In this document: positions 1-44,462 of the stretch, piece after piece
How the letters are laid out: each line of letters begins with the position of its first letter
Position numbering within the stretch: the stretch's first letter is position 1
NCBI GenBank assembly: GCA_050122795.1
Contig: JASFIG010000002.1
Coordinates: 1-44,462 of the forward strand
Length of the DNA: 44,462 nt
From: Desulfobacterales bacterium
Lineage (GTDB): Bacteria; Desulfobacterota; Desulfobacteria; Desulfobacterales; JAHEIW01
Direction of reading: 5' to 3'
The notes under the pieces: model-generated
What the model was told of the DNA's origin: nothing
The model's database searches: none
The model's input: only the letters and a program-made list of their open reading frames with translations
Translations under genes and position numbers: made by a program

Positions 1-139
1 GAATCGATGCATCGACGGCCATGGAATCAGCGCTTTCGCCCAGTCCGGTACCGGTCAGATAACCGATATGCGGTGCAACCTGCGTTTTGCTTTTGATATA
101 AGCGATTGTCTCCGCCAGCTGCTGCTTCATATTTTGCAT
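1..139 (-). CDS. purine nucleoside phosphorylase family protein, N-terminal fragment (gene runs off the window start)
   Basis: Hand translation of the reverse strand from ATG at 139 gives MQNMKQQLAETIAYIKSKTQVAPHIGYLTGTGLGESADSMAVDASI. This fits the N-terminal helix plus G-(S/T)-G-L-G loop pattern of PunA/MTAP-type phosphorylases. It is absent from the ORF track because it is truncated. Confidence 0.55.
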   Translation of the reverse strand, partial: MQNMKQQLAETIAYIKSKTQVAPHIGYLTGTGLGESADSMAVDASI

Positions 140-407
140 GATCGTCCCTTTCCCGGCGTATGTGCCTAAAAAAATCACTAAAGGCGCTATTTTAGTGCAG
201 CAAATTGATGCCGTCAAGCCAACAGATTTGAAGGTTAAAAGCAAGGTGTTCTCATTGACTTTTTTATATCATTGTGACATACAAAATCCTTTAATTGCTG
301 ATCCTGCCTCGGATCTTTATTTGTATCGGCTGACCCGTCCATACGATTGTTAACGATTTGGCTCAAACGCACTGTTTTGCACGCGAGCAAATGAGGGAGA
401 TAGTCCA

Positions 408-902
408 ATGCCACCTGATGTTCGTCCCGAACACTCTGATATTACTGATGAAATGTGGTCCCACATTGATGCCATTATCACCAGCAACAGAGGTAAACCG
501 GGTTCGATTATAGGCGTTTTACGTGAATGTCAGGATATCGTCGGCTGGCTGCCGGTTGAATTGATAGATTACATCAGCGACGGGCTTAATCTTTCCCGCA
601 GTGAGGTTTTCGGTATCACCACCTTTTATTCTCTTTTTTCCCTGACGCCTAAAGGCCGACACCTGATCAAAGCATGCATGGGCACCGCCTGCTATGTGAA
701 AGGAATTAAGGAAGTGATGAGCCGGATCGGTAATGAATACCAGCTTAAAGAAGGCGGCACCACCGAAGATCGGCGTTTTTCGCTGGAAGCCGTGCGATGT
801 TTAGGCGCTTGCGGGCTGGCGCCGGTTGTAGTGGTTGATAAGGATACCTACGGTGATGTGAAAGCCGACAAAGTCTTAGAAGTGTTAAAAAAATACGATT
901 AA
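408..902 (+). CDS. NuoE/HoxE-like [2Fe-2S] thioredoxin-fold subunit of a soluble NADH-dependent oxidoreductase
   Basis: 164 aa. CMGTACYVKG ... RCLGACGLAPVVVV is the four-Cys pattern of the 24-kDa NuoE family. GAGGGAG SD lies 8 nt upstream of the ATG. Confidence 0.85.
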   Translation: MPPDVRPEHSDITDEMWSHIDAIITSNRGKPGSIIGVLRECQDIVGWLPVELIDYISDGLNLSRSEVFGITTFYSLFSLTPKGRHLIKACMGTACYVKGIKEVMSRIGNEYQLKEGGTTEDRRFSLEAVRCLGACGLAPVVVVDKDTYGDVKADKVLEVLKKYD

Positions 903-919
903 CCGGCAGTGTAGAGCTG

Positions 920-1273
920 ATGAAAATATCCGAAATTCAAAATATTCTGGATGCCACCATCCTGACGGGCAAAGACCAACTGGATCGCAACGTCGTCGGT
1001 GCGGGTGGCGCCGATTTAATGGCAGATGTATTATCAGCGGTTACCAAAGACGCGGCGCTGCTCACCGGCCTGACCACCGAGCAGGTTTTACGAACCGCCA
1101 AGATTGCCGAGGTAGCGGTCGTGGTCTTTGTCAGGGGTAAAAAACCCGACACACCGATCATCGAACTGGCCAAATTTTATGAGTTACCCGTTTTGTTGAC
1201 CAAATATTCCCTGTTTGTTGCCAGCGGCCGATTGTATGTCAACGGGCTACGGGGACTGGATGGTTCGTGGTAA
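920..1273 (+). CDS. DRTGG-domain protein
   Basis: 117 aa. VVGAGGADLMADVL ... LLTGLTTEQVLRTAKIAEVAVVVFVRGKKP resembles the small DRTGG modules often inserted between nuoE-like and nuoF-like genes of Hnd/Hyd-type clusters. Called from memory of the family, not searched. Confidence 0.55.
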   Translation: MKISEIQNILDATILTGKDQLDRNVVGAGGADLMADVLSAVTKDAALLTGLTTEQVLRTAKIAEVAVVVFVRGKKPDTPIIELAKFYELPVLLTKYSLFVASGRLYVNGLRGLDGSW

Positions 1274-1316
1274 GAAGGAGAATTGAGAATTCAATGATCA
1301 CTAGCGGGAGTCCGGC

Positions 1317-3104
1317 ATGAATAAAGTCAGATCTCAGTTGATGCTATGCGGCGGAACAGGCTGTCATGCCTATGAGAGTGGTGCTCTCCAGGCAGCACTC
1401 CAAAAAGAGCTGGAACGTCAGGGGCTTGCAGACGAAATTAAGATTATTGAGACCGGTTGCAATGGTTTTTGCGCGGTCGGACCGGTTATGCTGGTGCAGC
1501 CTGAAGGCATTTTCTACCAAAAATTGAAGATTAAAGATATTCCGCATCTGGTCGAAGAGCATTTTCTCAAAGGCCGGCCGGTCAAAAAGCTGTTTTATGT
1601 GGAACCCGCATCAAAAGAAACCATTCCCAGTATGAAGGAAATCCCTTTTTTTGAGCATCAGATGTTCTGGGCGATGCGCAACAAAGGCGCCATTGATCCG
1701 GAGGTCATCGACGAGTACATTGCCCGCGACGGCTATTTTGGTGCCGCAAAAGCGCTGCAGGAGATGCAGCGCGATGACATCATCGCCGAGGTAAAGAAAT
1801 CGGGTCTCAGGGGCCGCGGCGGAGCCGGTTTCCCCACCGGGCTCAAATGGGAGTTTGCCAGCAAAAGCGATAGCGATGTCAAATACGTGCTGTGCAATGC
1901 AGACGAAGGCGACCCGGGGGCGTTCATGGATCGCAGCATACTGGAATCCGATCCACATGCCGTGTTGGAAGGCATGCTGATTGCAGCCCGGGCGATCAAT
2001 GCGCATCAAGGGTACATCTACGCGCGTACGGAATATCCATTGGCCATCCGGCGGCTGGGTATTGCCATCGAGCAGGCCCGGGAATACGGATTGCTGGGCA
2101 CTGATATCCTGGGATCCGGTTTTGACTTCGACATCGAAATCTACCAGGGCGCCGGCGCCTTCGTCTGCGGCGAAGAAACCGCTCTGATGCGCTCAATCGA
2201 GGGCAAACGCGGGATGCCGCGACCCCGTCCGCCGTTTCCGGCGCTAAAAGGCCTATGGGAAAAGCCCACCATATTAAACAACGTTGAAACCCTGGCCAAT
2301 ATCGCGCAGATCATCATCAACGGCGGAGATTGGTATGCCAGTGTCGGCACGGAAAGCAGCAAGGGAACCAAGGTGTTTGCGCTCTCCGGCGATGTCAATA
2401 ACATCGGTCTGGTTGAAGTGCCCATGGGCACAACACTCAGGACAATGATTTATGATATCGGCGGCGGGGTGCCCGACAAGAAGAAATTTAAAGCCGTGCA
2501 GTTGGGCGGTCCCTCCGGCGGGTGCGTGCCCGAGCAATATCTGGATATCCCCATTGACTATGAGGAGATTGCCAAAGTCGGTGCTATTATGGGTTCGGGC
2601 GGTGCGATTGTAATGGATGAAAATACCTGTATGGTTGATATGGCGCGCTTTTTTATGGATTTCGTGCAGGATGAATCCTGTGGAAAATGCACCCCCTGTC
2701 GTGAAGGCACGCGGCGTTTATTGCAACTTCTGGAAAAAATCTGTGAAGGACACGGGGCCCCTGAGGATATCGCCACCATGGAGGAACTCTCCGACACGAT
2801 CAAAGAAGCGGCTCTTTGCGGTTTGGGTCAAACGGGACCCAATCCGGTTCTTTCGACATTGAGATATTTCAAAGATGAATACGAGGCGCATGTCCTTGAG
2901 AAACGATGTCCGGCCAAACGCTGTGTGGCGCTGTTGAAATTTGAGGTGCAACCGGAACTTTGCACCAAATGCGGCATGTGTTTTCGAGCTTGCCCGGTGG
3001 AAGCCATTGCCTGGAAAAAGAAAGAAGTTGCGATTATCGACAAGGAAAAATGCATCAAATGCATGACCTGCTATGATAAGTGCAAGTTTGATGCAATTGA
3101 TTAA
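1317..3104 (+). CDS. NuoF-like FMN/NAD(H)-binding flavoprotein subunit with N-terminal 2Fe-2S thioredoxin-like domain and C-terminal 2x[4Fe-4S] ferredoxin domain (HydB/HndC/StnB type)
   Basis: 595 aa. GLRGRGGAGFPTGLKW is the FMN site, ESCGKCTPCREG is the N3 cluster motif, and CTKCGMCFRACP plus CIKCMTCYDKC form the C-terminal dicluster. GGGAG SD. Confidence 0.9.
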   Translation: MNKVRSQLMLCGGTGCHAYESGALQAALQKELERQGLADEIKIIETGCNGFCAVGPVMLVQPEGIFYQKLKIKDIPHLVEEHFLKGRPVKKLFYVEPASKETIPSMKEIPFFEHQMFWAMRNKGAIDPEVIDEYIARDGYFGAAKALQEMQRDDIIAEVKKSGLRGRGGAGFPTGLKWEFASKSDSDVKYVLCNADEGDPGAFMDRSILESDPHAVLEGMLIAARAINAHQGYIYARTEYPLAIRRLGIAIEQAREYGLLGTDILGSGFDFDIEIYQGAGAFVCGEETALMRSIEGKRGMPRPRPPFPALKGLWEKPTILNNVETLANIAQIIINGGDWYASVGTESSKGTKVFALSGDVNNIGLVEVPMGTTLRTMIYDIGGGVPDKKKFKAVQLGGPSGGCVPEQYLDIPIDYEEIAKVGAIMGSGGAIVMDENTCMVDMARFFMDFVQDESCGKCTPCREGTRRLLQLLEKICEGHGAPEDIATMEELSDTIKEAALCGLGQTGPNPVLSTLRYFKDEYEAHVLEKRCPAKRCVALLKFEVQPELCTKCGMCFRACPVEAIAWKKKEVAIIDKEKCIKCMTCYDKCKFDAID

Positions 3105-3145
3105 TAAAATGAAAATGGATAAACAATAACTGGATAATGATTTCT

Positions 3146-3221
3146 ACCACGAAAGCCCGACAGATTAAAAACACGAAAAAATAAAAATTTTGTGCTTTTT
3201 CAAATTTCGTGTTTTCGTGAT
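3146..3221. repeat. imperfect inverted repeat built on the word CACGAAA / TTTCGTG (weak member of the heptamer-hairpin family)
   Basis: CACGAAA (3148-3154) and ACACGAAA (3171-3178) face TTTCGTGTTTTCGTG (3206-3220), between the nuoF-like and rnfB-like genes. Periodicity is less regular than at the other loci. Confidence 0.35.
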
Positions 3222-3287
3222 GAATAGAAAAGTTTCATACATTCGGCTCAAAACCAATTATTTCTAATTTGATCTGAGGTGTTTTAA

Positions 3288-5390
3288 ATGGTTGATGCAA
3301 TCATCTTAATGGGCGGTATGGGATTGGCCATCAGCATCATTTTAGCCATCGCATCCAAGGTTTTCTACGTCTATGTTGACCCCAAGATTTTGTCGATTGA
3401 AGAAGAATTGCCCGGTGCCAATTGAGGTGGTTGCGGGCTGCCGGGCTGCAGCGCGAACGCAGAGGCCATCGTTGCCGGCACAGCGGCACCCAATTCTTGT
3501 GTGGCCGCCGGTGAAGAAGTGGCCGAAGCCATTGCCGCTATTATGGGCGTTAAGATCGAAGCTGTTGAACCGGACATCGCCCTGCCGGGCTGTTATTTTG
3601 GGATCGAGGATGCGGATACGAAATATGTGTATAATGGTCTAGATGATTGCCGCGCAGTGGCATTGCTCGGCGGCGGCATGAAAGTGTGTACCATCGGCTG
3701 CCTGGGCCTGGGGACGTGTGTCAGGGCCTGTCCCTTTGATGCCATCCGCATGGGCCCCAAAGGCCTGCCGGTCGTTATCGAACAAAGATGCACTGGCTGC
3801 GGAACCTGCGAACGGGTGTGTCCCAAACACATAATTAACCTTTCATCCATTACGCGCAGGATTATCCGGGAATATACCATGGATGAATGCACGACACCCT
3901 GCCAGCGTGGGTGCCCGGCCGGCATTAATATTCGGGAATACATCCATCAAATTTCAATTGGCGATCATCACCGCGCCGTCCAGGTCATCAAAGAACGCAA
4001 TCCCTTTCCAGCTGTGATTGGCCGAATTTGTCCGCGGCCCTGTGAGCTGGAGTGCCGACGAAATTATATTGATGAGCCGGTGGCCATCAATTATCTAAAG
4101 CGATATGCAGCTGACTATGAAAAGCAAAGCGGCAAGCGCATCCTGCCATACAAGGCGCCGGATACCGGCCGTAAAATAGCGGTTGTCGGTGGCGGTGTGG
4201 AAGGATTGTCGGTTGCATTTTTTACAGCACGCCTTGGACACGATGCGACGGTATTTGAGGCCACCGCAAAACTGGGTGGGCTGCTCAGAAGCGCTATATC
4301 AAAAGATCGATTACCCGAGGAAATACTGGATTGGGATATTGAAGGCATTGTTGAAATGGGCGTTAACGTCGAAACCCAAAAGGCTTTAGGTCGTGATTTC
4401 TCTCTAAAGTCACTGATTCAAGAAGGGTATGACGCGGTCTTTTTAGCCGCCGGCGGCTGGGACAGCCGTCTGGCACGTGGGGCAACAGATGTTATTGAAT
4501 CGCCGATTCCGGGCACTTATATGCTGGTTGACCTGCTGCGATTTGGCGCCGAGCAGTCAGAGGCGCTCACAATTGATTCTGACGTTGTGATTGCCGGCGG
4601 GGGAAAATTGGCGCTTGATGCCGCTAAAGTTTGCAAGGAAAGGGGCGCAACGTGCGTCACCGTTTTATTTCGCGAGAGTTGGGAACACAGCCCCATTTCA
4701 GACGCAGAGTTGGAAAAACGCGGTATGACCGATCTTAACCTTATTTACAATTCGGCGATTCATCGCCTGATCGGAGAAGCTGACCAGCTCAAACAGGTTG
4801 AATATATTGAAGCCGACACCGCAGAAGTGACGCGTATAGCGGCTCAGACGTTGATATTTGCCGCCGGCCGGTTTCCCGAAATGGTTTTCACCCGGCCAAC
4901 ACCGGAGGGTGATGAAGCGCAAGAAACCGATACAGTCGAATTACTACCGGATGTGTCTTTACACTGGGAAGGGACCCAACCTTATAAACAACCCGCCCTT
5001 AAAGATGAGGTCGGTCTGTTTGCAGAAGGTGACGTGCTGGCGGATTATAGCGCTGCCATTAAGGCCATCGGTGCGGGCCGTCGGGCGGCTGCTTCAATTC
5101 ATCAGATCATGCACGGTTTACCCCCTCAACTGACAGAGCATGTGATCACGCCGCAATCAACCCTGCAAAATGTGCATCATGTTGAAAAGGTGCAGGCCAG
5201 CCAGCGCCAGATCATGCCCATTTGCAGCGGCAAAGAACTGGCTCAATGCGGTGAAATTGAAAGAGGCTTTTCGGCCAGTATGGCTCAGCAAGAAGCGGAT
5301 CGGTGTCTTCAGTGCGGGTTGATCTGCTATGTGCACACCCAAATGGAGCCGGTTGATGAAAAAGCGGAACCAACCGAAGCTTCCGGGTAA
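3288..5390 (+). CDS. membrane-anchored RnfB-like Fe-S domain / 2x[4Fe-4S] ferredoxin / GltD (NfnB, StnC)-like NAD(P)H-FAD oxidoreductase fusion; predicted selenoprotein (TGA 3423-3425 read as Sec)
   Basis: ATG 3288 with GAGGTG SD. Hand translation gives MVDAIILMGGMGLAISIILAIASKVFYVYVDPKILSIEEELPGAN-TGA-GGCGLPGCSANAEAIVAG...NSCVAAGEEV, in frame with tracked ORF 3501..5390. It aligns with the RnfB/RsxB N-terminus (TM helix, then LPxxxCGxCGxPGC...C), with TGA at the first Cys. Downstream motifs are CTGCGTCERVCP, then GltD-like CPxxC/CP..CE.EC and KIAVVGGGVEGL. Confidence 0.8.
3434..3455 (+). promoter_or_regulatory. candidate SECIS-like hairpin downstream of UGA 3423
   Basis: GCTGC (3437-3441) pairs with GCAGC (3448-3452) around loop CGGGCT. 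Two more G-C pairs lie outside a mismatch. The hairpin starts about 9 nt after the UGA. Hand-folded only. Confidence 0.4.
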
Positions 5391-5466
5391 CATTCCTTCA
5401 TTCGACGCGTGCATTATTCAGGTATGTAGGTAGCGTCGTGCAAGCCATTTATAAAATATGATAAAT

Positions 5467-5689
5467 GGTGTCAGGTGTCAGTGGTCTGGTTCAAGGGTTC
5501 AGCGTTCACGGTTCAAAGGTTAAAAAGATAGTGAAAAAAGGTTAGATGTCAGAATATAGAGCAACAGTTTTAAATTGGAAACTTTAACTGAAACTTCGGA
5601 ACCGAGAACCCCTGAACCCTGAACTTCTGAACCCAGAACCCTGAACATTGACGACAGAGACCAGCAGCGATATGCTGAACCTTTGAACC
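5467..5689. repeat. heptamer-word inverted repeat (GGTGTCA/GGTTCAN x8 versus NCTGAAC-type x11), long imperfect hairpin
   Basis: Left arm 5467-5521 reads GGTGTCA GGTGTCA GTGGTCT GGTTCAA GGGTTCA GCGTTCA CGGTTCA AAGGTT. Right arm 5589-5668 is period-7 ...CCCTGAA CCCTGAA CTTCTGA ACCCAGA ACCCTGA... A terminal AACCTTTGAACC (5678-5689) is the exact complement of 5510-5521. Tracked ORFs 5520..5705 and 5584..5796 merely read through it. Confidence 0.85.
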
Positions 5690-5707
5690 ACATGAGCGAG
5701 GTCATTA

Positions 5708-6151
5708 GTGGCTACCGAACAGGGCATCGTCCTGCGGACAGATTCTGAAGCTGCCTGGGTCAAGACAACCCGGAGCAGCGCCTGCCAGGGATGCACGGCA
5801 AGAAATTCGTGTCATACCCTCAACAACAGTCAGGACATGGAAGTCAAGGCGATAAACATCGCCGGTGCCAGAGAAGGGGACCGGATTGTTTTAAGTTTTG
5901 AAACCCGCTCTCTATTGAAAGCTACATTTTTAATCTATGTTTTTCCCATTATATTTCTGGTTGTCGGTGCCGTCTTCGGGCACATGCTGGCCCCACTCAT
6001 CTCGATTCATCCGTCGGCTCTGCCAGTCCTGCTGGGATTTTCCTTCTTTTTCGCTGCGCTGCGTGTCATGAAAGCCCGGGCGAATAAAATGGCCGCGCAA
6101 AATGCCTACCAGCCAAAGATCACAAAAATCTTGGGAAGCGCCAACCATTAG
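5708..6151 (+). CDS. rseC: RseC/MucC-family (SoxR-reducing / Rnf-associated) membrane protein
   Basis: 147 aa with GTG start. The N-terminal soluble part has SACQGCTARNSC, followed by two hydrophobic helices, which is the typical RseC layout. Confidence 0.7.
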   Translation: MATEQGIVLRTDSEAAWVKTTRSSACQGCTARNSCHTLNNSQDMEVKAINIAGAREGDRIVLSFETRSLLKATFLIYVFPIIFLVVGAVFGHMLAPLISIHPSALPVLLGFSFFFAALRVMKARANKMAAQNAYQPKITKILGSANH

Positions 6152-6296
6152 CAGGCTAAAGTCAAAATGATCTTTGGTGCGTTCATCTTGAAAATGTGGA
6201 GGTATTGAGTGCTGAAGTGTAAGCGTGGAGACTGTTGATGGACGGTTTAAACGCCAGAGAGAGGCCCGCGGACCCTCTTCGCAGATCGGATTCACA

Positions 6297-6563
6297 TTAA
6301 TCTTGTTTTCTGGGAAAAAGATCTTCGATTTCAAATTCCCTGATTTTTTGAAGGCAATTTTCCAGTGCCGTTTCCTCGGTTTCACCGGTGCCCTGGAATT
6401 CCTGCCTGGCGACGATGTTCACCAAATTGGGCACGGCCACAAACTTTCCTGCCAGGTTTCCCGCCTTGGTTTCGTGCACATCGATATACATGAGTCTCTC
6501 GTTGCGAATCAGATTATACCGGGTCGTCTTTGTCAAAATATCATTTTCCTTCAATGACTGCAT
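6297..6563 (-). CDS. hypothetical small protein (possible HicB/UPF0150-like fold)
   Basis: 88 aa. AAGAGGA SD lies 7 nt upstream, and the gene starts 17 nt downstream of clpS. GKFVAVPNL...QGTGETEETALENCLQKI loosely resembles the G-x-(V/A)-x-(V/I)-P...G-x-T-x-E-E-A-L-x-N pattern of UPF0150 proteins. Confidence 0.5.
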   Translation of the reverse strand: MQSLKENDILTKTTRYNLIRNERLMYIDVHETKAGNLAGKFVAVPNLVNIVARQEFQGTGETEETALENCLQKIREFEIEDLFPRKQD

Positions 6564-6580
6564 GATAAATTCCTCTTATT

Positions 6581-6895
6581 TCATTCTTTTTCCATGCTGG
6601 TTTTGAGTGGGAATCCGTTTTCGCGCGAAATCTTTGTGACAAGGTTTATTTTTGTTTCGGCCATCTCGTAAGGATAAACGCCGCATACGCCGACACCGGT
6701 TCGATGAACCTGCCACATTAGACCTGTGGCCTCATCGATGGACTTATTAAAAACAGCAATCAGAATTTCGACTACGAATGCTTTGGTTGTGTAATCATCG
6801 TTGTGGAGCAGCACCTTATACATCGGCGGTTCGGTTGTTTTTTCATCAATTTCATCCAGAATGTCATCTTGATAATCTGGCTGTTTGGTGCCCAT
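6581..6895 (-). CDS. clpS: ATP-dependent Clp protease adaptor ClpS
   Basis: PPMYKVLLHNDDYTTKAFVVEIL...ATGLMWQVHRTGVGVCGVY is the ClpS core. The start is moved to the internal ATG (MGTKQPDY) because GGAGGA lies 8 nt upstream of it. Confidence 0.85.
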   Translation of the reverse strand: MGTKQPDYQDDILDEIDEKTTEPPMYKVLLHNDDYTTKAFVVEILIAVFNKSIDEATGLMWQVHRTGVGVCGVYPYEMAETKINLVTKISRENGFPLKTSMEKE

Positions 6896-7054
6896 TTTGA
6901 TTGTCCTCCATGAGGCATAACGCATATTACTCGTAAAACGTAAGGGCTGGCAAAAAGAAATCAAGTTAGGGGCCTTAAATTGTCAGGATGTTTGTTGAGA
7001 TAAAGCGGCGGACAACCTTCAGATCAGCATCTGGCGTAGTTTTTGGAAGATGAC

Positions 7055-7105
7055 AAAAGAAAAAGGCAGCCTATCAGCAACACGCATGCAGATAAGCTGC
7101 CTTTT
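7055..7105 (-). terminator. Rho-independent terminator of the HU gene
   Basis: AAAAGGCAGC (7061-7070) pairs with GCTGCCTTTT (7096-7105). On the minus strand the stem is followed by TTTTTCTTTT. Confidence 0.75.
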
Positions 7106-7123
7106 AAAAATTACAAATCGATC

Positions 7124-7396
7124 TTAGATGGCAGCTTTTAAACCTTTGCCGGCCTTGAATTTAACAACATTTTTGGCTTTAATTTTAATGGGGGCACCGG
7201 TCTGGGGGTTGCGACCCTTACGTGCTTTCTGACGGGTTTTCTGAAATGTTCCAAAACCCACCAGAGTGACTTTGCCGTTCTTTTTCTTCAAAGCTTTGGT
7301 CACATTGCTCATGAAAGAATCAAGTACTTTGCCAGCGGCGACTTTTGAAACTTTGGCGTCCTTTGCCATTTTGTCGATCAATTCTGCCTTTGTCAT
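7124..7396 (-). CDS. hup: HU-family nucleoid-associated DNA-binding protein
   Basis: 90 aa. MTKAELIDKMAK...GFGTFQKTRQKARKGRNPQTGAPIKIKAKNVVKFKAG is the HU/IHF signature. AAGGAGG SD. Confidence 0.95.
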   Translation of the reverse strand: MTKAELIDKMAKDAKVSKVAAGKVLDSFMSNVTKALKKKNGKVTLVGFGTFQKTRQKARKGRNPQTGAPIKIKAKNVVKFKAGKGLKAAI

Positions 7397-7447
7397 TTCT
7401 GCCTCCTTCTTTTAGTTTTGGTTTTATTTTACGGTGTTTTTTGAAAA

Positions 7448-7476
7448 AGTTTACAGCAAAATATTTGGAAAGTCAA
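7448..7476 (-). promoter_or_regulatory. sigma-70-type promoter for the HU gene
   Basis: The minus strand reads TTGACT - 17 nt - TAAACT, about 50 nt upstream of the ATG. Confidence 0.5.
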
Positions 7477-7831
7477 CAAATAAAAGCCTATCTATATTGG
7501 TTTCACAAGGAGAAATCTTTTTAAATACCCATCATCACTTAGTTTGCCGGATGCACAAATTGAAAATTTCAAAGAGTTAACTTTTATGATCCATCTGAAT
7601 CCTGAAAAATGCACGCAGCCAGTTGCCTCTGCGAAGATAGCCACCTGACCAATTATCACTTTAAAAATACTGGATAATATGATAAAAATGTGTAACCATC
7701 GTATTTCATGTGAACTAGATAACGGCTTTTTTTAGGGGGAGCCGTTATTTAATAAGCAATGGGCTGCGCAAAGCGCTGACGCTCTAAAGTGCTGTCAGGC
7801 GGGCAATCAATTGTCTCCCGGGTTTGATTAG

Positions 7832-8308
7832 ATGAATGAAAAAGTCTATATAACCAGCAAACAAATGGCGACCTTTTCCTGTCCGCAATGCACGCGGACA
7901 AAAACCGTCGATGTTTCCCAATATGCGACCCTTGATAAAATGGTCAAGGTCAATGTCAAATGTCCATGCGGGCATGCGTACAAGGCCATTTTGGAAAAAA
8001 GAAAGCAATACCGTAAAGAGACAAACCTGCCGGGGACCTACATTCATTTTATCGACGGCCAACCCCAGAACAGAGGCCTGATGACGATTGAAGACATCTC
8101 CACCAAAGGGGTGAAGATTAAGTTGAATGTGAAACAAAACTTTGCCATCGGTGATCAGATGAAAGTTGAGTTTCATCTTGATGACGCCCAGCGCACATTG
8201 ATTAAAAAAACAGTCATCATCAGAAATCAGCGCGACCAGCATATCGGCGCTGAATTTGCGCCTTTTGAAACCGTAGACAAAGCATTGGGGTTTTACCTTT
8301 TCAGCTGA
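7832..8308 (+). CDS. PilZ-domain (c-di-GMP-binding) protein with N-terminal zinc-ribbon
   Basis: 158 aa. CPQC...CPCG form the Cys pairs. RKQYR (RxxxR) and DISTKG (DxSxxG) are the PilZ motifs. Antisense ORF 7784..8338 is a shadow. Confidence 0.75.
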   Translation: MNEKVYITSKQMATFSCPQCTRTKTVDVSQYATLDKMVKVNVKCPCGHAYKAILEKRKQYRKETNLPGTYIHFIDGQPQNRGLMTIEDISTKGVKIKLNVKQNFAIGDQMKVEFHLDDAQRTLIKKTVIIRNQRDQHIGAEFAPFETVDKALGFYLFS

Positions 8309-8435
8309 CAACTGAAGTTCGCGCAAGTTTTGGTGCAAGATTCACGTGATGGTAATCCGGCATACCTAAAAGCCTGCTTTAATATTTCGTTTTGCCCAGC
8401 TTATCGTCTTTGCTTCCCTTCAGGAATTTTTAGCG

Positions 8436-9014
8436 ATGAAAAACAGATGCCCCTGGGCCGGCAACGATCCTATTTACGTAAAATATCATGATAACGAGTG
8501 GGGGGTTCCCCTGCACGATGACCGCAAACTATTCGAGTTTCTGCTATTGGATGGCTTTCAGGCCGGATTGAGTTGGATTACCATTTTAAAAAAACGAACA
8601 AATTATCGCAACGCCTTTGATTATTTTGATGCCCGCAAGATTGCCGTTTACGATAAAGATAAGATTCAGCGATTGCTTAATAATAAAGGGATTATTCGCA
8701 ACAGGTTAAAAATTGAAGCCGCTGTCCAAAATGCAAGATCGGTTTTGGGCATCCTCGATGAATTTGACAGTTTTGATGATTACATCTGGCAATTCACCGG
8801 CGGTCAAACGATTCGAAACGCCTGGCAGACGATAGACCAGGTCCCCGCCTGGACGAATGAATCAAATGCGATGAGTAAGGATTTAAAGCAAAGAGGGTTT
8901 AAATTTGTAGGACCGACCATTTGTTATGCTTTTATGCAGGCTGCCGGGATGGTAAATGATCATCTGGTGGATTGCTTTCGATATCAACAGGTCCAAGCGG
9001 TCAGGATGCGATAA
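8436..9014 (+). CDS. tag: DNA-3-methyladenine glycosylase I
   Basis: 192 aa. RCPWAGNDPIYVKYHDNEWGVPLHDDRKLFEFLLLDGFQAGLSW is the Tag signature. Confidence 0.9.
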   Translation: MKNRCPWAGNDPIYVKYHDNEWGVPLHDDRKLFEFLLLDGFQAGLSWITILKKRTNYRNAFDYFDARKIAVYDKDKIQRLLNNKGIIRNRLKIEAAVQNARSVLGILDEFDSFDDYIWQFTGGQTIRNAWQTIDQVPAWTNESNAMSKDLKQRGFKFVGPTICYAFMQAAGMVNDHLVDCFRYQQVQAVRMR

Positions 9015-9099
9015 ACGTGGAGTTGATCATCTCAATCATGATATCTCGACGTCTCATCGGATTTCCTTCAAAAAAACAGATATAAAGAGGGTAGCAACC

Positions 9100-10449
9100 A
9101 TGGCATACTGTTCAGCGTGCGATAAACACCATAATGTCGGCTTCATCTCCACCCGGTTTTCCGGGACGGATGGCGTTTCGCTGGAAACGGCAAAATGGGC
9201 AAATGTCTTTGAAAAAGCCGGTTTCACGTGTTTCTATTTTGCCGGTGAAATTGATCGGCCATCACAAAATTCTTATGTGGTAAGAAAAGCGCATTTCCAT
9301 CATCCGGATATCGTCGACGTTTATCGCAATTGCTTCGGCACCAGCGTGCGCGGCCGCTTTGTGACCCGCAAAATCTATGAGATAAAGCAGCATCTCAAGA
9401 ATCACCTGTACAAGTTTATCGAAATGTTTGAGCTCGATTTGCTGGTTCCCGAAAATGCCCTGACCATACCGCTGAATATCCCGCTGGGGATTGCCCTTAC
9501 TGAAGTGATTTCTGAAACCGGCATGCCCACCATCGCGCATCACCATGATTTTTTCTGGGAAAGACAGCATTTCATGATCAATGCCTGCTGGGAATATTTG
9601 AATATGGCGTTTCCGCCGCATTTACCCTCAATTCAACACGTGGTTATTAACTCTTCAGCGGATAATCAATTGAGTTTACGGACCGGTATCTCAGCGACCA
9701 TAATTCCCAATGTAATGGATTTTGATAATCCGCCTCCGGTGTCCGGTAACTTCGAATCCTGTTCTCTGGAGCCCGGTGATGCACCTCCTCCCATTGACAC
9801 CTATGCTGCCAATGTGCGCCGGGATTTGGGTGTTGCCGATGATGAGCTGTTAATTTTACAGCCTACCCGGGTCGTCAAACGCAAGGGTATCGAACATGCG
9901 ATTGAACTGGTTCACCGCTTGGGAATGAAAGCCAAGCTAGTCATTTCGCATGCCTCCGGAGACGAAGGCTATGACTATGAACGCCGTGTTAGAGAATATT
10001 CCAAGTTGATGAAAGTGGATACCTATTTTGTGGCCAACATCATCAACGAGCAAAGGGGTAAAACAAAGGGCGGGCGCAAAATTTATACGCTGGAGGATAT
10101 TTACCCGCATGCGGATCTGGTGACATATCCGTCCAATTTCGAAGGCTTTGGCAATGCATTTCTTGAGGCGATTTATTTTTGCCGACCTATTGTTGTCAAT
10201 ACGTATTCAATTTACACCATTGATATCAAACCCAAAGGATTTTCGGTAATCGAAATTGACGGCTATGTCACAGATGAGGCCGTCCGTAAAACCAGAAAAG
10301 TCCTGACCAACCCGGACCTGCGTAAAAAAATGGTCACCCACAACTATCAAACGGCCAAAAAATATTACTCATATAAGGTTCTATCGAAAAAACTGGGTGA
10401 TCTTCTCGCCGACTGCACCGGCTGTCAGAGGCTGTTAAATCGTGCGTAA
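9100..10449 (+). CDS. GT4-family (group 1) glycosyltransferase
   Basis: Start set at MAYCSACDKHH (AAGAGGG SD), not at 8956, which would overlap tag. PSNFEGFGNAFLEAIYFCRPIVV is the E-x7-E retaining glycosyltransferase motif. Sugar specificity is unknown. Confidence 0.75.
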   Translation: MAYCSACDKHHNVGFISTRFSGTDGVSLETAKWANVFEKAGFTCFYFAGEIDRPSQNSYVVRKAHFHHPDIVDVYRNCFGTSVRGRFVTRKIYEIKQHLKNHLYKFIEMFELDLLVPENALTIPLNIPLGIALTEVISETGMPTIAHHHDFFWERQHFMINACWEYLNMAFPPHLPSIQHVVINSSADNQLSLRTGISATIIPNVMDFDNPPPVSGNFESCSLEPGDAPPPIDTYAANVRRDLGVADDELLILQPTRVVKRKGIEHAIELVHRLGMKAKLVISHASGDEGYDYERRVREYSKLMKVDTYFVANIINEQRGKTKGGRKIYTLEDIYPHADLVTYPSNFEGFGNAFLEAIYFCRPIVVNTYSIYTIDIKPKGFSVIEIDGYVTDEAVRKTRKVLTNPDLRKKMVTHNYQTAKKYYSYKVLSKKLGDLLADCTGCQRLLNRA

Positions 10450-10506
10450 GTGAAGGTTCGGTCTAGCGCCCAAGGGCACTTGTCAATGCGGTTCTAAGTA
10501 AACAAA

Positions 10507-10549
10507 AACGCCTGCAGCTGTTTGTTTTAACTCCAGGCGTTCATTTTTT
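10507..10549. terminator. bidirectional Rho-independent terminator between convergent genes
   Basis: AACGCCTG (10507-10514) pairs with CAGGCGTT (10534-10541). T-runs follow on both strands (CATTTTTT on plus, TTTTTGTTT on minus). Confidence 0.6.
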
Positions 10550-10593
10550 AAAACCGTCGTTGTGCTCAACTGACAAATGAAGCCACTATCGAA

Positions 10594-10628
10594 AATCCGC
10601 AATCCGCAATCTAAAATCCAAAATCCGG
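10594..10628. repeat. single-armed heptamer tandem repeat AATCCGC x5 (degenerate)
   Basis: AATCCGC AATCCGC AATCTAA AATCCAA AATCCGG abuts the stop codon (10630-10632) of the rubrerythrin-like gene. I saw no complementary arm nearby. Confidence 0.65.
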
Positions 10629-10629
10629 C

Positions 10630-11100
10630 TTAGTCTCCCATGCTTGCCATATAATCATCATACATGGTTTCCAGTGCCAGCTTGTGCTTGGCCTCCTCTT
10701 GGCAAAGGACTTTGAACAGCTTCTTGCTTTCATCCGAATCAGCTTGATCCAGAAAATCGTTGTACAGTTTCAGGGCCTTTTCTTCCCTTTTCATCGCCAG
10801 TAAGAGAATTTCATTGTAGGGCATACCCTGTTCATAGTCTAAGTCCACCAGATAATTGCTGCGTTTGATATCGGTGATCCATTTTAACTGATAGTCTTGC
10901 AGGCTTTTGGTGACTCCTTTGGATTTGAAATCCAGTAGTATTTTCTCATGCTTCTTTTCTTCAGCGGCAAACTCGGCAAACATTTTTTTTGAACCAGAGA
11001 AGTCTTCCTCCTCATCACTTATTTTTTGATAAAATTCTGCTGCCTCCCGTTCCTTATCAATGGCAAAATCGACAATAGCCTCCAAATTTTCAAATTCCAT
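10630..11100 (-). CDS. rubrerythrin/ferritin-like diiron four-helix-bundle protein
   Basis: 156 aa. It has paired E...ExxH-type motifs (EREAAEFY, EEKKHEKIL, EEKALKLY, EEAKHKLAL). Confidence 0.65.
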   Translation of the reverse strand: MEFENLEAIVDFAIDKEREAAEFYQKISDEEEDFSGSKKMFAEFAAEEKKHEKILLDFKSKGVTKSLQDYQLKWITDIKRSNYLVDLDYEQGMPYNEILLLAMKREEKALKLYNDFLDQADSDESKKLFKVLCQEEAKHKLALETMYDDYMASMGD

Positions 11101-11442
11101 CGGGGTCTCCTTTCAATTTTAAAGTAGTATAAGAACCAAAAAGCAGAATGCTAAATGAGCATTTTATACCTAAATGTAATAATTTTTTTTGAAGTTGCAT
11201 CCCCCAAAAACAGATTTGCTCGTCCGATCATTTTTAACCCTGCGGCTCATAGCAGGAATTCAATCAGATTTCAACTCGAATGGGCCTGAGCGGGCTGGCA
11301 GAAAAACCGGTGGCCTGCCTTTACCGGCAGGTGTTGAAAAACGCAAAAGCATTGATGGAAAATCCAACACTTCTATAAACAGCCGAAATTTATGCTTTTT
11401 AAGTTTATATTTTCAATTTTCTGATTGTTGGGTTTATGGAGT

Positions 11443-11459
11443 TGTAGAAATTTACTACA
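11443..11459 (+). promoter_or_regulatory. palindrome TGTAGAAATTTACTACA, candidate enhancer (UAS) for a sigma-54 activator
   Basis: TGTAG-N7-CTACA lies about 105 bp upstream of the -24/-12 element, with an AT-rich (bendable) tract in between. Assigning it to the nearby NtrC-type regulator is inference. Confidence 0.35.
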
Positions 11460-11559
11460 GCGCTGTACAGCTGGCCTTTCCTTCAAATTTAGATCCCATA
11501 TTAAAAATAAGTATTCATTTTAAATACATAGAAAATGAGTGCCCTGCTATTCCGGTGGT

Positions 11560-11575
11560 TGGCATACGGATTGCT
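11560..11575 (+). promoter_or_regulatory. sigma-54 (-24/-12) promoter
   Basis: TGGCATACGGATTGCT equals TGGCAT-N5-TTGCT with canonical GG/GC spacing. It ends 46 nt upstream of ATG 11622. Confidence 0.8.
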
Positions 11576-11621
11576 GTATAGCATATCAAAACGTAAAAAA
11601 TTATAACAAAGGAGCGAGGAA

Positions 11622-12620
11622 ATGGTTGAAAAAAAGAAAAGCACACAGAGAAGTCAGGTGGGATTTGGATCGACTTATAAAAAAGTTCGAGCCGGCAGCG
11701 GAGACTTTCGGCACGGAGTTGAATCTGTTCTCGGTGGCCAGGTATGGCTGGTAAAGCCGGATCAGAAAGCCAAGGCTGCCAATCCCTGTCTGTGGATGGA
11801 GGCCGGGGTCGTCAAGTTCAAAAACTGTGACAATTATTATGATTGCACCAGCTGTAAATACGATCATGCCATGGACAACAAAGTTGCCAAGGGCAAGCAA
11901 ATCAGCTGGCAGGAAGCCATGAAAAGACGACCGGACCTGGATCGGGTTTGCCGCCACAGCCTGACCAACCGCATCGAAAAGCGGATGTGTGCCTATGACT
12001 ATGAATGCGGCAAATGTGACTTCGACCAGTATTTTGAGGATATCTGGACCACCAAAACCAAAGCCATCCCCGGCGAGATGCAGCAGATAAAAGGTTTCGA
12101 TGTTCCCATGGGCTACTATTTCCATAATGGCCATGCCTGGGCTCGAATCGAAAGCGGCGGCTATATTCGCGTGGGTCTGGATGACTTTGCGCTAAAAGTG
12201 TTGGGCGAAGCCGATGCGCTTGATCTGCCATTGATCGGCAAAGAATTGGACCAGAGCAAAGCAGGCTGGGGGCTGAGGCGCAAGGATAACCTTGCAGACG
12301 TGCTGTCGCCTATAGATGGCGTTATCATGGAGGTCAATTCCAAGGTCAGGGAAAATCCCAAGCTGGCCAATCATGAGCCTTACGGCGACGGATGGTTGTT
12401 TATGGTACGCACCCCAGATGTCAAGCGCACCATGAAGCAGTTGATGGTCGATCAGGACAGTCTGAGCTGGATGAACACCGAAGTCGGTGAGCTGGAAGGT
12501 ATGATTGAAGAGGTGGCAGGTCCCTTGGCAGCTGATGGCGGTTATCTGGTGGATGACATTTACGGAAATTTGCCGGATCTGGGCTGGAACAATCTAACCC
12601 ACAAGTTCTTACGAACTTAG
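11622..12620 (+). CDS. Cys-rich protein with C-terminal glycine-cleavage-H (GcvH)-like fold, paralog 1
   Basis: 332 aa with AAGGAG SD. There are two copies of C-x12-C-x5-C-x2-C (CLWMEAGVVKFKNCDNYYDCTSC and CRHSLTNRIEKRMCAYDYECGKC). The GcvH-like core follows: GHAWARIESGGYIRVGLDDFA...SPIDGVIMEVN...EPYGDGWLFMV. Confidence 0.8.
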   Translation: MVEKKKSTQRSQVGFGSTYKKVRAGSGDFRHGVESVLGGQVWLVKPDQKAKAANPCLWMEAGVVKFKNCDNYYDCTSCKYDHAMDNKVAKGKQISWQEAMKRRPDLDRVCRHSLTNRIEKRMCAYDYECGKCDFDQYFEDIWTTKTKAIPGEMQQIKGFDVPMGYYFHNGHAWARIESGGYIRVGLDDFALKVLGEADALDLPLIGKELDQSKAGWGLRRKDNLADVLSPIDGVIMEVNSKVRENPKLANHEPYGDGWLFMVRTPDVKRTMKQLMVDQDSLSWMNTEVGELEGMIEEVAGPLAADGGYLVDDIYGNLPDLGWNNLTHKFLRT

Positions 12621-12709
12621 TTATCCGTTATCTGTTATTGGTTGTGGGTAAATAAATGACAGTTCATAGTGTCATCCCGAATAACCAATAACCACTAACC
12701 AATAACTAC
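12621..12709. repeat. heptamer-word inverted repeat (TTATCNG x4 versus CCAATAA x4) with a central 6-bp mini-hairpin
   Basis: Left arm is TTATCCG TTATCTG TTATTGG TTGTGGG (12621-12648). The centre holds ATGACA...TGTCAT. Right arm is CGAATAA CCAATAA CCACTAA CCAATAA (12678-12705). It fills the whole spacer between the two GcvH-like paralogs. Confidence 0.8.
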
Positions 12710-12733
12710 TTGTTTATGGCAAGGAGAATCATC

Positions 12734-13660
12734 ATGGCTCCGATCCGAATGGAAACTCAACAAACCGCCGACCACCCCCCATGCATTTGGTTGCAGGCGG
12801 GTGTTGTACCGCATAAGTTTTGCCGGCTGGAATACCAATGTGCTGCCTGTGCTTACGACCGGGCGATGCGCCGCACAGCTGCCGAAAACAAACAGATTCG
12901 AGACAAAGGCCGAATCCCCGAAGGCAAACGCGGCCGCATTGTTTTTTGGAAGGATAAATTACGTGAACTGCCGGCCTGGAAACAGCCCTGTCTACATCAC
13001 ATGATCGGCCATATTGAATTCCGCGCTTGCACTCATGACTACCAATGCGGCAATTGCGAATTCGATCAATATTTTAATGATCAGTTTGCCGTACATGCCG
13101 TCGTTAAACCGGTGAATGTACTAAACATAAAGGGATTTAAGATTCCACACGGATTCTACCTGCACCCGGGACACACCTGGGTAAAAATCGAAGAAGGGGC
13201 GACAGTGCGCGTCGGTCTGGACGATTTCGCCCTGCGCTTGCTGGGACCGCTGGATCAAATTGAAGCTCCCCTGATGGGTAAACAGCTGGAACAGGGGCGT
13301 CAGGACATCACGTTACGGCGGGCGGGAAACAATGCCAAATTGCTTTCTCCGGTCAGCGGAGTGGTCACCGATATTAATCCGGCGCTGCGCGAGCGCGGTA
13401 GCCGGAGCAGCGAAGATCCATATAGTAAGAGCTGGATTTTACGGCTGCACTGCAACAATCTACGCCAGGATCTCAAGAACCTGATGATCGGTAATCAAGC
13501 CGGCGAATATATTGATAAAGAGGTCAATCGCCTATACGAAGTCATTGAGGAGACAGCCGGTCCTCTTGCCGCTGACGGCGGTTACCTGGGTGAAGACATA
13601 TTCGGCAATTTGCCCCAGCTCGGCTGGCAAAAGCTGACCCGGGAATTTTTAAAAACCTAA
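12734..13660 (+). CDS. Cys-rich protein with C-terminal GcvH-like fold, paralog 2
   Basis: Start set at ATG 12734 (AAGGAGA SD 6 nt upstream) rather than TTG 12710. It has the same two C-x12-C-x5-C-x2-C modules and the same C-terminal AGPLAADGGYL..DI.GNLP.LGW tail as paralog 1. Confidence 0.8.
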   Translation: MAPIRMETQQTADHPPCIWLQAGVVPHKFCRLEYQCAACAYDRAMRRTAAENKQIRDKGRIPEGKRGRIVFWKDKLRELPAWKQPCLHHMIGHIEFRACTHDYQCGNCEFDQYFNDQFAVHAVVKPVNVLNIKGFKIPHGFYLHPGHTWVKIEEGATVRVGLDDFALRLLGPLDQIEAPLMGKQLEQGRQDITLRRAGNNAKLLSPVSGVVTDINPALRERGSRSSEDPYSKSWILRLHCNNLRQDLKNLMIGNQAGEYIDKEVNRLYEVIEETAGPLAADGGYLGEDIFGNLPQLGWQKLTREFLKT

Positions 13661-13716
13661 TTTTTTTCAGCCATCGGGTCTTTCTTTCCATCGCTGGATA
13701 CAAGACACTCGCTCAA

Positions 13717-13754
13717 AAATAAGGGATTACAGTCGATTCTGTAATCCCTTATTT
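13717..13754. terminator. bidirectional terminator hairpin (16-bp perfect stem)
   Basis: AAATAAGGGATTACAG - TCGATT - CTGTAATCCCTTATTT sits between convergent genes. The right arm overlaps the stop codon of the archaemetzincin gene. Confidence 0.7.
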
Positions 13755-14309
13755 TGCTTGCAGCCTTTTGATATCGTCTTCCAGCAGAACCTTGCAATAG
13801 TGGCACAGCTGATCCGATTTGCGGTCAACATCACCCTCATTGCGACAGTAATGCATCAGACAGGTATGTTGCGGACAGTGACGTAATTTGAACGTATGGC
13901 CCAGCTCATGAATGGCTTCTTTGATGATGCGGCTTAAATAAGGCTCCTGGGTGTCCAAGGATTGATGCCCTTCGTTGAGCCGAATGGTGGACACGATACA
14001 GGCCTTGCCGCCCAGCTGCGCTTCTCCATAGACATGGGTTAAAATCGGAATGAACAAATCCACCTGAACCATCGCCAGCACTTTTAGCGCGCTTGGCGGG
14101 GCTTTAAGGGCCAACTGTTCCAGGATAGGGGTGGAATGATATTGATTGCGATTGGTATGAAACGCAAATTCAAGGTTTTTTAAGAGGGGCCGGATGTCAG
14201 TTTGGAAACCATAGATACGCTTAATTTCTGCTCTGACACGATCCAACAGTTCGGGTGTAAAGTCTCCGATGGGGGAAATGACAATGGTATTTGGAGATAA
14301 GGACGTCAA
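13749..14309 (-). CDS. archaemetzincin-like zinc metallopeptidase (M54 family)
   Basis: 186 aa. HELGHTFKLRHC is the HExxHxxGxxHC motif, and further CxxC-type cysteines follow (CLMHYC, CHYC). The TTG start overlaps the upstream stop (TTGA), suggesting translational coupling. Confidence 0.75.
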   Translation of the reverse strand: MTSLSPNTIVISPIGDFTPELLDRVRAEIKRIYGFQTDIRPLLKNLEFAFHTNRNQYHSTPILEQLALKAPPSALKVLAMVQVDLFIPILTHVYGEAQLGGKACIVSTIRLNEGHQSLDTQEPYLSRIIKEAIHELGHTFKLRHCPQHTCLMHYCRNEGDVDRKSDQLCHYCKVLLEDDIKRLQAK

Positions 14310-15649
14310 GTTATCTTTTCAATATCATACCGTTTGATTTTGCTGTAGAGGGTGGAGCGGTCGATTCCCAGGATTTTGGCGCTTCTGGCAATGTTCCATT
14401 GGTTTTCGTTCAGTATGCGTTCAATATGGACCTTTTCCACATCCTTGAGTGAATGGGTTCTGATTTCCGTCGCGGGTTCATGGCAGAAAATGGGCAAATC
14501 CTCAGGTAAAATTTCACGCTGCCGGCCGACCACAACCGCCCGCTCGATGGCATTTTCCAGTTCGCGTATATTGCCCGGCCAATCGTAAATCATCATTTCA
14601 TCCATGGCCTCGCGGCTGATGTTGTCAATGGGTTTATTGGTCTCCTGGGAAAATCGATACAAAAAATGCTCCGCCAGAAGCGGTATGTCTTCTTTTCGCT
14701 GGCTCAAAGACGGCATTTTAAACGAAATAACATTTAGGCGGTAAAACAAGTCTTCCCGGAAATCACCGGATTTGATGGCCGCTTCCAGATCTCGATTGGT
14801 GGCCGCCATGACTCTGAAATCGGCTTCGATGGGTTGGGTACCGCCCACCCGGTAAAATACGCGATCTTCCAATACCCGCAGCAGGTCGATTTGCATCCGC
14901 ATGCTGATTTCGCCGATTTCATCCAAAAACAGGGTGCCGCCATGGGCCAACTCCAGCCGGCCCTTTTTGGTTTCTTTGGCATCGGTGAATGCGCCTTTTT
15001 GATGCCCGAACAATTCACTTTCCATCAGATGCTCCGGTACAGCGCCGCAATTGACCGTCACAAAAGGGCCGTTGCGGCGTGAGCTGTTGGTATGAATCGC
15101 TTTGGCCGCCAGCCCCTTGCCGGTGCCGGTCTCACCGGTGATCAGGACGGTTGAATCCATGGGCGCCACGTCGCAAATGAGATCAAAAATCTTCTGCATG
15201 GGTTCGGATTGGCCGATCATGCTTTCAAAGCGGGTGCGATCCTTGTATTGCTCTTTGAGGTAGATATTTTCACGCGCCTGCTCCTGATGTTGGATGATTT
15301 TCTCGATCAGCACACCCAGTTCGTTGGGGTCAAATGGTTTGAGCATATAATCAAAAGCACCGTCTTTCATGGCCTCGATCGCCGAGGGGATGGAACCATA
15401 GGCGGTGATCATAACGACCTCGGCATCCGGGTCGCTTTCCTTGACCCTACGCAACACATCCAGACCGCTGATGCCTTCCATTTTGATATCCACCAGCAAA
15501 ATGTCAAAGTGGGTCTCTTTGATTTTCTCGAGGGCTTCTTCCCCGCTGGCAGCGGTCTGGACACCATGGCCGTCGCGTTCCAACCAGCCTGCCAGAGATT
15601 CGCGCATAATCAATTCATCATCGACAATCAGGATCTTAACGTTGCTCAC
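14306..15649 (-). CDS. sigma-54-dependent response regulator (NtrC/AtoC family: REC + AAA+ + Fis-type HTH)
   Basis: 447 aa, GTG start with GGGAGG SD. ILIVDDE...DILLVDIKM is the REC domain, GETGTGKG is Walker A, GAFTDA is the GAFTGA-loop variant, and the HTH is C-terminal. Confidence 0.9.
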   Translation of the reverse strand: MSNVKILIVDDELIMRESLAGWLERDGHGVQTAASGEEALEKIKETHFDILLVDIKMEGISGLDVLRRVKESDPDAEVVMITAYGSIPSAIEAMKDGAFDYMLKPFDPNELGVLIEKIIQHQEQARENIYLKEQYKDRTRFESMIGQSEPMQKIFDLICDVAPMDSTVLITGETGTGKGLAAKAIHTNSSRRNGPFVTVNCGAVPEHLMESELFGHQKGAFTDAKETKKGRLELAHGGTLFLDEIGEISMRMQIDLLRVLEDRVFYRVGGTQPIEADFRVMAATNRDLEAAIKSGDFREDLFYRLNVISFKMPSLSQRKEDIPLLAEHFLYRFSQETNKPIDNISREAMDEMMIYDWPGNIRELENAIERAVVVGRQREILPEDLPIFCHEPATEIRTHSLKDVEKVHIERILNENQWNIARSAKILGIDRSTLYSKIKRYDIEKIT

Positions 15650-17213
15650 TGAGACCTCCCTGCGCTTGAAGTTTCTCCTCGACCGGCTTTAACGGCAATT
15701 TGACGTTAAAATTGGTGCCTTCACCGGCATGCGATTCCACGTAAATGGAGCCGCCGTGTTCCTGGATAATTCCATAGGCCACCGACAGGCCGAGTCCCAC
15801 GCCCTTGCCCTTTTTTTTGGTCGTAAAAAACGGCTCAAACAGTTTTGATAAATTTTTTTCCGGAACGCCGACGCCTGTGTCTTTGAAATCGATTAGCAAT
15901 TTGTCCTCGCGCAACGAGTACCGGGTTATAATCAACAACCGCCCGCCCCCTTTGGCTTCCATGGCCTCGGCGGCGTTAGACACCAGATTCATGAACACCT
16001 GCTGGAGCTGATCTTCGGAGCCGATCATATCCGGCAGATCCGGCTCGAGCTGGGTTTCCACCTTGACGCCGCTGATTTTAAGCAAGTTTGCGTTTAAAAT
16101 AAGAGTCTGTTCGATCAGACGGTTGATGTTGATGCTTTTGAGCTCCATTTTGGACTGGCGCGCGAAGGCCAGAAGGTTGGATACGATTCGGCTGGTGCGC
16201 CGCGTTTCGGTTTCCATTAGCGTCAGGTACTGATTAAACTGATCAATTTGCGCCTCGCCAACGGTATCTTCATCGACAATGCGTTTCATTAACATGATCA
16301 AATTGAGAATTCCGGCGATGGGGTTGTTGATTTCGTGAACCACCGACGCTGACAGTTTGCCCAAAGAGGCCATTTTGTCCTGGTGGATCAGTTTTTTGTG
16401 GGTTTCCTTGAGTTGCCGGGTGCGCTCATCAACCATTTGTTCCAGACGGCGGGTGATCTCTTCCTCTTCTCTTTTCTGTTGCGTGATATCGCGGCTGATG
16501 TGGACGAATTTGGAGATTTTGCCGTCTTTTTCCCAGATGGGATAGACGCTGACTTCATAATATCGGATTTCTCCGTCGGGCAAGATGCGCCTGCGAATGC
16601 GATGAACATGGCCTTTGTTGCGCACCACCTCCTGCAACGGGCAATGTTTTTTATCATCATTGCAGGGGTAATCCAACTTATACCATACCTGGTGGCATTT
16701 TTTTCCGATGACCTGCTCCGGGGTATAGCCCATTTTGCTTAAAAATGAAGAGTTGGCTTCCACGACTTCCATCTGCGGCGAAATCACCAGAATAAAATCT
16801 TCAATGCCGTTGAGAATGGTCTCCATCTCCGAGGTGCGTTCCCGCAATTTTTGCTCTTCCTGGCCGATGGCTTTCCAGAACATGCGAAACACCTGGTAGG
16901 CTAATATGCGAATCCGGGAGGGTCGGGTTTGTAAAATATTCTCAAAAATTTCAGGGTCCGGGGTCAGAATGATGATCAGGTGGATACTGTAACGCCGGTC
17001 ATAAAGCAGCTTGTAGTCGTCAAACGTCAGCAGGCCCAATTGGCTGGCGAGTTTCCGGCCGGGGCTTTCAAGGTCTGGGTCGGCCACCGCTAAAATGGGG
17101 GCCACCATTTCGGCCTGTTCATACACGGCGGTTGTCTTTTCAAGAATCTCCTTGCAAAACTCACCGCCGCCGACCAGACCGATATTGATGATTGAAGGCT
17201 CTTTTCGGGGCAT
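15636..17213 (-). CDS. sensor histidine kinase (N-terminal Rossmann-like GxGxxG region, Cys-containing PAS, HisKA, HATPase)
   Basis: SASVVHEINNP is the H-box, and NLVSNAAEA / DTGVGV / GKGVGLGLSV are the N/G boxes. The start is moved to MPRKEP (AGAGGA SD) instead of TTG 17240. The gene overlaps the regulator gene by 14 nt. Confidence 0.85.
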   Translation of the reverse strand: MPRKEPSIINIGLVGGGEFCKEILEKTTAVYEQAEMVAPILAVADPDLESPGRKLASQLGLLTFDDYKLLYDRRYSIHLIIILTPDPEIFENILQTRPSRIRILAYQVFRMFWKAIGQEEQKLRERTSEMETILNGIEDFILVISPQMEVVEANSSFLSKMGYTPEQVIGKKCHQVWYKLDYPCNDDKKHCPLQEVVRNKGHVHRIRRRILPDGEIRYYEVSVYPIWEKDGKISKFVHISRDITQQKREEEEITRRLEQMVDERTRQLKETHKKLIHQDKMASLGKLSASVVHEINNPIAGILNLIMLMKRIVDEDTVGEAQIDQFNQYLTLMETETRRTSRIVSNLLAFARQSKMELKSININRLIEQTLILNANLLKISGVKVETQLEPDLPDMIGSEDQLQQVFMNLVSNAAEAMEAKGGGRLLIITRYSLREDKLLIDFKDTGVGVPEKNLSKLFEPFFTTKKKGKGVGLGLSVAYGIIQEHGGSIYVESHAGEGTNFNVKLPLKPVEEKLQAQGGLSEQR

Positions 17214-17415
17214 TTGCGAAAATCCTCTAAGGTGTATCAAAACTTAAAAAATTAAACAGGTTGCAATGTCCGCTGAAGAAGCCGGCGGCCTGTTCACGTG
17301 TGGGCCAAAACGTATCACGCACCATTATCTGTTTCAAGCGCATTTTTAATACGAACCCGCTTCAGGACACTTTTGCAGGCGGCACTTCAGCGGGTTGGCG
17401 GCCTGTAAATATCGG

Positions 17416-17444
17416 TTGACAAATTAAATGAAAACAAGTAAATT
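17416..17444 (+). promoter_or_regulatory. sigma-70-type promoter for the hdrA-mvhD-metVF operon
   Basis: TTGACA - 17 nt - TAAATT. This would give a leader of about 250 nt before ATG 17700. Confidence 0.5.
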
Positions 17445-17699
17445 CGCCTCTTCGCGCTTTTTTGGCGATAAAGTGGAGCATGCCCGCAAGGGGCTCAAAT
17501 GCTTATGCATTTATGTATTCGGCAAAAAGTCGAATAAAAACGATGCTGTTGAAAAATAATGGTTTAAAGCAGCATCCTCTTGCCCTGCCACAAAGCGGCG
17601 TGTTGTTGTTGGATTTGAATTCTGGGTAACTGATGGTGAATACGGATCATCTCTTAGATCGTAAATCTAAATTAAATTCTGCTTAAGGAGTAAGACGGC

Positions 17700-20600
17700 A
17701 TGACGGATAAAGTTCAAGGATCTGTAATGGTTGTTGGCGGTGGAATTGCCGGGATGCAGGCCTCATTGGATCTGGCCAATTCCGGCTACCTGGTTCATCT
17801 GGTTGAACGCTCATCTGCCATCGGCGGATTGATGTCTCAGCTCGACAAGACCTTTCCCACTAACGACTGTGCGATGTGAATTATTTCACCCAAACTGGTC
17901 GAGGTCGGCCGGCATCTGAACATAGAGCTTTTAACCAATACTGAACTTCTAAACCTTGAAGGCGAGCCCGGTCATTTCAAGGCCCGGGTACGTCAAAACC
18001 CGCGCTACATTGATCTTGACAAGTGCACCAGCTGTGGTGAGTGCACCACGGTCTGTCCGGTGGATCTTCCCAGCGAATACGACGAAGGTCTGTGTGCCAA
18101 AAAAGCCACCTTCAAACAATATGCCCAGGCAATTCCCGGTGCATATGCCATCCAGAAAGCCGATAAAGCTCCCTGTCGCCTGGCCTGTCCGGGTGGACTT
18201 AATGTACAGGGCTACGTGCAGATGGTCAAAGAGGGCAAGTATAAAGAAGCCCTGGAGATCATCATGGAAGATCTGCCCTTGCCCGGCGTGCTGGGCCGCA
18301 TATGCCCCCACGGGTGTGAGGATGCCTGCCGTCGCTGCGAGGTTGAATCACCTGTGGCCATTCGGGATTTGAAACGCCTGGCGGCCGATAAATTTGATCC
18401 CCGGCAGGTGGAAATTAAATGTGATCCCCCAAAAAAAGAAAAAGTGGCCATTATCGGCTCCGGACCGGCCGGACTTTCCTGTGCCTATCATTTGGCCAAA
18501 AAGGGCATATTATCCACTATTTTTGAGTCCCTGCCGGAAGCGGGCGGAATGCTCAGGGTTGGTATCCCGGCCCACCGTCTGCCCCGCGAAATTCTGGACC
18601 AAGAAATAGAAATTATTACCAATCTGGGGGTTGATATCAAGACGAATACAGCTCTGGGCGAAGATGTCTCCATCGATGGCCTGCTCGAAGACGGATACAA
18701 AGCCGTTTATCTGGCCATCGGCGCCCATCAGGGTATTGAATTGGGGATCCCCGGTGAAAAGGCCAATGGTGTGCGCCAGGGGGTCGAATTTCTGCGGGAG
18801 GCGAACCTGACCGGCAGGACCGATGTCGGCAACAATGTGGCCATCATCGGTGGCGGCAATGTGGCCATTGATGTGGCCCGTTCGGCCGTGCGGCTGGGCG
18901 CCGAGACGGTCAACATTGTTTACCGGCGCACCCGCAATGAAATGCCAGCCTGGGAGGAAGAAATCCAGGCGGCCGAAGATGAAGGCGTTCAAATTACCTA
19001 TCTGTCCGCTCCCCAGGAAGTTTTAACCCGTGACGGTCGGGTGGTAGGGCTTCGCTGTATTCGCATGGAGCTCAGCGAGCCCGATTCTTCAGGACGCAAG
19101 CGACCCATTCCGATTCCCGGAAGCGAATATGAAATCGAAATCGATCAGCTGGTTCCGGCCATCGGGCAACGCCCCGATTTATCCGCCCTGGAGGATATTA
19201 CCGGACTTACCTATACCCGCTGGGGGACGACTGAAGTCGACGCGGTCACCTATGCTACCGAGCGTGACGGGGTGTTTGCCGGCGGGGACCTGCAGACCGG
19301 GCCCTGGGTAGCCATCGGTGCCATCGGCGCCGGCAAAGAAGCGGCCGAATCCATTCTGCGCTATATCGAAGGCAATGATATGGCCGAGGGCCGCGAGCCG
19401 GTTGTCAACGAAAATCCGGTCTATCGGCCCATTCCGGAAGATGAGCCCGTAATGGAGCGGGCCAAGATGCCCGAGCTGCCTATCAGCAAGCGTCAGGGCA
19501 ACTTCAATGAAGTCGAACTCGGGTACACCGAAGAAGAAGGTCGGGCTGAGGCGGCGCGCTGCCTGAACTGCGGCTATTGCTGTGAGTGCTATCAGTGCGT
19601 AGACGCCTGCCTGGCCCACGCCGTTGATCACAGTCAGCAGGCCGAAATGAAAGAAATCGAAGTCGGCTCGGTCATCCTGACGGCCGGCTGCCAGCCCTAT
19701 GATCCCGCTCACCTGGAAAACGTTTATCACTACAAAACCAGCCCCAATGTATTGACCAGCCTGGAGTTCGAGCGCATTCTGTCGGCATCCGGGCCCACCA
19801 TGGGACATCTGCAGCGTCCCTCGGACGGCAAGGAGCCTAAACGGATTGCCTGGCTGCAATGTGTCGGTTCCAGAGACAGCAACCAGTGCGGCAACAGCTA
19901 CTGCTCGTCGGTTTGCTGCATGTATGCCATCAAGGATTCCATGATTGCCAAAGAGCATTCGGAAGAGGAGCTGGATTGTGTCGTGTTCAATATGGATATC
20001 CGGACCTTTGGCAAAGACTACGAAAAATATTACAATCGCGCCAAAGATGCCGGCATCCGCTTTGTCAAATCGAAAATCCATTCGATCGATGAAATTCGCG
20101 AAACCGGCAATTTGAACTTACGCTACATGGATGATGCCGGCCACCTGCAGGAAGAGGATTTTGACATGGTGGTGCTGTCGGTGGGATTGCAGGTACCGGA
20201 ATCGACGGTTCAGCTGGCCGAACGGCTGGGGATCGAATTGGATGATTCACGCTTTGCAGTGACACATCCGTTTGCGCCCGTTCAGACCTCACGTCCCGGC
20301 GTTTATGCCTGCGGCACATTTCAGGAGCCCAAGGACATTCCCAGCTCGGTGACCGAAGCCAGCGCGGCTGCATGTGCTGCCGGCGCCAGCCTGAACTCAG
20401 CGCGCAACACACTGACCCGCAGCGTGGAGATCCCGGAAGAAATCGACGTCAGTGATGAGGAAGCCCGGGTGGGGGTGTTTGTCTGTAACTGCGGCGTAAA
20501 TATCTCCAGTGTGGTTGATGTTAAAGGGGTGACCGAATATGCCAAGACCTTGCCCAATGTGGTTCATGCCCAGGAAAACCTGTTTACCTGTTCGCAGGAT

Positions 20601-22130
20601 TCCCTGGTTCAGATGAAAGAAGTCATTAAAGAGCACAAGCTCAACCGGGTGGTGGTGGCGGCTTGCACCCCTAAGACGCATGAGCCCATTTTCCAGGACA
20701 CTATGGAATCCTGCGGATTGAACAAATACCTGTTTGAAATGGCCAATATCCGCAACCAGGATTCCTGGGTGCACTCTGAAGCTGCGAAAACCGCTACTGA
20801 TAAAGCCAGTGACCTGGTACGAATGTCCGTGGCCCGGGCAACGACACTGCACCCGTTGCAGGAAAAGAAAATCCCGGTGATCCAGAAAGGCCTGGTGATC
20901 GGCGGCGGTATTTCCGGTTTGAATGCCGCTCTGGGCCTGGCCGATCAGGGCTATGAGGTGGTTCTGATCGAAAAGGAGGCCGAACTGGGCGGGTTGGCGA
21001 ATCGCTTGACGGCAACCATCGAGGGCGCCGATATCGCAAAGTATCTCGGCGATCTGATTTCCCGTGTGACCGCGCATGAAAAGATCGAGGTGATCACCAA
21101 CGCGCTGGTGGTGGGTTATTCCGGCTTTAAAGGCAACTTTACCACCGAAATCATGGTGGGGCCGGATATGGAGCAGCGCAAAATAGAACACGGGGTGGTT
21201 ATTCTGGCCACCGGGGCCCACGAATACAAGCCCAAAGAATACCTGTACGGGGACGACCCGCGGGTAATGACCCAGCTTGAGCTGGCCGATCGGATGAAAA
21301 AAGGCGAACTCGATGCGCCTCAGCAGGTGGTTATGATTCAGTGCATCGGATCGCGCAACGAGGAGAATCCAAACTGCTCCCGGGTCTGCTGCCAGACGGC
21401 TGTAAAAAATGCGTTACACATCAAGGAAAAATATCCGGATGCCGAGGTATTTGTTCTTAACCGCGATATCCGGACATACGGACTTCTGGAAGATTACTAT
21501 ACCGAGGCCCGGCGTCAGGGCGTCTTCTTTTTTCGGTTTGATCCCGAAGACCCACCGGTGGCCGAGGCTGCCGAAGACGGCATCGAGGTCATCTTTACCG
21601 ACCACGTGCTCAATCGCAAGCTGAGCGTCAGCACGGATTTACTGGTTCTCAGTGCCGGCATGGAAGCCGCGGATACCGAGGAGCTGTCTTCTATTGTCAA
21701 ACTGGCGCGCACGGCGGAAGGCTATTTCATGGAAGCGCACGTGAAATTACGGCCGGTGGATATGGCGACTGAAGGGATTTTTGTGTGCGGCACAGCCCAC
21801 AGCCCCAAGCTGATCTCGGAAAGCATCGCCCAGGCCTATGCGGCTGCGTCGCGGGCGGTGACATTCCTGGCTCAGGACCATTTGACGCTCTCTGCGGTCA
21901 CCGCGCAGGTTGAAGCCGACAAATGCGCCTCCTGTTTGATCTGTGTCCGCTCCTGTCCGTACGATGTGCCCAAGATCAATGCAGATGGTGTCAGTGAAAT
22001 CGATGAGGCCCTCTGCCATGGTTGTGGCATCTGTACCGCGGAATGTCCGGCCAAAGCCATCCAGCTAAACTGGTACGAGGACGATCAGATCATCTGCAAG
22101 GTGGATGCGCTCTTGGAGGGTGTACTATAG
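17700..22130 (+). CDS. hdrA: giant HdrA-like flavoprotein fusion (HdrA N-terminus with Sec, inserted GltD/NfnB-like NAD(P)H module, HdrA core, second HdrA-like module, C-terminal 2x[4Fe-4S]); predicted selenoprotein
   Basis: ATG 17700 (AAGGAG SD). Hand translation gives MTDKVQGSVMVVGGGIAGMQASLDLANSGYLVHLVERSSAIGGLMSQLDKTFPTNDCAM-TGA-IISPKLVE...CTSCGECTTVCP, in frame with tracked ORF 18060..22130. TGA 17877-17879 sits where HdrA has the Cys of DKTFPTNDCxMC. Later motifs: KVAIIGSGPAGL and VAIIGGGNVAID (GltD-like), VGSRD...CSSVCCMYAIK, VGVFVCNCGVNIS, GLVIGGGISGLNAAL, IGSRN...CSRVCCQTA, and CASCLICVRSCP plus CHGCGICTAECP. Confidence 0.85.
17895..17912 (+). promoter_or_regulatory. candidate SECIS-like hairpin downstream of UGA 17877
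   Basis: CTGGTC (17895-17900) pairs with GGCCGG (17907-17912), a 6-bp stem including two G-U pairs, around loop GAGGTC. It starts 16 nt after the UGA. Hand-folded and weak. Confidence 0.3.
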
Positions 22131-22171
22131 AAGTCGAGAAGCGGAGATTAAGAATTTTTCCATTAAGATAA

Positions 22172-22303
22172 AAATCCGAAGCACGAAATCCGAAATTCGA
22201 AACAAATTTTAAATTTTAAATCCCAATGTTCAAAATACGTTTTGAATTTCGGTCATTTGATATTCGGATTTGTTTCGCATTTCGATATTCGCATTTCGGA
22301 ATT
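22172..22303. repeat. heptamer-word inverted repeat (AAATCCG/AAATTCG-type versus CGGATTT/CGCATTT-type)
   Basis: Left arm is AAATCCG AAGCACG AAATCCG AAATTCG AAACAAA (22172-22206). Right arm 22238-22303 contains GTTTTGAATTTCGG, the complement of CCGAAATTCGAAAC, then CGCATTT CGATATT CGCATTT CGGAATT. It lies between hdrA and mvhD. ORFs 22216..22578 and 22226..22465 are read-through artefacts. Confidence 0.75.
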
Positions 22304-22356
22304 AATAGATCTATCGTAGCACAAAGCAGTACAGCGTATATTAATCTGGAGGAAAA

Positions 22357-22788
22357 ATGGCTGAGAACTTTGAACCAATCATTATTGCCTTTTGCTGCAA
22401 TTTCTGAGGGTACACGGCGGCGGACCTGGCAGGTTCGATGCGGTTGCAATACCCGACCAATGTAAGGATCGTTCGGGTGCCGTGCACGGGAAAAGTCGAT
22501 GTGATTCATGTCATGCGGGCATTTGAAAAAGGTGCCGACGGCGTGGCCGTCATAGGATGCCTCGAAGGAGAGTGCCATTTTAATGCCGGCAACATGATGG
22601 CCCGCAGACGGGTGGAGCAGGCACAGAAAATACTGGATACAGTCGGCATTGGTGGCGATCGGGCCCAGATGTATAACCTGTCATCCAGTGAAGGCCCGCG
22701 GTTTGCGCAGTATGCCACAGAGATGACCCAAAAAATAAAAGAATTGGGCCCCAATCCGATCCGGGTTGCTAAAAACAAGGCGGCCTGA
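22357..22788 (+). CDS. mvhD: MvhD/VhuD-like [2Fe-2S] electron-transfer subunit; predicted selenoprotein
   Basis: ATG 22357 (GGAGGA SD). MAENFEPIIIAFCCNF-TGA-GYTAADLAGSMRLQYP runs in frame with tracked ORF 22438..22788. TGA 22405-22407 replaces the third Cys of the MvhD motif FCCNWC.Y.GAD.AG. Confidence 0.85.
22421..22437 (+). promoter_or_regulatory. candidate SECIS-like hairpin downstream of UGA 22405
   Basis: CGGACCT - GGC - AGGTTCG forms a 7-bp stem (one G-U) with a G-containing triloop, starting 14 nt after the UGA stop-like codon. Hand-folded. Confidence 0.4.
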
Positions 22789-22794
22789 AAAATG

Positions 22795-22910
22795 ATTGAA
22801 TATTGACTATTGAATATTGCAGATTGAAATGCGGAAAATAGTCAAATTTAAATTATAAATAGCTTCCCGGTGAAAATATTCATTTTTCAATTTTAAATAT
22901 TCAATTCAAA
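22795..22910. repeat. heptamer-word inverted repeat (ATTGAAT x5 versus ATTCAAT-type)
   Basis: Left arm is ATTGAAT ATTGACT ATTGAAT ATTGCAG ATTGAAA (22795-22829). Right arm 22872-22910 reads GAAAATATTCATTTTTCAATTTTAAATATTCAATTCAAA. It lies between mvhD and metV. Confidence 0.7.
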
Positions 22911-22927
22911 AGGAGAGGTACCATTCC

Positions 22928-23596
22928 ATGATTGTTGCGGACAAAAAACCGATTGAGGAAATCATTGAATACCTCAAAGATCACAAAAACATCCTGATCC
23001 TGGGCTGCAATGAGTGTGTTACCGTTTGCGAAGCCGGTGGCAAAAAGGAAGTCGGCGTTCTGGCTTCAGCCCTCAGGATGCATGCCAGCAAAGAGGGCAA
23101 AGAGGTCAAGATCGATGAACTGACCCTGGAGCGACAATGTGATCGTGAGTATCTGGATGAACTGCGGGATTCGATCGACCAGTACGATGCCGTTGTATCC
23201 CTGGCCTGCGGCGTTGGTGTACAATTTACCGCCGAGCAATACCGCGACAAGCCCATTTATCCGGGGGTGAATACCACCTTCCTGGGCGCCACCGAAGAGC
23301 GCGGTGTATGGACAGAGCGCTGCCAGGCTTGCGGACAGTGCATCCTGGCTACGACCGGGGGCATCTGCCCGGTGGCGCGCTGCGCCAAGCGTCTGTTCAA
23401 CGGCCCCTGCGGCGGATCGACCACCGGTAAATGCGAGATCAACGCCGAGGTCGACTGCGCCTGGCAATTGATCGTTGATCGCCTCAAGGCTCTGGATAAA
23501 CTTGATGAATACGAGAAGCTTTGTCCGCTCAAGGACTGGTCGACGGACCGGGCCGGAGGGCCCCGAAAAGTCGTAAGGGAGGATGTACAGCAATGA
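22928..23596 (+). CDS. metV: MetV, Cys-rich small subunit of methylenetetrahydrofolate reductase
   Basis: 222 aa. CQACGQCILATTGGICPVARCAKRLFNGPCGGS..GKCE is the MTHFR-associated Cys-rich domain. It overlaps metF by ATGA. Confidence 0.8.
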   Translation: MIVADKKPIEEIIEYLKDHKNILILGCNECVTVCEAGGKKEVGVLASALRMHASKEGKEVKIDELTLERQCDREYLDELRDSIDQYDAVVSLACGVGVQFTAEQYRDKPIYPGVNTTFLGATEERGVWTERCQACGQCILATTGGICPVARCAKRLFNGPCGGSTTGKCEINAEVDCAWQLIVDRLKALDKLDEYEKLCPLKDWSTDRAGGPRKVVREDVQQ

Positions 23597-24525
23597 CAAC
23601 AAACACACCGAGCAAACTGGAAAAGATTCTCAAAGAAGGACACCTGGCCGTTACCTCCGAGTGCGGGCCGCCCCGCGGCAGCAATATCGACCACATCGTT
23701 AAAAAAGGCGAGTTGATTAAAGACCATGTCGATGCCATCAATATCACCGACAATCAGACGTCCATGACACGCTTATGCAGTCTGGCCGCTTGTATCCGTC
23801 TGAAACTAATGGGCCTGGAACCCGTGCTGCAGATGGTCACGCGCGACCGCAACCGCATCGCCCTGCAAAGCGATATTCTCGGCGCCGCCTCTTTTGAAAT
23901 CAATAACATTTTGTGCCTGTCCGGCGACCATCAAAGCTTTGGTGATTGCCCCCAGGGCCAGAATGTGCATGATATCGACTCGATTCAGCTGATTCAGGCC
24001 ATACGGCACATGCGGGATGAGGGCAAATTTTTAGGCGGGGACGAGCTGGATGGCAAACCCCAGATGTTTGTGGGCGCGGCTGCCAATCCTTTTGCCGATC
24101 CGTTTGAGATCCGGGTGCCGCGTCTGGCCAAAAAGGTGGCTGCCGGCGTCGAGTTCATCCAGACCCAGTGCATTTACAACCTGGATAAATTCGAAGAGTG
24201 GATGAAAGGCGTGCGTGACCGCGGGCTGCATGAAAAATGCTTTATCCTGGCCGGCCTGACCCCCATGAAGTCGGTGGGTATGGCCAAGTACATGCAAAAG
24301 CGCGTGCCGGGTATGGACGTGCCTGAGGAGGTCATCAAGCGCCTGCAAGGAGTCGAAAAAGGCAAGCAGGCCGATGAGGGTATCAAGATGTGCATCGAGT
24401 CCATCCAGCGCTTAAAAGAATGTGAAGGTGTTGCCGGCTTCCACGTCATGGCCATCGAGTGGGAGGAAAAGGTACCCGAGATCGTTGAAGGCGCCGGCCT
24501 ATATCCCCGGCCCAACGGCAATTAA
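23593..24525 (+). CDS. metF: 5,10-methylenetetrahydrofolate reductase MetF
   Basis: Start set at MTTNTPSKLEKIL (GGGAGGA SD, ATGA overlap with the metV stop), not at the upstream 23521. Motifs: LAVTSECGPPRG, INITDNQTS, LCLSGD and FIQTQ. Confidence 0.85.
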   Translation: MTTNTPSKLEKILKEGHLAVTSECGPPRGSNIDHIVKKGELIKDHVDAINITDNQTSMTRLCSLAACIRLKLMGLEPVLQMVTRDRNRIALQSDILGAASFEINNILCLSGDHQSFGDCPQGQNVHDIDSIQLIQAIRHMRDEGKFLGGDELDGKPQMFVGAAANPFADPFEIRVPRLAKKVAAGVEFIQTQCIYNLDKFEEWMKGVRDRGLHEKCFILAGLTPMKSVGMAKYMQKRVPGMDVPEEVIKRLQGVEKGKQADEGIKMCIESIQRLKECEGVAGFHVMAIEWEEKVPEIVEGAGLYPRPNGN

Positions 24526-24549
24526 GACCGATATTCGAATAGCTATGTG

Positions 24550-24585
24550 AAAACCCTGTCTTTATGACACAAGGCAGGGTTTTTA
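24550..24585 (+). terminator. Rho-independent terminator after metF
   Basis: AAACCCTG (24551-24558) pairs with CAGGGTTT (24575-24582), followed by TTTTAATT. Confidence 0.65.
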
Positions 24586-24746
24586 ATTCCCATTCCGACC
24601 CCCCTTCCTGATTTAAGCCTGCAAAGCGATTCATGCGGAAAATAAGACACTCAATCTGTAAAATTGAAGTCATTCGTTTCAAGGGCCAAGGCGGCCATGA
24701 TTGCCGGTCGACTGAACGATCCATACAAGAGGCGGTTTCTTTTTGC

Positions 24747-24775
24747 TTGACTCATGTCGAGTGCTTCTTTATAGT
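24747..24775 (+). promoter_or_regulatory. sigma-70-type promoter
   Basis: TTGACT - 17 nt - TATAGT, about 120 nt upstream of ATG 24897. Confidence 0.5.
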
Positions 24776-24896
24776 TTTTTGCCTGGTTTAAAGTTCCGAT
24801 TCACTTTTTTTCCCGGATGAAATCAAATATACGGTTATGGATGGATTCGATCCGCACTTTTATCATCGATAAATTTTTCAAAAAGGAGATTTGAGA

Positions 24897-25865
24897 ATGA
24901 CGACAAGCGACAAAAAGAAAAAAAAGCCCCTGTGGTTGTCAATCGAAGAGAATATTCTCGGGCTTGATTCGCCGGACCTCTCCGGGGAAAACCTGGAAGC
25001 ATCGATTCAACGGCTTGCGGGCGAATTGGACAATGCCGGTTACAATATTTCGCATCATGGGGGCAACATGCTTAAATTGCGATGGGCCATGAATGCAGCC
25101 AGCGCAGTCGGCCGGCCCTTTATGCAGGATCTGAACACAGCCATAGAGGCGCTGACACTGGAGGACGTGGCGGATCCATATCTGGCTTCAGATAAGCTCA
25201 TCGGTGACATCGGACAGACATGGCCGGATCTAAAAAAATCAGAGCGAAGGGCGGATGTTATCAAGATCGTAGAGCAGACCAAACTCGATCTGCTGGTGGC
25301 CAAGGCCAAAAACATGGCCGGCGATGACGGCATCCGAATGCTCATAGAAGAGGAAGTGGCGCCCGACGCAATCACCAGCGCGTTGGAGATTACCGAGGAG
25401 AAGCTGCAACAGGTAAACGCCGAGATCGAAAAGGAGCGCGCCGAGCGGTCCAGGGTCGCAAAATTGCTCAAGGCGGTAGAGGGCAAGTCCAATGATGAAA
25501 AGGTCAAGCACCTTTTTGACAATGACGTCTCCGAAGAATTGATCATCGAGATGGCCCAGGTTGATCAGGCTGCGATTGATGCCGTCAAAAAGGCAATGGA
25601 GGAGGAGCTAAAGGAAAAGCAAAGACTGGAAGCAGAAGCCGCAGCACGCAAAAAGGCCGAGGCTGAAGGTCCTGCTCTGGAAGACATCCCGCCCGAAGAG
25701 ATGCTCGATCACATAGAGGCCATTCGCGAAATCATGGAATTCAGCGATCAGGAAAAAGAAATCAGAGTTATGTGCGAGCAGAGCTCCATCCCCAGGGCCC
25801 TGGTTGACATTGCTGTTTCCGAGCCTGAAAAACTGGATGAGCTTGAAAAAAAGGCTGAGGGCTAA
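24897..25865 (+). CDS. hypothetical acidic, Glu/Lys-rich predicted coiled-coil protein
   Basis: ATG 24897 is preferred over TTG 24891 (AAGGAG SD 8 nt upstream). I recognise no family motif. The C-terminal half is EEELKEKQRLEAEAAARKKAEAE-like. Confidence 0.6.
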   Translation: MTTSDKKKKKPLWLSIEENILGLDSPDLSGENLEASIQRLAGELDNAGYNISHHGGNMLKLRWAMNAASAVGRPFMQDLNTAIEALTLEDVADPYLASDKLIGDIGQTWPDLKKSERRADVIKIVEQTKLDLLVAKAKNMAGDDGIRMLIEEEVAPDAITSALEITEEKLQQVNAEIEKERAERSRVAKLLKAVEGKSNDEKVKHLFDNDVSEELIIEMAQVDQAAIDAVKKAMEEELKEKQRLEAEAAARKKAEAEGPALEDIPPEEMLDHIEAIREIMEFSDQEKEIRVMCEQSSIPRALVDIAVSEPEKLDELEKKAEG

Positions 25866-26192
25866 GCCGACATATTCGTAAACCGCTTCAATTATTAAGG
25901 AATGAGGGGATATCCGACGGTAATTCAACAGAAATCATATCTCCGATACGGCCTCGTCCTGACCGGGCTATTGGATTATGTGAGGATGTCCCCCATTTCA
26001 GCACTTATCAGGCGTTCGTGTTGCGCTTCAAGGCGCTTGGAAAATTTGTTCACATCCAGAAACATTGAATGCTCCTTCATTTCACAATTCTGCGTGTAGA
26101 TCACGATTTCCCATCTGATTATTTTCCGAGTAAATTTCTTATAATTCTGTAATTAATACAAAAATATGATATTATATTTTTTCAATTTAGGC

Positions 26193-26221
26193 TTGACAGC
26201 CGGCCTCGTACTCTGATAAAA
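26193..26221 (+). promoter_or_regulatory. sigma-70-type promoter of the fadR-acad-etf operon
   Basis: TTGACA - 17 nt - ATAAAA. The -10 element abuts the palindromic operator. Confidence 0.5.
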
Positions 26222-26242
26222 ATGAATGAGTGTTCATTCATT
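26221..26242 (+). promoter_or_regulatory. TetR/FadR-type operator palindrome
   Basis: AATGAATGA-GTGT-TCATTCATT has perfect 9-bp arms. It resembles the TGAATGA...TCATTCA box bound by Bacillus/Thermus TetR-type FadR (YsiA), from memory. Confidence 0.6.
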
Positions 26243-26268
26243 TTTTTTGCTTTTGAAAGGATCGCACG

Positions 26269-26886
26269 GTGAGAGCAGTAACCAATCGGGTTGAAAAAAA
26301 TAATAAATATCATCAGATTCTTGAAGCGGCAGTCAAGGTTTTCGCCAGGCAGGGATTTCACCAGTCAACAGTTGCTCAGATTGCCAAAGAAGCCGGTGTG
26401 GCCGACGGCACCATTTACTTATATTTTAAGAACAAGGACGATATCCTGGTCCAATTCTTTCGCTTTCGGACCAAACAAGTCTTTGCATCCTTCCGGGAGG
26501 CCGTCGATGGGGCCGAGACCAGCACCGATAAACTCCGGAAACTAGTGCGCCGCCATTTGGCCGAGTTTCAGCGCGACAGAGATGGGGCGGTGGTCTACCA
26601 GGTTGAAACCCATCAGAACAGCCGTCTGGCCGAAGCACAAATTCGAGAAATGTCTAAAATGTATCGGGATCTGATATCTGAAATAATTGAACAGGGCCAG
26701 CAGGAAGGGGCAATTCGCAAAGATCTGTATCTCGGTCTGGTCAAGCGCTTTATCATCGGGGCGGTGGATGAAGTCATCAATACCTGGCTGCATGCCGAAG
26801 AAGACTATGATCTGGTTTCCATGGCCGATCCGCTGGTCGAACTGTTTATCAAAGGAATCGAACAAAGGGATGGCGTCGGCGCATAG
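26269..26886 (+). CDS. TetR/AcrR-family regulator, FadR (YsiA)-like fatty-acid degradation repressor
   Basis: 205 aa, GTG start. ILEAAVKVFARQGFHQSTVAQIAKEAGVADGTIYLYFKNKDDIL is the TetR HTH. The gene precedes acyl-CoA dehydrogenase and etfBA. Confidence 0.8.
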   Translation: MRAVTNRVEKNNKYHQILEAAVKVFARQGFHQSTVAQIAKEAGVADGTIYLYFKNKDDILVQFFRFRTKQVFASFREAVDGAETSTDKLRKLVRRHLAEFQRDRDGAVVYQVETHQNSRLAEAQIREMSKMYRDLISEIIEQGQQEGAIRKDLYLGLVKRFIIGAVDEVINTWLHAEEDYDLVSMADPLVELFIKGIEQRDGVGA

Positions 26887-26942
26887 ATCGCATCGGATCC
26901 TGTCAAACATCCGTGAATGAATTTTAAACAAGGAGATAGAAA

Positions 26943-28763
26943 ATGGCACAAACCATAGCAGATCGTCGGGATATTGATTTTGTTTTGCATGAACAGCTCC
27001 AGGTGGAAACCCTGAGCGAGCATGAGCGCTATGCAGAATTTAATAAAAAAACCATTGATTTGATCGTATCCGAAGCCCGTAATCTGGCAGTCAAGGAGCT
27101 TTTACCGATCAATTTCGAAGGTGACCGAGAAGGCGCTCGCTTTGATAACGGTCGGGTGACTGTTCCGGAATCTTTTCATAGGGCCTGGGAGCTGTTTAAA
27201 GAAGGTGAATGGGTTGCCCTTTCCGATGATCCGAAATGGGGCGGGCAGGGCATGCCGGTGAGCCTGTCTCTGGCAGTTAATGACCTTTTTATCGGTGGCA
27301 ATTTTGCCTTTATGATGTATCCCGGTCTGACTCACGGGGCCGGAAGACTGATTCAAACATTCGGCACCGATCAACAAAAAAAACTCTATTTGAAAAAGAT
27401 GTTCACCGGTGAATGGACCGGCACAATGCTGTTGACCGAACCCGAGGCGGGGTCCGATGTCGGTGCGCTGACCACTACGGCTGTTAAAAATGAGGACGGC
27501 ACCTATTCGATAACCGGCAACAAAATTTTTATTTCTTCTGGTGAACATGATCTGGCGGAGAACATCATTCACCCGGTGCTGGCCCGTATTGAAGGCGCGC
27601 CGGAAGGCACCAAGGGGATTTCTCTGTTTCTGGTCCCCAAGATCCGGGTAAATGACGATGGCAGCCTGGGCGAGTTCAATGATGTGATCTGCACCGGTGT
27701 TGAGGAAAAAATGGGCATTCACGGTAATTCCACCGCCTCCTTATCCCTGGGCAGCAAAGGCGATTGCCGGGGAACCCTGCTGGGTGAGGAAAACAAAGGC
27801 ATGCGGGCCATGTTCCAGATGATGAATGAAGCCCGGCTGCTGGTAGGGCTCCAGGGCCTGGCCTGTGCCAGCTCGGCTTACATGTACGCCGTCAATTATG
27901 CCCGCGAGCGGGTACAGGGTCGCCATCTTTTAAAAGCTCAAGAAGACGATGCCCCATCGGTGCCCATCATCGAACACCCTGATATCCGGCGCATGCTGTT
28001 GACCATGAAGTCCTATGTCGAAGGCATGCGCAGCCTGCTGTATTTTATCGGAAACTGCGAGGACAAATCGCGTCTGAGCGCCAAAGAAGCCGATAAAGCC
28101 AGATACCAGGGGCTGATTGACCTGCTCATTCCTATCGCCAAGGGATATGTTACCGACAAAGCCTTTGAGGTGTGTAGCTTAGGGGTTCAGGTTTACGGCG
28201 GCTACGGCTATATCAAAGAATATCCCGTGGAGCAGCTTTTACGGGACTGCCGGATCACCCAGATTTATGAAGGCACCAATGGCATTCAATCCATGGATCT
28301 TCTGGCCCGTAAACTGGGTCTTAACGAAGGCAAGCCGGTGATGGATCTGCTGGGTGAGATCCAGCAGACCCTGGCTGCTGCAAAAGCCATTTCAAAACTC
28401 GAAGGCGCAGCCGCCGAAGTCGAGGCTGCTGTCAACAAGCTGGGAGAAGTAATGTTGCACATTGGCCAGGCAGCGCTGTCCCTGGAAACTCGCATGAGCG
28501 CCTTTGCGCACGCTTATTCCTTTATGGAAGTCTGCGGCGATGTCGTTTTTGCCTGGCTGCTGTTATGGCGGGCCACCCTGGCGGCGCAAAAGCTGGAAAA
28601 CGGTGCCCGCAAAAAGGATGTCGCCTTTTACGAGGGACAGGTTAAAAGTGCCGAGTTTTTTGTGCACTCCATTTTGCCGGTGAGCACCGGCAAAATGAAG
28701 GTAATCCTCGCAGCCGACACCGCCGCTGTTGATATCTCCGAAGATGCTTTCGGGGGTAAATAG
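26943..28763 (+). CDS. long-type acyl-CoA dehydrogenase with C-terminal extension
   Basis: 606 aa. LTEPEAGSDVGAL, GEENKGMRAMFQMMNEARL and QVYGGYGYIKEYPVEQLLRDCRITQIYEGTNGIQ are ACAD signatures. Confidence 0.9.
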   Translation: MAQTIADRRDIDFVLHEQLQVETLSEHERYAEFNKKTIDLIVSEARNLAVKELLPINFEGDREGARFDNGRVTVPESFHRAWELFKEGEWVALSDDPKWGGQGMPVSLSLAVNDLFIGGNFAFMMYPGLTHGAGRLIQTFGTDQQKKLYLKKMFTGEWTGTMLLTEPEAGSDVGALTTTAVKNEDGTYSITGNKIFISSGEHDLAENIIHPVLARIEGAPEGTKGISLFLVPKIRVNDDGSLGEFNDVICTGVEEKMGIHGNSTASLSLGSKGDCRGTLLGEENKGMRAMFQMMNEARLLVGLQGLACASSAYMYAVNYARERVQGRHLLKAQEDDAPSVPIIEHPDIRRMLLTMKSYVEGMRSLLYFIGNCEDKSRLSAKEADKARYQGLIDLLIPIAKGYVTDKAFEVCSLGVQVYGGYGYIKEYPVEQLLRDCRITQIYEGTNGIQSMDLLARKLGLNEGKPVMDLLGEIQQTLAAAKAISKLEGAAAEVEAAVNKLGEVMLHIGQAALSLETRMSAFAHAYSFMEVCGDVVFAWLLLWRATLAAQKLENGARKKDVAFYEGQVKSAEFFVHSILPVSTGKMKVILAADTAAVDISEDAFGGK

Positions 28764-28767
28764 TAAC

Positions 28768-28958
28768 GGGTTCTGGGTTCCGGGTTCAGAGGTTCAAAGG
28801 TTCTGGGTTCAGTCTGTGGCTGCTGGTCTCTGGTTGCTGGCAGCTGGCAGTTCATCAAGTGGTCATTGGCTCTTAGCCAGAAGCCAAAAGCGAGTAGCCA
28901 GCGGCCTTAGCATTGAAACCTTGAAAGCTTGAACCCTTGAACGCTGAACCTATGAACC
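28768..28958. repeat. heptamer-word inverted repeat, 12 + 12 heptamers with two nested word types
   Basis: Left arm is GGGTTCT GGGTTCC GGGTTCA GAGGTTC AAAGGTT CTGGGTT CAGTCTG TGGCTGC TGGTCTC TGGTTGC TGGCAGC TGGCAGT (28768-28851), followed by a 22-nt loop. Right arm is TAGCCAG AAGCCAA AAGCGAG TAGCCAG CGGCCTT AGCATTG AAACCTT GAAAGCT TGAACCC TTGAACG CTGAACC TATGAAC (28874-28957). The inner TGGCAGC/GCCAG words and outer GGTTCA/TGAACC words pair in nested order. Confidence 0.9.
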
Positions 28959-29088
28959 TGCTGAGGGCTATTGCCCGAAGCTGAAATTTTTGATATGCAT
29001 GCTCCTTTGGTTTAAATGCCGCAATCACCCCTGTTGCGGATAAGCTGCTGAGATTGCTTCAGATACAAAAAGAGGGAAAACCAAAATA

Positions 29089-31224
29089 ATGGAATCTGCC
29101 TTGATTTCGCCGGCTGCTGCAACCGTTGCCGGCATTCCGACGATCGTTTTTTCGATCCTCATCCCGCTTGTCGGTGTTGCCATTTTTGTCTACATCATGT
29201 ATCGCCGGGTCCAGCCGCTGATAAAAGCGGCACCCGATGAGCGCTTTGGTTGCATCGGGCAACGGATCGGCCTGACGCTTAAAATCTGGCTGGCCCAGTG
29301 GCGTCAGCCTCGCTATTTGCTGGCCGGAATTATCCATATTTTTATTTTTGCCGGTTTTATTATCTTGGGCGCCCGTTCTACCCAGCTGGTCATACTGGGT
29401 TTTTCGGAAAATTTTGTTTTACCCGGATTCAGCGGGAATTTTGGCCAGTTCTATAATGTCGTAAAAGATTATGCTGCCACCTGGGTTTTGATCGCCTGTG
29501 TGATCGCTGCCGTGCGCAGGGGCATTTTTAAGCCCTCACGGTATGCCGTGCCACCCCGTTACGGAAAAGATCACACCGCAGAGGCCATTTTTGTTCTGGG
29601 TTTGATCTCAACGCTGATACTCACCGAAAGCCTGTTCGAAGCCAGCCTGGTGGCTGCCGAGACCCAGAAGGGGTTGCATGCCGAATGGCCTGCATCCCTG
29701 AGCCTGGCCTGGTTTTTCAGCCATATGCTCAGCGGCGCTTCTCAAACGGCACTGCAAAATACGCATCTGATCACCTATTTTATTCATGATCTGACCTTTT
29801 TCTTTTTCCTGTGCTTTTTGCCCCTGGGCAAGCATTTTCATGTGATCACCTCTATTTTCAACGTGTTTTTCATGCGGGTTGAAAAGGGCACTGTCAAGCC
29901 GGTGCGGCACGGGATCTCCGATGAGCAGCTGGATGACCTTGACTCATTTGGCGTCAAGGTCTTTGAAGATTTTACCTGGAAACACATGCTTGATTTTTAT
30001 TCCTGTGCCGATTGCGGTCGTTGCTCGGATCGCTGCCCGGCCAATGCCGTCGGGCGCCCGCTCTCGCCGCGTTTCATTTCCATAAAAGGGCGCGATTATG
30101 CCTTCAAGCATTATCCGCTGATCAGCGGCAACGGCGCAGGGGCCAAACCATTGATCGGTGGTACTTACGACGATGATGAAATCTGGTCATGCACCACCTG
30201 CGGGGCCTGCGAACAGGAATGTCCCCTCGGGATTGAATATATCGACAAGATAGTGGATTTACGTCGCGGTATGGTCGATGACGGCTTGGTACCCCAGTCC
30301 CTGCAAAAGCCATTGGGCGCTCTTGAAAAACGCGGTAATCCTTGGGGAAAGATGGAAAGAAAGCGCGCGGATTGGACCAAGGCACTTGCCGAAGAAAACG
30401 GTGTCAAAATTCTTGAAAAGGGTGCTGAGGCCGAAACTCTTTACTTTGTAGACAGTATTACGTCCTTTGACGACCGCATGCAGGAGATTGCACGTTGCAC
30501 TGCACAAATTCTAAATGCAGCCGAAATTGATTTCGGCATTCTCGGCAAAGCTGAAAAAGACAGCGGCCACGAAGCCAGGCGCTTCGGCGAAGAGATGCTG
30601 TACCAGGACCTGCGGGATCAAAATACGGAGGCCATCCTGAATTCGGGCGCGCAACGCATTGTGACCGCCGATCCGCACGCCTTCAATGCCCTGAAAAAGG
30701 ACTACAGCGAGCTGCCGCCGGTGGAACATATCAGCCAGACGGTTGTGCGTCAGGTTCAATCCGGCAAGATTCAGCTCAGAGCGGCCGAAGATCCCTCCAG
30801 GGTCTATGTCTACCATGATGCCTGCTATCTGGGCCGCCACAATAATGTCTATGATGATCCACGAAATGCTATCGATTCGATACCCGGAATCAAACGAATT
30901 GAGATGACCGGCAACTGCCGGGATCGGTCCTTTTGCTGTGGCGGCGGCGGGCTGATGCTCTTTTATGAGCCTGAGGAAGAACAGCGCATGGGCGTGCTGC
31001 GGGTTCAAATGGCTCAAAAATCAGGCGCCAACGTTATTGTGACCGCCTGTCCGTTTTGCCTGCTGAACATAGAAGATGCCATCAAGGTCAGCGGCCTGGA
31101 AGGCCAGATGGAAGCACTGGACCTTACGGAACTGATTGCTCAGCATCTCGTTACAGATGACAGAGTTCAGAGGCCAGATGACAGAAGTCAGAATTCAGAG
31201 GACAGAGAACAGATGTCAGAATAA
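29089..31224 (+). CDS. membrane-bound Fe-S oxidoreductase (N-terminal polytopic domain + 2x[4Fe-4S] + two CCG domains; HdrD/GlpC/DsrK-like), ETF-linked
   Basis: 711 aa with about 5-6 N-terminal TM helices. Motifs: CADCGRCSDRCP, CTTCGACEQECP, and the CCG motifs CCGGGG and CPFC. The last ~23 aa (DDRVQRPDDRSQNSEDREQMSE) are encoded by a heptamer repeat, so the native C-terminus is uncertain. Confidence 0.85.
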   Translation: MESALISPAAATVAGIPTIVFSILIPLVGVAIFVYIMYRRVQPLIKAAPDERFGCIGQRIGLTLKIWLAQWRQPRYLLAGIIHIFIFAGFIILGARSTQLVILGFSENFVLPGFSGNFGQFYNVVKDYAATWVLIACVIAAVRRGIFKPSRYAVPPRYGKDHTAEAIFVLGLISTLILTESLFEASLVAAETQKGLHAEWPASLSLAWFFSHMLSGASQTALQNTHLITYFIHDLTFFFFLCFLPLGKHFHVITSIFNVFFMRVEKGTVKPVRHGISDEQLDDLDSFGVKVFEDFTWKHMLDFYSCADCGRCSDRCPANAVGRPLSPRFISIKGRDYAFKHYPLISGNGAGAKPLIGGTYDDDEIWSCTTCGACEQECPLGIEYIDKIVDLRRGMVDDGLVPQSLQKPLGALEKRGNPWGKMERKRADWTKALAEENGVKILEKGAEAETLYFVDSITSFDDRMQEIARCTAQILNAAEIDFGILGKAEKDSGHEARRFGEEMLYQDLRDQNTEAILNSGAQRIVTADPHAFNALKKDYSELPPVEHISQTVVRQVQSGKIQLRAAEDPSRVYVYHDACYLGRHNNVYDDPRNAIDSIPGIKRIEMTGNCRDRSFCCGGGGLMLFYEPEEEQRMGVLRVQMAQKSGANVIVTACPFCLLNIEDAIKVSGLEGQMEALDLTELIAQHLVTDDRVQRPDDRSQNSEDREQMSE

Positions 31225-31319
31225 AGCGAGAAGGCAAATTGAGGCGAATATTTATCTGTCTTCTGAACTCTGGTATCTGTCCTCTGTTAGTGAATAACCA
31301 ATAACCAATAACGAATAAC
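31154..31319. repeat. heptamer repeats: CAGANNN x10, complementary NNNTCTG x5, then GAATAAC x4
   Basis: CAGATGA CAGAGTT CAGAGGC CAGATGA CAGAAGT CAGAATT CAGAGGA CAGAGAA CAGATGT CAGAATA spans 31154-31223. TTATCTG TCTTCTG AACTCTG GTATCTG TCCTCTG spans 31252-31286. GAATAAC CAATAAC CAATAAC GAATAAC spans 31292-31319. Confidence 0.85.
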
Positions 31320-31338
31320 GACATTCCGGAGGAATAGT

Positions 31339-32130
31339 ATGGAAATTTTGGTTTGTGTCAAAAGGGTTCCGGACACTGCGGAAAATGAAATCGAAGTCAA
31401 CCGGGACGGTTCAGACATCGAGCGCGATGATCTGGTCTACTCGGTCAACGAGTGGGACAATTATGCGGTCGAAGAAGCTATTCAAATCGTCGACAAAGTC
31501 GGTGGCGCCGTGACGGTCGTTTCCCTGGGGGACGAGGATGCCGAAGAAGTCGTCAGAAGAGAGATGGCCATGGGCGCCAACAACGGGATTCTGGTATCCG
31601 ATGATGTCTTTGAGAAGTCGGACGGAAAAGGTATTGCCGCGATTCTGATGTCGGTTGTCGAAAAGGGCAAATACGACCTGATCCTAACCGGCGCGCAGGC
31701 AGATGACGGCGCCGGTCAGATTGGCGGCATGCTGGCGGCCATGCTGGACGTTCCCTATGCTTCGGTTGTCAATTTTATCGAAGTTGTCAACGACAGCCAG
31801 CTTAAGGTCGGCCGGGAAATTGAAGGCGGCAATCAGGAAATGAGCGAAATTGCGCTGCCCTGCGTGTTGTCCATCCAGACCGGTATAAACGAGCCGCGAT
31901 ATGTAGGGATTCGCGGTATCCGCAAAGTCGCCTCGGTGGACATCCCTGTCTGGGGGGCCTCCGATCTGAGCATTGACGCTTCCAGCGTGGGTGAATCCGG
32001 CGCTGCGGTCAAACGGGTCGATTATTTCGTTCCGGAGCTTGGCGAAGGCGCCGAAATTCTCGAGGGCAGCAGTGAGGAGATTGCCGAAAAGTTGATTGAC
32101 CTATTAAAAGCCAAAGGAGGAATAAAATAA
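31339..32130 (+). CDS. etfB: electron transfer flavoprotein beta subunit
   Basis: 263 aa. MEILVCVKRVPD..., with the EtfB layout throughout. GGAGG SD. Confidence 0.9.
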   Translation: MEILVCVKRVPDTAENEIEVNRDGSDIERDDLVYSVNEWDNYAVEEAIQIVDKVGGAVTVVSLGDEDAEEVVRREMAMGANNGILVSDDVFEKSDGKGIAAILMSVVEKGKYDLILTGAQADDGAGQIGGMLAAMLDVPYASVVNFIEVVNDSQLKVGREIEGGNQEMSEIALPCVLSIQTGINEPRYVGIRGIRKVASVDIPVWGASDLSIDASSVGESGAAVKRVDYFVPELGEGAEILEGSSEEIAEKLIDLLKAKGGIK

Positions 32131-33104
32131 TGGCCGCACAGGTTTTCGCATATATCGTACATAAAAATGGTGTTGCCGATGATACGGCTCTGGAACTCGT
32201 TTCAGCCGCTCGAAATATTTTTCCGGATGCGCCACCCACTGCCATTGTGACCGGTGCCGGTGCTGAACTGGATGCGGTCTGCAATGAACTGTCTGCCTCT
32301 TTTGCGGAGGTGTGGAAATTCGACAACGAAGCGCTGGCTTATCCAAATGCCGAAGCCATTCGAAAACTGCTGGTGGCCGTATTGCCGGCAGACGCAGTTG
32401 TGCTCGTGCCGCATGATACCTTTGGAATGGACCTATCACCGGGCCTTTCGGTCAAACTGGATTCAGTGTTTGTGTCCGATGCTGCCGGTTTTGAGGGGCT
32501 GGATGGGGACTCCCTTAACGTAATTCGTCAGGAGTACAGCGGTCAGGTCAGCACCCATTTGACAGCAGATATTTCCGCCGGTGCCGTTATCAATGTTCGT
32601 CCGGGGGTATTTCAACCGGATGAAAGCAAATCAGCCGGCGGTCAGGTGATTGATAAATCATCGGAAATCGGCGATCTATCCGTTAGCCGACGGTTTTTGG
32701 AAGTTGTAGAGGCCGAGGCCGGAGACGTGGACATTACCAAAGAAGACATTCTGGTTTCAATCGGCCGCGGCATCGAAGATCAGGATAATATTGAAATTGC
32801 TGAAGAACTGGCCGAGGCTGTGGGTGGTGTCGTATCCTGTTCGCGACCGATCGTTGATGCCAAATGGCTTGAAAAGCCGCGTCAGGTCGGGACTTCGGGG
32901 CAGACGGTCAAGCCAAAAGTTTACCTTGCGCTGGGTATCAGTGGCTCTTTTCAGCACCTCGGCGGAATTAAAGGCAATCCCTATATTGTTGCCGTGAATA
33001 AAAACCCCAAAGCGCCCATTTTTCAGGTCGCAGATGTCGGGGTTGTCGATGACCTTCTTGATTTCGTGCCGGTGCTGACTGAAAAGATCCAAGAAGGTAA
33101 ATGA
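32130..33104 (+). CDS. etfA: electron transfer flavoprotein alpha subunit
   Basis: 324 aa. The C-terminal FAD-binding region reads VSCSRPIVDAKWL...QVGTSGQTVKPKVYLALGISGSFQHLGG. TAATG overlap with etfB. Confidence 0.9.
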   Translation: MAAQVFAYIVHKNGVADDTALELVSAARNIFPDAPPTAIVTGAGAELDAVCNELSASFAEVWKFDNEALAYPNAEAIRKLLVAVLPADAVVLVPHDTFGMDLSPGLSVKLDSVFVSDAAGFEGLDGDSLNVIRQEYSGQVSTHLTADISAGAVINVRPGVFQPDESKSAGGQVIDKSSEIGDLSVSRRFLEVVEAEAGDVDITKEDILVSIGRGIEDQDNIEIAEELAEAVGGVVSCSRPIVDAKWLEKPRQVGTSGQTVKPKVYLALGISGSFQHLGGIKGNPYIVAVNKNPKAPIFQVADVGVVDDLLDFVPVLTEKIQEGK

Positions 33105-33132
33105 TCACTGCTTCCATTTGAAGCGTATTTGT

Positions 33133-33176
33133 ATAGCCGTCTGCATGAGGGGTGCCGCCGGACGGCTATTTTTTTC
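33133..33176 (+). terminator. Rho-independent terminator after etfA
   Basis: ATAGCCGTC (33133-33141) pairs with GACGGCTAT (33161-33169), followed by TTTTTTT. Confidence 0.75.
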
Positions 33177-33244
33177 ATCAGTTTTATGCTATCTTTTGTG
33201 CGCATCTAACTATCCGTCAATCTATTCAGCAAACGAGTGGAGCT

Positions 33245-34510
33245 ATGAAAAAAGGGGCCACTTATAAGACAATACGGGTGTTTGCGGTTATCCTGGCTGC
33301 TATTCTCATTGCCACCGTACTGGTCATCCTGCGGCCCAAAGCCGAACGCCGCGTGGTGGAAGACAAGGGTCGGTTGGTTGAAGTATTTGCCGCCCGGGCC
33401 GAAAAAGTTCAGATGGTCATTGAGGCTTACGGCACGGTTAAACCGCGCGAGGAATTGCTACTGGTGGCCGAGGTCCGGGGCCAGATTGTTGCCACGGACC
33501 CGACCTTTGAAGAGGGAAATTTTATTACCCGTGGAACCCGGCTGATCCAGATTGATCCACGCACTTACGAACTGGACGTGCAACGGACCAAAGTCCAAAT
33601 CAAACAGGCCCAGGCGGAGATCAAACGTCTTGAGCAGGAGGTCTTAAACCTGCAGGCGCGCATCAAGATTGCCCAATCTGACGTTGCGCTTGCTAAAAAT
33701 GAATATTTCAGATTGAAAAAATTGATCGATCGAAAAGTGATCGCCCAGTCCACCCTGGATAAAACCGAGCAGCAATATCTGGCAAGCCAGGAGCGCTTGC
33801 AGGCGCTCGAAAACCAGCTGGCCCTGACGGGGCCCCAAAAAGAGCAGCTCCTGGCCCAGCGGGATATGGCCAAAGTGATGTTTGAAACGGCTAAGCTGGA
33901 TCTTGAAAGATCCGCTATTATCGCGCCTTTTGACGGTTGGGTTCTGGCAAAGACGATTGAAGTCGGACAGCACGTCACCATCGGGCAGAGCATGGGCCGA
34001 ATCTACAGTACCGGCGAATTGGAAATCGAGGTGCGAATTCCGGTCAAGGATTTTAAGTGGCTGCCGGCGGATATGAACGGGGGAGCCCGCATCGAGGCAG
34101 ATGTTATCTTCGAAAATCAAGGTGCGCAGATCCTCTGGAACGGGCAGGTGACGCGGGTCAAAGCGGAGATGGATGACAAAACGCGCACGCTGCCGGTGAT
34201 CATCGAAGTTGACGCATTATCAGACTCCGGCGAAAACAGCAATGCTTTGCGCCTGCGGCCGGGTATGTTTGTAACTGCCAGGATTAAAGGCAAAGCGGTG
34301 AGCCAGGCCTTCGTCCTCCCGCGCCACCTCGTTTACCCGGGAGATCGGGTTTATACAGTTGAGGGGGACCGTCTCAAAATTAAGTCCGTTGATATATTGC
34401 GCGCGTACAAGGATTCAGTCATCGTCAGCCAGGGTCTCTCGGACGGCGAGCGCATTATCAAAACACCGCTGTCGGACGTCACAGATGGTATGCTGGTTCG
34501 TATTAAGTAA
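33245..34510 (+). CDS. RND efflux periplasmic adaptor (membrane fusion protein, HlyD family)
   Basis: Start set at MKKGATYKTIRVFAV (GGAG SD). It has an N-terminal anchor helix, a coiled-coil hairpin (QAQAEIKRLEQEV...), and beta-barrel/lipoyl-like segments. Confidence 0.85.
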   Translation: MKKGATYKTIRVFAVILAAILIATVLVILRPKAERRVVEDKGRLVEVFAARAEKVQMVIEAYGTVKPREELLLVAEVRGQIVATDPTFEEGNFITRGTRLIQIDPRTYELDVQRTKVQIKQAQAEIKRLEQEVLNLQARIKIAQSDVALAKNEYFRLKKLIDRKVIAQSTLDKTEQQYLASQERLQALENQLALTGPQKEQLLAQRDMAKVMFETAKLDLERSAIIAPFDGWVLAKTIEVGQHVTIGQSMGRIYSTGELEIEVRIPVKDFKWLPADMNGGARIEADVIFENQGAQILWNGQVTRVKAEMDDKTRTLPVIIEVDALSDSGENSNALRLRPGMFVTARIKGKAVSQAFVLPRHLVYPGDRVYTVEGDRLKIKSVDILRAYKDSVIVSQGLSDGERIIKTPLSDVTDGMLVRIK

Positions 34511-34608
34511 CAGAGGTCAGAGGACAGAGGACAGGGGTCAGAGGACAGGGGACAGAGGTCAGAGAATAGAGAACGGATAGGGGTCAGAGGGCAAAAGACA
34601 GAGGATAG
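34511..34608. repeat. CAGAGGN heptamer array x14 (5' arm of the four-helix-bundle cassette)
   Basis: CAGAGGT CAGAGGA CAGAGGA CAGGGGT CAGAGGA CAGGGGA CAGAGGT CAGAGAA TAGAGAA CGGATAG GGGTCAG AGGGCAA AAGACAG AGGATAG runs from the base after the MFP stop to the base before ATG 34609. It supplies the SD GAGGA (34601-34605). Confidence 0.9.
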
Positions 34609-34974
34609 ATGAGCATTCAGAGCGTAAAGGATCTCGAAGTTTACCGGCTCGCATTTGAGCTGGCAATGAAAGTATTTGAACTTACCAAAAAATTTCCGAA
34701 GGAAGAAAAATATTCGTTAACGGATCAAATTAGAAGATCATCTCGATCTGTGCCAGTAAACATTCGAGAAGGATATGCAAAAAGAAGATATGAAAATTTA
34801 TTTATAAGGCATTTAAATGATGCAATGGGTTCATCTGAAGAAACCAGGGGCTGGTTAGATTTTGCGCTTGGTTGCGGCTATATCGATCAAGACGAACGTG
34901 ACGGCCTGGATAAAAAATATGATGAAGTCAATGCAATGTTATACAGTTTAATGAATCGTTGGGAGTCACTGTAG
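34609..34974 (+). CDS. four-helix-bundle protein (23S rRNA intervening-sequence protein / Avd family)
   Basis: 121 aa. DLEVYRLAFELAMKVFELTKKFPKEEKYSLTDQIRRSSRSVPVNIREGYAKR...FIRHLNDAMGSSEETRGWLDFA fits the pattern of this family (TIGR02436 / PF05635, from memory). Confidence 0.8.
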   Translation: MSIQSVKDLEVYRLAFELAMKVFELTKKFPKEEKYSLTDQIRRSSRSVPVNIREGYAKRRYENLFIRHLNDAMGSSEETRGWLDFALGCGYIDQDERDGLDKKYDEVNAMLYSLMNRWESL

Positions 34975-34976
34975 CA

Positions 34977-35094
34977 CAGAGGACAGATGGCAGAAGACAG
35001 CTACAGAAACAAGAATTGGAAAGCGAAGGACTGCCTTCTGACTTTCGATCCTTGATTTCTGATATCTGTCCTCTGACTTCTGACCTCTGACCTC
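34977..35094. repeat. 3' arms of the cassette: CAGAGGA-type x4 followed by complementary TGACCTC-type x9
   Basis: CAGAGGA CAGATGG CAGAAGA CAGCTAC spans 34977-35004. TGCCTTC TGACTTT CGATCCT TGATTTC TGATATC TGTCCTC TGACTTC TGACCTC TGACCTC spans 35031-35093, followed by A9 and ATG 35104. Confidence 0.9.
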
Positions 35095-35103
35095 TAAAAA
35101 AAA

Positions 35104-38100
35104 ATGAAAAAACTGGGTGAGTGGTCGATAAAAAATCACGTGACCGTTAACCTGGTCATGGTCTTCATCATCGTGGCCGGGCTGTTGACGGTATTGAAGA
35201 TGCGCCGGGAGATCTTTCCGCAGTTTGCGTTGGATATGATTGTGGTCAGCGTGGACTACCCGGGATCGAGTCCGGAAGAGGTGGAAGAGGGGATCTGCAT
35301 CAAAGTTGAAGAGCAGATCGAAGGCATCGAGGGAATTGATCGCATGATATCCACCGCCCGCGAAGGCAACGGTGAAATCTTGGTGGAGCTCGAGTCCGGC
35401 ACGGATGTTGCGAAAGTGCTGGATGAGATTAAAGCGGAAGTGGATCGGATCGATACCTTCCCCACCGAAGCCGAGGAGCCGCTGGTGCTTGAGATCATCG
35501 AGCGCGACCCCACCATTTACATTGCCGCTTATGGCGATGTGTCTGAAAGACACCTGCGGCAGGCAGCTGAAAAAATTCGTGATGACCTGCTGGATGCGCG
35601 CATTGTATCGCAGATAGAAACACAAACCGAACGGGGTTTTTTGTCCTCTTTTAAATTCAAGCAACCCGAAGTCATTACCCAAATCGAGCTGGTGGGCGTG
35701 CGGGATTATGAAATTGCGGTTGAAGTGTCTGAAGACAACCTGCGCCGTTACGGGCTTACCTTTGACCAGGTGGTCAGCGCCGTGCGGGCCGGCAGTATCG
35801 ACCTGCCGGGCGGAAGAATCAAGACCGACCAGGGGGAGATTCTGGTCAGATCCAAGGGGCAGCTTTATGTCGGCAAGGAATTTGAAGCCATTCCATTGAT
35901 TACGTTGGCCGACGGAACCGTGGTACAGCTTGGGCAGGTGGCTGCTGTAATTGACGGATTTGCGGACGTCGACATCAAAGCGCGCTTTAACGGCAAGCCG
36001 GCCGCTGTGGTGCGGATCAGCCGCACCAGCGAGCAGGATATCGTTGAAATTGCCGACATCGCGCGAAATTACGTTGCCGTCCACGACTACAGGATGAACT
36101 CAAACATAGACCTGGCCATCTGGGGCGACCTGTCGATTCTGGTGCGCGATCGCATCGATTTGATGCTGCGCAACGGAGTGCAGGGTATTACGCTGGTGTT
36201 TATTGCTCTGGCCCTGTTTTTAAACTTTCGACTGGCTTTCTGGGTGGCCATTGGTATTCCTATTTCGTTTATGGCAGCTTTTTTGGTGCTCAACGCCTTC
36301 GGTCAAACCGTTAACATGATTTCGCTGTTTGCCTTCATTATGACTCTGGGTATCCTGGTGGACGATGCCATTATTGTGGGGGAAAATATCTACACGCACT
36401 ATAATCGGGGCAAATCACCTTCAGCGGCTGTGGTCGACGGCCTCAAGGAGGTCGGCGGTCCGGTGGTTATGGCAGTCTCAACCACGGTTGTCGCCTTTTT
36501 GCCGTTGATGTTTATTGCGGGTATCATGGGTAAATTCATTGCAGTGATGCCCATGGCGGTGATTATCATTTTAATTGTATCCCTGGGTGAAGCGCTGATC
36601 ATCCTTCCCGCGCACCTGCACCATGCATTATCGCGATCCGAGAAAAAAAAGGTTAAAGACAATTCGTGGCTTGAGCGTTTGCGCAAACGCGTTGAGGGAC
36701 TTCTGCAATACACGATTCATCGGATCTATACGCCGGCCATAAACTACGTGGTCAAGAACCGTTACTTTACCTTTTCCATCGGCATTGGTGTGCTCATCAT
36801 CAGCCTGGGTATCGTGGCCGGCGGCTATGTGCCCTTTGTATTTTTTCCCAAAGGCGAAAGTGACTGGCTGATCGCCGAAATCAACTATCCGCTGGGCACT
36901 CCGATCAGCTTCACTGAAAAAACCATTCAGCATTTTGAGAACAAAGCGTTTGATTTGAATACCGCATTCCCCGAGTTTTCGGAAAAAAACGGTGATCTGG
37001 TTCAAAACACTTTTGCCCTGGTGGGGTTGATCCCGCGGCGTGACTGGAAACCTCCGGAAATCGGCAGCCATGTCGGGGAGGTCTGGGTGGAATTGGTATC
37101 CTCCGGGCAGCGCCCGGGCGTGTCCACAAATGACATTTTGAACCGCTGGCGCAGTCTGGTCGGCGAATTGCCCGGTGTCGACCGGCTGGGGTTTCTCACG
37201 CTGGAAGGGGGGCCGGCCGGGAATGCGATCGAAATTCAATTAAGCGGAAAAGATTTTGACCAGCTTAGCCTGGCCGCCGATGAGCTTAAAAAAGAGATCG
37301 AAACCTACCCCGGAACCTATGATATTTCCGACGATTTTAAACCCGGCAAGCAGGAGAAAAAGCTGCGGGTTAAACCCGGTGCGCGTTCTATCGGGGTGAC
37401 CATGCGCGGGCTTGCACGACAGGTACGACAGGCCTTCTACGGAGAAGAGGTTCTGCGTATTCAGCGTGGCCGGGATGATGTCAAGGTGATGGTCCGCTAT
37501 GCGGACCAGCAGCGCAGCAGCCTTTCCGGGTTTGACGAAATGCGGATCCGGACCGAAGACGGCCGCGAAATTCCCATCGAAGAGGTGGCTGATATCACCC
37601 ACGGCCGGGCCTACTCGATCATCCATCGGGTGGATCGTAAAAGGACCGTAACGGTGGTATCCGATATTGATGAAAACACGGCCAACGCCAGCCAGATTGT
37701 GGCCGACCTGAAAGCCAACTTCTTGCCTCAGCTGGTGGAGCGCTATCCGGGTGTTAACTATGATCTGGAAGGGCAGGCCAAACGCACGGGCGAGTCAATT
37801 GACAGCATGCAGTCCGGATATCTGCTGGCCATGATGGGTATTTTTTTGTTGCTGGCCAGCCAGTTTAGATCCTATATCCAGCCGGTCATCATTATGACGG
37901 CAATTCCCTTCGGCCTGATCGGGGCCATCTTCGGTCATCTGGTCATGGGCAAGGAATTTACGATCGTCAGTCTTTTTGGCATTGTGGCGCTTTCCGGAAT
38001 TGTGGTGAACGACTCCCTGATCTTAATTGATTTTATCAACCGGGCAGTGAGCAGCGGCGTCGATGTCGAAACGGCAGTGGTGCAATCCGGCAAGGCCCGG

Positions 38101-38394
38101 TTCAGACCGGTTTTGTTGACGTCCATCACCACCATTGCCGGGCTGTTGCCGATCTTACTGGAACGCAGTTTTCAGGCCCAGTTTTTAATCCCCATGGCCA
38201 TCAGCATCTGTTTCGGCCTGCTGGCGGCCACCTTCCTGACCTTGCTGTATGTGCCGGCGCTTTATCTGATTGTGCGCGATCTTAAAAATGTCGTGATGGC
38301 CAGATTCAAGGGTGCTGAATTAGCGCCTCATCCATCTGCAACCGAAGATCAGATGGCAGTTGACAGCGATCCGGTCATAGAAGAAAGAAAATAG
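35104..38394 (+). CDS. RND-family efflux transporter permease (AcrB/CzcA superfamily)
   Basis: 1096 aa with a 12-TM RND layout. Motifs include SLFAFIMTLGILVDDAIIVGENI and GIVALSGIVVNDSLILIDF. No obvious SD, only an A9 leader. Antisense ORF 34966..36084 is a shadow. Confidence 0.9.
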   Translation: MKKLGEWSIKNHVTVNLVMVFIIVAGLLTVLKMRREIFPQFALDMIVVSVDYPGSSPEEVEEGICIKVEEQIEGIEGIDRMISTAREGNGEILVELESGTDVAKVLDEIKAEVDRIDTFPTEAEEPLVLEIIERDPTIYIAAYGDVSERHLRQAAEKIRDDLLDARIVSQIETQTERGFLSSFKFKQPEVITQIELVGVRDYEIAVEVSEDNLRRYGLTFDQVVSAVRAGSIDLPGGRIKTDQGEILVRSKGQLYVGKEFEAIPLITLADGTVVQLGQVAAVIDGFADVDIKARFNGKPAAVVRISRTSEQDIVEIADIARNYVAVHDYRMNSNIDLAIWGDLSILVRDRIDLMLRNGVQGITLVFIALALFLNFRLAFWVAIGIPISFMAAFLVLNAFGQTVNMISLFAFIMTLGILVDDAIIVGENIYTHYNRGKSPSAAVVDGLKEVGGPVVMAVSTTVVAFLPLMFIAGIMGKFIAVMPMAVIIILIVSLGEALIILPAHLHHALSRSEKKKVKDNSWLERLRKRVEGLLQYTIHRIYTPAINYVVKNRYFTFSIGIGVLIISLGIVAGGYVPFVFFPKGESDWLIAEINYPLGTPISFTEKTIQHFENKAFDLNTAFPEFSEKNGDLVQNTFALVGLIPRRDWKPPEIGSHVGEVWVELVSSGQRPGVSTNDILNRWRSLVGELPGVDRLGFLTLEGGPAGNAIEIQLSGKDFDQLSLAADELKKEIETYPGTYDISDDFKPGKQEKKLRVKPGARSIGVTMRGLARQVRQAFYGEEVLRIQRGRDDVKVMVRYADQQRSSLSGFDEMRIRTEDGREIPIEEVADITHGRAYSIIHRVDRKRTVTVVSDIDENTANASQIVADLKANFLPQLVERYPGVNYDLEGQAKRTGESIDSMQSGYLLAMMGIFLLLASQFRSYIQPVIIMTAIPFGLIGAIFGHLVMGKEFTIVSLFGIVALSGIVVNDSLILIDFINRAVSSGVDVETAVVQSGKARFRPVLLTSITTIAGLLPILLERSFQAQFLIPMAISICFGLLAATFLTLLYVPALYLIVRDLKNVVMARFKGAELAPHPSATEDQMAVDSDPVIEERK

Positions 38395-38745
38395 CTTCTC
38401 GTTTTTATCTAACGAATTTTCTCTCAATCAAGCGCGCATCTCTCATGTTCCCAATTTGAATGTTAGATCTGAATACCTAACAGAAAATCAAAGCCCCTGA
38501 ATTTTAACATCAGGCACGAATTCCACCATAAACAGAGGCTCAAAAAGGTTTGTATTTGTCATTATGTTATCTGCAAAAAAAGCAAAACCTAAAATGAAAA
38601 GCGATTTTTCAAAAACATATTGGTAATGCCGTTTTTGAAGGCTGCATATTAGTTAAGGCAGATAGAAATAATCGAATTTTCCAACAGACGACATCTTTGG
38701 TAGATGGGTTGACAGATTGAAAAAATCATTTAGGAAAGCACAGAA

Positions 38746-38795
38746 TAGAATAAAAACCCGCAATCTCAGAATTATCAGATAGAGATTGCGGGTTT
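38746..38795 (-). terminator. Rho-independent terminator of the pilY1-like gene
   Basis: AAACCCGCAATCTC (38754-38767) pairs with GAGATTGCGGGTTT (38782-38795), a 14-bp perfect stem. On the minus strand it is followed by TTTTTATTC. Confidence 0.8.
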
Positions 38796-38815
38796 AACTT
38801 ACGATTCATCCTGGA

Positions 38816-41800
38816 TTATCTTGCTCTCCAAGAATTAATAAGCATTGGTCTTTCATTTAGATTGGGATCCCTGTTGATGATCTCAGAATTGCTCTTTTGA
38901 ACCAGAACACTGGCCTTTTTCTTCTTCGGGTCGAAATAAAAGACCGGTTCTGAAGGAATCCCCGTACCGATATCGATATGTCTGTCGGTAGCGGCCATTT
39001 CATCCAGGACCAAATCGTCTATGACGCCATACACATAATCGATGGCATATAATCTGGAATCGCCACCGTAGCCGCAAACATCTTGATTGGGCACAAAGGA
39101 GGTAAAGAAAACCACTCCCGAGACAACCAGGGCTTTGCCCAGCACCCGTTCGGCCGGATGAGCTGCCGGTATGTCCAGCTGGATATACCATCCCATATCG
39201 GTTGCTGTGGTTTGGGAGCTGACATCCAGATCATTTTCAAACTGATACTTGGTGATAATGGCTGTTAAATCTTGCAGCTTACCTGTTAAAGAATAGGTAC
39301 CCGTATAATGCCCATCGGCTTGCTTTTTGTCCACCAGGCAGTAGAAGGCATTACGGGTATTATTGTCTTTGTCACTCTCCTCGAGGTAAGCGCCGGTTCC
39401 AAAATAAATCCGCAGATTGCCGTCAGCATCAAAAGCAACTGCCGGTGCAGCGGTGATGGGTTGACCACCGGTGCTAAAGAGCATAAATTTCTTCCATGTA
39501 TCAGCCTGATAGTCATAGAAAAACTTCCACAGGGAACCCTCAGTATCACCGGCATAAATTAAGTCCAGATAGCCGTCCAGGTCAGAGTCGAATGCGGTCG
39601 GAGGCGTCATGCTGTAATAAGGGCTGCCTATAGATTTAGCCTGGGTTTCATCCTCAAGTTTATTGTCAACCCAAATTCCGAGTGGACTGCCGTCGGAGAT
39701 ATCAAAAGCCCCTATTCGCCCTTTTTGGTCAGAATCATGGTACCCGCTGGTGATGATTGCCACCCAATGATCAATTGAGCCCCCGTGGGCTTTGACCTTA
39801 CCCACTGCGGGCACATTGGAAGATAACATTCCTGGAAACGGGATAGCATCCCACAGCACCTCAAAATCACTATGGGACGGATTGGTTACATCCAACGCAA
39901 AGTATTCCTCGCCGCCAAAGCGGTTACCGCCGATCAACATCGTAAGCCATTTGCTGCCATCCCAGACGTCTTTTACATTGACGGTAAGGTCCACATAATA
40001 TTTATGGCAATCTTCCACGGTAAGCGCTTTGAGTTTGGCGTGAAGGTTATAGGGAATAAAGGCCCATTCCTCCTGCCCGGTATCTGAATCAAAGGCATGC
40101 AGCATGCCGTCGTTAGCCCCCACATAGATCATGGTTTTGCGGTTGCTGTGAGCGGACTTGAAGGCCGGGTAACTAGCGAATTCCGGCGGTTCGGACTTAT
40201 ACGGATGATCAAAATACCAGCCCTTGGGCGCACCCACTGTCACCGGTGTGGAATAGACGATATCACCCAACAGCCAGTTGTTACGATCCCTGTATTTGCC
40301 TCCGTCATGAGTGGTGTCGCCACGGATATAATTGATTATATCATTCGCCTCTGCCAGCTCGACTCCCCATTTGAGCGACATGGGATTGCTGACAATAAAG
40401 TCATCTGTGAACTCTATTTTATTGATGAATTCGCTAAGAAGGGGCGTATAGATCTTGCGATCCGCATGGGTGTTCGATACAACCCTGTTGTTGAGCAGCC
40501 CACCGGCTTCCCAATCCGCAGTATCGGTATCATCATATGGCAGGGTAAATCGCTCCAGGTAGCCCCGCCAGGAAGCGCCCGGCAGAAACTTTGCCCGGAA
40601 CAGATAATCGTCGGTACTCGAAGATGTGGTGATGGTGGTCACCGCCGTTCCCGATGATATCTTGGCCATAATGTCCTGAATTGCCGACTGCATGGCATTG
40701 GTCAGCTCGGAAATATTATTTTGCGCCAGGAAAAACTGCCCGCCGCCATTGTCGGCGGCATCCTCCAAAAAAGCCGGTACATTGCCTGCGTCAAATCCAA
40801 AGCCGATCACATAGGTAATGATGTTTTGCTGCTCGGGCAGGTCCGAGCGCATGTCATTTTCATACAAGTACTTGGCCACATCGTCAAAATACTCGACCCG
40901 GCCGCTGGTAGAGCAATCCGTATCTCCCTTTTTGCAATCTTCCGGATCATTGTCGCCGTCATAGTCACCGATGACATCGGTGACAACATTCCAGTCAGAA
41001 TCATAGTTTGATTCGCCGTCGGTTAAGAAAATAATAAAGGTTTTTTGACAGGATTGGGTTATGGGGCTGGTGGAATTAATTGCATTACCTAAATCATCGG
41101 TTAAGGAAGCCGCATAAGGCTCGGTGATACTGTCACCATCTTGGTCATAATTATATGTATAATCAACGCCTTCCTTGTAATAGCCGAAGCCCGCCGGTCC
41201 TTTTCCGACCCGATTCCCGTTTCCATCGATTATCGTTGCAAAGTATCGCCCGGCCGATGCCAGGGTTTCTGCCAAAACCGTCCAGGTCTGGGGATCGTTA
41301 CTGTTCCGATAGCTATAACCGTCTCGGTAACCCGGATCCCCTGGCTGAAGAAGATCCCCCCAATTGTCGATATAGTCGATTAATTCGGTGCCCGGCGTTC
41401 CGCAAGGCCGCAGCAACTTGCCCCCCTGCCTGAAATGCTCACCCTCAAGGGTCTCTATAAAGTTGCTGCCATCCAGGCGCATCAAGCCAAACCGAATATT
41501 GGGATTGTCATTGATGATATTTTTAAACACCGTTTTGGCGGTTTCCCACCGGGAAAGTTCCCAATTGCTATCCACCAGTGTCGCGCCGCGGCCCATCGAC
41601 CCGGAATGGTCCAACACCAGAAGGACATTGGGCCCCACGCCGGCGGTTGCAAACGGCGGTATCGGACAATCGCCTAATCCCGGTGTAATCGTGTCGCCGA
41701 CCGTAACGCTCACATACGCGTGATTGTCGGCTGTGTCGGTGATGGTCACGGTGATCGTCCCCCCCCCGACTGCAAATAGGGTCAGTGTGTCACCGCTCAC

Positions 41801-43537
41801 CGAGACGCTGGCCACACTTGGATTGCCGGAAGCGGCGGAGTAGCCGGGTGCGCCACCGCTGATAGCAACAGTGGCCGTCTGACCTGGGTAAAAGCTCACA
41901 TTCTCCGGAGAAGCCGCAAGCGGCTGGGTAACGACAACATCGATATATGTACTGGCGCCAAAATCATCCATAACCGTGATCGTTGCGCCCCCGGCACCCA
42001 CCGCTGTTACGGATAATGTATCGTTGCTCAGCGTGACAGTTGCAACCGAAGGGTCTGAACTAGACACCGTGTAAGGACTGGTGCCACCGTAAATTATAGC
42101 ACCTTGTATGTCTCCCACACTGAGGTCCATGGTGCCGGGGTTAACCGACAGCTCGGTGGGCCCCCCTGGGCCGAACGCCAAAAAGGCGTTCAGGTAAGCA
42201 GCGCTGGCTGCATCCTCATAGTTGATGGTCCATCCGCTGGGATCAAAGTAGGACAGCGTCGACCGCCAATCGATGCTGCCTCCGGCTGAATATGCCGACA
42301 TAAATTGGCTGTTGGTCACCCGATTGTGCGTATTCGTCAAATCGGCCGCGTTTTGATCATGTTGCATGATCGCAAATGTGTCGGTTCCATCTGAAAATCC
42401 AATGGTCATTGAACAACCGGCGGTATTCGTATTGGGGCTGGTAACCGCAGCACTGCCGATACCCAATAAAAATATGGGTTCAAACCCTGCATTACTTTCC
42501 ACATCGTCCCCTGTTGTCGTCCGGGCGGTTCTGGCAGTCGAGTACACGTTTGGCTCTGTTCCCAGTTTGAGCGCCAAATACCCCATGAAATACTCATTGG
42601 GGGCATCTTTCAAGCGCGTGGTGACACTAAAACCGTCTGAATCAAAATTACCGATTTCATACCCCGCATCATCAGCACCGTCATAGTGCGCGGTACCCGC
42701 ACGGGTATCATCAAAGCGCGCGTATGTCATAGCGGTACCCTCATTATCTCGACTGGCTACCATCATGCTATACTGGTTGTTGTTGGCCTGACGGGCAGGA
42801 TTGAGCGCCCATCCCAGTGAAAAGCTATGGTCATCATTGATCGGGTCGCCATCCACATTTAAAAATTGTCCAATATAGGATGTGATAACCACATCGGGCT
42901 CAAATCCCGGATAGTTGACATCTACTGATGTGTCTTTCGTATAGGCCAGATCGACGGTGTCCACATCCACTAGAAGATCATCACCGCCCAAAGCGATGTA
43001 GCTTACAATCGGATTTGCCGGCTCGATAAATTCAGTTATAATATCAATGGTAAAACCGTCAGCATCCATGCTGACATGGCGCGCTTCCCCTTCCACCAAT
43101 TGGTTTTGATGGGCTTCATGAGTCGCCAGCACCCGGTCACTAAATCCCCGGCGGCCAACATCGCTCGTTCCCTGACTGTCCTCTGAACCAGATGCCATGC
43201 AAAACTGCCTAACATCATCGGTCATCCCAATAGAAAGGATGCTACCCCTGCCGTTAGAATCCGTATCAGGCGTGCTGTTTTTGGTATAGAAAAGGATATA
43301 GGCTTTGGGTCGAAAGCCGACACCGGTTATGGTCTGGGTTCCGGTACCTGAATTTACGATAAAGCTCCCTGCTTTGGCCTCAAGCTGAGCATGAGCGGCA
43401 TGCGGCAGGCCCATAAGACAAAAGGCAGTCAGCGATGCAATTGCCAGCACGTGTACGCTTTTTTCATAAAAGGTCTTAAGCCAACATAAGGCCAGAAAAC
43501 CGTTAATGTATTTATATAAAATTTCTGTTGGTTTCAT
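38816..43537 (-). CDS. pilY1: giant PilY1-like type IV pilus tip adhesin (triple N-terminal repeat, two Ig-like domains, vWA domain, C-terminal PilY1/PilC beta-propeller)
   Basis: 1573 aa. The signal-like N-terminus ends in [19 protein letters not shown] is the vWA MIDAS DxSxS. [27 protein letters not shown] and [12 protein letters not shown] are PilY1 propeller motifs. The gene lies directly downstream of minor-pilin genes. Confidence 0.8.
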   Translation of the reverse strand: [1573 protein letters not shown]

Positions 43538-43541
43538 AATT

Positions 43542-44099
43542 CTAGCTCCCTATATTTTCGATTTTGCCGGCGGTAACCGTAATCTGAGACACAGCAGCTT
43601 CAATCCGCGCAGGTACAGAGGCGGTTGATGTTATCTGATAATTGTACCTTAAAAACATTGTGGGATCCCAACCAGGCGCAATGCCAGCGCCGAAATAAAC
43701 AGCCGTTGCGCCATATTGAAAATCCGATTTACTATCAGAAAACGGTAGCATATCGGGTGAGCCCGCTTTGGCTGTCGTAAAAAGGATGTATTCATCAAGC
43801 TCGTCGGTCAATCCATCACCATCGTTATCAGTGCTATCCTCTCCATCGCTTTTATCGGATCCGAGGTCGACTGTCGGAAGCGGATATTGATCATCAAGCC
43901 AATCGGTCATTACATGCCACCCGCTTTCAGCCGTGAAAAAAGCCATTTTATGCAATTGCATATTAGTGGTTATGTTTAATTCTGAATTGCTCATAGTGGT
44001 GGCCGAAATACCAATTATCGTAAGCAGCACTAAAATCAACAGGGCTGCTACCATTACAGATCCATCATCTGTATTGAAGGTGGCTTTTATTTGAATCAT
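43542..44099 (-). CDS. PilX-like type IV pilus minor pilin/assembly protein
   Basis: Start set at MIQIKATFNTDDGSVMVAALLILVLLTIIGISATTMSNSELNITTN (AGGGAGA SD). It has the PilX N-terminal hydrophobic segment and an acidic DNDGDGLTDELDEY calcium-binding-like loop. Confidence 0.7.
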   Translation of the reverse strand: MIQIKATFNTDDGSVMVAALLILVLLTIIGISATTMSNSELNITTNMQLHKMAFFTAESGWHVMTDWLDDQYPLPTVDLGSDKSDGEDSTDNDGDGLTDELDEYILFTTAKAGSPDMLPFSDSKSDFQYGATAVYFGAGIAPGWDPTMFLRYNYQITSTASVPARIEAAVSQITVTAGKIENIGS

Positions 44100-44206
44100 T
44101 TGTTTTTTCTCCCTTTGCCATTGGCCATACGGTTTTAATCGATATTTTCCAACAATCTTCTTGGCTCCAGGTCTCAAGCGTTTCAGGAGCGCTTAAAATT
44201 TTGGCG

Positions 44207-44462
44207 CTAAATATTTGCTCTTATAAAATCAAGGCTTACCTCATTTTCCTTTTGATCAAAGTTTCCGCATCCTGTTTCTTCGTCTGTCCAGCGCACCGAA
44301 AGTATTATGGTTTTCGTACTCGGTATCGGTGTATCTTCAATAGCCGACCACTGTAAGCAGTAAATATTGTTTGCAGATGCGTCCGATTGAGTATCAGTAC
44401 TTAGTAAAGGATCATTATAATCTGCTAATGACATCAGCTCCTCTACTTTTTCAGAAGCCAAC
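44207..44462 (-). CDS. type IV pilus minor pilin (PilV/PilW-like), C-terminal fragment; gene continues beyond the window end
   Basis: The reading frame is open to the window edge. TIILSVRWTDEE...VSLDFIRANI resembles minor-pilin C-termini, and it sits upstream of the pilX/pilY1-like genes. Confidence 0.5.
   Translation of the reverse strand, partial: LASEKVEELMSLADYNDPLLSTDTQSDASANNIYCLQWSAIEDTPIPSTKTIILSVRWTDEETGCGNFDQKENEVSLDFIRANI

Follow-up and report, generated by a model that had tools for sequence, protein, structure and literature searches.

We interpret the heptamer-repeat loci in a 44,462-nt stretch of Desulfobacterales DNA (the window), with moderate confidence, as hairpin elements of the type known as intervening sequences (IVS) in 23S rRNA, located here in the transcribed spacers of operons; the two-armed loci that lack an open reading frame (ORF) would be members or derivatives of this group. 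The resemblance follows from a cassette at 34511-35095, which shares both the IVS gene and the IVS repeat word. Identification of the cassette ORF as a PF05635 gene is the key to the locus.

The cassette and its relatives

The cassette lies on the + strand, as do all features below. Its left array of 14 CAGAGGN units (34511-34608) begins immediately 3' of the MFP stop codon and reaches as far as the cassette-gene ATG; it is purine-rich and contains Shine-Dalgarno-like GAGG/GGAG motifs. The gene (34609-34974) encodes a 121-aa four-helix-bundle protein, the 23S rRNA intervening-sequence protein S23p, with matches to PF05635 (E 6.7e-35), TIGR02436 (E 3.6e-32) and the PDB entries 2GSC (E 4.8e-14) and 2RLD (E 3.8e-10). 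A short internal CAGANNN array (34975-35010) 3' of the stop codon can replace the left array in pairing with the right arm, and the segment 34975-35100 folds at -50.9 kcal/mol (z -8.1; all z-scores are relative to dinucleotide shuffles). The right array, nine units of NCCTCTG/TCTGAYN (35031-35095), ends 8 nt 5' of the RND pump ATG (35104). The whole cassette, 34505-35100, folds with z -6.5. The original prediction had overlooked what this ORF encodes. The protein also gives a weak match to the bAvd Pfam model (E 2e-5), and its fold is homologous to that of Avd, the four-helix-bundle accessory protein of diversity-generating retroelements. The NCBIfam Avd model, however, scores it at 20 bits with a cut-off of 80, and neither a reverse transcriptase nor a template/variable repeat pair is present near the cassette.

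The ORF-bearing 23S rRNA IVS of Leptospira, Coxiella burnetii and Azospirillum resemble the cassette in several ways: they carry a homologous four-helix-bundle ORF (S23p/PF05635) between terminal inverted repeats that pair into a long stem, strains differ in repeat copy number, and the ORF, which reads in the direction of the host transcript, is prone to decay. The heptamer words also belong to one family, GACAGAT in the Coxiella IVS, CAGAGGA in that of Azospirillum and CAGAGGN in the cassette. In Azospirillum lipoferum (L176), a true 23S rRNA gene (2545 bits) holds a PF05635 gene in sense, between arrays of CAGAGGA/GGACGGA words and the complement of these. The Coxiella IVS carries strain-variable GACAGAT heptamers 5' of the S23p ORF; 23S rRNA intervening sequences are excised by RNase III, which in Coxiella cuts at the first GACAGAT repeat, and S23p is apparently not produced in vivo there (PMC4990558). 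The systems differ in site, since the cassette sits between two protein genes of an efflux operon and the IVS in helix 25 or 45 of 23S rRNA, and in array length, with 14 and 9 units in the cassette versus 2-4 in the IVS. RNase III excision is demonstrated for the rRNA IVS and would apply to the window elements by analogy.

Relatives of the cassette protein (56-98% identical) were surveyed at 80 genome loci from Desulfobacterales, Omnitrophota, Planctomycetota, Atribacterota, Bacteroidota, Cloacimonadota and one ANME-1 archaeon, among other taxa. Upstream period-7 arrays accompany the PF05635 gene at 65 of the 80 loci and downstream ones at 69, with 57 loci having both; the upstream word is CAGARNN and the downstream word its complement. 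The expected co-variation of the arms between relatives is present: upstream arrays and the reverse complement of downstream arrays share 6-mers at 0.29 within a locus versus 0.14 between loci, and the variant words CGGAGGA, TAGAAGG, GATGGAA and GAAAATC are altered in both arms together. At 62/78 loci the duplex formed by the sense strand is more stable than its antisense counterpart (p = 5e-6), as G-U pairing in RNA would predict. With orientation judged by open frames of 120 aa or more rather than curated gene calls, both neighbours are co-oriented with the PF05635 gene at 59/66 loci, versus one in the opposite sense (p = 1e-16). Relative to the last base of the upstream stop codon, left arrays start a median of 6 nt earlier, and right arrays end at a median of 13 nt before the next start codon. 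Cyanobacterial relatives show the same layout with different purine-rich words, some of them within cas operons.

Arrays and hairpins in the window

The degenerate heptamer arrays are real. Tandem Repeats Finder called period-7 arrays at every locus listed earlier, and a sliding test found seven self-match runs of at least 17/21 at period 7, one at period 8 and none at periods 4-6 and 9-12; by the same criterion no period-7 run occurred in 100 Markov-1 controls. Long self-match runs were confined to period 7 and its multiple 14. An inverted-repeat search of the window found complementary second arms of 23-53 nt with 70-94% complementarity, whose pairing gives imperfect stems of 25-60 bp. Neighbouring arrays share reverse-complement 6-mers at 0.169, versus 0.027 for random cross-locus pairs (p ~1e-12) and only 0.044 on the direct strand, which supports a common construction rule behind the arrays.

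The first hairpin, of imperfect CACGAAA/TTTCGTG inverted repeats (3148-3219), lies between a NuoF-like gene ending at 3104 and an RnfB-GltD-like gene starting at 3288; 3140-3225 folds at -20.3 kcal/mol (z -5.0). Between RnfB-GltD and RseC, a left arm of GGTGTCA followed by GGTTCAN heptamers (5466-5521; period 7 in Tandem Repeats Finder) pairs with 5599-5690 of a right arm of NCTGAAC/GAACCNN heptamers (5589-5690), which ends 18 nt 5' of the RseC start at 5708 (5460-5695, z -4.8). Four GTTATCN units (12617-12648), TAACNGA-like on the minus strand, begin at the GcvH-like gene 1 stop codon (12618-12620), and four to five AATAACC units (12673-12711) end just 5' of the start of GcvH-like gene 2 (12710/12717); the hairpin 12615-12712 has z -5.4. 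The HdrA-like/MvhD spacer holds an AAATCCG-type left arm (22172-22221; Tandem Repeats Finder and inverted-repeat search) and a CGGATTT/CGCATTT-type right arm (22238-22303), with z -4.1 for 22155-22310. Five ATTGAAT units (22791-22829) begin 3-6 nt 3' of the MvhD stop codon (22786-22788), and their ATTCAAT-type partner (22872-22910) ends 5' of the MetV ribosome-binding site and ATG (22928). The nested hairpin that begins 1-5 nt 3' of the ACAD stop (28763) combines seven outer GGTTCNG and inner CTGGYWG words (28764-28853) with inner GCCAG and six outer TGAACC words (28874-28960), as found by Tandem Repeats Finder, inverted-repeat search and folding; 28764-28962 folds at -98.6 kcal/mol (z -7.5), and its antisense strand at only -72.2. 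A left arm of ten CAGANNN units (31153-31226) faces five NNNTCTG units (31252-31287; inverted-repeat search) in the hairpin 31150-31290 (z -4.5). This left arm had been taken as intergenic (31154-31223) and is instead part of the CCG-domain FeS oxidoreductase ORF, within its final ~24 codons (stop 31224); the stop here lies 75 nt past the aligned end versus 6-15 nt in array-free relatives.

Most two-armed loci thus fold far more stably than shuffles (z -4 to -8), as predicted, the exception being the weak MvhD/MetV hairpin (22790-22912, z -1.6). The two single-armed arrays (10585-10630 and 31288-31322) are unstructured on folding, as claimed. One, of AATCCGC/AAATCCA words (10588-10628; period 7 in Tandem Repeats Finder, z +1.2), occupies a convergent spacer between glycosyltransferase and rubrerythrin genes; the other, of four AATAACN units, abuts the 5' side of the etfB Shine-Dalgarno sequence (GGAGG), with the ATG at 31339.

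Placement of the two-armed loci between co-directional genes was confirmed at 8/8: in the window they occupy 8/15 co-directional spacers of at least 40 nt and 0/7 divergent or convergent ones (Fisher p = 0.022). The elements span the spacer in sense orientation from the upstream stop codon nearly to the downstream ribosome-binding site. On the + strand of the hairpin spacers neither promoter-like nor terminator-like sites were found, so read-through within a polycistronic mRNA is expected. An Rfam search of these spacers matched no family.

Recurrence, turnover and known systems

The claims that each locus uses its own word and that the repeat is not a dispersed one do not hold. The GGTTCA/TGAACC word is common to 5467-5690 and 28768-28958, the CAGA/TCTG word to 31153-31287 and 34511-35095, and AATAACN to 12673-12711 and 31293-31319, with its complement at 12617-12648; AAATCCG-type words stand at 10588 and 22172. 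Furthermore, both arms of the HdrA-like/MvhD hairpin (22171-22298) have a second copy in the non-orthologous CCG/EtfB spacer of the related genomes L097 and L104, 96% identical over 49 nt and 91% over 53 nt.

The MFP/RND spacer shows the turnover of these elements. The cassette gene is intact in the window and L090 and a pseudogene in L092, L094 and L099; L105 retains CAGA arms with about the first 12 codons, L096 and L100 carry other hairpins, and L107 and L135 are empty. In L090-L106 each locus has 5-11 arrays; more distant relatives have ~0. The elements are gained, lost, decayed and resized by 7 nt and appear at non-orthologous sites, and in that sense their behaviour is selfish and horizontally spread. 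The suggestion that ORF-less hairpins are related to the cassette gains direct support for the CAGA word from L105. A tie to the four-helix-bundle gene is confined to CAGA-word hairpins and is unproven for hairpins of the GGTTCA, AATAAC/GTTATC, AAATCCG, ATTGAAT and CACGAAA words. Among 68 IMG/VR loci with GGTTCAN x4 arrays no four-helix-bundle gene was present, and only 7/73 such arrays were two-armed.

The STRR repeats of heterocystous cyanobacteria, proposed as the nearest known system, are comparable as tandem degenerate heptamers in non-coding transcribed DNA with several word families per genome, and are a looser match than the ORF-bearing rRNA IVS. Phylum and words differ, and STRR are classically direct repeats without a complementary-second-arm rule. 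An STRR insert in helix P12 of RNase P RNA of heterocystous cyanobacteria, reportedly described by Vioque in 1997, extends the helix and so corresponds to an ORF-less two-armed form. We know of no described link between STRR and four-helix-bundle genes, whereas the cyanobacterial PF05635 genes found here are flanked by inverted heptamer arrays. The REP/BIME elements of enterobacteria are likewise a dispersed family of imperfect hairpins in operon spacers, co-transcribed and affecting the stability of mRNA segments. REP units are ~35-nt conserved palindromes linked to RAYT transposases and lack internal 7-nt periodicity, unlike the diverse 7-nt words here; no RAYT gene is present in the window. 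The TAACTGA direct repeats of Beggiatoaceae, cyanobacteria and Bacteroidetes are forward intergenic arrays of 2-6 or more units a few bases 5' of start codons, with a patchy phyletic distribution that suggests horizontal spread, and consist of one word, nearly always single-armed (1 inverted set/170; MacGregor 2015, PMC4679880). In the window, AATAACN and TAACNGA (the latter on the minus strand) each match TAACTGA with at most 1-2 mismatches per unit, but the window loci are mostly two-armed and use several words.

Competing explanations and a possible mechanism

The hairpins could instead benefit the host in the manner of REP/BIME, growing in situ by replication slippage and being retained by selection for stabilising upstream mRNA segments or setting operon expression ratios, with the four-helix-bundle cassette an unrelated passenger. 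This is unlikely, though it accommodates the intra-operon sites filled from stop codon to ribosome-binding site, the exact 7-nt copy-number steps (the cassette left array is 42 nt, or six units, shorter in L003, the same species from another sample), the 93-98% conservation of the whole MvhD/MetV spacer in L090 and L091, and the ACAD/CCG spacer, where six relatives retain the outer GGTTCA arms around differing inner parts. Array-bearing spacers are also more structured than array-free ones (median z -3.1 vs -1.3, p = 9e-4). It fits poorly with distant relatives that have the same operon with array-free spacers of 20-130 nt, with words swapped at one spacer between genomes whose flanking proteins are ~93-95% identical, with the hairpin recurring in L097 and L104, and with CAGA hairpins that share the cassette word, one of them (L105) a cassette deletion product.

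Less probable still is that the heptamer is a unit bound by a single-strand nucleic-acid-binding protein (one of the cold-shock or S1-like type, for instance, or else the pentameric four-helix-bundle protein) that controls downstream translation, the arrays titrating or positioning the binder and the complementary arm masking its sites as an antagonist. AATAACN arrays do abut start codons (31293-31319, 12680-12706), an AATAAC-type array keeps the etfB position in relatives down to 74% protein identity, and this placement matches the Beggiatoaceae TAACTGA repeats, for which binding was proposed (PMC4679880); the Shine-Dalgarno-like purine-rich left arms and the alternative pairing of the right arm in the cassette point the same way. 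Yet such a diversity of words would call for numerous binding specificities, this model has no need of long stems or a two-armed rule, and Coxiella S23p is apparently not made in vivo (PMC4990558). We give least credence to neutral DNA quasi-palindromes, in which a lineage-specific quirk of replication or repair (7-nt slippage combined with intrastrand template switching) gives rise to inverted arrays and keeps them uniform in any spacer that can accommodate them, and the arrays have neither RNA function nor mobility. Most ORF-less window hairpins are equally stable on both strands, so that an RNA-level role is not indicated for those hairpins; confinement of the arrays to one clade, fast turnover and length polymorphism also suit this account, as does the attribution of bacterial heptamer-repeat over-representation to polymerase slippage, cited in PMC4692102. 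Against it, arrays track one gene family across phyla with the same word, with a 59:1 sense bias and a sense-strand G-U excess in the cassette arms, and near-identical hairpins occupy non-orthologous sites in different genomes.

The IVS-type reading leaves the 7-nt unit size unexplained, which counts against it, as does the finding that some array-bearing spacers in relatives fold no better than shuffles. Under this preferred reading, the cassette at 34511-35095 is the complete form, with a purine-rich heptamer array, a PF05635 gene and a complementary pyrimidine-rich array. The arms would pair in the mRNA, looping out the insert on a long double-stranded stem, and RNase III would cleave the stem as in rRNA IVS, an idea that gains weight because the cassette belongs with the 23S rRNA IVS, which RNase III excises. 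On this reading the window elements are selfish hairpins and probably RNase III substrates. Their spread may exploit the arrays as portable homology arms or hairpin targets. Cleavage of the stem would account for tolerance of the insert and would incidentally divide the operon transcript into segments whose ends the stems protect.

Heptamer hairpins in operon spacers

The heptamer arrays of the original prediction are real, and Tandem Repeats Finder calls period-7 arrays at every locus it named. Period 7 is special in the window: a sliding self-match test gave seven runs of at least 17/21 at period 7, one at period 8 and none at periods 4-6 and 9-12, and 100 Markov-1 controls gave no such run. 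As predicted, the second arm is the reverse complement of the first, over 23-53 nt with 70-94% complementarity. Compared with dinucleotide shuffles the two-armed loci are much more stable as RNA, with fold z scores of -5.0 (3140-3225), -4.8 (5460-5695), -5.4 (12615-12712), -4.1 (22155-22310), -7.5 (28764-28962), -4.5 (31150-31290) and -8.1 (34975-35100, the 3' part of a gene-bearing cassette); the exception is the AT-rich hairpin at 22790-22912 (z -1.6). Neither single-armed array (10588-10628 and 31288-31322) has predicted structure, and the ORF-less hairpins of the window mostly show no strand asymmetry in fold stability.

Pfam agrees with the predicted identities of the flanking genes: NuoF-like, RnfB-GltD, RseC, two GcvH-like, a giant HdrA-like, MvhD, MetV/MetF, acyl-CoA dehydrogenase (ACAD), CCG-domain FeS oxidoreductase (CCG), EtfB/EtfA, membrane-fusion protein (MFP) and RND pump. 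Placement within operons was also borne out, all eight two-armed loci lying between co-directional genes. They occupy 8/15 co-directional spacers of at least 40 nt vs 0/7 divergent or convergent spacers (Fisher p = 0.022). The arrays start 0-6 nt past stop codons and end just 5' of ribosome-binding sites. The CAGANNN array at 31154-31223 now forms part of the 3' end of the CCG-domain oxidoreductase ORF, which extends 75 nt beyond its aligned end in the window vs 6-15 nt in array-free relatives.

Two other claims failed. Each locus was said to use its own word; GGTTCA occurs at two window loci, as do AAATCCG-type words, CAGA (three arrays) and AATAAC or its complement (three arrays). The hairpins were also said not to be a dispersed repeat, which is contradicted by the HdrA-MvhD hairpin (22155-22310). 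Both of its arms recur in two related loci, L097 and L104 (96% over 49 nt and 91% over 53 nt), in a different spacer, CCG-EtfB, where the oxidoreductase is only ~78% identical. Since this spacer is non-orthologous, at least that hairpin is a member of a dispersed family.

The window has other features besides the arrays. Where GcvH-like gene 2 and an M54 peptidase gene converge, their spacer carries a strong hairpin (13661-13748; -26.3 kcal/mol, z -4.6) with no 7-nt periodicity, which is probably a bidirectional terminator. In-frame TGA codons stand at conserved cysteine positions in the RnfB-like N-terminus (gene 3288-5390, TGA 3423-3425, 'LPGAN*GGCGLPGC') and in MvhD (gene 22357-22788, TGA 22405-22407, 'AFCCNF*GYTAADLAG'), and probably encode selenocysteine. 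ORF finders therefore truncate both genes, whose true starts are ATG 3288 and ATG 22357.

The S23p cassette and its counterparts

The MFP-RND spacer, between genes for an HlyD-type membrane-fusion protein and an AcrB-type pump, is filled by a cassette (34511-35095) that begins immediately past the MFP stop codon and ends 8 nt short of the RND start. It consists, in order, of 14 CAGAGGN units, an ORF, a short internal CAGA array and nine NCCTCTG units. The ORF (34609-34974, 121 codons) encodes a four-helix-bundle protein, the 23S rRNA intervening-sequence (IVS) protein or S23p, matching PF05635 (E 6.7e-35), TIGR02436 (E 3.6e-32; 110.8 bits, cut-off 24) and PDB 2GSC (E 4.8e-14). The arms (34511-34563 and 35037-35089) are 74% complementary over 53 nt, and the whole element folds with z -6.5. 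In L003, from the same species in another metagenome, the left array (window 34511-34608) lacks exactly 42 nt, or six heptamers, a copy-number polymorphism within a population. The cassette is also carried by a cultured species, Desulfosarcina widdelii PP31 (L017, NZ_AP021875.1, 3.234-3.237 Mb), and homologues of the protein number about 7,600.

A scan of one genome per species yielded 80 loci with S23p relatives 56-98% identical to that of the window, from Desulfobacterales, Omnitrophota, Planctomycetota, Atribacterota, Bacteroidota, Cloacimonadota, Marinimicrobia and one ANME-1 archaeon. Period-7 arrays lie upstream of the gene in 65/80, downstream in 69/80 and on both sides in 57/80; other periods are at background level. 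Upstream words are rotations of CAGARNN, mirrored downstream by the complement, and in variants (CGGAGGA, TAGAAGG, GATGGAA, GAAAATC) both arms are altered together. Arms of one locus share 6-mers at 0.29, arms of different loci at 0.14. Pairing is better on the sense strand than on the antisense in 62/78 loci (p = 5e-6), a comparison made strictly in pairs, the RNAduplex energies of the 200 x 250 nt flanks being inflated (shuffled flanks, -75 kcal/mol); this excess is what G-U pairs in RNA would produce. The gene shares its strand with both neighbours in 59 of the 66 scorable loci and with neither in one (p = 1e-16), open frames of at least 120 aa standing in for real gene calls. By median distance, the left array starts 6 nt before the upstream stop codon ends, and the right array stops 13 nt short of the downstream start. 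The architecture is one of strict sense orientation, with the spacer filled from stop codon to start codon. The S23p proteins of the ANME-1 archaeon, Atribacterota, Planctomycetota, Omnitrophota and Bacteroidota (in L010-L089) are 60-75% identical to that of the window, a similarity far beyond what host divergence allows, so the gene and its arrays are transferred horizontally as a unit.

A tblastn search of plasmids returned 53 records, mostly Nostocales, eight of which were inspected. In Azospirillum lipoferum (L176), a true 23S rRNA gene (Rfam LSU, 2545 bits) contains an S23p ORF in sense orientation, flanked by CAGAGGA/GGACGGA heptamers and their complement. Inverted flanks are GCAGGGA / TCCCTGC in Nostoc flagelliforme, GGGAAAA / TTTTCCC in Geminocystis and GGAGATA / TATCTCC in a Picosynechococcus plasmid (L173, between cas10 and cmr3); the plasmid of Anabaena sp. 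90 (L175, between cas6 and cas4) has ~40 ACAGGTG units upstream and four TGTCACC units downstream. Leptolyngbya has purine-rich / pyrimidine-rich inverted flanks of irregular period, with no array by the period-7 test, Oscillatoria direct purine-rich arrays only, and Nostoc PCC 7120 a downstream array only. The L173 and L175 elements are inserts inside CRISPR-Cas operons. A figure legend lists '23S rRNA IVP' among CRISPR-associated genes (PMC10910872), and such inserts may explain the association given in that legend.

The 23S IVS of Coxiella reportedly carries two or three strain-variable GACAGAT heptamers 5' of its S23p ORF, and in vitro it is cleaved by RNase III where the first of these heptamers begins (PMC4990558). 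With these rRNA elements the cassette shares a PF05635 ORF, terminal inverted repeats making a long stem around the ORF, and variable-number GACAGAN-type heptamers before it (CAGAGGN, 14 units, with the 42-nt variant of L003); it differs in that it is flanked by protein genes and does not interrupt a 23S rRNA helix. From its likeness to the Azospirillum and Coxiella IVS, the cassette belongs with the ORF-bearing rRNA IVS as one kind of element, here placed in an mRNA operon. The Coxiella paper is the sole report linking heptamers with S23p IVS in the literature searched, subscription journals being outside the search.

Turnover among close relatives

Eighty related operon loci from metagenomes were compared. 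Arrays are confined to a close clade (L090-L106, 5-11 per locus); distant relatives have essentially none, and their spacers are 20-130 nt. Complete genomes of the array-rich clade include CP070694.1 and AP021875.1. Across the clade, neighbouring arrays share 6-mers as reverse complements at 0.169, vs 0.027 when pairs are drawn at random (p about 1e-12), and at 0.044 in direct orientation. Spacers with arrays have a median z of -3.1 vs -1.3 without (p = 9e-4), some array-bearing spacers folding poorly.

Gain, loss and decay are all seen among these loci. In the MFP-RND spacer the S23p gene is intact in the window and L090, frameshifted or truncated in L092, L094 and L099, and reduced in L105 to about its first 12 codons between CAGA arms, an ORF-less hairpin made by internal deletion. 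L096 and L100 have hairpins with another word (GGGGCAT / ATGCGCC), and L107 and L135 have nothing; the set forms a decay series. In L103, a 40-aa frame by AATAACC arrays in this spacer resembled a four-helix-bundle C-terminus by eye; it has no Pfam match, and a homologue search returned one 51-aa hypothetical protein only, so the resemblance is discounted. Outside the MFP-RND site, 900 kb of related operon loci yielded no further ORF or fragment of the four-helix-bundle type.

Words are also exchanged. The ACAD-CCG spacer keeps outer GGTTCA / TGAACC arms in six relatives with varying inner arms, giving nested hairpins, and L091 has GGTGTCA / TGACACC in both arms instead. At HdrA-MvhD the spacers cannot be aligned because one word has taken the place of another, even with flanking proteins ~93-95% identical between the genomes. 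The MvhD-MetV hairpin is 97% identical in three orthologues. The 3' part of the ACAD-CCG spacer (window ~28975-29020) carries a motif, ...GGGCTATTGCC...GATATGCATGCTCCTTTGGTTTAA..., at the same position in L090-L135; it is kept in all relatives to ~73% protein identity as the hairpin 5' of it turns over, and may be a regulatory site. In L103 the same spacer (~1647-1972 of that locus), which holds heptamer hairpins in other relatives, contains a different repeat type, long, with a period of ~16 nt and the palindrome AGCGCT (CAAGCGNAGCGCTCNT..., z -6.3).

Only the CAGA-word hairpins are tied to a four-helix-bundle gene. A similar tie for GGTTCA found no support: 68 IMG/VR loci with four GGTTCAN units had no four-helix-bundle ORF by a broadened HMM, viral contigs being a poor proxy for the host lineage. 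Among these arrays only 7/73 have an inverted partner, and 27 lie within long open frames. An exact search of IMG/VR with the AAATCCG hairpin core gave no match. The AATAACN arrays lie close to start codons. That at 31293-31319 is unstructured and G-poor and precedes the etfB ATG (31339), with a Shine-Dalgarno sequence between; that at 12680-12706 precedes a start at 12710/12717. The etfB-proximal array is kept at the same place (L090-L103) to 74% identity as neighbouring hairpins change. Such single-armed arrays may act separately in the initiation of translation, and the etfB-proximal one is a possible ribosome standby or enhancer site.

Nature and significance of the elements

The hairpins were compared with several known systems. 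A reading as intrinsic terminators or promoters is rejected: the + strand of the hairpin spacers contains no sigma-70-like promoter and no terminator-like site (21-36 kb for terminators), and after the cassette comes a run of A, where a terminator would have a run of T behind a GC-rich stem. A CRISPR array has repeats of ~24-48 nt with unique spacers, and here 7-nt units stand head to tail without spacers. This reading is rejected, as is that of the four-helix bundle as the Avd protein of a diversity-generating retroelement; the cassette ORF scores 20.1 bits against the Avd equivalog (cut-off 80). Such a retroelement needs an adjacent reverse transcriptase and a template/variable repeat pair, which the window lacks, and no reverse transcriptase domain occurs among its 30 main ORFs. 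Genomes with REP/BIME elements have a RAYT transposase and one conserved ~35-nt palindrome in hundreds of copies; no transposase family matched the window ORFs. An Rfam search of the window gave no rRNA or other RNA family match.

Two classes of heptameric repeat were also compared. STRR repeats were described around 1990. The window shares with them tandem heptamers in non-coding DNA and several word families per genome, but STRR hosts are heterocystous cyanobacteria, and the closest genome here is a Desulfobacterales metagenome-assembled genome (JASFGN010000237.1), with a gene content (HdrA, MvhD, MetV/MetF, Etf) that fits a sulfate reducer. The single-armed AATAACN arrays resemble the TAACTGA arrays near start codons of Beggiatoaceae (PMC4679880); like these, the AATAACN arrays at 31293-31319 and 12680-12706 end a few bases 5' of a start codon in forward orientation (MacGregor 2015). 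TAACTGA arrays are direct repeats of that word, but the window has only two overlapping matches at 2 mismatches (minus strand, 12617-12637).

The best-supported reading is that the heptamer loci are IVS-type, selfish, horizontally spread hairpin elements in transcribed spacers. It joins the observed anatomy, gene-plus-array architecture, orientation and geometry, and arm co-variation to the observed turnover series and the recurrence at a non-orthologous site. The arms would pair in mRNA, and the elements would be tolerated because of this pairing, presumably through looping-out of the insert. Judging from the rRNA elements, RNase III probably cleaves the stems and would thereby divide the operon mRNAs into segments. 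We can only infer how the elements move.

Heptamer repeats, S23p IVS and four-helix-bundle proteins were already known separately. The repeats (STRR; TAACTGA, 2015) and the S23p IVS of 23S rRNA had been treated as separate, unexplained oddities, and the present data tie them together. It is conceivable, if rather doubtful, that PF05635 proteins and heptamer arrays jointly form one previously unrecognised, pan-prokaryotic, operon-resident element class. Each protein lineage would travel with its own heptamer word and might also recognise or propagate it; ORF-less two-armed hairpins would be non-autonomous members, as might cyanobacterial STRR and Beggiatoa TAACTGA arrays; and classical 23S rRNA IVS would, on this reading, be copies that landed in rRNA. 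With most subscription journals outside the search, no literature description was found of inverted, co-varying heptamer arrays as a general accompaniment of PF05635 genes, of the near-exclusive sense placement of S23p elements in operon spacers, or of an array-rich Desulfobacterales clade.

An S23p gene with inverted heptamers, found in rRNA, is far commoner in ordinary operon spacers across many phyla. Annotation and assembly are affected, contigs often breaking at heptamer arrays. The operons concerned here are those of core energy metabolism, Hdr/Mvh/MetVF, Etf-linked acyl-CoA oxidation and an Rnf/Nuo-like complex, and the heptamer hairpins thus matter for interpreting operon expression in sulfate reducers.

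What the first reader, a model, noticed from the sequence alone, without database searches (positions are those of the whole stretch)
3423..3455. In-frame UGA at the first Cys of the RnfB-type Fe-S motif: predicted selenocysteine cluster ligand
Reading from ATG 3288 gives a TM helix followed by LPGAN-UGA-GGCGLPGCSANAEAIVAG...NSCVAAG.

This aligns residue-for-residue with the RnfB/RsxB N-terminal motif LPxxxC-G-x-C-G-x-P-G-C...C-A-P-G-G, which binds a [4Fe-4S] cluster. The UGA falls on the first Cys.

The frame continues uninterrupted into the tracked ORF 3501..5390. A GC-rich hairpin (3434-3455) follows the UGA at SECIS-like distance.

Two other genes in the window show the same Cys-to-UGA pattern, so the organism clearly decodes Sec.

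Sec in HdrA and MvhD/VhuD is known. I cannot say from memory whether a Sec form of the RnfB Fe-S domain has been described. A Sec residue at a putative Fe-S ligand position would be mechanistically unusual.
Basis: partly seen in the sequence, partly recalled or inferred. Interest (0 to 1): 0.7.

Follow-up and report, generated by a model that had tools for sequence, protein, structure and literature searches.

The report
Selenocysteine in RnfB-type iron-sulfur domain
A real selenocysteine codon replaces the first cysteine of the iron-sulfur cluster motif in a membrane-anchored RnfB-like redox protein of an uncultured sulfate-reducer relative. Selenocysteine at this position is already catalogued for ordinary RnfB, so this is a new, routinely mis-annotated member of a known kind.

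Summary
ATG 3288 opens a 700-residue frame interrupted only by UGA 3423-3425. That codon falls on the first Cys of the RnfB/PF04060 motif C-x2-C-x4-C-x16-C, and the hairpin 3434-3455 follows it.

Reading the UGA as Sec is strongly supported:
- Close orthologues carry either TGA or TGC at this codon.
- The peptide is conserved on both sides of it.
- In 76 distinct TGA sequences, the synonymous sites inside the hairpin are almost frozen.
- A separate class of short RnfB genes in rnfCDGEAB operons has a different stem but the same geometry.
- HdrL (17877) and MvhD (22405) in the window also carry Cys-position UGAs.

The protein is not a canonical RnfB. It is an RnfB N-terminal module fused to an NfnA/GltD-type flavoprotein. 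It sits in a conserved NuoE-(DRTGG)-NuoF-X-RseC operon that resembles Bfu-type NfnABC.

Novelty is limited. [quoted passage not shown] Its representative WP_258165141.1 has Sec at the same motif position. I found no report of the fusion as a selenoprotein, and about 117 of its 120 closest database entries are truncated at the UGA. That Sec ligates the cluster is inferred, not shown.

The parts
3275..3280 (+). Shine-Dalgarno-like GAGGTG upstream of the ATG at 3288
   Evidence: Read directly from the sequence.
3288..5390 (+). Complete selenoprotein CDS: 700 residues plus stop, with Sec at residue 46. Domains are a TM helix, the FdI [4Fe-4S] domain, a 2x[4Fe-4S] ferredoxin domain and an NfnA/GltD-type flavoprotein.
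   Evidence: Translation, Pfam and NCBIfam, PDB matches.
3288..3422 (+). N-terminal 45 codons, including the RnfB-type membrane anchor (roughly residues 3-26). Gene callers lose this segment because they stop at the UGA.
   Evidence: It aligns with the N-terminus and TM helix of RnfB in 7zc6_B, 9eri_B and 8ahx_B. Across 70 orthologues, first and second codon positions are conserved while third positions vary.
3423..3425 (+). UGA selenocysteine codon (residue 46), at the first Cys of the motif C-x2-C-x4-C-x16-C
   Evidence: TGA in L001-L005, L007 and 83 metagenome loci. TGC in L006, L008-L011 and L013, and Cys in P0002-P0004.
3434..3455 (+). bSECIS hairpin. The core stem is 3437-3441 paired with 3448-3452. 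The apical loop is 3442-3447 (CGGGCU). The outer pairs are 3434-3455 and 3435-3454.
   Evidence: Folds at -12.3 kcal/mol. Third-codon positions inside it have entropy 0-0.68 bit, against a mean of 1.41 bit elsewhere in the gene. The short RnfB class has a different stem with the same geometry.
3408..3503 (+). PF04060 'FeS' (FdI) domain, residues 41-72. The ligand positions are U46, C49 (3432-3434), C54 (3447-3449) and C71 (3498-3500).
   Evidence: Pfam PF04060 2.1e-11 over profile positions 1-32. The motif matches the CxxCx4Cx17C described for RnfB FdI and the corrinoid Fe-S protein.
3696..3839 (+). 2x[4Fe-4S] ferredoxin domain (residues 137-184), equivalent to RnfB FdII
   Evidence: Pfam Fer4_7 and Fer4_21. 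Aligned to 7zc6_B and 9eri_B.
3882..5330 (+). NfnA/GltD-type NAD(P)H-FAD flavoprotein with Fer4_20 clusters (residues 199-681)
   Evidence: NF009410 2.4e-96, plus Fer4_20 and Pyr_redox_2. Matches 9n5u_A 'NfnA' at 1.8e-72 and NfnI 5jca_L at 1e-42.
408..902 (+). NuoE/HydC-type [2Fe-2S] subunit, a conserved operon partner
   Evidence: PF01257 3.7e-46. Synteny is conserved across the loci.
920..1273 (+). DRTGG-domain gene between NuoE and NuoF, not present at this position in every locus
   Evidence: PF07085 1.4e-08. Present or absent across loci.
1317..3104 (+). NuoF/HydB-type FMN-NADH subunit of the Bfu 'B' type, a conserved operon partner
   Evidence: Matches 7t2r_B at 4e-256, 7q4v_B at 1e-247 and 9n5u_B 'NfnB' at 2e-209. 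Synteny conserved.
5708..6151 (+). RseC/MucC-family membrane protein, a conserved downstream partner
   Evidence: PF04246 2.7e-31. Found downstream in nearly all loci, including the distant Cys forms.

Best explanation
Window 3288-5390 is a single selenoprotein gene.

Decoding (inferred from the sequence evidence): when the ribosome reaches UGA 3423, a SelB-type factor bound to the hairpin at 3434-3455 delivers Sec-tRNA(Sec). The hairpin's G-rich apical loop lies 17-22 nt after the codon. Residue 46 therefore becomes selenocysteine.

Position in the protein (shown by alignment): residue 46 is the first of the four ligand positions (U46, C49, C54, C71) of the small, flexibly tethered [4Fe-4S] 'FdI' domain. 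In Rnf complexes this domain follows the membrane anchor and passes electrons between the ferredoxin-like clusters and the membrane [2Fe-2S] centre. By homology, Sec most likely supplies a selenolate ligand to that cluster. This step is inferred, not shown.

The enzyme (shown at sequence level): here the RnfB module is fused to an NfnA/GltD-type NAD(P)H flavoprotein. The gene lies in a conserved operon with NuoE- and NuoF-type (Bfu 'C' and 'B') subunits and with RseC. The likely product is a membrane-anchored NfnABC/Stn-like NAD(P)H/ferredoxin oxidoreductase. The complex, its partners and its activity are all inferred.
For: Sec/Cys pairing:
- Among species-representative genomes, six loci have TGA and six have TGC at the same codon, within an otherwise conserved peptide.
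- The full-length database homologues P0002-P0004 read LPGAN-C-GGCG.
- Solved RnfB chains 7zc6_B, 9eri_B and 8ahx_B have Cys at the aligned residue.

Translation through the UGA:
- Across 70-76 distinct TGA sequences, codons on both sides show near-zero entropy at positions 1 and 2 and high entropy at position 3.

SECIS:
- Codons +4 to +9 (GGG CUG CCG GGU UGC AGC) have third-position entropies of about 0.19, 0, 0, 0.6-0.7, 0 and 0.19 bit.
- The mean for 91 conserved 4/6-fold codons elsewhere in the gene is 1.41 bit, and only 1 of the 91 falls below 0.2.
- All 76 sequences fold into the same hairpin, at -9.9 to -13.7 kcal/mol.
- The short RnfB Sec class uses the stem GAUUCGC/GCGAAUC with loop CGGGU at the same distance.

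Sec use by the organism:
- HdrA-type and MvhD-type UGAs lie in the same window, each followed by a hairpin with GG in its loop.
- TGA ends 3 of 25 ordinary genes, so the codon is not reassigned.

Precedent:
- WP_258165141.1 is a catalogued selenoprotein of NF005503 with U at the same motif position.
- A short Sec-type RnfB lies in an rnfC-D-G-E-A-B operon in L084.

Role of the domain:
- FdI carries the CxxCx4Cx17C motif assigned to a [4Fe-4S] cluster, and it is the mobile electron shuttle to RnfA/E.

Operon:
- NuoE-(DRTGG)-NuoF-X-RseC is conserved in about 80 loci.
- The subunits match Bfu-type enzymes and NfnABC.
Against: - No Sec machinery (selA, selB, selC, selD) can be checked, because only the window is available. 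It holds no tRNA gene.
- No Rfam family matches the hairpin.
- The single-sequence fold is not better than shuffles.
- Part of the hairpin follows from the coding sequence G-L-P-G-C-S. Two Cys forms, L006 and L009, keep it.
- The FdI cluster is poorly resolved in every Rnf structure so far, so even the Cys ligation rests largely on modelling and on the corrinoid Fe-S protein homologue.
- No rnfCDGEA genes are adjacent, so the membrane partner is unknown.
- There is no protein-level evidence for Se incorporation.
Confidence: 0.85

Rival explanations
1. Sec is inserted at residue 46 but does not ligate an Fe-S cluster. In this fusion, the U-x-x-C pair would act as a redox-active selenosulfide, a thiol-oxidoreductase-like switch, or would bind another metal.
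For: UxxC is the commonest redox motif among selenoproteins, and most selenoprotein families are thiol-oxidoreductase-like. The FdI cluster has not been clearly resolved in any Rnf structure.
Against: All three other ligand positions (C49, C54, C71) are invariant in the 70-76 Sec forms. The domain matches PF04060 end to end. Cys homologues keep the complete four-Cys motif, which is assigned to a [4Fe-4S] cluster in RnfB and in the corrinoid Fe-S protein.
Confidence: 0.1
2. The TGA is a true stop. Either the locus encodes a 45-residue membrane peptide plus a separate 629-residue protein starting at GTG 3501, or it is a pseudogene or a sequencing error.
For: Public gene callers annotate it this way: about 117 of the 120 closest database proteins are 606-643 residues long and lack PF04060. 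UGA does terminate some genes in this window.
Against: - The 25 codons between the TGA and GTG 3501 encode three of the four cluster ligands. They are under purifying selection in frame.
- The TGA is conserved in more than 80 independent contigs, which rules out a sequencing error or a recent pseudogene.
- Cys orthologues are continuous through this codon.
- A product starting at 3501 would lack both the anchor and the FdI cluster motif.
Confidence: 0.03
3. The UGA is read through without selenium, for example by near-cognate Cys or Trp insertion, so the product is a Cys- or Trp-containing protein.
For: Low-level UGA read-through is known in bacteria (my own knowledge). The Sec machinery was not seen in the window.
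Against: The hairpin is constrained at synonymous sites, sits at a distance I recall as SECIS-like and carries GG in its loop. Two genes of classic selenoprotein families in the window have the same arrangement. The Sec form is catalogued for the related NF005503 family.
Confidence: 0.02

Closest known systems
[quoted passage not shown]
   Same: Sec lies at the same position: the first Cys of the PF04060 motif. Compare LAGAQ-U-GGCGFAGC with LPGAN-U-GGCGLPGC. The two share an RnfB-type TM helix, FdI and ferredoxin domains, at 35% identity over the shared module.
   Different: The catalogued protein is a short RnfB of about 290 residues that scores 462 bits on NF005503. The window protein scores 179 bits against a cut-off of 252, carries an extra NfnA/GltD flavoprotein of about 500 residues, and is not in an rnf operon.
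RnfB subunit of the Rnf complex (solved: 7zc6_B C. tetanomorphum, 9eri_B 'Na(+)-translocating ferredoxin:NAD(+) oxidoreductase complex subunit B', 8ahx_B 'Ion-translocating oxidoreductase complex subunit B')
   Same: Residues 1-195 align end to end, at 3e-54 and 9e-51 for the first two. The TM anchor, the FdI motif and FdII are all shared. The protein passes the TIGR01944 rnfB subfamily cut-off, 90.5 against 68.7 bits.
   Different: The solved proteins have Cys, not Sec. They end in further ferredoxin domains rather than a flavoprotein. They are encoded in rnfCDGEAB operons.
'Desulfobacula toluolica Tol2-type' large RnfB of about 700 aa with NAD-binding sites (Rnf2 of D. multivorans and Db. 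autotrophicum)
   Same: Same overall architecture: an RnfB module plus an NAD(P)-binding flavoprotein, about 700 residues. The Cys-type relatives L008 (Desulfococcus MAG), L009, L011 and L013 are 49-59% identical.
   Different: It is described as part of an rnf gene cluster and is not listed among the selenoproteins of those genomes. The window gene lies behind NuoE/NuoF genes and has Sec.
Bfu-type three-subunit NfnABC (PDB 9n5u) and related HydABC-type electron-bifurcating enzymes
   Same: The upstream NuoF-like protein matches the B subunits nearly full length (7t2r_B 4e-256; 9n5u_B 2e-209). A NuoE/HydC-like C subunit is present. The flavoprotein half matches NfnA 9n5u_A at 1.8e-72.
   Different: Here the region ahead of the GltD-type domain in the A subunit is an RnfB-type membrane anchor with a mobile FdI domain containing Sec. 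RseC is co-encoded. The activity is untested.
Sec at Fe-S-associated Cys positions in HdrA and MvhD/VhuD (FrhD family)
   Same: These are also energy-metabolism Fe-S proteins of anaerobes with Sec replacing a Cys next to or at a cluster. Both occur in this same window.
   Different: They are unrelated folds and motifs (DCxxU; CCNxU).

Membership tests
Bacterial selenoprotein gene (UGA-Sec with bSECIS) | In-frame UGA aligned with Cys in homologues, with the flanks conserved | tested here: met
   TGA and TGC alternate at the same codon in 12 genome loci. Cys is present in P0002-P0004 and in the PDB RnfB chains.
Bacterial selenoprotein gene (UGA-Sec with bSECIS) | Stem-loop just downstream of the UGA with G in the apical loop, conserved beyond what the coding sequence requires | tested here: met
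   Hairpin 3434-3455 with loop CGGGCU. Synonymous sites in the stem and loop are frozen in 76 sequences (entropy 0-0.68 bit against a mean of 1.41). The short class has an alternative stem with the same geometry. No Rfam model matched the hairpin.
Bacterial selenoprotein gene (UGA-Sec with bSECIS) | Genome encodes selA, selB, selC (tRNA-Sec) and selD | not testable with these tools
   Only the 44-kb window is available and it holds no tRNA. Indirect support: HdrA-type and MvhD-type UGA genes lie in the window.
Bacterial selenoprotein gene (UGA-Sec with bSECIS) | Selenium shown in the protein | not testable with these tools
   Needs 75Se labelling or mass spectrometry.
RnfB (Rnf complex subunit B) | N-terminal TM helix, PF04060 [4Fe-4S] domain and 2x[4Fe-4S] ferredoxin domain | tested here: met
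   PF04060 2.1e-11 and Fer4 domains. TIGR01944 scores 90.5 against a cut-off of 68.7. 7zc6_B matches at 3e-54.
RnfB (Rnf complex subunit B) | Scores above the equivalog cut-off of an RnfB model (NF005503, NF041836 or NF003475) | tested here: not met
   NF005503 179 against 252; NF041836 165 against 445; NF003475 82 against 203.
RnfB (Rnf complex subunit B) | Encoded with rnfC, D, G, E and A | tested here: not met
   The neighbours are NuoE, DRTGG, NuoF and RseC. No rnf genes occur in the window, and this synteny is conserved in about 80 loci. By contrast, the short Sec class in L084 is in rnfC-D-G-E-A-B.
[quoted passage not shown] | Sec at the first Cys of the FdI motif (U-x-x-C) | tested here: met
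   Window residue 46 aligns with the U of WP_258165141.1.
[quoted passage not shown] | Membership of NF005503 by its curated cut-off | tested here: not met
   The window protein scores 179 bits, below 252. WP_258165141.1 scores 462, and the short metagenomic Sec forms score 309-314.
Bfu-type NfnABC / Stn-like transhydrogenase | Co-encoded NuoF/HydB-type B subunit and NuoE/HydC-type C subunit | tested here: met
Bfu-type NfnABC / Stn-like transhydrogenase | A subunit with a GltD/NfnB-type FAD-NAD(P)H domain and its two [4Fe-4S] clusters | tested here: met
   Fer4_20 and Pyr_redox_2. 9n5u_A matches at 1.8e-72.
Bfu-type NfnABC / Stn-like transhydrogenase | Electron-bifurcating NADH/ferredoxin:NADP+ activity of the complex | not testable with these tools
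   Needs biochemistry.

The most novel reading that the evidence does not exclude
In a widespread clade of uncultured sediment Desulfobacterales, the normal form of this enzyme may be a previously undescribed membrane-anchored Bfu-type NfnABC-like complex. Its only link to the membrane would be an RnfB-style mobile [4Fe-4S] shuttle domain ligated by selenolate. Selenium would then tune the potential or kinetics of the cluster that hands electrons to a membrane partner, either the RnfA/E core or RseC. If so, this would be a naturally abundant Sec-ligated [4Fe-4S] cluster open to biochemical study, and NAD(P)H/ferredoxin bifurcation would be wired directly into ion translocation.
Probability: 0.25. 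Interest if true: 0.65.

Novelty: new member of a known kind. Interest (0 to 1): 0.4.

Why it matters
**Annotation.** About 117 of the 120 closest public entries for this protein start after the UGA. They therefore lack the membrane anchor and the first Fe-S domain, and a membrane-tethered enzyme is read as a soluble "FAD-dependent oxidoreductase" or "4Fe-4S binding protein". This affects metabolic reconstructions of abundant sediment sulfate-reducer relatives.

**Biochemistry.** The Sec falls on the cluster of the RnfB domain that is least well resolved in every Rnf structure and is thought to be the mobile electron shuttle. A natural Sec/Cys pair at a [4Fe-4S] ligand gives a built-in 77Se spectroscopic probe. 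It also allows a test of what selenium does for an electron-transfer cluster. TGA and TGC orthologues are only about 14% diverged, and one TGC form (L006) still carries the hairpin.

**Limit.** The phenomenon itself is already catalogued for ordinary RnfB, so this is an extension rather than a discovery.

Tried and rejected
- Rfam, at gathering thresholds on the whole window and at permissive E-values on 3380-3520: no SECIS or other relevant family matched.
- Folding 3423-3480 alone: no better than shuffles (z = +1.43), so I dropped single-sequence folding as evidence and used comparative data instead.
- tRNA scan: no tRNA-Sec in the window.
- Literature:
  - The reviews cite Zhang & Gladyshev 2008 (GOS) for the catalogued family, but its main text has no such entry.
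  - The Olavius symbiont selenoproteome, the Db. autotrophicum HRM2 list of 31 selenoproteins and the D. multivorans list of five do not include RnfB or the fusion.
  - Peng et al. 2016 list RnfC, not RnfB.
  - Haft & Tolstoy 2025 is not held in the library.
- The listing of cluster members does not accept a sequence containing U, so I could not check whether any public record carries the full-length Sec form of the fusion.
- Codon reassignment: rejected, because TGA ends 3 of 25 genes.
- Membership of an rnf operon: rejected from the conserved synteny.
- The genome and metagenome scans were each capped at one.
Full report

Yes. From ATG 3288, which is preceded by GAGGTG at 3275-3280, the frame reads MVDAIILMGGMGLAISIILAIASKVFYVYVDPKILSIEEELPGAN, then TGA (3423-3425), then GGCGLPGCSANAEAIVAGTAAPNSCVAAG. 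It runs uninterrupted to TAA 5388-5390, 701 codons in all. The ORF 3501-5390 is simply the part of this frame that an ORF finder keeps after the TGA.

The core stem pairs 3437-3441 with 3448-3452. The loop is 3442-3447, CGGGCU. Two outer pairs flank a G/G mismatch. The 27-nt segment folds at -12.3 kcal/mol. On its own this is not remarkable: the 58-nt fold has z = +1.43 against shuffles.

The "two other genes" also exist. UGA 17877 lies in an HdrL-like protein (FPTNDCAM-U-IISPK). UGA 22405 lies in an MvhD/FlpD protein (AFCCNF-U-GYTAADLAG; PF02662 4e-51).

**2. What is the protein?**

With the UGA read as Cys, Pfam finds PF04060 "FeS" at residues 41-72, a 2x[4Fe-4S] ferredoxin domain at 137-184, and Fer4_20 plus Pyr_redox_2 from about residue 200 to 680.

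NCBIfam gives RnfB models over residues 1-190/260 and GltD/NfnB-like models over 199-681. TIGR01944 (rnfB subfamily) is passed, at 90.5 against 68.7 bits. The equivalog NF005503 is not, at 179 against 252 bits.

Residues 1-195 align end to end with solved RnfB subunits: 7zc6_B at 3e-54, 9eri_B at 9e-51 and 8ahx_B at 3e-20. Each of these has Cys at the residue aligned to the UGA. The motif is U46-x2-C49-x4-C54-x16-C71.

Vitt et al. 2022 describe this "FdI" segment of RnfB (CxxCx4Cx17C). They place it as a mobile domain between the TM anchor and the ferredoxin domains and predict that it holds a [4Fe-4S] cluster, by analogy with the corrinoid Fe-S protein. A 2025 review states that it carries one [4Fe-4S] cluster, that it passes electrons to the [2Fe-2S] centre of RnfA/E, and that it is poorly resolved in all structures.

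The C-terminal half best matches "NfnA" of 9n5u (1.8e-72) and NfnI (5jca_L, 1e-42).

The gene upstream (1317-3104) is a near full-length match to the B subunits of Bfu-type bifurcating enzymes: 7t2r_B at 4e-256, HydB 7q4v_B, and 9n5u_B "NfnB" at 2e-209. Upstream of that lie a NuoE/HydC-type gene and a DRTGG gene. Downstream lies RseC.

This order, NuoE-(DRTGG)-NuoF-X-RseC-orf-...-Tag, is conserved in essentially all of the roughly 80 related loci. No rnfCDGEA genes are adjacent. The protein is therefore an RnfB-module/NfnA fusion within an NfnABC-like operon, not a canonical RnfB.

A "large RnfB of about 700 aa with NAD-binding sites" has been described for D. toluolica Tol2, D. multivorans and Db. 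autotrophicum as part of an rnf2 cluster. More distant Cys-type relatives (L008, L009, L011, L013; 49-59% identity) lack the NuoE/F neighbours.

**3. Is the UGA decoded as Sec?**

Five lines of evidence say yes.

(a) Sec/Cys pairing. Among GTDB species representatives, L001-L005 and L007 (85-93% identical) have TGA. L006 (86%), L008-L011 and L013 have TGC at the same codon. The three full-length database homologues read LPGAN-C-GGCG.

(b) Translation through the codon. Eighty-three carry the fusion, 76 of them distinct at the nucleotide level. In these, first and second codon positions are essentially invariant on both sides of the UGA, while third positions vary. That is the signature of one translated frame.

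(c) An RNA constraint on top of the coding constraint. Codons +4 to +9 (GGG CUG CCG GGU UGC AGC) have third-position entropies of about 0.19, 0, 0, 0.6-0.7, 0 and 0.19 bit. Leu is always CUG, Pro always CCG and Ser always AGY. By comparison, 91 equally conserved 4/6-fold codons elsewhere in the gene average 1.41 bit, and only one of them is below 0.2. The frozen bases are the stem pairs G15-C30 and G18-C27 and the loop bases G21 and U24, counting the U of UGA as position 1. All 76 sequences fold into the same hairpin.

(d) Independent confirmation of the structure. A second class of hits is short RnfB proteins of about 305 residues (...VKVDPKIEAVRACLPGAN-U-GACGFAGCESYAEAV...). They have a different stem, GAUUCGC/GCGAAUC, with loop C/A-GGGU ending at the same position. 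Relative to the fusion class, three stem pairs are changed on both sides. From my own recollection of the E. coli fdhF SECIS, whose SelB-contacting G23 and U24 sit in the apical loop, the GGU at positions 22-24 here has canonical geometry. That comparison was not tested.

(e) Organism context. The HdrL and MvhD UGAs in the window are each followed by a hairpin with GG in the loop. TGA also terminates 3 of 25 ordinary genes, so the codon has not been reassigned.

Most distant Cys forms break the hairpin (CTG becomes TAT or TTT; AGC becomes GCG or TCT). L006 keeps it intact, so it differs from the Sec form here by a single TGA/TGC base and still carries what looks like a fossil SECIS. L009 keeps it as well.

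Not available: the Sec machinery itself (no tRNA in the window), any Rfam match and any protein-level data.

**4. How it most likely works**

Shown at the sequence level: one gene; a Cys/UGA pair at FdI ligand position 1; a constrained hairpin; conserved Bfu-type operon partners.

Inferred:
- A SelB-type factor bound to the hairpin inserts Sec.
- Sec46 supplies a selenolate ligand to the FdI [4Fe-4S] cluster.
- The TM helix tethers an NfnABC/Stn-like NAD(P)H/ferredoxin oxidoreductase to the membrane.
- The mobile Sec-ligated cluster relays electrons between the soluble cluster chain and an unidentified membrane partner, either an Rnf core encoded elsewhere or RseC.

Rivals:
- Sec forms a U-x-x-C selenosulfide or other non-cluster site (about 0.1).
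- The TGA is a true stop, or the gene is split or a pseudogene (about 0.03). The conserved in-frame ligand codons and more than 80 independent contigs argue against this.
- Read-through occurs without selenium (about 0.02).

**5. Comparison with what is known**

It has, as a bioinformatic prediction.

- The deep-Sep supplement prints WP_258165141.1, which reads ...LAGAQ-U-GGCGFAGCEAYAEAVV...C.
- That U aligns with window residue 46, at 35% identity over the RnfB module.
- The protein scores 462 bits on NF005503.
- The short metagenomic Sec forms also pass NF005503, at 309-314 bits. In L084 the gene sits in an rnfC-D-G-E-A-B operon.

So Sec at this ligand position occurs in canonical-type RnfB genes and is already catalogued.

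What I did not find in the literature I could search is the RnfB-NfnA/GltD fusion as a selenoprotein. It is absent from the selenoprotein lists for HRM2, D. multivorans and the Olavius symbiont. Peng et al. 2016 list RnfC only.

In the fusion clade the Sec form dominates. About 117 of the 120 closest protein clusters (at least 79% identity) are called at 606-643 residues without PF04060, under names such as "FAD-dependent oxidoreductase" or "4Fe-4S binding protein". Several appear to come from the same contigs as TGA loci, judging by matching contig lengths: 71,694 bp for L003 and 27,463 bp for L036.

In the short RnfB family the reverse holds. Most homologues are full-length Cys forms, for example from Desulfomonile, and only a minority are truncated.

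**6. Verdict**

Novelty: a new member of a known kind. A known Sec/Cys site appears in a new fusion protein and a new operon context. The fusion is dominant in an uncultured Desulfobacterales clade and is systematically mis-annotated.

Interest is moderate, at 0.4. The Sec-at-Fe-S-ligand idea is not new and remains untested. The system does offer a natural and abundant Sec/Cys pair on the least understood cluster of the Rnf-type electron input module.

Noticed in passing
window 17700-22130 (UGA at 17877-17879): An HdrL-like giant flavoprotein (HdrA/GltD-type, about 1,477 residues) has an in-frame UGA in the classic HdrA context FPTNDCAM-U-IISPK. A hairpin follows at about 17897-17910 with loop AGGU. 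ORF finders start the gene at 18060 and lose the N-terminus.
   Followed up: partly
window 22357-22788 (UGA at 22405-22407): An MvhD/FlpD gene (PF02662 4e-51) directly downstream of HdrL has an in-frame UGA at AFCCNF-U-GYTAADLAG. A strong hairpin follows, with loop GGC. MetV/MetF (MTHFR) genes come next, which is a typical HdrL-MvhD-MetVF arrangement.
   Followed up: partly
window 3147-3219: The NuoF-X intergenic region holds four copies of the heptamer CACGAAA/TTTCGTG, two on each strand, forming nested imperfect inverted repeats. A cluster with copies on both strands occurs about 72-140 nt before the start codon in 7 of the 80 loci with enough upstream sequence. Background is 0.05 per 300 nt. 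It could be a lineage-specific regulator site or a small repeat element.
   Followed up: partly
L084 about 900-6970 (minus strand); also L023, L032, L038, L041, L068: Short RnfB genes (about 305 residues, NF005503 at 309-314 bits) carry UGA at the same Fe-S ligand position. In L084 the gene lies in an rnfC-D-G-E-A-B operon. The closest Cys homologues are annotated as Desulfomonile or Desulfomonilaceae.
   Followed up: yes
L006 6136-6170: A Cys-form orthologue (TGC, 86% identical) keeps the complete SECIS hairpin sequence. It differs from the Sec form here by a single TGA/TGC base and appears to carry a fossil SECIS.
   Followed up: partly
L014, L018, L025, L035, L046, L049, L054, L056, L057, L072, L085, L087, L088, L094, L097, L123, L130: The metagenome pattern scan also hit a recurrent unrelated sequence in peat and soil contigs that translates as FHERIHAGFDPQxPPGAN*GGCGLFGK. 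It has short open frames on both sides and is probably an out-of-frame match within some conserved gene. It is not related to RnfB.
   Followed up: no
window 920-1273 and the loci: The DRTGG-domain gene between NuoE and NuoF is present in the window's close relatives. In many other Sec-form loci it is missing from that position, or a weaker copy (about 50% identity) lies elsewhere on the opposite strand.
   Followed up: no
L008 659-1660 (minus strand): A group II intron-type reverse transcriptase/maturase lies about 1.8 kb upstream of the Cys-type large RnfB in an uncultured Desulfococcus MAG. No rnf genes are adjacent there either.
   Followed up: no
window 11622-13660: Two tandem paralogous genes (332 and 316 residues) each carry a C-terminal GcvH (glycine-cleavage H protein) domain after an N-terminal extension of about 150 residues with no Pfam match. 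They lie next to a sigma-54 two-component system and the HdrL cluster.
   Followed up: no

Follow-up and report, generated by a model that had tools for sequence, protein, structure and literature searches.

P1 and P2 are tandem genes in a window of 44,462 nucleotides, the whole stretch of Desulfobacterales DNA that was analysed. Each encodes a protein with three parts: a module harboring eight cysteines (the Cys8 module), a GcvH-like fold, and a conserved tail. The pair is preceded by a sigma-54 promoter and putative enhancer sites and faces a convergent operon that encodes a histidine kinase (HK), a response regulator (RR), and a peptidase of the archaemetzincin family (Peptidase_M54, hereafter M54). 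The features of the locus are as follows.

11332..11369, plus strand: putative distal enhancer (UAS) made up of two neighbouring palindrome-like sites, TGTTGAAAAACGCAAAA (about 228 nt 5′ of the -24 element) and TGATGGAAAATCCAACA (about 207 nt 5′ of it)
11443..11459, plus strand: putative proximal enhancer, the perfect palindrome TGTAGAAATTTACTACA, about 117 nt 5′ of the -24 element
11560-11575, plus strand: sigma-54 (-24/-12) promoter TGGCATACGGATTGCT, TGGCAT-N5-TTGCT, the sole perfect consensus match in the window
11622-12620, plus strand: P1, an open reading frame of 332 aa with the ribosome binding site AGGAG
P1 aa 1-50, plus strand: N-terminal extension (low confidence)
P1 aa 56-132, nt 11787-12017, plus strand: Cys8 module
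P1 aa 158-280, nt 12093-12461, plus strand: GcvH-like fold
P1 aa 281-332, nt 12462-12617, plus strand: conserved helical tail with an A-A-D-G-G loop
12618..12708, plus strand: intercistronic stem-loop of GTTATYN heptamer repeats (dG -30.2 kcal/mol, z -5.5)
12734-13660, plus strand: P2, 308 aa, paralogous to P1 and composed of the same three parts
12782-13057, 13133-13519, and 13520-13657, plus strand: Cys8 module, GcvH-like fold, and tail of P2, respectively
13749..14309, minus strand: Peptidase_M54 (archaemetzincin), last gene of the convergent operon (PF07998, E 1.9e-16)
14306..15649, minus strand: NtrC-type response regulator / sigma-54 enhancer-binding protein with REC, AAA+ Sigma54_activat, and HTH_8 domains
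15636..17240, minus strand: cytoplasmic histidine kinase with a Rossmann-like N-terminus, a PAS domain with three conserved Cys, HisKA, and HATPase_c

P2 most likely starts at 12734, behind AAGGAG; the mechanically called reading frame begins with a TTG at 12710. Aligned over 300 aa, P1 and P2 show 41% identity (E 2e-93). The cysteines of P1 are C56, C69, C75, and C78, followed by C110, C123, C129, and C132, and the spacing C-x12-C-x5-C-x2-C occurs exactly, twice per protein, in both P1 and P2. All eight cysteines are invariant among 240 close relatives, and in an alignment of 51 diverse sequences (23-91% identity) the invariant columns are these eight and W58 only. The tail is kept family-wide, with G306 retained in 41/46 sequences, W322 in 39/46, and F329 in 40/46. 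A first-pass annotation, made from the sequence without database searches, had described tandem paralogs with a duplicated Cys motif and a conserved tail, and both descriptions are borne out by these comparisons.

Matches to P1 and to P2 are both present at 80/80 genome loci, and a P2-type gene lies 3′ of the P1-type gene on every contig of sufficient length. The P1-P2 operon holds no further gene. As far as can be read from the sequence, P1 and P2 appear to form a bicistronic, sigma-54-dependent operon that serves as the dedicated local target of the convergent HK/RR/M54 operon. The heptamer hairpin between the two genes, also described earlier, lacks a T-tract and is therefore not an intrinsic terminator. 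It is found in near relatives only, while elsewhere the two genes are separated by hairpins unrelated to it or by 10-40 nt of spacer, and it was rejected as a conserved regulatory element for this reason.

The GcvH-like fold and the lipoylation position

The central residues of P1 and P2 (about 120) share the fold of GcvH (PF01597; TIGR00527), as the first-pass annotation had proposed. Pfam GCV_H matches P1 with 77.6 bits (E 9.5e-22) and P2 with 66.4 bits (E 2.8e-18) and is the sole Pfam match in either protein, the module and the tail being unmatched. In the final AF2 model, which is based on the 51-sequence alignment and has a mean pLDDT of 81, the core superimposes on the solved H-proteins 1onl, 3ab9, and 3klr with a TM of about 0.9 and an rmsd of about 1.5 Å (Foldseek). 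An earlier prediction from a 23-sequence alignment had a mean pLDDT of 48 and left the module unmodelled. The H-x-W, G-x-D-D-F, P-x-x-G, and P-Y-x-x-G-W positions of GcvH are retained.

However, P1 and P2 differ from GcvH in several respects. They add the N-terminal Cys8 domain and the C-terminal tail, have no glycine-cleavage neighbours, and appear to be sigma-54-regulated, and all members of the family lack the lipoyl-lysine, which in GcvH is carried by the E-S-V-K-[AST] hairpin. Alignments with HMMER (to 1onl) and MAFFT (with E. coli and Thermus GcvH) place Asp in the lipoyl-Lys column of P1, with a Lys just before it, and Gly in that of P2, in agreement with the hand alignment made at the outset. 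Among the 240 close relatives, the column is D/H in the P1 type and G/S in the P2 type, and among the 51 diverse members it is G/D/E/H/S; no Lys is conserved at or beside it in either set. At the position of the neighbouring Lys of P1, 8/120 P1-type relatives have R, and the P2 type has E/S. Judged by these alignments, the GcvH fold of P1 and P2 cannot carry lipoate; with the lipoyl-Lys lost, it is unable to serve as a swinging-arm carrier, and the original suggestion that the two proteins are not lipoylated carriers is thereby supported.

All sources label these proteins “glycine cleavage system protein H”, and the significant GCV_H match would be compatible with an ordinary GcvH of a glycine cleavage or glycine reductase system to which an accessory zinc ribbon has been added. 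This reading is effectively refuted already. With the NCBIfam models TIGR00527 (cutoff 115.85 bits) and NF002270 (117 bits), P1 scores 75.1 and 75.4 bits and P2 scores 56.7 and 64.5 bits, all below the cutoffs. The lipoyl-Lys is missing across the family, and control appears to be of the sigma-54/two-component kind. Moreover, no GcvT/GcvP-type partner is conserved beside the fusion in 160 loci, a statement that concerns widespread neighbour clusters; it follows from the finding that no cluster is widespread beyond M54, RR, and HK, together with HdrA and a rubrerythrin-like gene in Desulfobacterales.

The P1/P2 family is widespread, uncharacterised, and routinely mis-annotated as GcvH. Thousands of entries that bear the name are affected, in Desulfobacterales, other Thermodesulfobacteriota, and candidate division WOR-3. 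Since these proteins are unable to carry lipoate, they are not to be counted as GcvH in metabolic reconstructions.

GcvH folds have also been recruited outside glycine cleavage in LbpA, in GcvH-L (PDB 5a35), and in the proteins of TIGR03077 (“not_gcvH”) and NF045810 (“GcvH_rel_desulf”). GcvH-L matches the P1/P2 model with a Foldseek E of 3e-6, and the matches of the family to TIGR03077 (39 bits against a cutoff of 144) and NF045810 (32 bits against 150) are weak and far under threshold. LbpA and GcvH-L are lipoylated on a conserved Lys, in contrast to P1 and P2, in which this residue is absent. None of these four groups of proteins is known to harbor a Cys8 module.

The Cys8 module and its partners

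No Pfam or NCBIfam model matches the Cys8 module, and a Pfam search extended to E 10 gave sub-threshold zf-CHY matches and zinc-ribbon noise. A profile search found 0 matches in the PDB, and Foldseek with the AF2 model found no similar solved structure; structure prediction, recommended in the first-pass annotation, gives solved matches for the GcvH core and none for the module. That annotation had also allowed for the module being a known zinc-ribbon family. The best match is the CHY-type zinc finger (PF05495 / COG4357), which is Cys-rich, has a faint pattern similarity to the module, and supplies a label sometimes used by JGI. However, its best score is 13.2 bits (E 0.12; matched in 5/11 module sequences) against a gathering cutoff of 31.3 bits, and the Cys/His pattern and spacing of the module differ, so this identity was rejected. 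Literature searches on GcvH with sigma-54, Cys-rich or Lys-less GcvH, zinc finger, Hdr/MTHFR, and archaemetzincin with sigma-54 returned no description of the family or the cassette, in keeping with the initial impression that the architecture is not a described one.

An exhaustive HMM search with the module recovers 523 representative clusters. Among the best 150 of these, GCV_H is the partner in 47 and Response_reg in 7, one is a TPR-module-HisKA-HATPase kinase, and stand-alone forms also occur. In one protein, P0387, module units are fused to GCV_H and to the 2Fe-2S and 4Fe-4S ferredoxin domains Fer2_4 and Fer4, and the number of Cys4 units is odd, which speaks for each unit being a site in its own right. 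The Cys8 module is probably an undescribed mobile metal-binding domain with one tetra-thiolate site (Zn or Fe-S) per Cys4 unit. As newly defined, the domain is found repeatedly, across several anaerobe phyla, in the company of two-component signalling proteins and NADH-linked redox enzymes and is a candidate for a new sensor or cofactor-binding domain.

Module genes without a GcvH part adjoin a two-component system in 8/10 cases sampled, and three of these eight, the stand-alone module genes of loci L088, L089, and L092, adjoin the same HK - M54 - sigma-54 RR trio. Locus L083, with a module gene and a separate GCV_H gene, was considered as a natural split of the Rosetta-stone kind and rejected; in tblastn, P1 aligns in two different frames and the break lies within the GcvH fold, which identifies a frameshifted fusion.

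The company of redox enzymes raises a different role, in which the module would bind two [4Fe-4S] clusters and the protein would serve NuoE/NuoF-type flavin oxidoreductases as a ferredoxin-like partner or as a maturation factor, the two-component cassette merely controlling expression. The oxidoreductases meant are bifurcating hydrogenase, formate dehydrogenase, or NADH-linked enzymes. At L088 and L089, an operon behind a sigma-54 promoter starts with the module gene and goes on to NuoE/NuoF, while at L090 NuoE and NuoF flank a REC-module gene, and L084 has NuoE/NuoF nearby. The L083 fusion adjoins a GltD-like flavoprotein and a molybdopterin enzyme, the window has NuoE/NuoF/GltD genes 6-11 kb upstream, and the domain composition of P0387 points in the same direction. 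However, more than 130 fusion loci have no adjacent NuoE/F, NuoF is found in 7/80 and 2/80 loci, and the P1-P2 operon is without other genes. C-x12-C-x5-C-x2-C is not a ferredoxin motif and is unmatched by the Pfam Fer4 models, and fusion of the module to receiver and kinase domains would be unusual for a pure electron carrier. We regard this role as unlikely for P1 and P2, though the NuoE/NuoF contexts of L088, L089, and L090, as well as P0387, fit an electron-transfer role of the module beside, or in place of, signalling.

Probable sigma-54 control and conserved neighbours

The P1 promoter, recognised from the start as a canonical sigma-54 promoter, is kept in 71/76 related loci at -61 to -88 from the P1 start, with a varying spacer. 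In a distant fusion clade (80 loci, with fusions about 30-37% identical to P1), a sigma-54-type promoter lies upstream in 60/69 loci when a relaxed pattern is used for the TGGCCC/…NTGCT variant and in 11/69 with the strict pattern. The stand-alone module genes of L088 and L089 are also preceded by sigma-54-type promoters. The sequence TGTWG-N7-CWACA, with at most one mismatch, has three matches in the 44 kb window, all upstream of P1. Half-sites recur at -228 in 45/72 loci, at -207 in 56/72, and at -117 in 54/72, compared with 0-7/72 at other positions. The three palindromes are putative upstream activator sites at the expected distance of about 100-250 bp from the promoter, and synteny and footprinting suggest that the adjacent regulator acts at the P1 promoter. 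A clade without an adjacent two-component system retains both the promoter and the enhancer.

The conserved partner of the P1/P2 fusion is the HK - sigma-54 RR - Peptidase_M54 operon. The first-pass annotation had named the PAS kinase and the NtrC-type regulator as genomic context, with no mention of M54; RR, M54, and HK prove to be the most consistent neighbours across two clades. In Desulfobacterales (80 genome loci), the commonest neighbours are RR (39), M54 (36), HdrA (35), and HK (33), and M54 adjoins the fusion in 28/40 long loci. Of the distant-clade loci, 56/62 have a convergent M54 within 1.5 kb and 45/48 have RR within 3 kb, with neighbours other than M54, RR, and HK each found in at most 6 of the 80 loci. 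The rubrerythrin-like gene is a widely conserved neighbour in the Desulfobacterales set only. The regulators are 47-55% identical between the clades and have orthologues beside the stand-alone module genes of L088, L089, and L092. In a set of 54 kinases from both clades, conservation is 96-98% for C182, C193, and C200 and 80% for C29.

The Sec-containing HdrA/MvhD/MetVF genes said to adjoin P1 and P2 are present: MetV and MetF were confirmed, and HdrA and MvhD each have an in-frame TGA, at positions that we take to be normally Cys in HdrA and MvhD sequences without Sec. By analogy with LbpA, the first-pass annotation had suggested that a Cys-rich, non-lipoylated GcvH relative could be a redox or sulfur carrier for this module. 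With flanks of up to 10 kb, HdrA accompanies the fusion in 25/40 of the long Desulfobacterales loci, and the eight invariant cysteines could in principle support thiol/persulfide chemistry. A vacancy for such a carrier would also exist, as the physiological second electron acceptor of MetFV-HdrABC-MvhD-type reductases is reportedly unknown, a point that Mock et al. are said to have made in 2014.

This functional tie is not supported, and the carrier reading is very improbable. M54, RR, and HK occur almost throughout the distant clade, whereas HdrA is found in 5/80 of its loci. The sigma-54 promoter or the enhancer palindrome is present in 0/37 HdrA upstream regions, and some loci have HdrA-MetVF on the opposite side and strand, separated by a different regulator. 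The strict 4+4 spacing of the cysteines resembles metal ligation and not a redox-active dithiol. LbpA systems are characterized by a lipoylated Lys, the feature that defines LbpA function, and by a conserved link to an hdr-like cluster with dedicated lipoate-assembly genes; the annotated open reading frames of the window include none of the latter. LbpA-type membership was rejected on the basis of the absent Lys, the sparse HdrA linkage, and the lack of shared regulatory elements. P1 and P2 appear, on these observations, to be functionally uncoupled from the neighbouring HdrA/MvhD/MetVF genes, and a tempting link to the Hdr/MetVF complex of the Wood-Ljungdahl pathway is removed.

The proposed circuit

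It is slightly more likely than not that P1 and P2 are the sigma-54-dependent Cys8 metalloprotein output of the HK/RR/M54 system, with Cys4 metal sites, and are neither lipoate carriers nor coupled to Hdr. The cytoplasmic kinase would sense a redox or metal-related cue and phosphorylate the NtrC-type regulator. The latter would then bind the palindromes at about -228, -207, and -117, which are conserved, and activate the sigma-54 promoter. P1 and P2 would be produced in response and, as cytoplasmic Cys8 metalloproteins, constitute the effector of the system. Of the carrier or sensor originally envisaged, the domain fusions and neighbourhoods favour a sensor or signalling protein, while a carrier for Hdr is unsupported.

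P1 and P2 would probably act as an accessory sensor or adaptor feeding back on the kinase or the regulator, by analogy with ZraP/ZraSR, CpxP/CpxAR, and PspA/PspF. In these systems, an accessory protein, often metal-binding, feeds back on the regulator, and zraP and pspA are sigma-54-dependent. The likeness lies in a kinase and/or sigma-54 activator encoded beside a small accessory-protein operon. However, the systems are not homologous and share no sequence or fold with P1 and P2. The present system is cytoplasmic, adds the M54 peptidase, and has a target of different architecture.

P1 and P2 may also be a specific substrate of the M54 peptidase. Like the archaemetzincin AmzA, the cassette peptidase has the full motif, HEXXHXXGXXHC-X4-CXM-X17-CXXC, and 88/88 cassette proteins keep HEXXH with its catalytic Glu, the third His, and the four Cys. 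CarG of Myxococcus is an M54-fold protein that works in transcriptional control (PMC3427221); unlike the cassette proteins, it lacks the catalytic Glu. A physiological substrate is known for none of the prokaryotic archaemetzincins (PMC3427221), which makes P1 and P2 concrete candidates. The literature searched contained no link of an archaemetzincin to a two-component system and a Cys8 protein, and the cassette provides the first conserved genomic context for the prokaryotic enzymes, comprising a kinase, a sigma-54 activator, and one dedicated target gene.

A bolder and rather improbable extension would unite the Cys8-GcvH-like proteins, the Cys-PAS kinase, the sigma-54 activator, and M54 in an unrecognised four-component cytoplasmic circuit of several anaerobe phyla. 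The Cys8 module would be an Fe-S/Zn-thiolate redox sensor, and M54 would cleave the module-GcvH protein, for example in the conserved, exposed A-A-D-G-G tail loop, and so set the activity of the kinase/activator pair. If true, the module-GcvH protein would be the long-sought specific physiological substrate or partner of a prokaryotic archaemetzincin. The metzincin Gly position of the motif is variable among the 88 cassette proteins (G in 52, N in 19, and K in 10) and is K in the protein of the window.

Tandem paralogs on a non-lipoylatable GcvH fold

P1 and P2, the tandem paralogs that join a Cys module to a GcvH-like fold and a conserved tail, both lie on the same strand within 11622-13660, where the first-pass annotation had placed them, and P2 has the length estimated there.

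11622-12620 (+): P1, 332 aa, with AGGAG upstream
12734 (+): most plausible ATG start of P2, with AAGGAG upstream, for a product of 308 aa (mechanical ORF start: TTG 12710)

The two proteins share 41% identity across 300 residues (E 2e-93), and each harbors exactly two C-x12-C-x5-C-x2-C units, in agreement with the duplicated, identically spaced motif described before. Their sole Pfam domain is GCV_H (E 9.5e-22 for P1 and 2.8e-18 for P2); the first ~150 and last ~50 residues have no Pfam match. The AlphaFold2 model, built from a diverse alignment of 51 sequences that takes in representatives sharing only 23-38% identity with P1, has a mean pLDDT of 81 (78-92 in the Cys module, 86-96 in the GcvH core, about 90 in the tail helices, with a dip to about 63 at the A-A-D-G-G loop). 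Foldseek against the PDB returns only H-proteins (target-normalised TM about 0.9, rmsd about 1.5 Å) and GcvH-L (5a35), which together with the Pfam match upholds the proposed GcvH-like core. The Cys module has no structural match in the same Foldseek search, and PDB sequences searched with a module-only profile give 0 matches at E ≤ 10. The tail, also recognized earlier, is kept family-wide (A-A-D-G-G loop at 303-307, W322, F329, and L330).

The lipoyl-lysine column is occupied by Asp in P1 and Gly in P2, both in the HMMER alignment to Thermus GcvH (1onl) and in the MAFFT alignment with E. coli GcvH; the earlier hand alignment to E. coli GcvH was thus correct. In both, a Lys precedes the column in P1 but not in P2. 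Database relatives number 1,416 for P1 and 2,066 for P2. Among 240 retrieved relatives, the eight cysteines are invariant, and at the lipoyl column P1-type proteins have D or H, P2-type proteins G or S. The Lys before this column in P1 gives way to Arg in 8 of the 120 P1-type relatives and to Glu/Ser in the P2-type. In the 51-sequence alignment, no column is invariant apart from the eight cysteines and Trp58, and the lipoyl position is G/D/E/H/S. The GcvH fold of P1/P2 is non-lipoylatable, and the suspicion that these are probably not lipoylated carriers is borne out by both samples. Their annotation as plain GcvH is poorly supported: the lipoyl Lys is absent, and scores of 75 (P1) and 57-64 bits (P2) fall well under the NCBI GcvH cutoffs of 116-117 bits. 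The proteins are also far under the cutoffs of the curated “GcvH-like” families TIGR03077 and NF045810.

The Cys8 module as a mobile domain

A module-only HMM profile, run exhaustively against 1.84 billion representatives, matches 523 clusters at E ≤ 1e-3.

Partners of the module among the best 150 matches (523 clusters)
GCV_H: 47
Receiver domain, as REC-[TPR]-module (module at the C-terminus): 7
TPR and HisKA-HATPase, as a TPR-module-HisKA-HATPase kinase: 1
2Fe-2S and 4Fe-4S ferredoxin domains plus GCV_H, with module units (protein P0387): 1
GCV_H with four module units: 1
Stand-alone proteins of 100-200 aa: many

The 23-residue spacing is constant throughout the module proteins. Because one of them holds three Cys4 units, the sequences suggest that each unit may be an autonomous site. 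The module proteins lacking GcvH derive from Chloroflexota/Dehalococcoidales, Aminicenantes, and Planctomycetota and are all named “hypothetical”. A relaxed Pfam scan yields nothing except a sub-threshold zf-CHY similarity (13 vs 31 bits), which accounts for the occasional JGI label “CHY-type Zn-finger”. The Cys8 domain is invariant, mobile, and associated with signalling proteins. As had been surmised, neither the architecture nor the module corresponds to a described family in Pfam, the PDB, or the literature searched, in which the module-GcvH family, the module, and its gene cassette are likewise without description.

Conserved σ54 promoter and three phased enhancer sites upstream of P1

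11332-11348, 11353-11369, and 11443-11459: palindromes TGTWG-N7-CWACA upstream of the P1 promoter, with no further match in the 44 kb
11560-11575: σ54 promoter TGGCATACGGATTGCT upstream of P1
12618-12708: intercistronic hairpin

The σ54 promoter already assigned to P1-P2 is the only perfect consensus in the window, and its -24/-12 elements are kept 61-88 nt upstream of P1 in 71/76 loci, with a variable spacer. In the distant clade (far relatives of the same module-GcvH fusion), 60 of 69 loci have a σ54-type promoter and the remainder near-variants; the module genes of two further loci, L088 and L089, have σ54-type promoters as well. TGTWG-N7-CWACA half-sites concentrate at -228 (45/72 loci), -207 (56/72), and -117 (54/72) and occur elsewhere in 0-7/72. 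Promoter and palindrome are both retained in a subclade without an adjacent two-component system. On this conservation, the P1-P2 bicistron is read as a σ54/enhancer-dependent unit and appears to be the only visible target in the window.

The heptamer hairpin reported between P1 and P2 is present and very stable (-30.2 kcal/mol, z -5.5; no T-tract), but it is conserved only in near relatives; it may tune relative P1/P2 expression and is not a defining part. In its stem, GTTATYN heptamers repeated in the same direction pair with AATAACC repeats. Palindromes of this heptamer type are seen again between P1 and P2 in L001-L011, L019, L021, L024/L025, and L052; in other lineages the hairpin is an unrelated one or the spacer is nearly absent. 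The hairpin may represent a small mobile or REP-like element.

Genomic partners and candidate roles of P1/P2

13749-14309 (-): M54 peptidase (archaemetzincin)
14306-15649 (-): NtrC-type σ54 regulator
15636-17240 (-): histidine kinase

Relatives are found in 244 stretches from 185,579 species genomes, and the best 80, all Desulfobacterales or Desulfobacteraceae, were analysed. All 80 have a P1-type gene and, if the contig reaches far enough, a P2-type gene after it. Unbiased ORF clustering ranks their neighbours as σ54 regulator (39), M54 peptidase (36), HdrA (35), kinase (33), and rubrerythrin-like protein (19). Where at least 5 kb lies downstream, M54, regulator, and kinase occur together in 28/40 loci and HdrA in 25/40; one subclade keeps the P1-P2 pair among unrelated neighbours.

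The two candidate partners were separated by sampling 80 metagenomic loci of the distant clade, in which the fusion is a single gene with 42-72% identity to P0312, a representative module protein, and about 30-37% to P1. A convergent M54 gene lies ≤1.5 kb away in 56/62 loci and a σ54 regulator (47-55% identity to that of the window) ≤3 kb away in 45/48. The kinase is found in 42 of the 80 loci, HdrA in 5, and NuoEF in 2; beyond M54, regulator, and kinase, unbiased clustering finds no neighbour in more than 6 loci. The trio also adjoins the stand-alone module genes of L088, L089, and L092 (Aminicenantes), which represent three other lineages, with regulators in L088 and L089 sharing 49-52% identity with the window's; five more module genes adjoin NarL-type two-component systems. 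Therefore, the conserved unit is a module(-GcvH) protein plus the kinase, σ54 regulator, and M54 peptidase, a linkage kept across deep divergence.

HdrA/MvhD/MetVF is a lineage-specific neighbour. The first-pass annotation had tied P1/P2 to these genes as a redox or sulfur carrier or sensor; given the scarcity of HdrA in the distant clade and the occurrence of a σ54 promoter or palindrome in 0/37 HdrA upstream regions, this functional tie finds no support, and a carrier role for the Hdr module is poorly supported. The main rival to the regulatory scheme given below is electron transfer or assembly with NuoE/NuoF-type flavoenzymes, which L088, L089, L090, and P0387 favour, but the great majority of fusion loci give it no backing.

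The kinase is cytoplasmic, with a Rossmann-like N-terminus not recognised by Pfam. Its PAS domain has a G-x2-C-x10-C-x6-C-P motif, whose three cysteines are 96-98% conserved in 54 kinases drawn from both clades; this would fit sensing of a metal or of redox state and marks a candidate cofactor or redox-sensing site. A fourth cysteine, C29, lies within the Rossmann-like domain. The archaemetzincin motif, including the catalytic Glu, is complete in 88/88 cassette M54 proteins, with HEXXH and the Cys4 finger kept. At the metzincin Gly of HEXXHXXG, other residues are frequent (G 52, N 19, K 10; K in the window). Archaemetzincins show no activity on standard substrates, which has been read as a sign that they are highly specific or must first be activated, and CarG, a homologue from bacteria, functions in the control of transcription (PMC3427221).

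In the regulatory scheme favoured here, the kinase would sense a redox or metal cue and activate the regulator, which would in turn switch on P1-P2, whose Cys8 module is predicted to bind Zn or Fe-S. By analogy with ZraP/ZraSR, CpxP/CpxAR, and PspA/PspF, P1/P2 would be the cytoplasmic effector of the system, probably an accessory sensor or adaptor too, and may also be an M54 substrate. Both the two-component/σ54 regulon and the GcvH-fold protein belong to familiar categories. What is new is the Cys8 domain, the joining of this domain to a GcvH fold without the lysine, and the conserved M54 partner. These assignments correct a pervasive GcvH mis-annotation, define a new domain, and provide the first conserved genomic context for prokaryotic archaemetzincins and therefore testable candidate substrates.

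L089 is an orthologous cassette whose kinase (1390-3477) instead joins Fer4 and Fe_hyd_lg_C domains, a sensory input resembling [FeFe]-hydrogenase, to HisKA/HATPase; it lies upstream of M54, the σ54 regulator, the stand-alone Cys8 gene, and NuoE/NuoF, which suggests H2 as the signal in that lineage. In L090 (2788-5913), a gene between NuoE and NuoF encodes a receiver-domain protein that partially matches the Cys module. In the window, a NuoE-like, NuoF-like, GltD/NfnB-like cluster (an NADH-linked flavin/Fe-S module) followed by RseC/MucC occupies 408-5390, 6-11 kb upstream; it is syntenic in nearest relatives only, and similar NuoE/NuoF genes lie 3′ of stand-alone module genes in other phyla. 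The rubrerythrin/ferritin-like gene at 10630-11100 (-), divergent from P1, keeps its position in only 19/80 closest loci. Two ORFs lack Pfam matches: 324 aa at 24891-25865 (+) and 184 aa at 7784-8338 (-), the latter kept in about 11 near-relative loci. The distant module-GcvH fusion of L083 (5974-6908) is called as two overlapping genes but is not two genes: P1 can be aligned along the pair in two different frames with the break inside the GcvH fold, indicating a frameshift, either an assembly error or the mark of a pseudogene. Next to it are a molybdopterin oxidoreductase and a GltD-like flavoprotein, the latter with 50% identity to the N-terminal portion of the HdrA fusion in the window. For the HdrA-fusion gene (17700-22130), the start codon is ATG 17700, ahead of the mechanical ORF start at 18060, and translation would read through an in-frame TGA at 17877-17879 (…TNDCAM-U-IISPK…); MvhD (22357-22788) has one at 22405-22407 (AFCCNF-U-GYTAADLAG). 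The two proteins are likely selenoproteins, with Sec presumably at positions held by Cys in non-Sec homologues.

Follow-up and report, generated by a model that had tools for sequence, protein, structure and literature searches.

The stretch of DNA analysed here (the window; 44,462 nucleotides from a Desulfobacterales bacterium) carries a four-gene operon, hdrA (HdrL type)-mvhD-metV-metF. Judged from its sequence features, its product is probably HdrA(L)-MvhD-MetV-MetF, a selenocysteine-bearing Desulfobacterales form of the Hdr-type ("type IV") methylene-THF reductase (MTHFR) that has been described for Moorella thermoacetica and Sporomusa ovata. The enzyme would most likely be NAD(P)(H)-linked, bifurcating or confurcating, and oxidative in direction; we give this reading a probability of roughly 0.65. 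An NAD(P)H-linked, HdrA-flavin-based methylene-THF reductase had also been proposed in an earlier interpretation made from the letters of the DNA (the sequence-only reading), and it remains the best reading of the operon. Energetically, the methylene-/methyl-THF step (E0' about -200 mV) is the awkward one in the Wood-Ljungdahl pathway and, to our knowledge, the second electron partner of Hdr-type MTHFRs has been sought since 2014. The operon leaves the current picture of what this enzyme is unchanged. The enzyme type is conserved across Desulfobacterales and Desulfatiglandales, and in an environmental sulfate-reducer population the MTHFR that is expressed is an Hdr-type enzyme with a built-in NAD(P)H port.

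Gene organization and upstream elements

The four genes, listed in Table 1 with the other features of the region, are adjacent and co-oriented. Pfam assignments, the colinear order of related loci and RNA contigs bridging the genes all agree with the operon described in the sequence-only reading. The hdrA product contains three flavin sites and up to nine [4Fe-4S] sites. The metV stop is overlapped by the metF start; metV is colinear across related loci, and metF gave weak matches to solved MTHFR structures.

Table 1. Features of the hdrA-mvhD-metV-metF operon and its upstream region (positions in the window).
Feature	Position	Strand	Basis
Candidate operator, upstream motif TATCACG...GTTTCAAG	17313..17338	+	alignment of hdrL upstream regions, 15 loci
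Sigma-70-like promoter TTGACA-17-TAAATT, ~255 nt 5' of hdrL	17416..17444	+	consensus scan, 10/12
hdrA, HdrL type, 1476 aa, 1 Sec	17700..22130	+	translation with TGA=Sec; Pfam
HdrA unit 1, first part, residues 1-153	17700..18158	+	aligns to 5odc HdrA 138-290
UGA, predicted Sec60 of HdrA, motif FPTNDCAM-U	17877..17879	+	Cys197 equivalent by alignment to methanogen HdrA
SECIS-like hairpin CUGGUCG-AGGU-CGGCCGG, 16 nt 3' of UGA	17895..17912	+	fold
NfnB/GltD-like NAD(P)H module, residues ~154-625	18159..19574	+	PDB matches and motifs
HdrA unit 1, second part, residues 626-913	19575..20438	+	5odc alignment, motif conservation
HdrA unit 2, residues 914-1476	20439..22127	+	5odc alignment, motif conservation
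Heptamer-repeat hairpin, hdrA-mvhD spacer	22172..22303	+	TRF period-7 arrays; fold
mvhD, 143 aa, [2Fe-2S] adaptor, Sec codon 17	22357..22788	+	PF02662, E 4e-51
UGA, predicted Sec17 of MvhD, motif CCNF-U	22405-22407	+	translation
Heptamer arrays (ATTGAAT units and complement), mvhD-metV spacer	22795..22906	+	TRF
metV, 222 aa, Fe-S/Zn subunit of MetVF reductase	22928..23596	+	PF12225, E 1e-37
metF, 310 aa, flavin-containing methylene-THF reductase	23593..24525	+	PF02219, E 2e-35

The candidate operator motif is mostly kept in the aligned loci, with substitutions in the more distant ones. The promoter stretch GGTTGACAAAT...TAAATTC is kept in the nine closest of 14 aligned related loci, while two more distant loci keep just its TTGACA-containing part; RNA contig depth climbs from 17442 on, at the predicted promoter. 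The two heptamer hairpin spacers noted earlier were recovered as period-7 arrays in both intervals, with a strong fold in the first and a weak one in the second. The hdrA-mvhD spacer folds at -39.4 kcal/mol, far more stable than shuffled sequence (z -4.46), and its length varies, with mvhD abutting or nearly abutting hdrL in many relatives. The mvhD-metV spacer includes a 31-nt inverted repeat with 77% complementarity and folds weakly (z -1.3).

Domain architecture of HdrA

Mapping against PDB 5odc, other PDB entries and Pfam supports the earlier description of HdrA as a 1476-aa fusion with a GltD/NfnB-like module plus a second HdrA unit (914-1476). Pfam placed Fer4_20 at residues 151-233 and Pyr_redox_2 at 248-544, together with ferredoxin motifs and further Rossmann sites. 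The 5odc HdrA aligns in four pieces, and the GltD/NfnB-like unit falls within the inserted ferredoxin domain, with one of that domain's two cluster motifs on each side.

The first part of unit 1 comprises the FAD Rossmann start, C57/U60 and the first inserted-ferredoxin cluster motif (C109/112/115/119); the N-terminal Fe-S domain is absent from this unit in the alignment to 5odc. The second part carries the other inserted-ferredoxin cluster motif (C627/630/633/637), the TrxR-domain cluster (C721/735/739/740) and E691/K745, which correspond to the E/K "bifurcating flavin" signature defined in PMC9430772, citing Appel 2021. This signature is present here in unit 1 alone. Unit 2 contains the N-terminal Fe-S domain (C929/931/964/989) and a TrxR domain with an FAD site and a cluster (C1215/1226/1230/1231), and it ends in the C-terminal 2x[4Fe-4S] ferredoxin domain; in the 5odc alignment it lacks both the inserted ferredoxin domain and equivalents of Cys194/197. 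Neither unit corresponds to the canonical HdrA protomer of 5odc, whose N-terminal Fe-S domain, Cys197, inserted ferredoxin and C-terminal ferredoxin domains are split between the two: Sec60 and the inserted ferredoxin domain come from unit 1 only, the N-terminal Fe-S and C-terminal ferredoxin domains from unit 2 only. As judged from these alignments, HdrA is a single-chain pseudo-dimer in which the canonical domains occur once each, spread over two TrxR units. The complementarity of Sec60, N-terminal domain and ferredoxin domain fits the pseudo-heterodimer logic of fused HdrAs, as presented in the sections of PMC9012536 on these proteins.

In a PDB search, the insert matched StnC-like chains, NfnB and GltD with E values of 1e-133 to 1e-61, the best matches being 9bov_A (7.5e-133), 8oh5_C (3.5e-113) and 4ylf_B (2.3e-95). 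Eight Cys for two [4Fe-4S] clusters (159, 163, 202, 206, 210, 213, 621 and 624) were identified, along with the FAD site GSGPAG at 253, the NAD(P)H site GGGNVA at 384 and YRRT at 408-411. The module is permuted, with the N-terminal segment of NfnB (NFxEV...RCLxC) placed at the insert's C-terminal end. The family motifs G253/255/258 and G384/386/A389 are present and, like the Cys ligands save C213, invariant in 71 orthologues, in line with the complete cofactor motifs previously claimed for the module. Across these 71 HdrL orthologues (61-96% identity), every Fe-S ligand but C213, both nucleotide motifs, E691/K745 and the TrxR-domain clusters of both units are invariant. No NfnA or GltB partner subunit for the NfnB-like module was found in the window. 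An NfnA/PyrK-like gene was observed after hdrL-mvhD in the D. alkanivorans locus (L079) only.

Selenocysteine codons

The TGA codon is retained in 76 of 76 related loci for HdrA (U60) and in 75 of 76 for MvhD (U17), as expected if two of the four subunits are Sec proteins, as had been suggested. The SECIS-like hairpin is identical in sequence in 13 of the 14 loci inspected, with a single change in the other, and nearby codons drift at wobble positions. SelA is encoded in the genome; a tRNA-Sec was not found in this metagenome-assembled genome (MAG), which is estimated to be 85% complete. With UGA at a Cys position, a near-invariant hairpin and SelA, HdrA and MvhD are predicted to be bacterial selenoproteins.

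Distribution of the operon and of CCG-domain proteins

Of the 80 Desulfobacterales/Desulfatiglandales loci that extend far enough, nearly all are colinear for hdrL-mvhD-metV-metF. A large share of the 151 genomes sampled from the order carry full-length HdrL-type genes, and many of these have two or more.

The sequence-only reading had stated that no hdrBC genes accompany hdrA, and locally this holds: no CCG gene was found within the operon or between 17241 and 26268. The nearest one (29089-31224) is part of a separate acyl-CoA dehydrogenase/ETF module. The closest relatives of the operon also have no CCG gene, save clade member L071. Among 55 informative related loci, 33 have no CCG gene nearby, and 22 encode a fused HdrC+CCG (HdrCB-like) selenoprotein inside the same cluster; this gene takes two different cluster positions and is scattered over the HdrL tree. 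The genome under study contains at least 26 CCG domains and carries two HdrCB-like orthologues elsewhere (68-77% identity), one of which has RNA contigs in the same metatranscriptome as the operon. An orthologue elsewhere is likewise present in 17 of the 25 genomes without an adjacent HdrCB-like copy. The remaining 8, two of them chromosome-level records, have no close orthologue of the operon-linked HdrD-like protein, just paralogues of 34-38% identity. These natural variants (HdrCB-like gene in the cluster, elsewhere, or no close orthologue) offer a comparative handle on the need for a CCG site.

Genome context and expression

The genome encodes acetyl-CoA synthase (CdhC/ACS) and formyl-THF synthetase (FTHFS), and it also has a compact NfnB-like-MetV-MetF locus. 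Wetland metatranscriptome contigs, which are assembler contigs from environmental samples and not pure-culture reads, span 17442-24824, with flanks near zero. Exact RNA contigs bridge mvhD, the mvhD-metV spacer and metV. The second metVF locus of the genome had no RNA contigs in the same runs.

Proposed electron route and third partner

By homology to the methanogen enzyme structure, as summarized in the relevant part of PMC9012536, electrons would pass from the MetF flavin through MetV and the [2Fe-2S] cluster of MvhD to the C-terminal ferredoxin domain and an HdrA FAD. From this flavin, they may continue over the N-terminal cluster completed by Sec60, the inserted ferredoxin clusters and the NfnB clusters and FAD to NAD(P)+/NAD(P)H. 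Flavin-based confurcation or bifurcation involving a third partner would enable the uphill transfer from methyl-THF (-200 mV) to NAD(P)+ (-320 mV). Oxidation is the most likely direction for the enzyme. In a syntrophic acetate oxidizer, methyl-THF has been proposed to be oxidized by the Moorella reaction in reverse, driven by ferredoxin (PMC6295475). Reduced ferredoxin could be the third partner, at a little below even chances. The HdrCB-like CCG selenoprotein encoded elsewhere in the genome is a more tentative candidate, and a linear enzyme with no third partner seems improbable.

A tenable arrangement, at odds well short of even, is the self-contained complex favored by the sequence-only reading, in which the four proteins work without a CCG or heterodisulfide-type site and NAD(P)H, methylene-THF and free ferredoxin are the mid-, high- and low-potential partners, respectively; in the oxidative direction, methyl-THF and reduced ferredoxin would give two NAD(P)H. 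The potentials balance, the mean of -200 and about -450 mV being about -320 mV, and reduced ferredoxin would come from CODH, which acts in the same pathway, as proposed in PMC6295475; ferredoxin involvement, however, could not be demonstrated for the Moorella enzyme (PMC8760232), and the inserted ferredoxin domain, the ferredoxin dock in methanogens, is occupied here by the NfnB module. The four-gene core alone is universally conserved, and both the 33 loci without a nearby CCG gene and the eight genomes with just distant HdrD-like paralogues fit such a complex, whereas both units keep, without variation, the TrxR-domain clusters that in methanogens connect to HdrC, and HdrCB-like genes are embedded in 22 of the related clusters. 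These embedded genes and the two orthologues in the genome count against the earlier claim that the complex lacks a heterodisulfide-type site. A CCG partner encoded elsewhere and co-purifying had been named as evidence against that claim; the encoded half of this was found.

The embedded Sec-containing HdrC+CCG genes, with their two positions and scattered occurrence, fit a CCG-dependent enzyme, an option we consider tenable at the same odds, well short of even. Its low-potential branch would run from the N-terminal cluster through the inserted ferredoxin domain and NfnB to NAD(P)+, and its high-potential branch from the TrxR cluster to the fused HdrCB-like selenoprotein and a candidate disulfide (DsrC or another thiol carrier), which maps one-to-one onto the canonical methanogen wiring. 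The Moorella and Sporomusa clusters include hdrCB, and in S. ovata, MetF and HdrA were recovered in an HdrB pull-down, although the S. ovata enzyme is not stimulated by dithiols (PMC9430772). The orthologues found in this genome, one with RNA contigs, and in 17 of the 25 genomes without an adjacent copy have to be set against the eight that lack a close one and against the missing CCG gene in the operon and in its closest relatives except L071; with at least 26 CCG domains in the genome, partner assignment is also ambiguous. A linear, non-bifurcating NAD(P)H:methylene-THF oxidoreductase, comparable in function to the type III enzyme RnfC2-MetVF from Acetobacterium woodii and with the HdrA flavins and clusters serving as a wire, is improbable: the oxidation of methyl-THF by NAD(P)+ is uphill by about 23 kJ/mol, the 71 orthologues all keep the E691/K745 pair that marks bifurcating HdrA flavins, two extra flavin domains would make an expensive wire, and the compact NfnB-like-MetV-MetF locus is already available for that job. 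It would nevertheless agree with type III enzymes, which show that MetVF and an NADH module suffice and that methyl-THF is oxidized when the product is pulled away (PMC8760232), and homology allows an unbroken chain of cofactors to be traced between MetF and the NfnB module.

For the bifurcating or confurcating Hdr-type enzyme that we prefer, the eight genomes without a close orthologue mean that a four-subunit core enzyme is still possible. In lineages like the present one, whose clusters carry no HdrCB-like gene, HdrL-MvhD-MetV-MetF might be a complete confurcating enzyme converting methyl-THF and reduced ferredoxin into two NAD(P)H, with the HdrCB-like selenoprotein of other lineages as an optional diversion to a thiol/disulfide carrier; we consider this rather unlikely. 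If true, the "second partner" so long sought for Hdr-type methylene-THF reductases would be ferredoxin, and self-sufficient confurcation would explain how complete-oxidizing sulfate reducers pass the methyl-THF step.

Comparison with known systems

The HdrA-GltD fusion is not new, as the same layout has already been described in Moorella thermoacetica, whose Hdr-type MTHFR is MetFV-HdrABC-MvhD (Mock et al. 2014, via PMC8760232 and PMC9430772). Moorella HdrA, which is encoded with hdrCB, has 1487 aa and three flavins; its N-terminal TrxR/Fd part is split by a GltD domain, its second unit spans aa 922-1487, and it carries E696/K750 (PMC9430772). Compared with this published description, the domain order here is the same (TrxR/Fd split by GltD, then N-terminal-type domain, TrxR and C-terminal Fd), with corresponding values of 1476 aa, 914-1476 and E691/K745. 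In the sequence-only reading, the GltD insert and the second HdrA unit stood "instead" of HdrBC, in contrast to Moorella; this contrast is lost, since the Moorella protein combines the same layout with hdrCB. Both systems share the MetV-MetF core, MvhD and a giant HdrA. They differ in that hdrC/hdrB are not in the operon here, the order is hdrA-mvhD-metV-metF and not hdrCBA-mvhD-metVF, HdrA and MvhD are predicted selenoproteins, and the E/K signature is found in unit 1 only, whereas Moorella has it in both units. The host here, a relative of sulfate reducers, probably uses the pathway in the oxidative direction. Heterologously produced Moorella HdrA oxidizes NADH (PMC8760232, PMC9430772), while the closest solved homologues of the module (StnC, NfnB) use NADPH.

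With NfnB (T. maritima 4ylf_B, P. furiosus 5jca_L) and StnC-type chains (8oh5_C, 9bov_A), the module has in common the two-[4Fe-4S] helical domain and the FAD and NAD(P)H Rossmann domains. Its YRRT motif is identical to that of T. maritima NfnB, and its RCLxC segment follows the module body as in StnC-like chains. Unlike these modules, it has no NfnA partner and forms an internal HdrA insert instead of a free subunit or N-terminal domain.

Similar elements are described for ANME-1 archaea in the HdrA sections of Chadwick et al. (2022, PMC9012536). HdrA9-11 have an NfnB-like insertion of ~500 aa in the inserted ferredoxin domain, as here, and the fused or tandem HdrA3/4 form a pseudo-heterodimer with a complementary N-terminal domain and Cys197, also as here. 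In those sections, however, the insertion and the fusion belong to different paralogues and not to one protein, the unit order of HdrA3/4 is reversed, with the N-terminal-domain unit first, and the HdrAs are not encoded beside metVF.

According to the passages on HdrL in Strittmatter et al. (2009, PMC2702500), HdrL of Desulfobacterium autotrophicum HRM2 is a large fusion of HdrA and the glutamate synthase small subunit, proposed to oxidize NADH. Both proteins are HdrA/GltD-like fusions followed by mvhD, and some D. autotrophicum copies contain Sec. Those passages link HdrL1 to dsrABC and do not describe an hdrL-mvhD-metVF operon. They also regard HdrL as unique to D. autotrophicum, whereas our survey of 151 sampled genomes found it widespread in the order.

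Organization of the hdrL operon and domain architecture of HdrL

The hdrA-mvhD-metV-metF operon is a lineage-typical selenoprotein form of the known Hdr-type methylene-THF reductase (MTHFR), with a giant HdrA of the HdrL type. Translation with TGA read as selenocysteine, together with Pfam matches, bore out the operon coordinates, lengths and motifs proposed in the sequence-only reading. Under table 11, hdrL yields just a 1356-aa ORF starting at 18060, and because the UGA at codon 60 is not read through, the public gene calls for the HdrL family are all N-terminally truncated (1302-1405 aa).

Coordinates of the operon, HdrL domains and related features (nucleotide positions in the window, residue numbers in HdrL, or positions in loci and contigs of the same MAG or a relative)
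Feature	Position	Strand	Remarks
Neighbour block	11622-17240		two Cys-rich GcvH-like genes, M54 peptidase, sigma-54 response regulator, PAS histidine kinase
TATCACG...GTTTCAAG motif	17313-17338		conserved, upstream of hdrL
TTGACA-17-TAAATT	17416-17444		conserved sigma-70-like promoter, then ~255-nt leader to hdrL
hdrA (hdrL)	17700-22130	+	1476 aa; single UGA at codon 60 in FPTNDCAM-U-IISPK; TGA translated as selenocysteine
mvhD	22357-22788	+	143 aa; UGA at codon 17 in CCNF-U; PF02662, E 4e-51
metV	22928-23596	+	PF12225, E 1e-37
metF	23593-24525	+	PF02219, E 2e-35; start overlaps metV stop
Glu/Lys-rich ORF	24891-25865		324 aa, directly 3' of metF; no Pfam match
CCG-domain gene	29089-31224		sole CCG gene in the window
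HdrL piece	34-153		5odc_A HdrA 171-290 (phmmer)
HdrL piece	626-845		5odc_A HdrA 292-510 (phmmer)
HdrL piece	920-1098		5odc_A HdrA 2-180 (phmmer)
HdrL piece	1326-1471		5odc_A HdrA 501-649 (phmmer)
Unit 1	1-153 + 626-913		FAD Rossmann fold at very start; no N-terminal Fe-S domain
Unit 1 C57/U60	57, 60		equivalent to HdrA Cys194/Cys197 (three-way alignment)
Unit 1 inserted ferredoxin domain	109, 112, 115, 119, 627, 630, 633, 637		all eight Cys
Unit 1 TrxR-domain cluster	721, 735, 739, 740		Cys
Unit 1 E/K signature	691, 745		E691/K745
NfnB-like module Cys	159, 163, 202, 206, 210, 213, 621, 624		eight Cys
NfnB-like module motifs	253; 384; 408-411		FAD GSGPAG; NAD(P)H GGGNVA; YRRT
Unit 2	914-1476		N-terminal domain Cys 929, 931, 964, 989
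Unit 2 own TrxR cluster	1215, 1226, 1230, 1231		Cys
Unit 2 C-terminal ferredoxin domain			eight Cys
HdrD-like orthologue, contig C1	C1:21891-23219 (L082:7880-9187)	-	68-76% identical
HdrL-type paralogue, contig C344	L087:52-5349		with NfnB insert
Split HdrL-like set, contig C67	L088:3425-9063	-	unit-1-like 453 aa; unit-2-MvhD fusion 689 aa; ferredoxin+NfnB-like 601 aa
Second metVF locus, contig C296	L084:16-3131		NfnB-like gene stop overlaps metV, metF next
Desulfosarcina alkanivorans PL12 locus	L079:12733-16191		hdrL and Cys-type mvhD, then Fer4_22 polyferredoxin and NfnA/PyrK-like flavoprotein, not metVF

When HdrL was searched against PDB chains with phmmer, methanogen HdrA (5odc_A) matched it in four pieces (E 2e-179), and residues ~155-634 matched NfnB/GltD-type chains, including 9bov_A (7.5e-133), StnC 8oh5_C (3.5e-113), T. 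maritima NfnB 4ylf_B (2.3e-95) and GltD (about 1e-61). The domain map was derived from a three-way alignment of the two HdrA-like halves (units 1 and 2) with methanogen HdrA, in which unit 2 lacked both an inserted ferredoxin domain and any counterpart of Cys194/197. The NfnB-like module is placed exactly between both cluster motifs of the inserted ferredoxin domain of unit 1. Furthermore, the segment NFxEV...RCLQC, which is N-terminal in NfnB (4ylf_B residues 8-42), was found at the C-terminal end of the insert (~600-624), and the module is therefore sequence-permuted; StnC-like chains carry this segment at the same displaced position. Such a permutation is what a domain insertion would require.

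Residue conservation was assessed in 71 full-length HdrL orthologues (61-96% identity). All mapped ligands are invariant, with the exception of C213 (Cys in 52 of 71). E691 and K745 are likewise invariant, and the unit-2 equivalent of the Glu is variable (A, S, G or D).

Selenocysteine positions

All 76 related loci have TGA at codon 60 of HdrL. The counterpart of U60 in methanogen HdrA is Cys197, which one protomer contributes to the N-terminal cluster of the other (PMC9012536). Sixteen nt after this TGA lies a 19-nt element, CTGGTCGAGGTCGGCCGGC, forming a 7-bp hairpin with an AGGU loop; it is the same in 13 of 14 loci inspected and carries a single change in the remaining one, while adjacent codons drift at wobble positions. 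The TGA at codon 17 of mvhD is kept in 75 of 76 loci, the sole exception being Desulfosarcina alkanivorans, which has TGC and also no metVF downstream. Folding of the SECIS hairpins was not significant (z -0.4 and -0.5), and as they are thermodynamically unexceptional, the selenocysteine assignment rests on conservation. SelA was found in the MAG; tRNA-Sec was not found by ARAGORN on the whole MAG, from which 26 tRNAs were recovered at an estimated assembly completeness of 85%.

Distribution and genomic neighbourhood

A scan of species-representative genomes identified 524 relatives; the best 80 of the 524 loci match all 1476 aa with 61-96% identity. Represented among these best 80 are Desulfobacterales, Desulfatiglandales, the Olavius symbionts Delta 1 and Delta 3, and MAGs labelled Desulfosudis oleivorans and Desulfonema, and nearly every sufficiently extended locus among them has mvhD-metV-metF after hdrL in the same order. 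Full-length colinear HdrL genes are common in 151 sampled genomes of the order, often in two or three copies. Copies nearest to the window have TGA; at about 50-54% identity, Cys predominates. Since HdrL is common in these genomes and the operon order is kept in relatives, this protein type and its operon are a common property of the order.

The conserved neighbour block of the hdrL operon includes a PAS kinase whose orthologue (at least 50% identity) occurs in 34 of the best 80 of 524 loci, either divergent upstream or downstream of metF (the latter, for example, in L039, L050, L053 and L073); GcvH-like genes occur in 20 of the same 80. PMC8760232 raises GcvH as a possible redox partner of MTHFR, and for this reason a functional link between the GcvH-like block and the hdrL operon is worth considering. 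Additionally, seven loci (L014, L016, L019, L044, L049, L070 and L078) carry a further, divergent metF-like gene, sharing 30-34% identity with the operon MetF, immediately upstream of hdrL. The genes behind hdrL in D. alkanivorans PL12 provide the same HdrL clade with partners of a Flx/Nfn-like kind. The Glu/Lys-rich ORF behind metF is kept only in the nearest relative, L002, and is almost without RNA contigs.

Upstream region, spacers and transcription

Because a divergent sigma-54 activator adjoins hdrL, a sigma-54 promoter was sought; no match of the GG-N10-GC type was found in 17241-17699, where the conserved sigma-70-like promoter is present. Both spacers (hdrL-mvhD and mvhD-metV) carry period-7 arrays on both arms (TRF); the first folds at -39.4 kcal/mol (z -4.5), the second with only z -1.3. 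In many relatives, mvhD begins at or very close to the hdrL stop. The heptamer spacers are therefore lineage-specific insertions, read through by transcripts, and not a conserved regulatory device.

In wetland metatranscriptome assemblies, contigs cover 17442-24824 with almost nil depth in the flanks; being assembler contigs of environmental RNA, they attest presence and linkage, not quantity. Error-free contigs run from the end of hdrL into the first spacer (22037-22205) and from mvhD through the second spacer into metV (22432-22919 and 22890-23041). Contig depth at 17763-18083 reached ~820 in one run (X18) versus 5-70 elsewhere in the operon, and this highly conserved Sec/SECIS region likely gathers contigs from many related populations.

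CCG-type partners and other HdrA-like loci of the genome

The sequence-only reading held that no hdrBC genes accompany the operon. None was found in or near it, and the part of the claim concerning the operon itself stands. The sole CCG (HdrB-type domain) gene in the window was rejected as a partner, as it belongs to an acyl-CoA dehydrogenase/EtfBA module whose TetR and ACAD neighbours adjoin the operon in only 3 of the best 80 of 524 loci. When an HMM built on the genome's own CCG domains was searched against the related loci, it matched an ORF near metF in many of them. This HdrD-like gene is a single ORF encoding about 445 aa; its in-frame TGA (...LNTE-U-GHE...) is kept in 19 related loci. 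The product consists of an HdrC-like N-terminal half with two [4Fe-4S] sites, matching HdrC chains at about 1e-12, and a C-terminal half with one CCG domain. In most cases the gene follows metF with a small receiver gene between; in L041, L043, L058 and L075 it lies between mvhD and metV. The claim needs qualification here, since the gene was present in 22 of 55 informative related loci and two orthologues are encoded elsewhere in the MAG itself, one on C1 and one on C306/C405 (75-77% identical). Some RNA contigs of the same metatranscriptome fall on the C1 copy, downstream of which come a NifX-like gene and two MinD/ferredoxin ATPase genes.

The linkage is scattered over the HdrL tree, requiring at least 7 to 11 changes, and within the window's own HdrL clade only L071 has the gene. 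Among 25 genomes without an operon-adjacent copy, 17 encode an orthologue (at least 60% identity) at another site, and the other 8 have just 34-38% identical paralogues (two of these on chromosome-level records). A CCG partner is therefore frequent, not universal.

The MAG containing the window (its contig C2) comprises 529 contigs and 4.7 Mb at an estimated 85% completeness, and the records closest to it are "Desulfobacterales bacterium" MAGs from wetland and sediment. It encodes CdhC/ACS, formyl-THF synthetase and about a dozen HdrA-like loci, most of them tandem HdrAs without an NfnB insert and with CCG genes and mvhD alongside (C63, C72, C100, C270 and others). Another NfnB-containing HdrA paralogue adjoins a CCG gene on C496. 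The HdrL-type paralogue on C344 lies directly downstream of 2-oxoacid:ferredoxin oxidoreductase genes, resembling the HdrAL/POR cluster reported for Syntrophobacter fumaroxidans. The fully split fusion on C67 shows that the genome also has the HdrL modules in unfused form. The second metVF locus, on C296, is probably a compact NAD(P)H-module-MetVF form; the 5' end of its NfnB/GltD-like gene is cut by the contig edge, and its metVF had no RNA contigs in the two metatranscriptomes checked, the runs covering the hdrL operon.

Electron paths and alternative mechanisms

According to PMC9012536, MvhD of the methanogen complex exchanges electrons with the C-terminal ferredoxin domain, and FAD delivers them through the N-terminal cluster to the inserted ferredoxin domain and through the TrxR-domain cluster to HdrC. 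The set of cofactors and its strict conservation are established for the operon, as are gene linkage and transcription; beyond this, homology suggests corresponding paths in HdrL. MvhD would exchange electrons with the C-terminal ferredoxin domain, and the FAD would communicate with the inserted ferredoxin domain via the N-terminal cluster, completed by Sec60 of unit 1, and with an HdrC-type partner via the TrxR-domain cluster. The branch leading to free ferredoxin in methanogens would here lead to the NfnB module and NAD(P). No partner of the HdrC-facing clusters is encoded in the operon.

Methyl-THF (-200 mV) cannot reduce NAD(P)+ (-320 mV) unaided, and this uphill step leaves three mechanisms to be weighed. 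We tentatively favour co-oxidation of reduced ferredoxin with methyl-THF (probability about 0.4), the Moorella proposal in reverse, in line with the four-gene core being the only universal set; it has already been suggested for a syntrophic acetate oxidiser (PMC6295475). Somewhat less probable is a scheme in which methyl-THF electrons bifurcate, one branch reducing NAD(P)+ and the other a more positive disulfide at the HdrCB-like protein (the HdrD-like selenoprotein); the frequent but dispensable CCG linkage partly supports it. A linear enzyme pulled by downstream reactions, as in the type III enzyme, seems unlikely given the invariant E/K signature and the compact NfnB-like-MetVF locus in the same genome. 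The overall interpretation made from the sequence is partly supported, and the observation underlying it is confirmed. The operon is ordinary for its order.

Comparison with known systems

The 'HdrL' of Desulfobacterium autotrophicum, described in its genome paper (PMC2702500), is the same kind of fusion protein. In a literature search of limited scope, 'HdrL' and 'MetF' appeared together only in that paper. For ANME archaea, PMC9012536 reports an NfnB insert within the inserted ferredoxin domain as well as a pseudo-heterodimer logic for fused HdrAs, and it notes that Moorella HdrA consists of two fused HdrA units.

The HdrA of the Moorella thermoacetica Hdr-type MTHFR (162.8 kDa) has a C-terminal HdrA-like part at residues 922-1487, with an N-terminal-type domain, TrxR and C-terminal Fd and no inserted Fd domain, and E/K signatures at E696/K750 and E1204/K1246 (PMC9430772). 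Compared via these published coordinates, the window protein has the same order at near-identical positions (1476 aa, 914-1476, E691/K745). The earlier contrast between a Moorella HdrABC and a GltD fusion in its place was mistaken, because Moorella HdrA has the same fusion layout and occurs together with HdrBC (PMC9430772). As to the nucleotide, the nearest solved homologues use NADPH, whereas the orthologue from Moorella oxidises NADH, at 190 U/mg with benzyl viologen (PMC9430772). The window operon differs from that of Moorella in having no adjacent hdrCB, in its two Sec residues, in keeping the E/K signature in one unit only, and in a host that probably runs the pathway oxidatively.

Follow-up and report, generated by a model that had tools for sequence, protein, structure and literature searches.

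A four-helix-bundle gene between complementary heptamer arrays in a Desulfobacterales efflux operon: a candidate intervening-sequence-like cassette

In a Desulfobacterales bacterium, the gene of an RND-type membrane-fusion protein (MFP) and the RND efflux permease (pump) gene behind it are separated by a gap of 593 nt, which holds a 121-aa open reading frame (ORF) with repeat arrays on both sides. This arrangement raises the question of whether the ORF and the repeats belong together and how they came to lie inside an efflux operon. The protein is a member of PF05635, a very large family (the "four helix bundle protein" family) that is found inside operons without explanation. Intervening sequences (IVSs) of 23S rRNA that bear an ORF have been known since the early 1990s; to our knowledge, neither the source of these elements nor what their ORF does has been established. 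A sequence-only reading of the locus had proposed an IVS-like cassette that colonizes operon spacers, and this core proposal was supported by our checks of the junction, of its empty and filled states, and of the family as a whole. With a rough probability of 0.6, we interpret the gap as an IVS-like, promoterless four-helix-bundle (4HB) cassette with its own complementary heptamer arrays, lodged in a spacer of the host operon, where it would be cotranscribed and processed. Coordinates are positions in the whole 44,462-nt stretch of DNA that was analyzed (i.e., the window; contig JASFIG010000002.1).

Anatomy of the locus and predicted arm pairing

The ends proposed for the gap (i.e., the MFP stop at 34510 and the pump start at 35104) and the 121-aa ORF within it were confirmed (Table 1). 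The MFP start was chosen by homology to the 421-aa gene calls of relatives (the longest ORF begins at 33152), and the MFP stop codon (TAA, 34508 to 34510) directly touches the first heptamer. The description of the whole 5' flank as a CAGAGGN array holds for the first ~9 units (34511 to 34573), which are clean, but not for 34574 to 34608, which are degenerate and contain a phase slip; the GAGGA Shine-Dalgarno (SD) sequence of the 4HB gene (34601 to 34605) sits inside this arm. TRF detected period-7 arrays at 34510 to 34571 (ACAGAGG, 7.9 copies) and at 35065 to 35095 (TCTGACC), with period-21 versions that extend to 35031. The repeat searches also agree with the four CAGAGGA-type heptamers and nine complementary heptamers that had been noticed 3' of the ORF. 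These four copies make up the 5' side of a local hairpin and, at the same time, repeat the 5' arm in direct orientation on the other side of the ORF.

Table 1. Features of the MFP-RND junction and cargo-less repeats elsewhere in the window
Feature	Position	Strand	Basis
MFP gene (RND-type membrane-fusion/periplasmic adaptor protein)	33245..34510	+	PF13437 and TIGR01730 matches
5' arm, ~14 purine-rich CAGAGGN heptamers	34511..34608	+	TRF period 7 and 21; direct family D1; inverted pairs I1 to I10
Cargo gene, 121-aa 4HB protein, PF05635/TIGR02436	34609..34974	+	HMM matches above curated cutoffs
Four direct arm-word copies (CAGAGGA CAGATGG CAGAAGA CAGCTAC)	34977..35004	+	Sequence, repeat search, fold
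Local-hairpin loop	35005..35030	+	Fold of 34970-35110
3' arm, nine pyrimidine-rich complementary heptamers (CTGACCT and similar)	35031..35095	+	TRF, inverted pairs, folds
A8 leader adjoining the pump start codon, without SD	35096..35103	+	Sequence
RND efflux permease (pump) gene	35104..38394	+	PF00873, E = 2.2e-168
Cargo-less hairpin, same CAGAGGA/TCCTCTG word	31153..31286	+	TRF; inverted pairs I6 and I9; fold
Cargo-less hairpin, GTTATYN/NAATAAC word (B-type 4HB arms elsewhere)	12618..12708	+	TRF, inverted pairs, fold
Further AATAACC array	31293-31319		TRF

The leader sequence confirms that the pump gene lacks a recognizable SD; the A tract before its ATG comprises eight residues, and the nine counted previously are reached only by including the A of the start codon. 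In cassette-bearing relatives the pump leader reads CTGAGAAAAA-ATG, while several, not all, of the compact junctions without a cassette have GGAG, AGGTGA, or GAGAG before the pump gene. No promoter or terminator belonging to the cassette was found on the plus strand between 33000 and 35400, and a search of the whole window against Rfam at gathering thresholds returned no RNA family and no rRNA.

The assignment of the ORF product to the four-helix-bundle IVS-protein family proved correct, with matches well above the curated cutoffs to PF05635 (E = 6.7e-35; 120 bits; cutoff, 33.8) and TIGR02436 (E = 3.6e-32; 110.8 bits; cutoff, 24). It is the only PF05635-family member within the window. The four-helix-bundle fold is supported by relatives in the PDB (2GSC, E = 4.8e-14; 2RLD, E = 3.8e-10), and an AlphaFold model built from a shallow alignment (A1) is mostly helical at low confidence (pLDDT 65). 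Solved members of the family are pentameric. HMM searches found no nuclease, recombinase, or transposase motifs or domains in the protein. Hereafter, we call the subfamily of the cargo A-type and a second 4HB subfamily B-type; PADLOC matched neither to a defence system. A viral origin was rejected, as no relative turned up when viral contigs were scanned with an alignment of the family. For one PF05635 subfamily alone, 7608 relatives were retrieved.

Avd, the accessory protein of diversity-generating retroelements (DGRs), is a pentameric, basic, nucleic-acid-binding protein (PMC10053308) of the same four-helix-bundle superfamily, and the cargo matches it weakly (bAvd PF22296, 25.4 bits; NCBIfam DivGenRetAVD [NF033474], 20.1 bits; PHROG Avd family, E = 6.9e-8). 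The chance that the gene is an orphan Avd is nevertheless very remote. The PF22296 and NF033474 scores lie under the curated cutoffs (40 and 80 bits), the neighbors encode ETF, MFP, and RND proteins in an operon without a reverse transcriptase (RT) or template/variable repeats (TR/VR), no RT domain was detected in the other 10 large ORFs of the window that were scanned, and the only repeats in the gap are the heptamer arrays that here flank the gene instead. Neither RT nor TR/VR was seen in 64 other contexts of the family. For practical purposes, the DGR reading was therefore rejected.

The sequence-only reading held that the 3' arm can pair either locally or around the ORF, and both options are reflected in the inverted repeats, predicted folds, and duplex energies. 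Inverted pairs connect 34511 to 34610 with 35037 to 35096 (complementarity, 74 to 94%) and, locally, 34977 to 34995 with 35057 to 35075. The minimum free energy predicted for the RNA of 34505 to 35110 is -185 kcal/mol (z = -7.5), with the outer arms paired around the ORF; the predicted fold of the local hairpin by itself has z = -6.65. The predicted duplex of the 5' arm and the 3' arm has an energy of -89.9 kcal/mol, compared with -52.4 kcal/mol when the direct copies at 34977 to 35004 pair with the 3' arm. Complementary termini of the kind that form the ORF-enclosing stem of an IVS are thus present, as judged from predicted folds and inverted pairs. The stems are imperfect (their best segments match at ~83%, and transversions are numerous), and mononucleotide shuffles are a weak control for arm pairing (-32 against -48 kcal/mol) because purine-rich and pyrimidine-rich arms pair through composition alone. 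RNAalifold applied to the 3' hairpin of 10 orthologues gave no compensatory changes, only the invariant CAGA/UCUG cores being paired; column-wise covariation on this hairpin is uninformative because of the repeats and indels. Arm covariation was gauged instead by word-level permutation and by counts of mismatch types.

Variation at the MFP-RND junction

Among relatives, the junction is filled in 22 cases, empty in 34, and unresolved in 24, and it occurs in several kinds (i.e., filled, decaying, empty hairpin, compact without repeats, and occupied by a B-type gene). The proposed comparison of empty and filled sites thus found both states among close relatives, together with compact repeat-less junctions of -1 to 53 nt in some relatives at 49 to 66% MFP identity. 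Since empty and filled sites and compact repeat-less junctions exist among relatives, the 4HB gene is an insertion at this junction. Gene-bearing relatives always bear arms; the gene without repeats, which would have spoken against the proposal, was not found there. The clearest pair of alleles, one filled (L016) and one with an empty hairpin (L098), differs by 410 bp that are bounded by the 11-nt direct repeat TGACAGAAGAC. The breakpoint lies inside the direct heptamers, and equivalents of the copies at 34977 to 35004 bound the missing segment. No target-site duplication was seen at the filled/empty boundary. An element of MITE or transposon type was rejected on this ground and because the cassette ends in simple-sequence arrays whose length varies and the cargo has no transposase domain.

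The arrays and the gene also vary on a finer scale. Strains with 98% identical 4HB proteins have 5.5, 8.5, or 14 upstream units, and two arrays (L007 and L009) differ by one unit. Decaying copies include an in-frame TGA (L016), a stop plus a frameshift (L097), a partial alignment (L099), and internal deletions (L115 and L139), and a chimeric allele is exemplified by L100. In very close relatives at 92% MFP identity (L095), the gene is absent or the arms are of another type. These comparisons indicate that the cassette at the MFP-RND junction is a gain/loss polymorphism. In other strains the same junction is occupied by a B-type gene, which is 30% identical and has its own arm word (GTTATTN/NAATAAC); where closely related hosts carry A or B genes at this one junction, each gene type is found with the word of its own. 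Four B-type look-ups (82 to 88% identical to the L140 query) all represent the ETF-MFP-4HB-RND junction; the arm specificity of the B type therefore rests on one site in many lineages.

Across Desulfobacterales, the junction keeps its filled arrangement even where MFP identity has dropped to 48%, and the 4HB protein is still 67 to 70% identical there. Its identity across phyla is 57 to 74%, with a Methanophagales metagenome-assembled genome (MAG) included, and the alignments indicate unusual conservation across phyla. The dN/dS ratios among junction orthologues (0.05 to 0.18) likewise indicate that the ORF is under strong purifying selection. Long vertical retention combined with purifying selection of this strength would suit a gene that benefits its host no less than a selfish one. 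One explanation is a domesticated host module, in which the arrays are elements of operon mRNA processing or stability that tune the MFP:RND ratio and the 4HB protein serves the host as an RNA-binding regulator that is no longer mobile or selfish. Besides its retention and selection, the low copy number of the A-type subfamily (1 to 2 per genome) agrees with such a role, as does the pump leader, whose lack of an SD means that pump translation could depend on structure. However, the same cassette occurs in >60 unrelated operons without a common function, close relatives dispense with the gene or have other arms or compact repeat-less junctions, decaying copies exist, and a subfamily with only 30% identity replaces the cargo at the same site. 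We therefore consider the host-module explanation unlikely and retain the cassette reading.

The gene and its arms across phyla

Whether gene and arms travel together was assessed in 82 close A-type homologues (57 to 98% identity; >8 phyla), 78% of which have a period-7 array upstream and 68% downstream. Random windows contain period-7 arrays in 2.6% of cases, and periods other than 7 are not enriched near A-type genes. At the 55 loci with arrays on both sides, the upstream word is the reverse complement of the downstream word (≤2 mismatches) in 45; the difference between words within a cassette averages 1.56 mismatches versus 2.36 in permuted pairs, and none of 5000 permutations reached the observed value. 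Upstream arrays are purine-rich (45 of 48) and downstream arrays pyrimidine-rich (44 of 48). In many phyla, A-type homologues within unrelated operons are flanked by the word family CAGA+RRN, and the anticipated flanking of other family members by inverted heptamer arrays of this word family extends to >60 unrelated operon contexts. The neighbors are ordinary operon genes rather than cassette arrays (64 contexts); those upstream and downstream (64 each) cover 90 and 77 Pfam families, respectively. Taken together, these patterns indicate that the gene and its arms are a single, widely distributed unit.

The unit has exceptions and outliers. About one-fifth of A-type genes are without detectable arrays, and three of these adjoin tRNA genes. 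An Rfam search of 14 related loci with atypical surroundings (i.e., long gaps to neighboring ORFs, opposite-strand neighbors, or no arrays) gave no rRNA and only three tRNAs, beside the arm-less copies. Distant members on cyanobacterial plasmids have a purine-rich upstream arm and a complementary downstream arm. Two cyanobacterial relatives depart from the pattern, one through arms in direct instead of inverted orientation and the other through a period of 8. The presence of PF05635 genes within cas operons is on record (PMC3936711) and was reproduced at one of our loci (L196).

Heptamer arrays are not confined to cassettes. Period-7 segments of 28 nt or more number 11 in the window (0.05 in shuffled sequence), and its intra-operon spacers hold cargo-less heptamer hairpins of at least six words. 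The idea that the other hairpins are the same arms without cargo therefore holds only for the one at 31153 to 31286, the rest using other words. This hairpin lies in the spacer between a CCG/Fer4 gene and ETF-beta, and its 5' arm overlaps the last part of the upstream ORF. In relatives, the spacer was seen in five distinct versions, which contain arrays or a GC-rich palindromic insert and no 4HB ORF. Near cassettes, 23% of the spacers other than the cassette's own contain arrays. The cargo-less hairpins and the arrays of other spacers would be expected if heptamer hairpins generally arose by slippage in the intergenic DNA of these genomes and the 4HB ORF merely landed or stayed in them, with arms that have no role for the gene, and heptamer repeats are indeed widespread and unexplained in intergenic regions (PMC6344855, PMC4692102, and PMC4679880). 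Such a passenger would hardly keep one word family across phyla when host genomes offer many words, as A-type genes do, nor would A and B genes retain their own words at one junction in closely related hosts or arms covary within cassettes. The same word also occurs in the rRNA IVS of Coxiella, a gammaproteobacterium not noted for heptamer-rich spacers. We regard a mere passenger as quite unlikely and continue to favor a cassette with arms of its own.

The orientation of the unit bears on the level at which the arms act. Neighbors on both sides are codirectional in 62 of 71 cassettes (median gaps, 74 and 71 nt), and the upstream gene shares the cassette strand in 69 of 71. On the sense strand of A-type arms, G·U-compatible mismatches outnumber A·C mismatches (107 versus 52; by locus, 32 versus 8); the asymmetry is reversed in the four non-redundant B-type cassettes, and it could alternatively arise if GAGG motifs are favored by selection within the 5' arm. 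The inverted arrays might also act in DNA, as recombination or cruciform sites comparable to terminal inverted repeats, with the 4HB protein as a DNA-binding mobility factor and RNA pairing incidental. Such an element would account for empty and filled alleles that differ exactly at the direct heptamer copies, for rapidly changing copy numbers, for chimeric alleles, and for the presence of the cassette in MAGs of archaea as well as bacteria, a distribution that implies horizontal transfer. It is made improbable by the strong bias of orientation to host transcription, by the purine/pyrimidine polarity that is fixed relative to the coding strand, by the sense-strand G·U bias, which points to a constraint on the transcript, and by the lack of nuclease or recombinase motifs in the protein and of target-site duplications at the junction.

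Proposed model and relation to known elements

In the model that we propose, the cassette would be cotranscribed with the MFP-RND operon, and the SD-like purine-rich arm would drive translation of the 4HB ORF while emerging from the polymerase. Transcription of the 3' arm would then allow the two arms to pair, and the resulting double-stranded stem, long but imperfect, would enclose the ORF and hide its SD. RNase III, which in the 23S IVS of Coxiella cuts at these same heptamers, would cleave the stem, releasing the cassette RNA and leaving the pump cistron with a short A-rich leader, so that the insertion would be tolerated within an operon as it is within rRNA. At the DNA level, array slippage and recombination would expand, contract, and delete cassettes, and cargo-less heptamer hairpins would remain. 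The 4HB protein most likely binds its own arm sequences (RNA or single-stranded DNA), a putative activity that may aid maintenance or spread of the element. We infer arm pairing in RNA, processing, and the role of the protein from the comparisons above, and processing by RNase III is extrapolated from one rRNA example.

This example resembles the cassette more closely than the sequence-only reading had claimed. Like the ORF-bearing 23S rRNA IVSs of Coxiella burnetii and Leptospira (S23p), the cassette encodes a PF05635 protein and has complementary termini that enclose the ORF. [quoted passage not shown] In contrast to the IVS, the host transcript here is a protein-coding operon and not rRNA helix 45. 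The arms here have 9 to 14 units, while that of Coxiella has 2 to 4 upstream units and a 28-bp paired stem; moreover, the ORF here is under purifying selection, whereas the Coxiella ORF is reported to be decaying and probably untranslated.

Tandem heptamers are reported to be the most abundant intergenic tandem repeat of prokaryotes, and as to what they do, there is "no clear clue" (PMC6344855). The arrays described here belong to this class in that they are head-to-tail 7-nt units in a spacer with a strain-variable number. Like STRR of cyanobacteria, TAACTGA of Beggiatoaceae, and the GGGAATC inverted pairs of Xanthomonas, they are spacer-confined period-7 arrays, often in inverted pairs (PMC4679880, PMC4692102, and PMC6344855), and like those repeats, they vary in length between strains and are patchy across distant phyla. 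In those reports the repeats are cargo-less and have no associated protein family, whereas the word family described here travels with a protein subfamily and its cargo-less hairpins are derivable from filled cassettes (e.g., L016/L098). Integron cassettes, group I/II introns, and IStrons share with the 4HB cassette a small size, codirectional placement in host operons with reliance on host transcription, structured nucleic-acid borders, and presence/absence polymorphism with decay, as in the life cycle of homing endonucleases. The model nevertheless invokes no integrase, attC site, ribozyme, or splicing, the flanking RNA would not be religated, and the borders are simple-sequence arrays rather than unique structured sites.

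A wider reading, which we put forward as speculative, is that PF05635 genes with subfamily-specific arms may be widespread autonomous cassettes that colonize transcribed spacers (i.e., operons, tRNA flanks, and rRNA helices), the 23S IVS being only the most familiar of the sites where they land. In bacteria and archaea, many of the intergenic heptamer hairpins that lack an explanation would then be relics or landing pads, and the protein would recognize its own arm word (in RNA or single-stranded DNA) and promote spread or array formation, perhaps in an Avd-like manner, with a polymerase or reverse transcriptase being recruited to the arm-flanked RNA after excision. If the cassette model is true, it offers one concrete hypothesis for IVS ORFs, the PF05635 family, and heptamer repeats; many operon mRNAs are predicted to be cut in an RNase III-dependent manner, and fast-changing arrays could modulate the expression of neighboring genes, here an efflux pump. 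In Desulfosarcina widdelii PP31, a cultured organism whose orthologous locus lies at about 3,233,054 to 3,238,416 of NZ_AP021875.1 (L021), the cassette is present at the same junction, and the model could be examined there.

The 4HB gene at the MFP-RND junction

The 121-aa protein encoded between the MFP and RND genes matched PF05635 ("23S rRNA IVS protein"; E = 6.7e-35) and TIGR02436 ("four helix bundle [4HB] protein"; E = 3.6e-32), in both cases far over the curated cutoff, and has solved relatives (i.e., 2GSC [XCC0516] and 2RLD). The window encodes no other member of this family. The Pfam and NCBIfam models of Avd, the accessory protein of diversity-generating retroelements (DGRs), gave only sub-cutoff matches; the protein is not a DGR Avd. 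The 5' arm consists of 98 nt of CAGAGGN heptamers (nine clean units, then a degenerate stretch), and the plus strand of the cassette carries no promoter-like or terminator-like site. In the frequency of period-7 segments, the window exceeds shuffled sequence approximately 200-fold. In the minimum-energy RNA fold of 34505-35110, the outer arms are paired around the ORF (z = -7.5; local 3' hairpin by itself, z = -6.65), and the 3' arm pairs with the 5' arm at -89.9 kcal/mol versus -52.4 kcal/mol for the local alternative. On the basis of this anatomy, the family matches, the folds, and the period-7 excess, the heptamer-armed 4HB gene is confirmed with minor corrections: the coordinates, the ORF, and both arms of the sequence-only reading stood, but only nine of the 5' units are clean and the pump ATG follows A8 rather than A9.

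Features of the window and of homologous loci in other genomes or contigs (L numbers); A-word, CAGA-type; B-word, GTTATTN/NAATAAC
Locus	Feature	Position	Strand	Remark
Window	MFP (periplasmic adaptor) ORF	end 34510	+	
Window	Shine-Dalgarno GAGGA of 4HB gene	34601-34605		inside degenerate stretch of 5' arm
Window	121-aa 4HB ORF	34609-34974	+	PF05635, TIGR02436 matches
Window	four further direct-word units	34977-35004		downstream of 4HB ORF
Window	26-nt loop			between direct units and 3' arm
Window	3' arm	35031-35095		nine complementary-word units
Window	A8 run, then pump ATG			directly after 3' arm
Window	RND permease ORF	start 35104	+	
Window	spacer arrays	5467-5646, 10588-10627, 12618-12708, 22172-22298, 22791-22906, 28768-28958, 31153-31326		
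Window	cargo-less B-word hairpin	12618-12708		
Window	cargo-less A-word hairpin	31153-31286		
Window	B-word array	31293-31319		
L196	4HB gene between cas10/cmr2 and cmr3	1465-1894		Picosynechococcus sp. PCC 7003 plasmid NZ_CP016476.1
L041, L061	tRNA directly upstream of A-type 4HB gene	2391-2474; 2395-2478		Phycisphaerae; no heptamer arms
L065	tRNA directly downstream of A-type 4HB gene	2898-2971		Omnitrophota; no heptamer arms
L168, L173, L116, L125, L128, L143, L158-160, L163	compact junction, empty			repeat-free
L098	cargo-less A-word hairpin, empty			
L095, L101, L106	cargo-less GTTATTN/NAATAAC hairpin, empty			
L103, L105, L136	cargo-less GGGGCAT/ATGCGCC hairpin, empty			
L016	decaying copy			in-frame TGA
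L097	decaying copy			stop and frameshift
L115, L139	decaying copies			internal deletions
L099				partial alignment only
L100	remnant			

Gene and arms as one unit in operon spacers

The relatives of the window protein number 7608 at E <= 1e-5, the best 120 of which are 69 to 98% identical to it. A scan in which one genome represented each GTDB species yielded 80 loci (57 to 98% identity) from Desulfobacterales, Omnitrophota, Planctomycetota, Atribacterota, Cloacimonadota, Bacteroidota, Neomarinimicrobiota, Acetothermia, and a Methanophagales metagenome-assembled genome (MAG). Period-7 arrays flank these genes (78% of upstream and 68% of downstream flanks; at least one side in 89%) versus 2.6% of random 150-nt windows from the same loci; periods 5, 6, 8, and 9 showed no enrichment. 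At 45 of the 55 loci with two-sided arrays, the upstream and downstream words are reverse complements of each other with at most two mismatches. Among 48 loci (i.e., the window and 47 from other genomic contexts), the word mismatch was 1.56 inside cassettes versus 2.36 with permuted partners, and none of 5000 permutations attained the observed value. The arrays of these 48 loci (median, ~6 to 7 units) are purine rich upstream in 45 and pyrimidine rich downstream in 44. The top words of this subfamily (A-type; ACAGAGG, AAGACAG, and AAAACAG) amount to CAGA plus three mostly purine bases. Gene and arms thus form one unit of fixed orientation and polarity, with a distribution that spans phyla.

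Relatives on cyanobacterial plasmids (36 to 53% identity) follow the same plan with other G/A-rich words. Exceptions are a Nostoc punctiforme plasmid (L195) with period-8 arms (CAGGGGAG) and an Oscillatoria PCC 7112 plasmid (L193), whose purine-rich arrays, upstream and downstream alike, are in direct orientation. The A-type gene of the Methanophagales MAG (L019 2492-2863, JAFNKG010000050.1; 73% identity to that of the window) has very long arrays (~16 downstream units) and is antisense to both neighbors; it represents either an interdomain transfer or a mis-binned contig.

The cassettes are located in operon spacers. Where both neighbors were called (71 loci), both were costranded with the 4HB gene in 62 and the upstream one was codirectional in 69, at median gaps of 74 and 71 nt. 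With the MFP-RND junction left out, 64 upstream neighbors matched 90 Pfam families and 64 downstream neighbors matched 77, including CdhC/CdhD, sugar-nucleotide enzymes, type II secretion ATPases, gas-vesicle proteins, FolD, hydrogenase, and histidine biosynthesis. Therefore, the cassette has no functional tie to efflux and is an occupant of spacers in unrelated operons, in agreement with the PF05635 genes previously remarked inside cas operons (PMC3936711). The arrangement of L196 was noted in that study without comment on repeats; its spacers (35 to 36 nt) consist of a GAGGAGATAA-type arm and its complement. Three arm-less copies lie directly next to tRNAs, as if tRNA processing might stand in for the arms.

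Turnover and subfamily replacement at the junction

Loci with 79 to 98% identical 4HB proteins share the gene order ETF-MFP-4HB-RND, and every relative with the gene at this junction carries heptamer arms. Desulfobacterales keep the arrangement at identities as low as 48% for MFP and 65% for RND (4HB identity, 67 to 70%); cultured Desulfosarcina widdelii PP31 is among them. Pairwise dN/dS values of 0.05 to 0.18 show that the 4HB protein is under purifying selection. The arrays themselves vary, with 5.5, 8.5, or 14 upstream units in strains with 98% identical cargo and a one-unit difference between L007 and L009. The MFP reading frame of some relatives extends into the array, and the repeats provide the C terminus and stop codon (e.g., L007 3931-3969); therefore, a change in array length could give the upstream protein a different tail.

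A metagenome scan by MFP alignment found 80 orthologous junctions, of which 22 were filled and 34 were empty; contig ends truncated the other 24. Both of the states whose comparison had been proposed thus occur among close relatives; MFP identity to the window is ~92% for both L095 (empty) and L094 (filled). Empty sites are compact (-1 to 56 nt) or hold cargo-less hairpins of three words, one of which (GGGGCAT/ATGCGCC) was seen in no filled cassette. The empty L098 aligned as the filled L016 minus exactly 410 bp between two TGACAGAAGAC copies; the 5' arm holds one of them, and the second belongs to the direct copies past the stop codon. The arrays are thus unstable, and deletion occurs between direct copies.

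A second subfamily (B-type) occupies the same junction as an intact 128- to 131-aa PF05635 protein (L122, L140, and L102; only ~30% identity to the window protein) or as decayed remains (L108, L127, and L144), in every case with GTTATTN upstream and NAATAAC downstream; the subfamilies replace one another at this site. Close B-type relatives (76 to 99% identity) are numerous, and the four looked up, including an Olavius symbiont Delta 1 protein, are all at the MFP-RND junction. Clustering of all family members within 881 kb of loci gave an A-type cluster (99 genes; CAGA-type words), a B-type cluster (20 genes; GTTATT-type words), a third cluster (two genes in two other contexts; CAGGTTA or AAGCTTC), and two array-free singletons. 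Since the words are cluster specific and both A- and B-words occur within the window, the arm word tracks the protein subfamily and not the host, B-type specificity being known from one site. L100 (1632-2011) is a chimera in which a B-type 5' arm (TAGTTATTTGTTATTCG) is followed by a GC-rich palindrome, an A-type ORF reduced to its final ~30 codons, and an A-type hairpin.

Relation to intervening sequences and other arrays

In the intervening sequence (IVS) that Coxiella burnetii carries in its 23S rRNA, an AGAAGA "SD," two to three GACAGAT heptamers in strain-variable number, and GACAGAA precede the S23p start (Warrier et al. 2016, PMC4990558). RNase III cleavage was mapped to the first repeat in that study. 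When rotated, GACAGAT gives CAGATGA, an A-type word. Among the open-access papers found, this one alone links heptamer repeats to PF05635, and an earlier description elsewhere is possible; heptamer arrays in intergenic DNA, frequently paired in inverted orientation, were reported from Xanthomonas and Nostoc (PMC4692102) and from Beggiatoaceae, cyanobacteria, and Bacteroidetes (PMC4679880). Because it is not located in rRNA, the present cassette is, strictly speaking, no 23S IVS; its best classification is as an ORF-bearing IVS element outside rRNA that resides in operon spacers and whose heptamer-array arms are a general, subfamily-specific feature. The observation is genuine and out of the ordinary.

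The cassette would be cotranscribed with the MFP-RND operon, the 4HB protein would be translated from the SD-like arm, and the arms would pair once the 3' arm is transcribed. If RNase III then cut as in Coxiella, the cassette would drop out of the operon transcript, leaving the pump cistron with an A-rich leader. The reported lack of a Shine-Dalgarno sequence at the pump gene is real, cassette-bearing relatives reading CTGAGAAAAA-ATG; pump leaders at several, not all, compact junctions carry GGAG, AGGTGA, or GAGAG. In the best ungapped sense-strand alignments of arms from 61 A-type cassettes, G.U-compatible mismatches outnumbered A.C mismatches (107 versus 52; by locus, 32 versus 8), a supporting indication that would favor RNA-level sense-strand pairing. 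Part of this excess could reflect selection for GAGG motifs in the 5' arm, and four B-type cassettes trend oppositely. The most economical guess is that the 4HB protein binds its own arms, since the arm words are subfamily specific and the Avd relatives bind nucleic acids (PMC10053308).

Most codirectional spacers of the redox/ETF gene cluster hold period-7 arrays, mostly paired as hairpins, with at least six words in the window (GGTTCAG, AATCCGC, GTTATYN/NAATAAC, AAATCCG, ATTGAAT, and CAGAGGA). The suggestion that these hairpins are the same arms without cargo holds for the A-word hairpin; the others have other words. The CCG/Fer4-ETFbeta spacer (window 31225-31338) is hypervariable, with A- and B-word arrays in the window, L013, L098, and L109 and a GC-rich palindromic insert (GTAGGGCGGCCC...) in L007 and L008; no 4HB ORF was seen in five distinct versions of this spacer. 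An MvhD-like ORF (22357-22788, plus strand) has an in-frame TGA (AFCCNF*GYTAADLAG) that is probably a selenocysteine codon; Rfam gave no SECIS at the gathering threshold. Heptamer hairpins at 22172-22298 and 22791-22906 bracket this gene.
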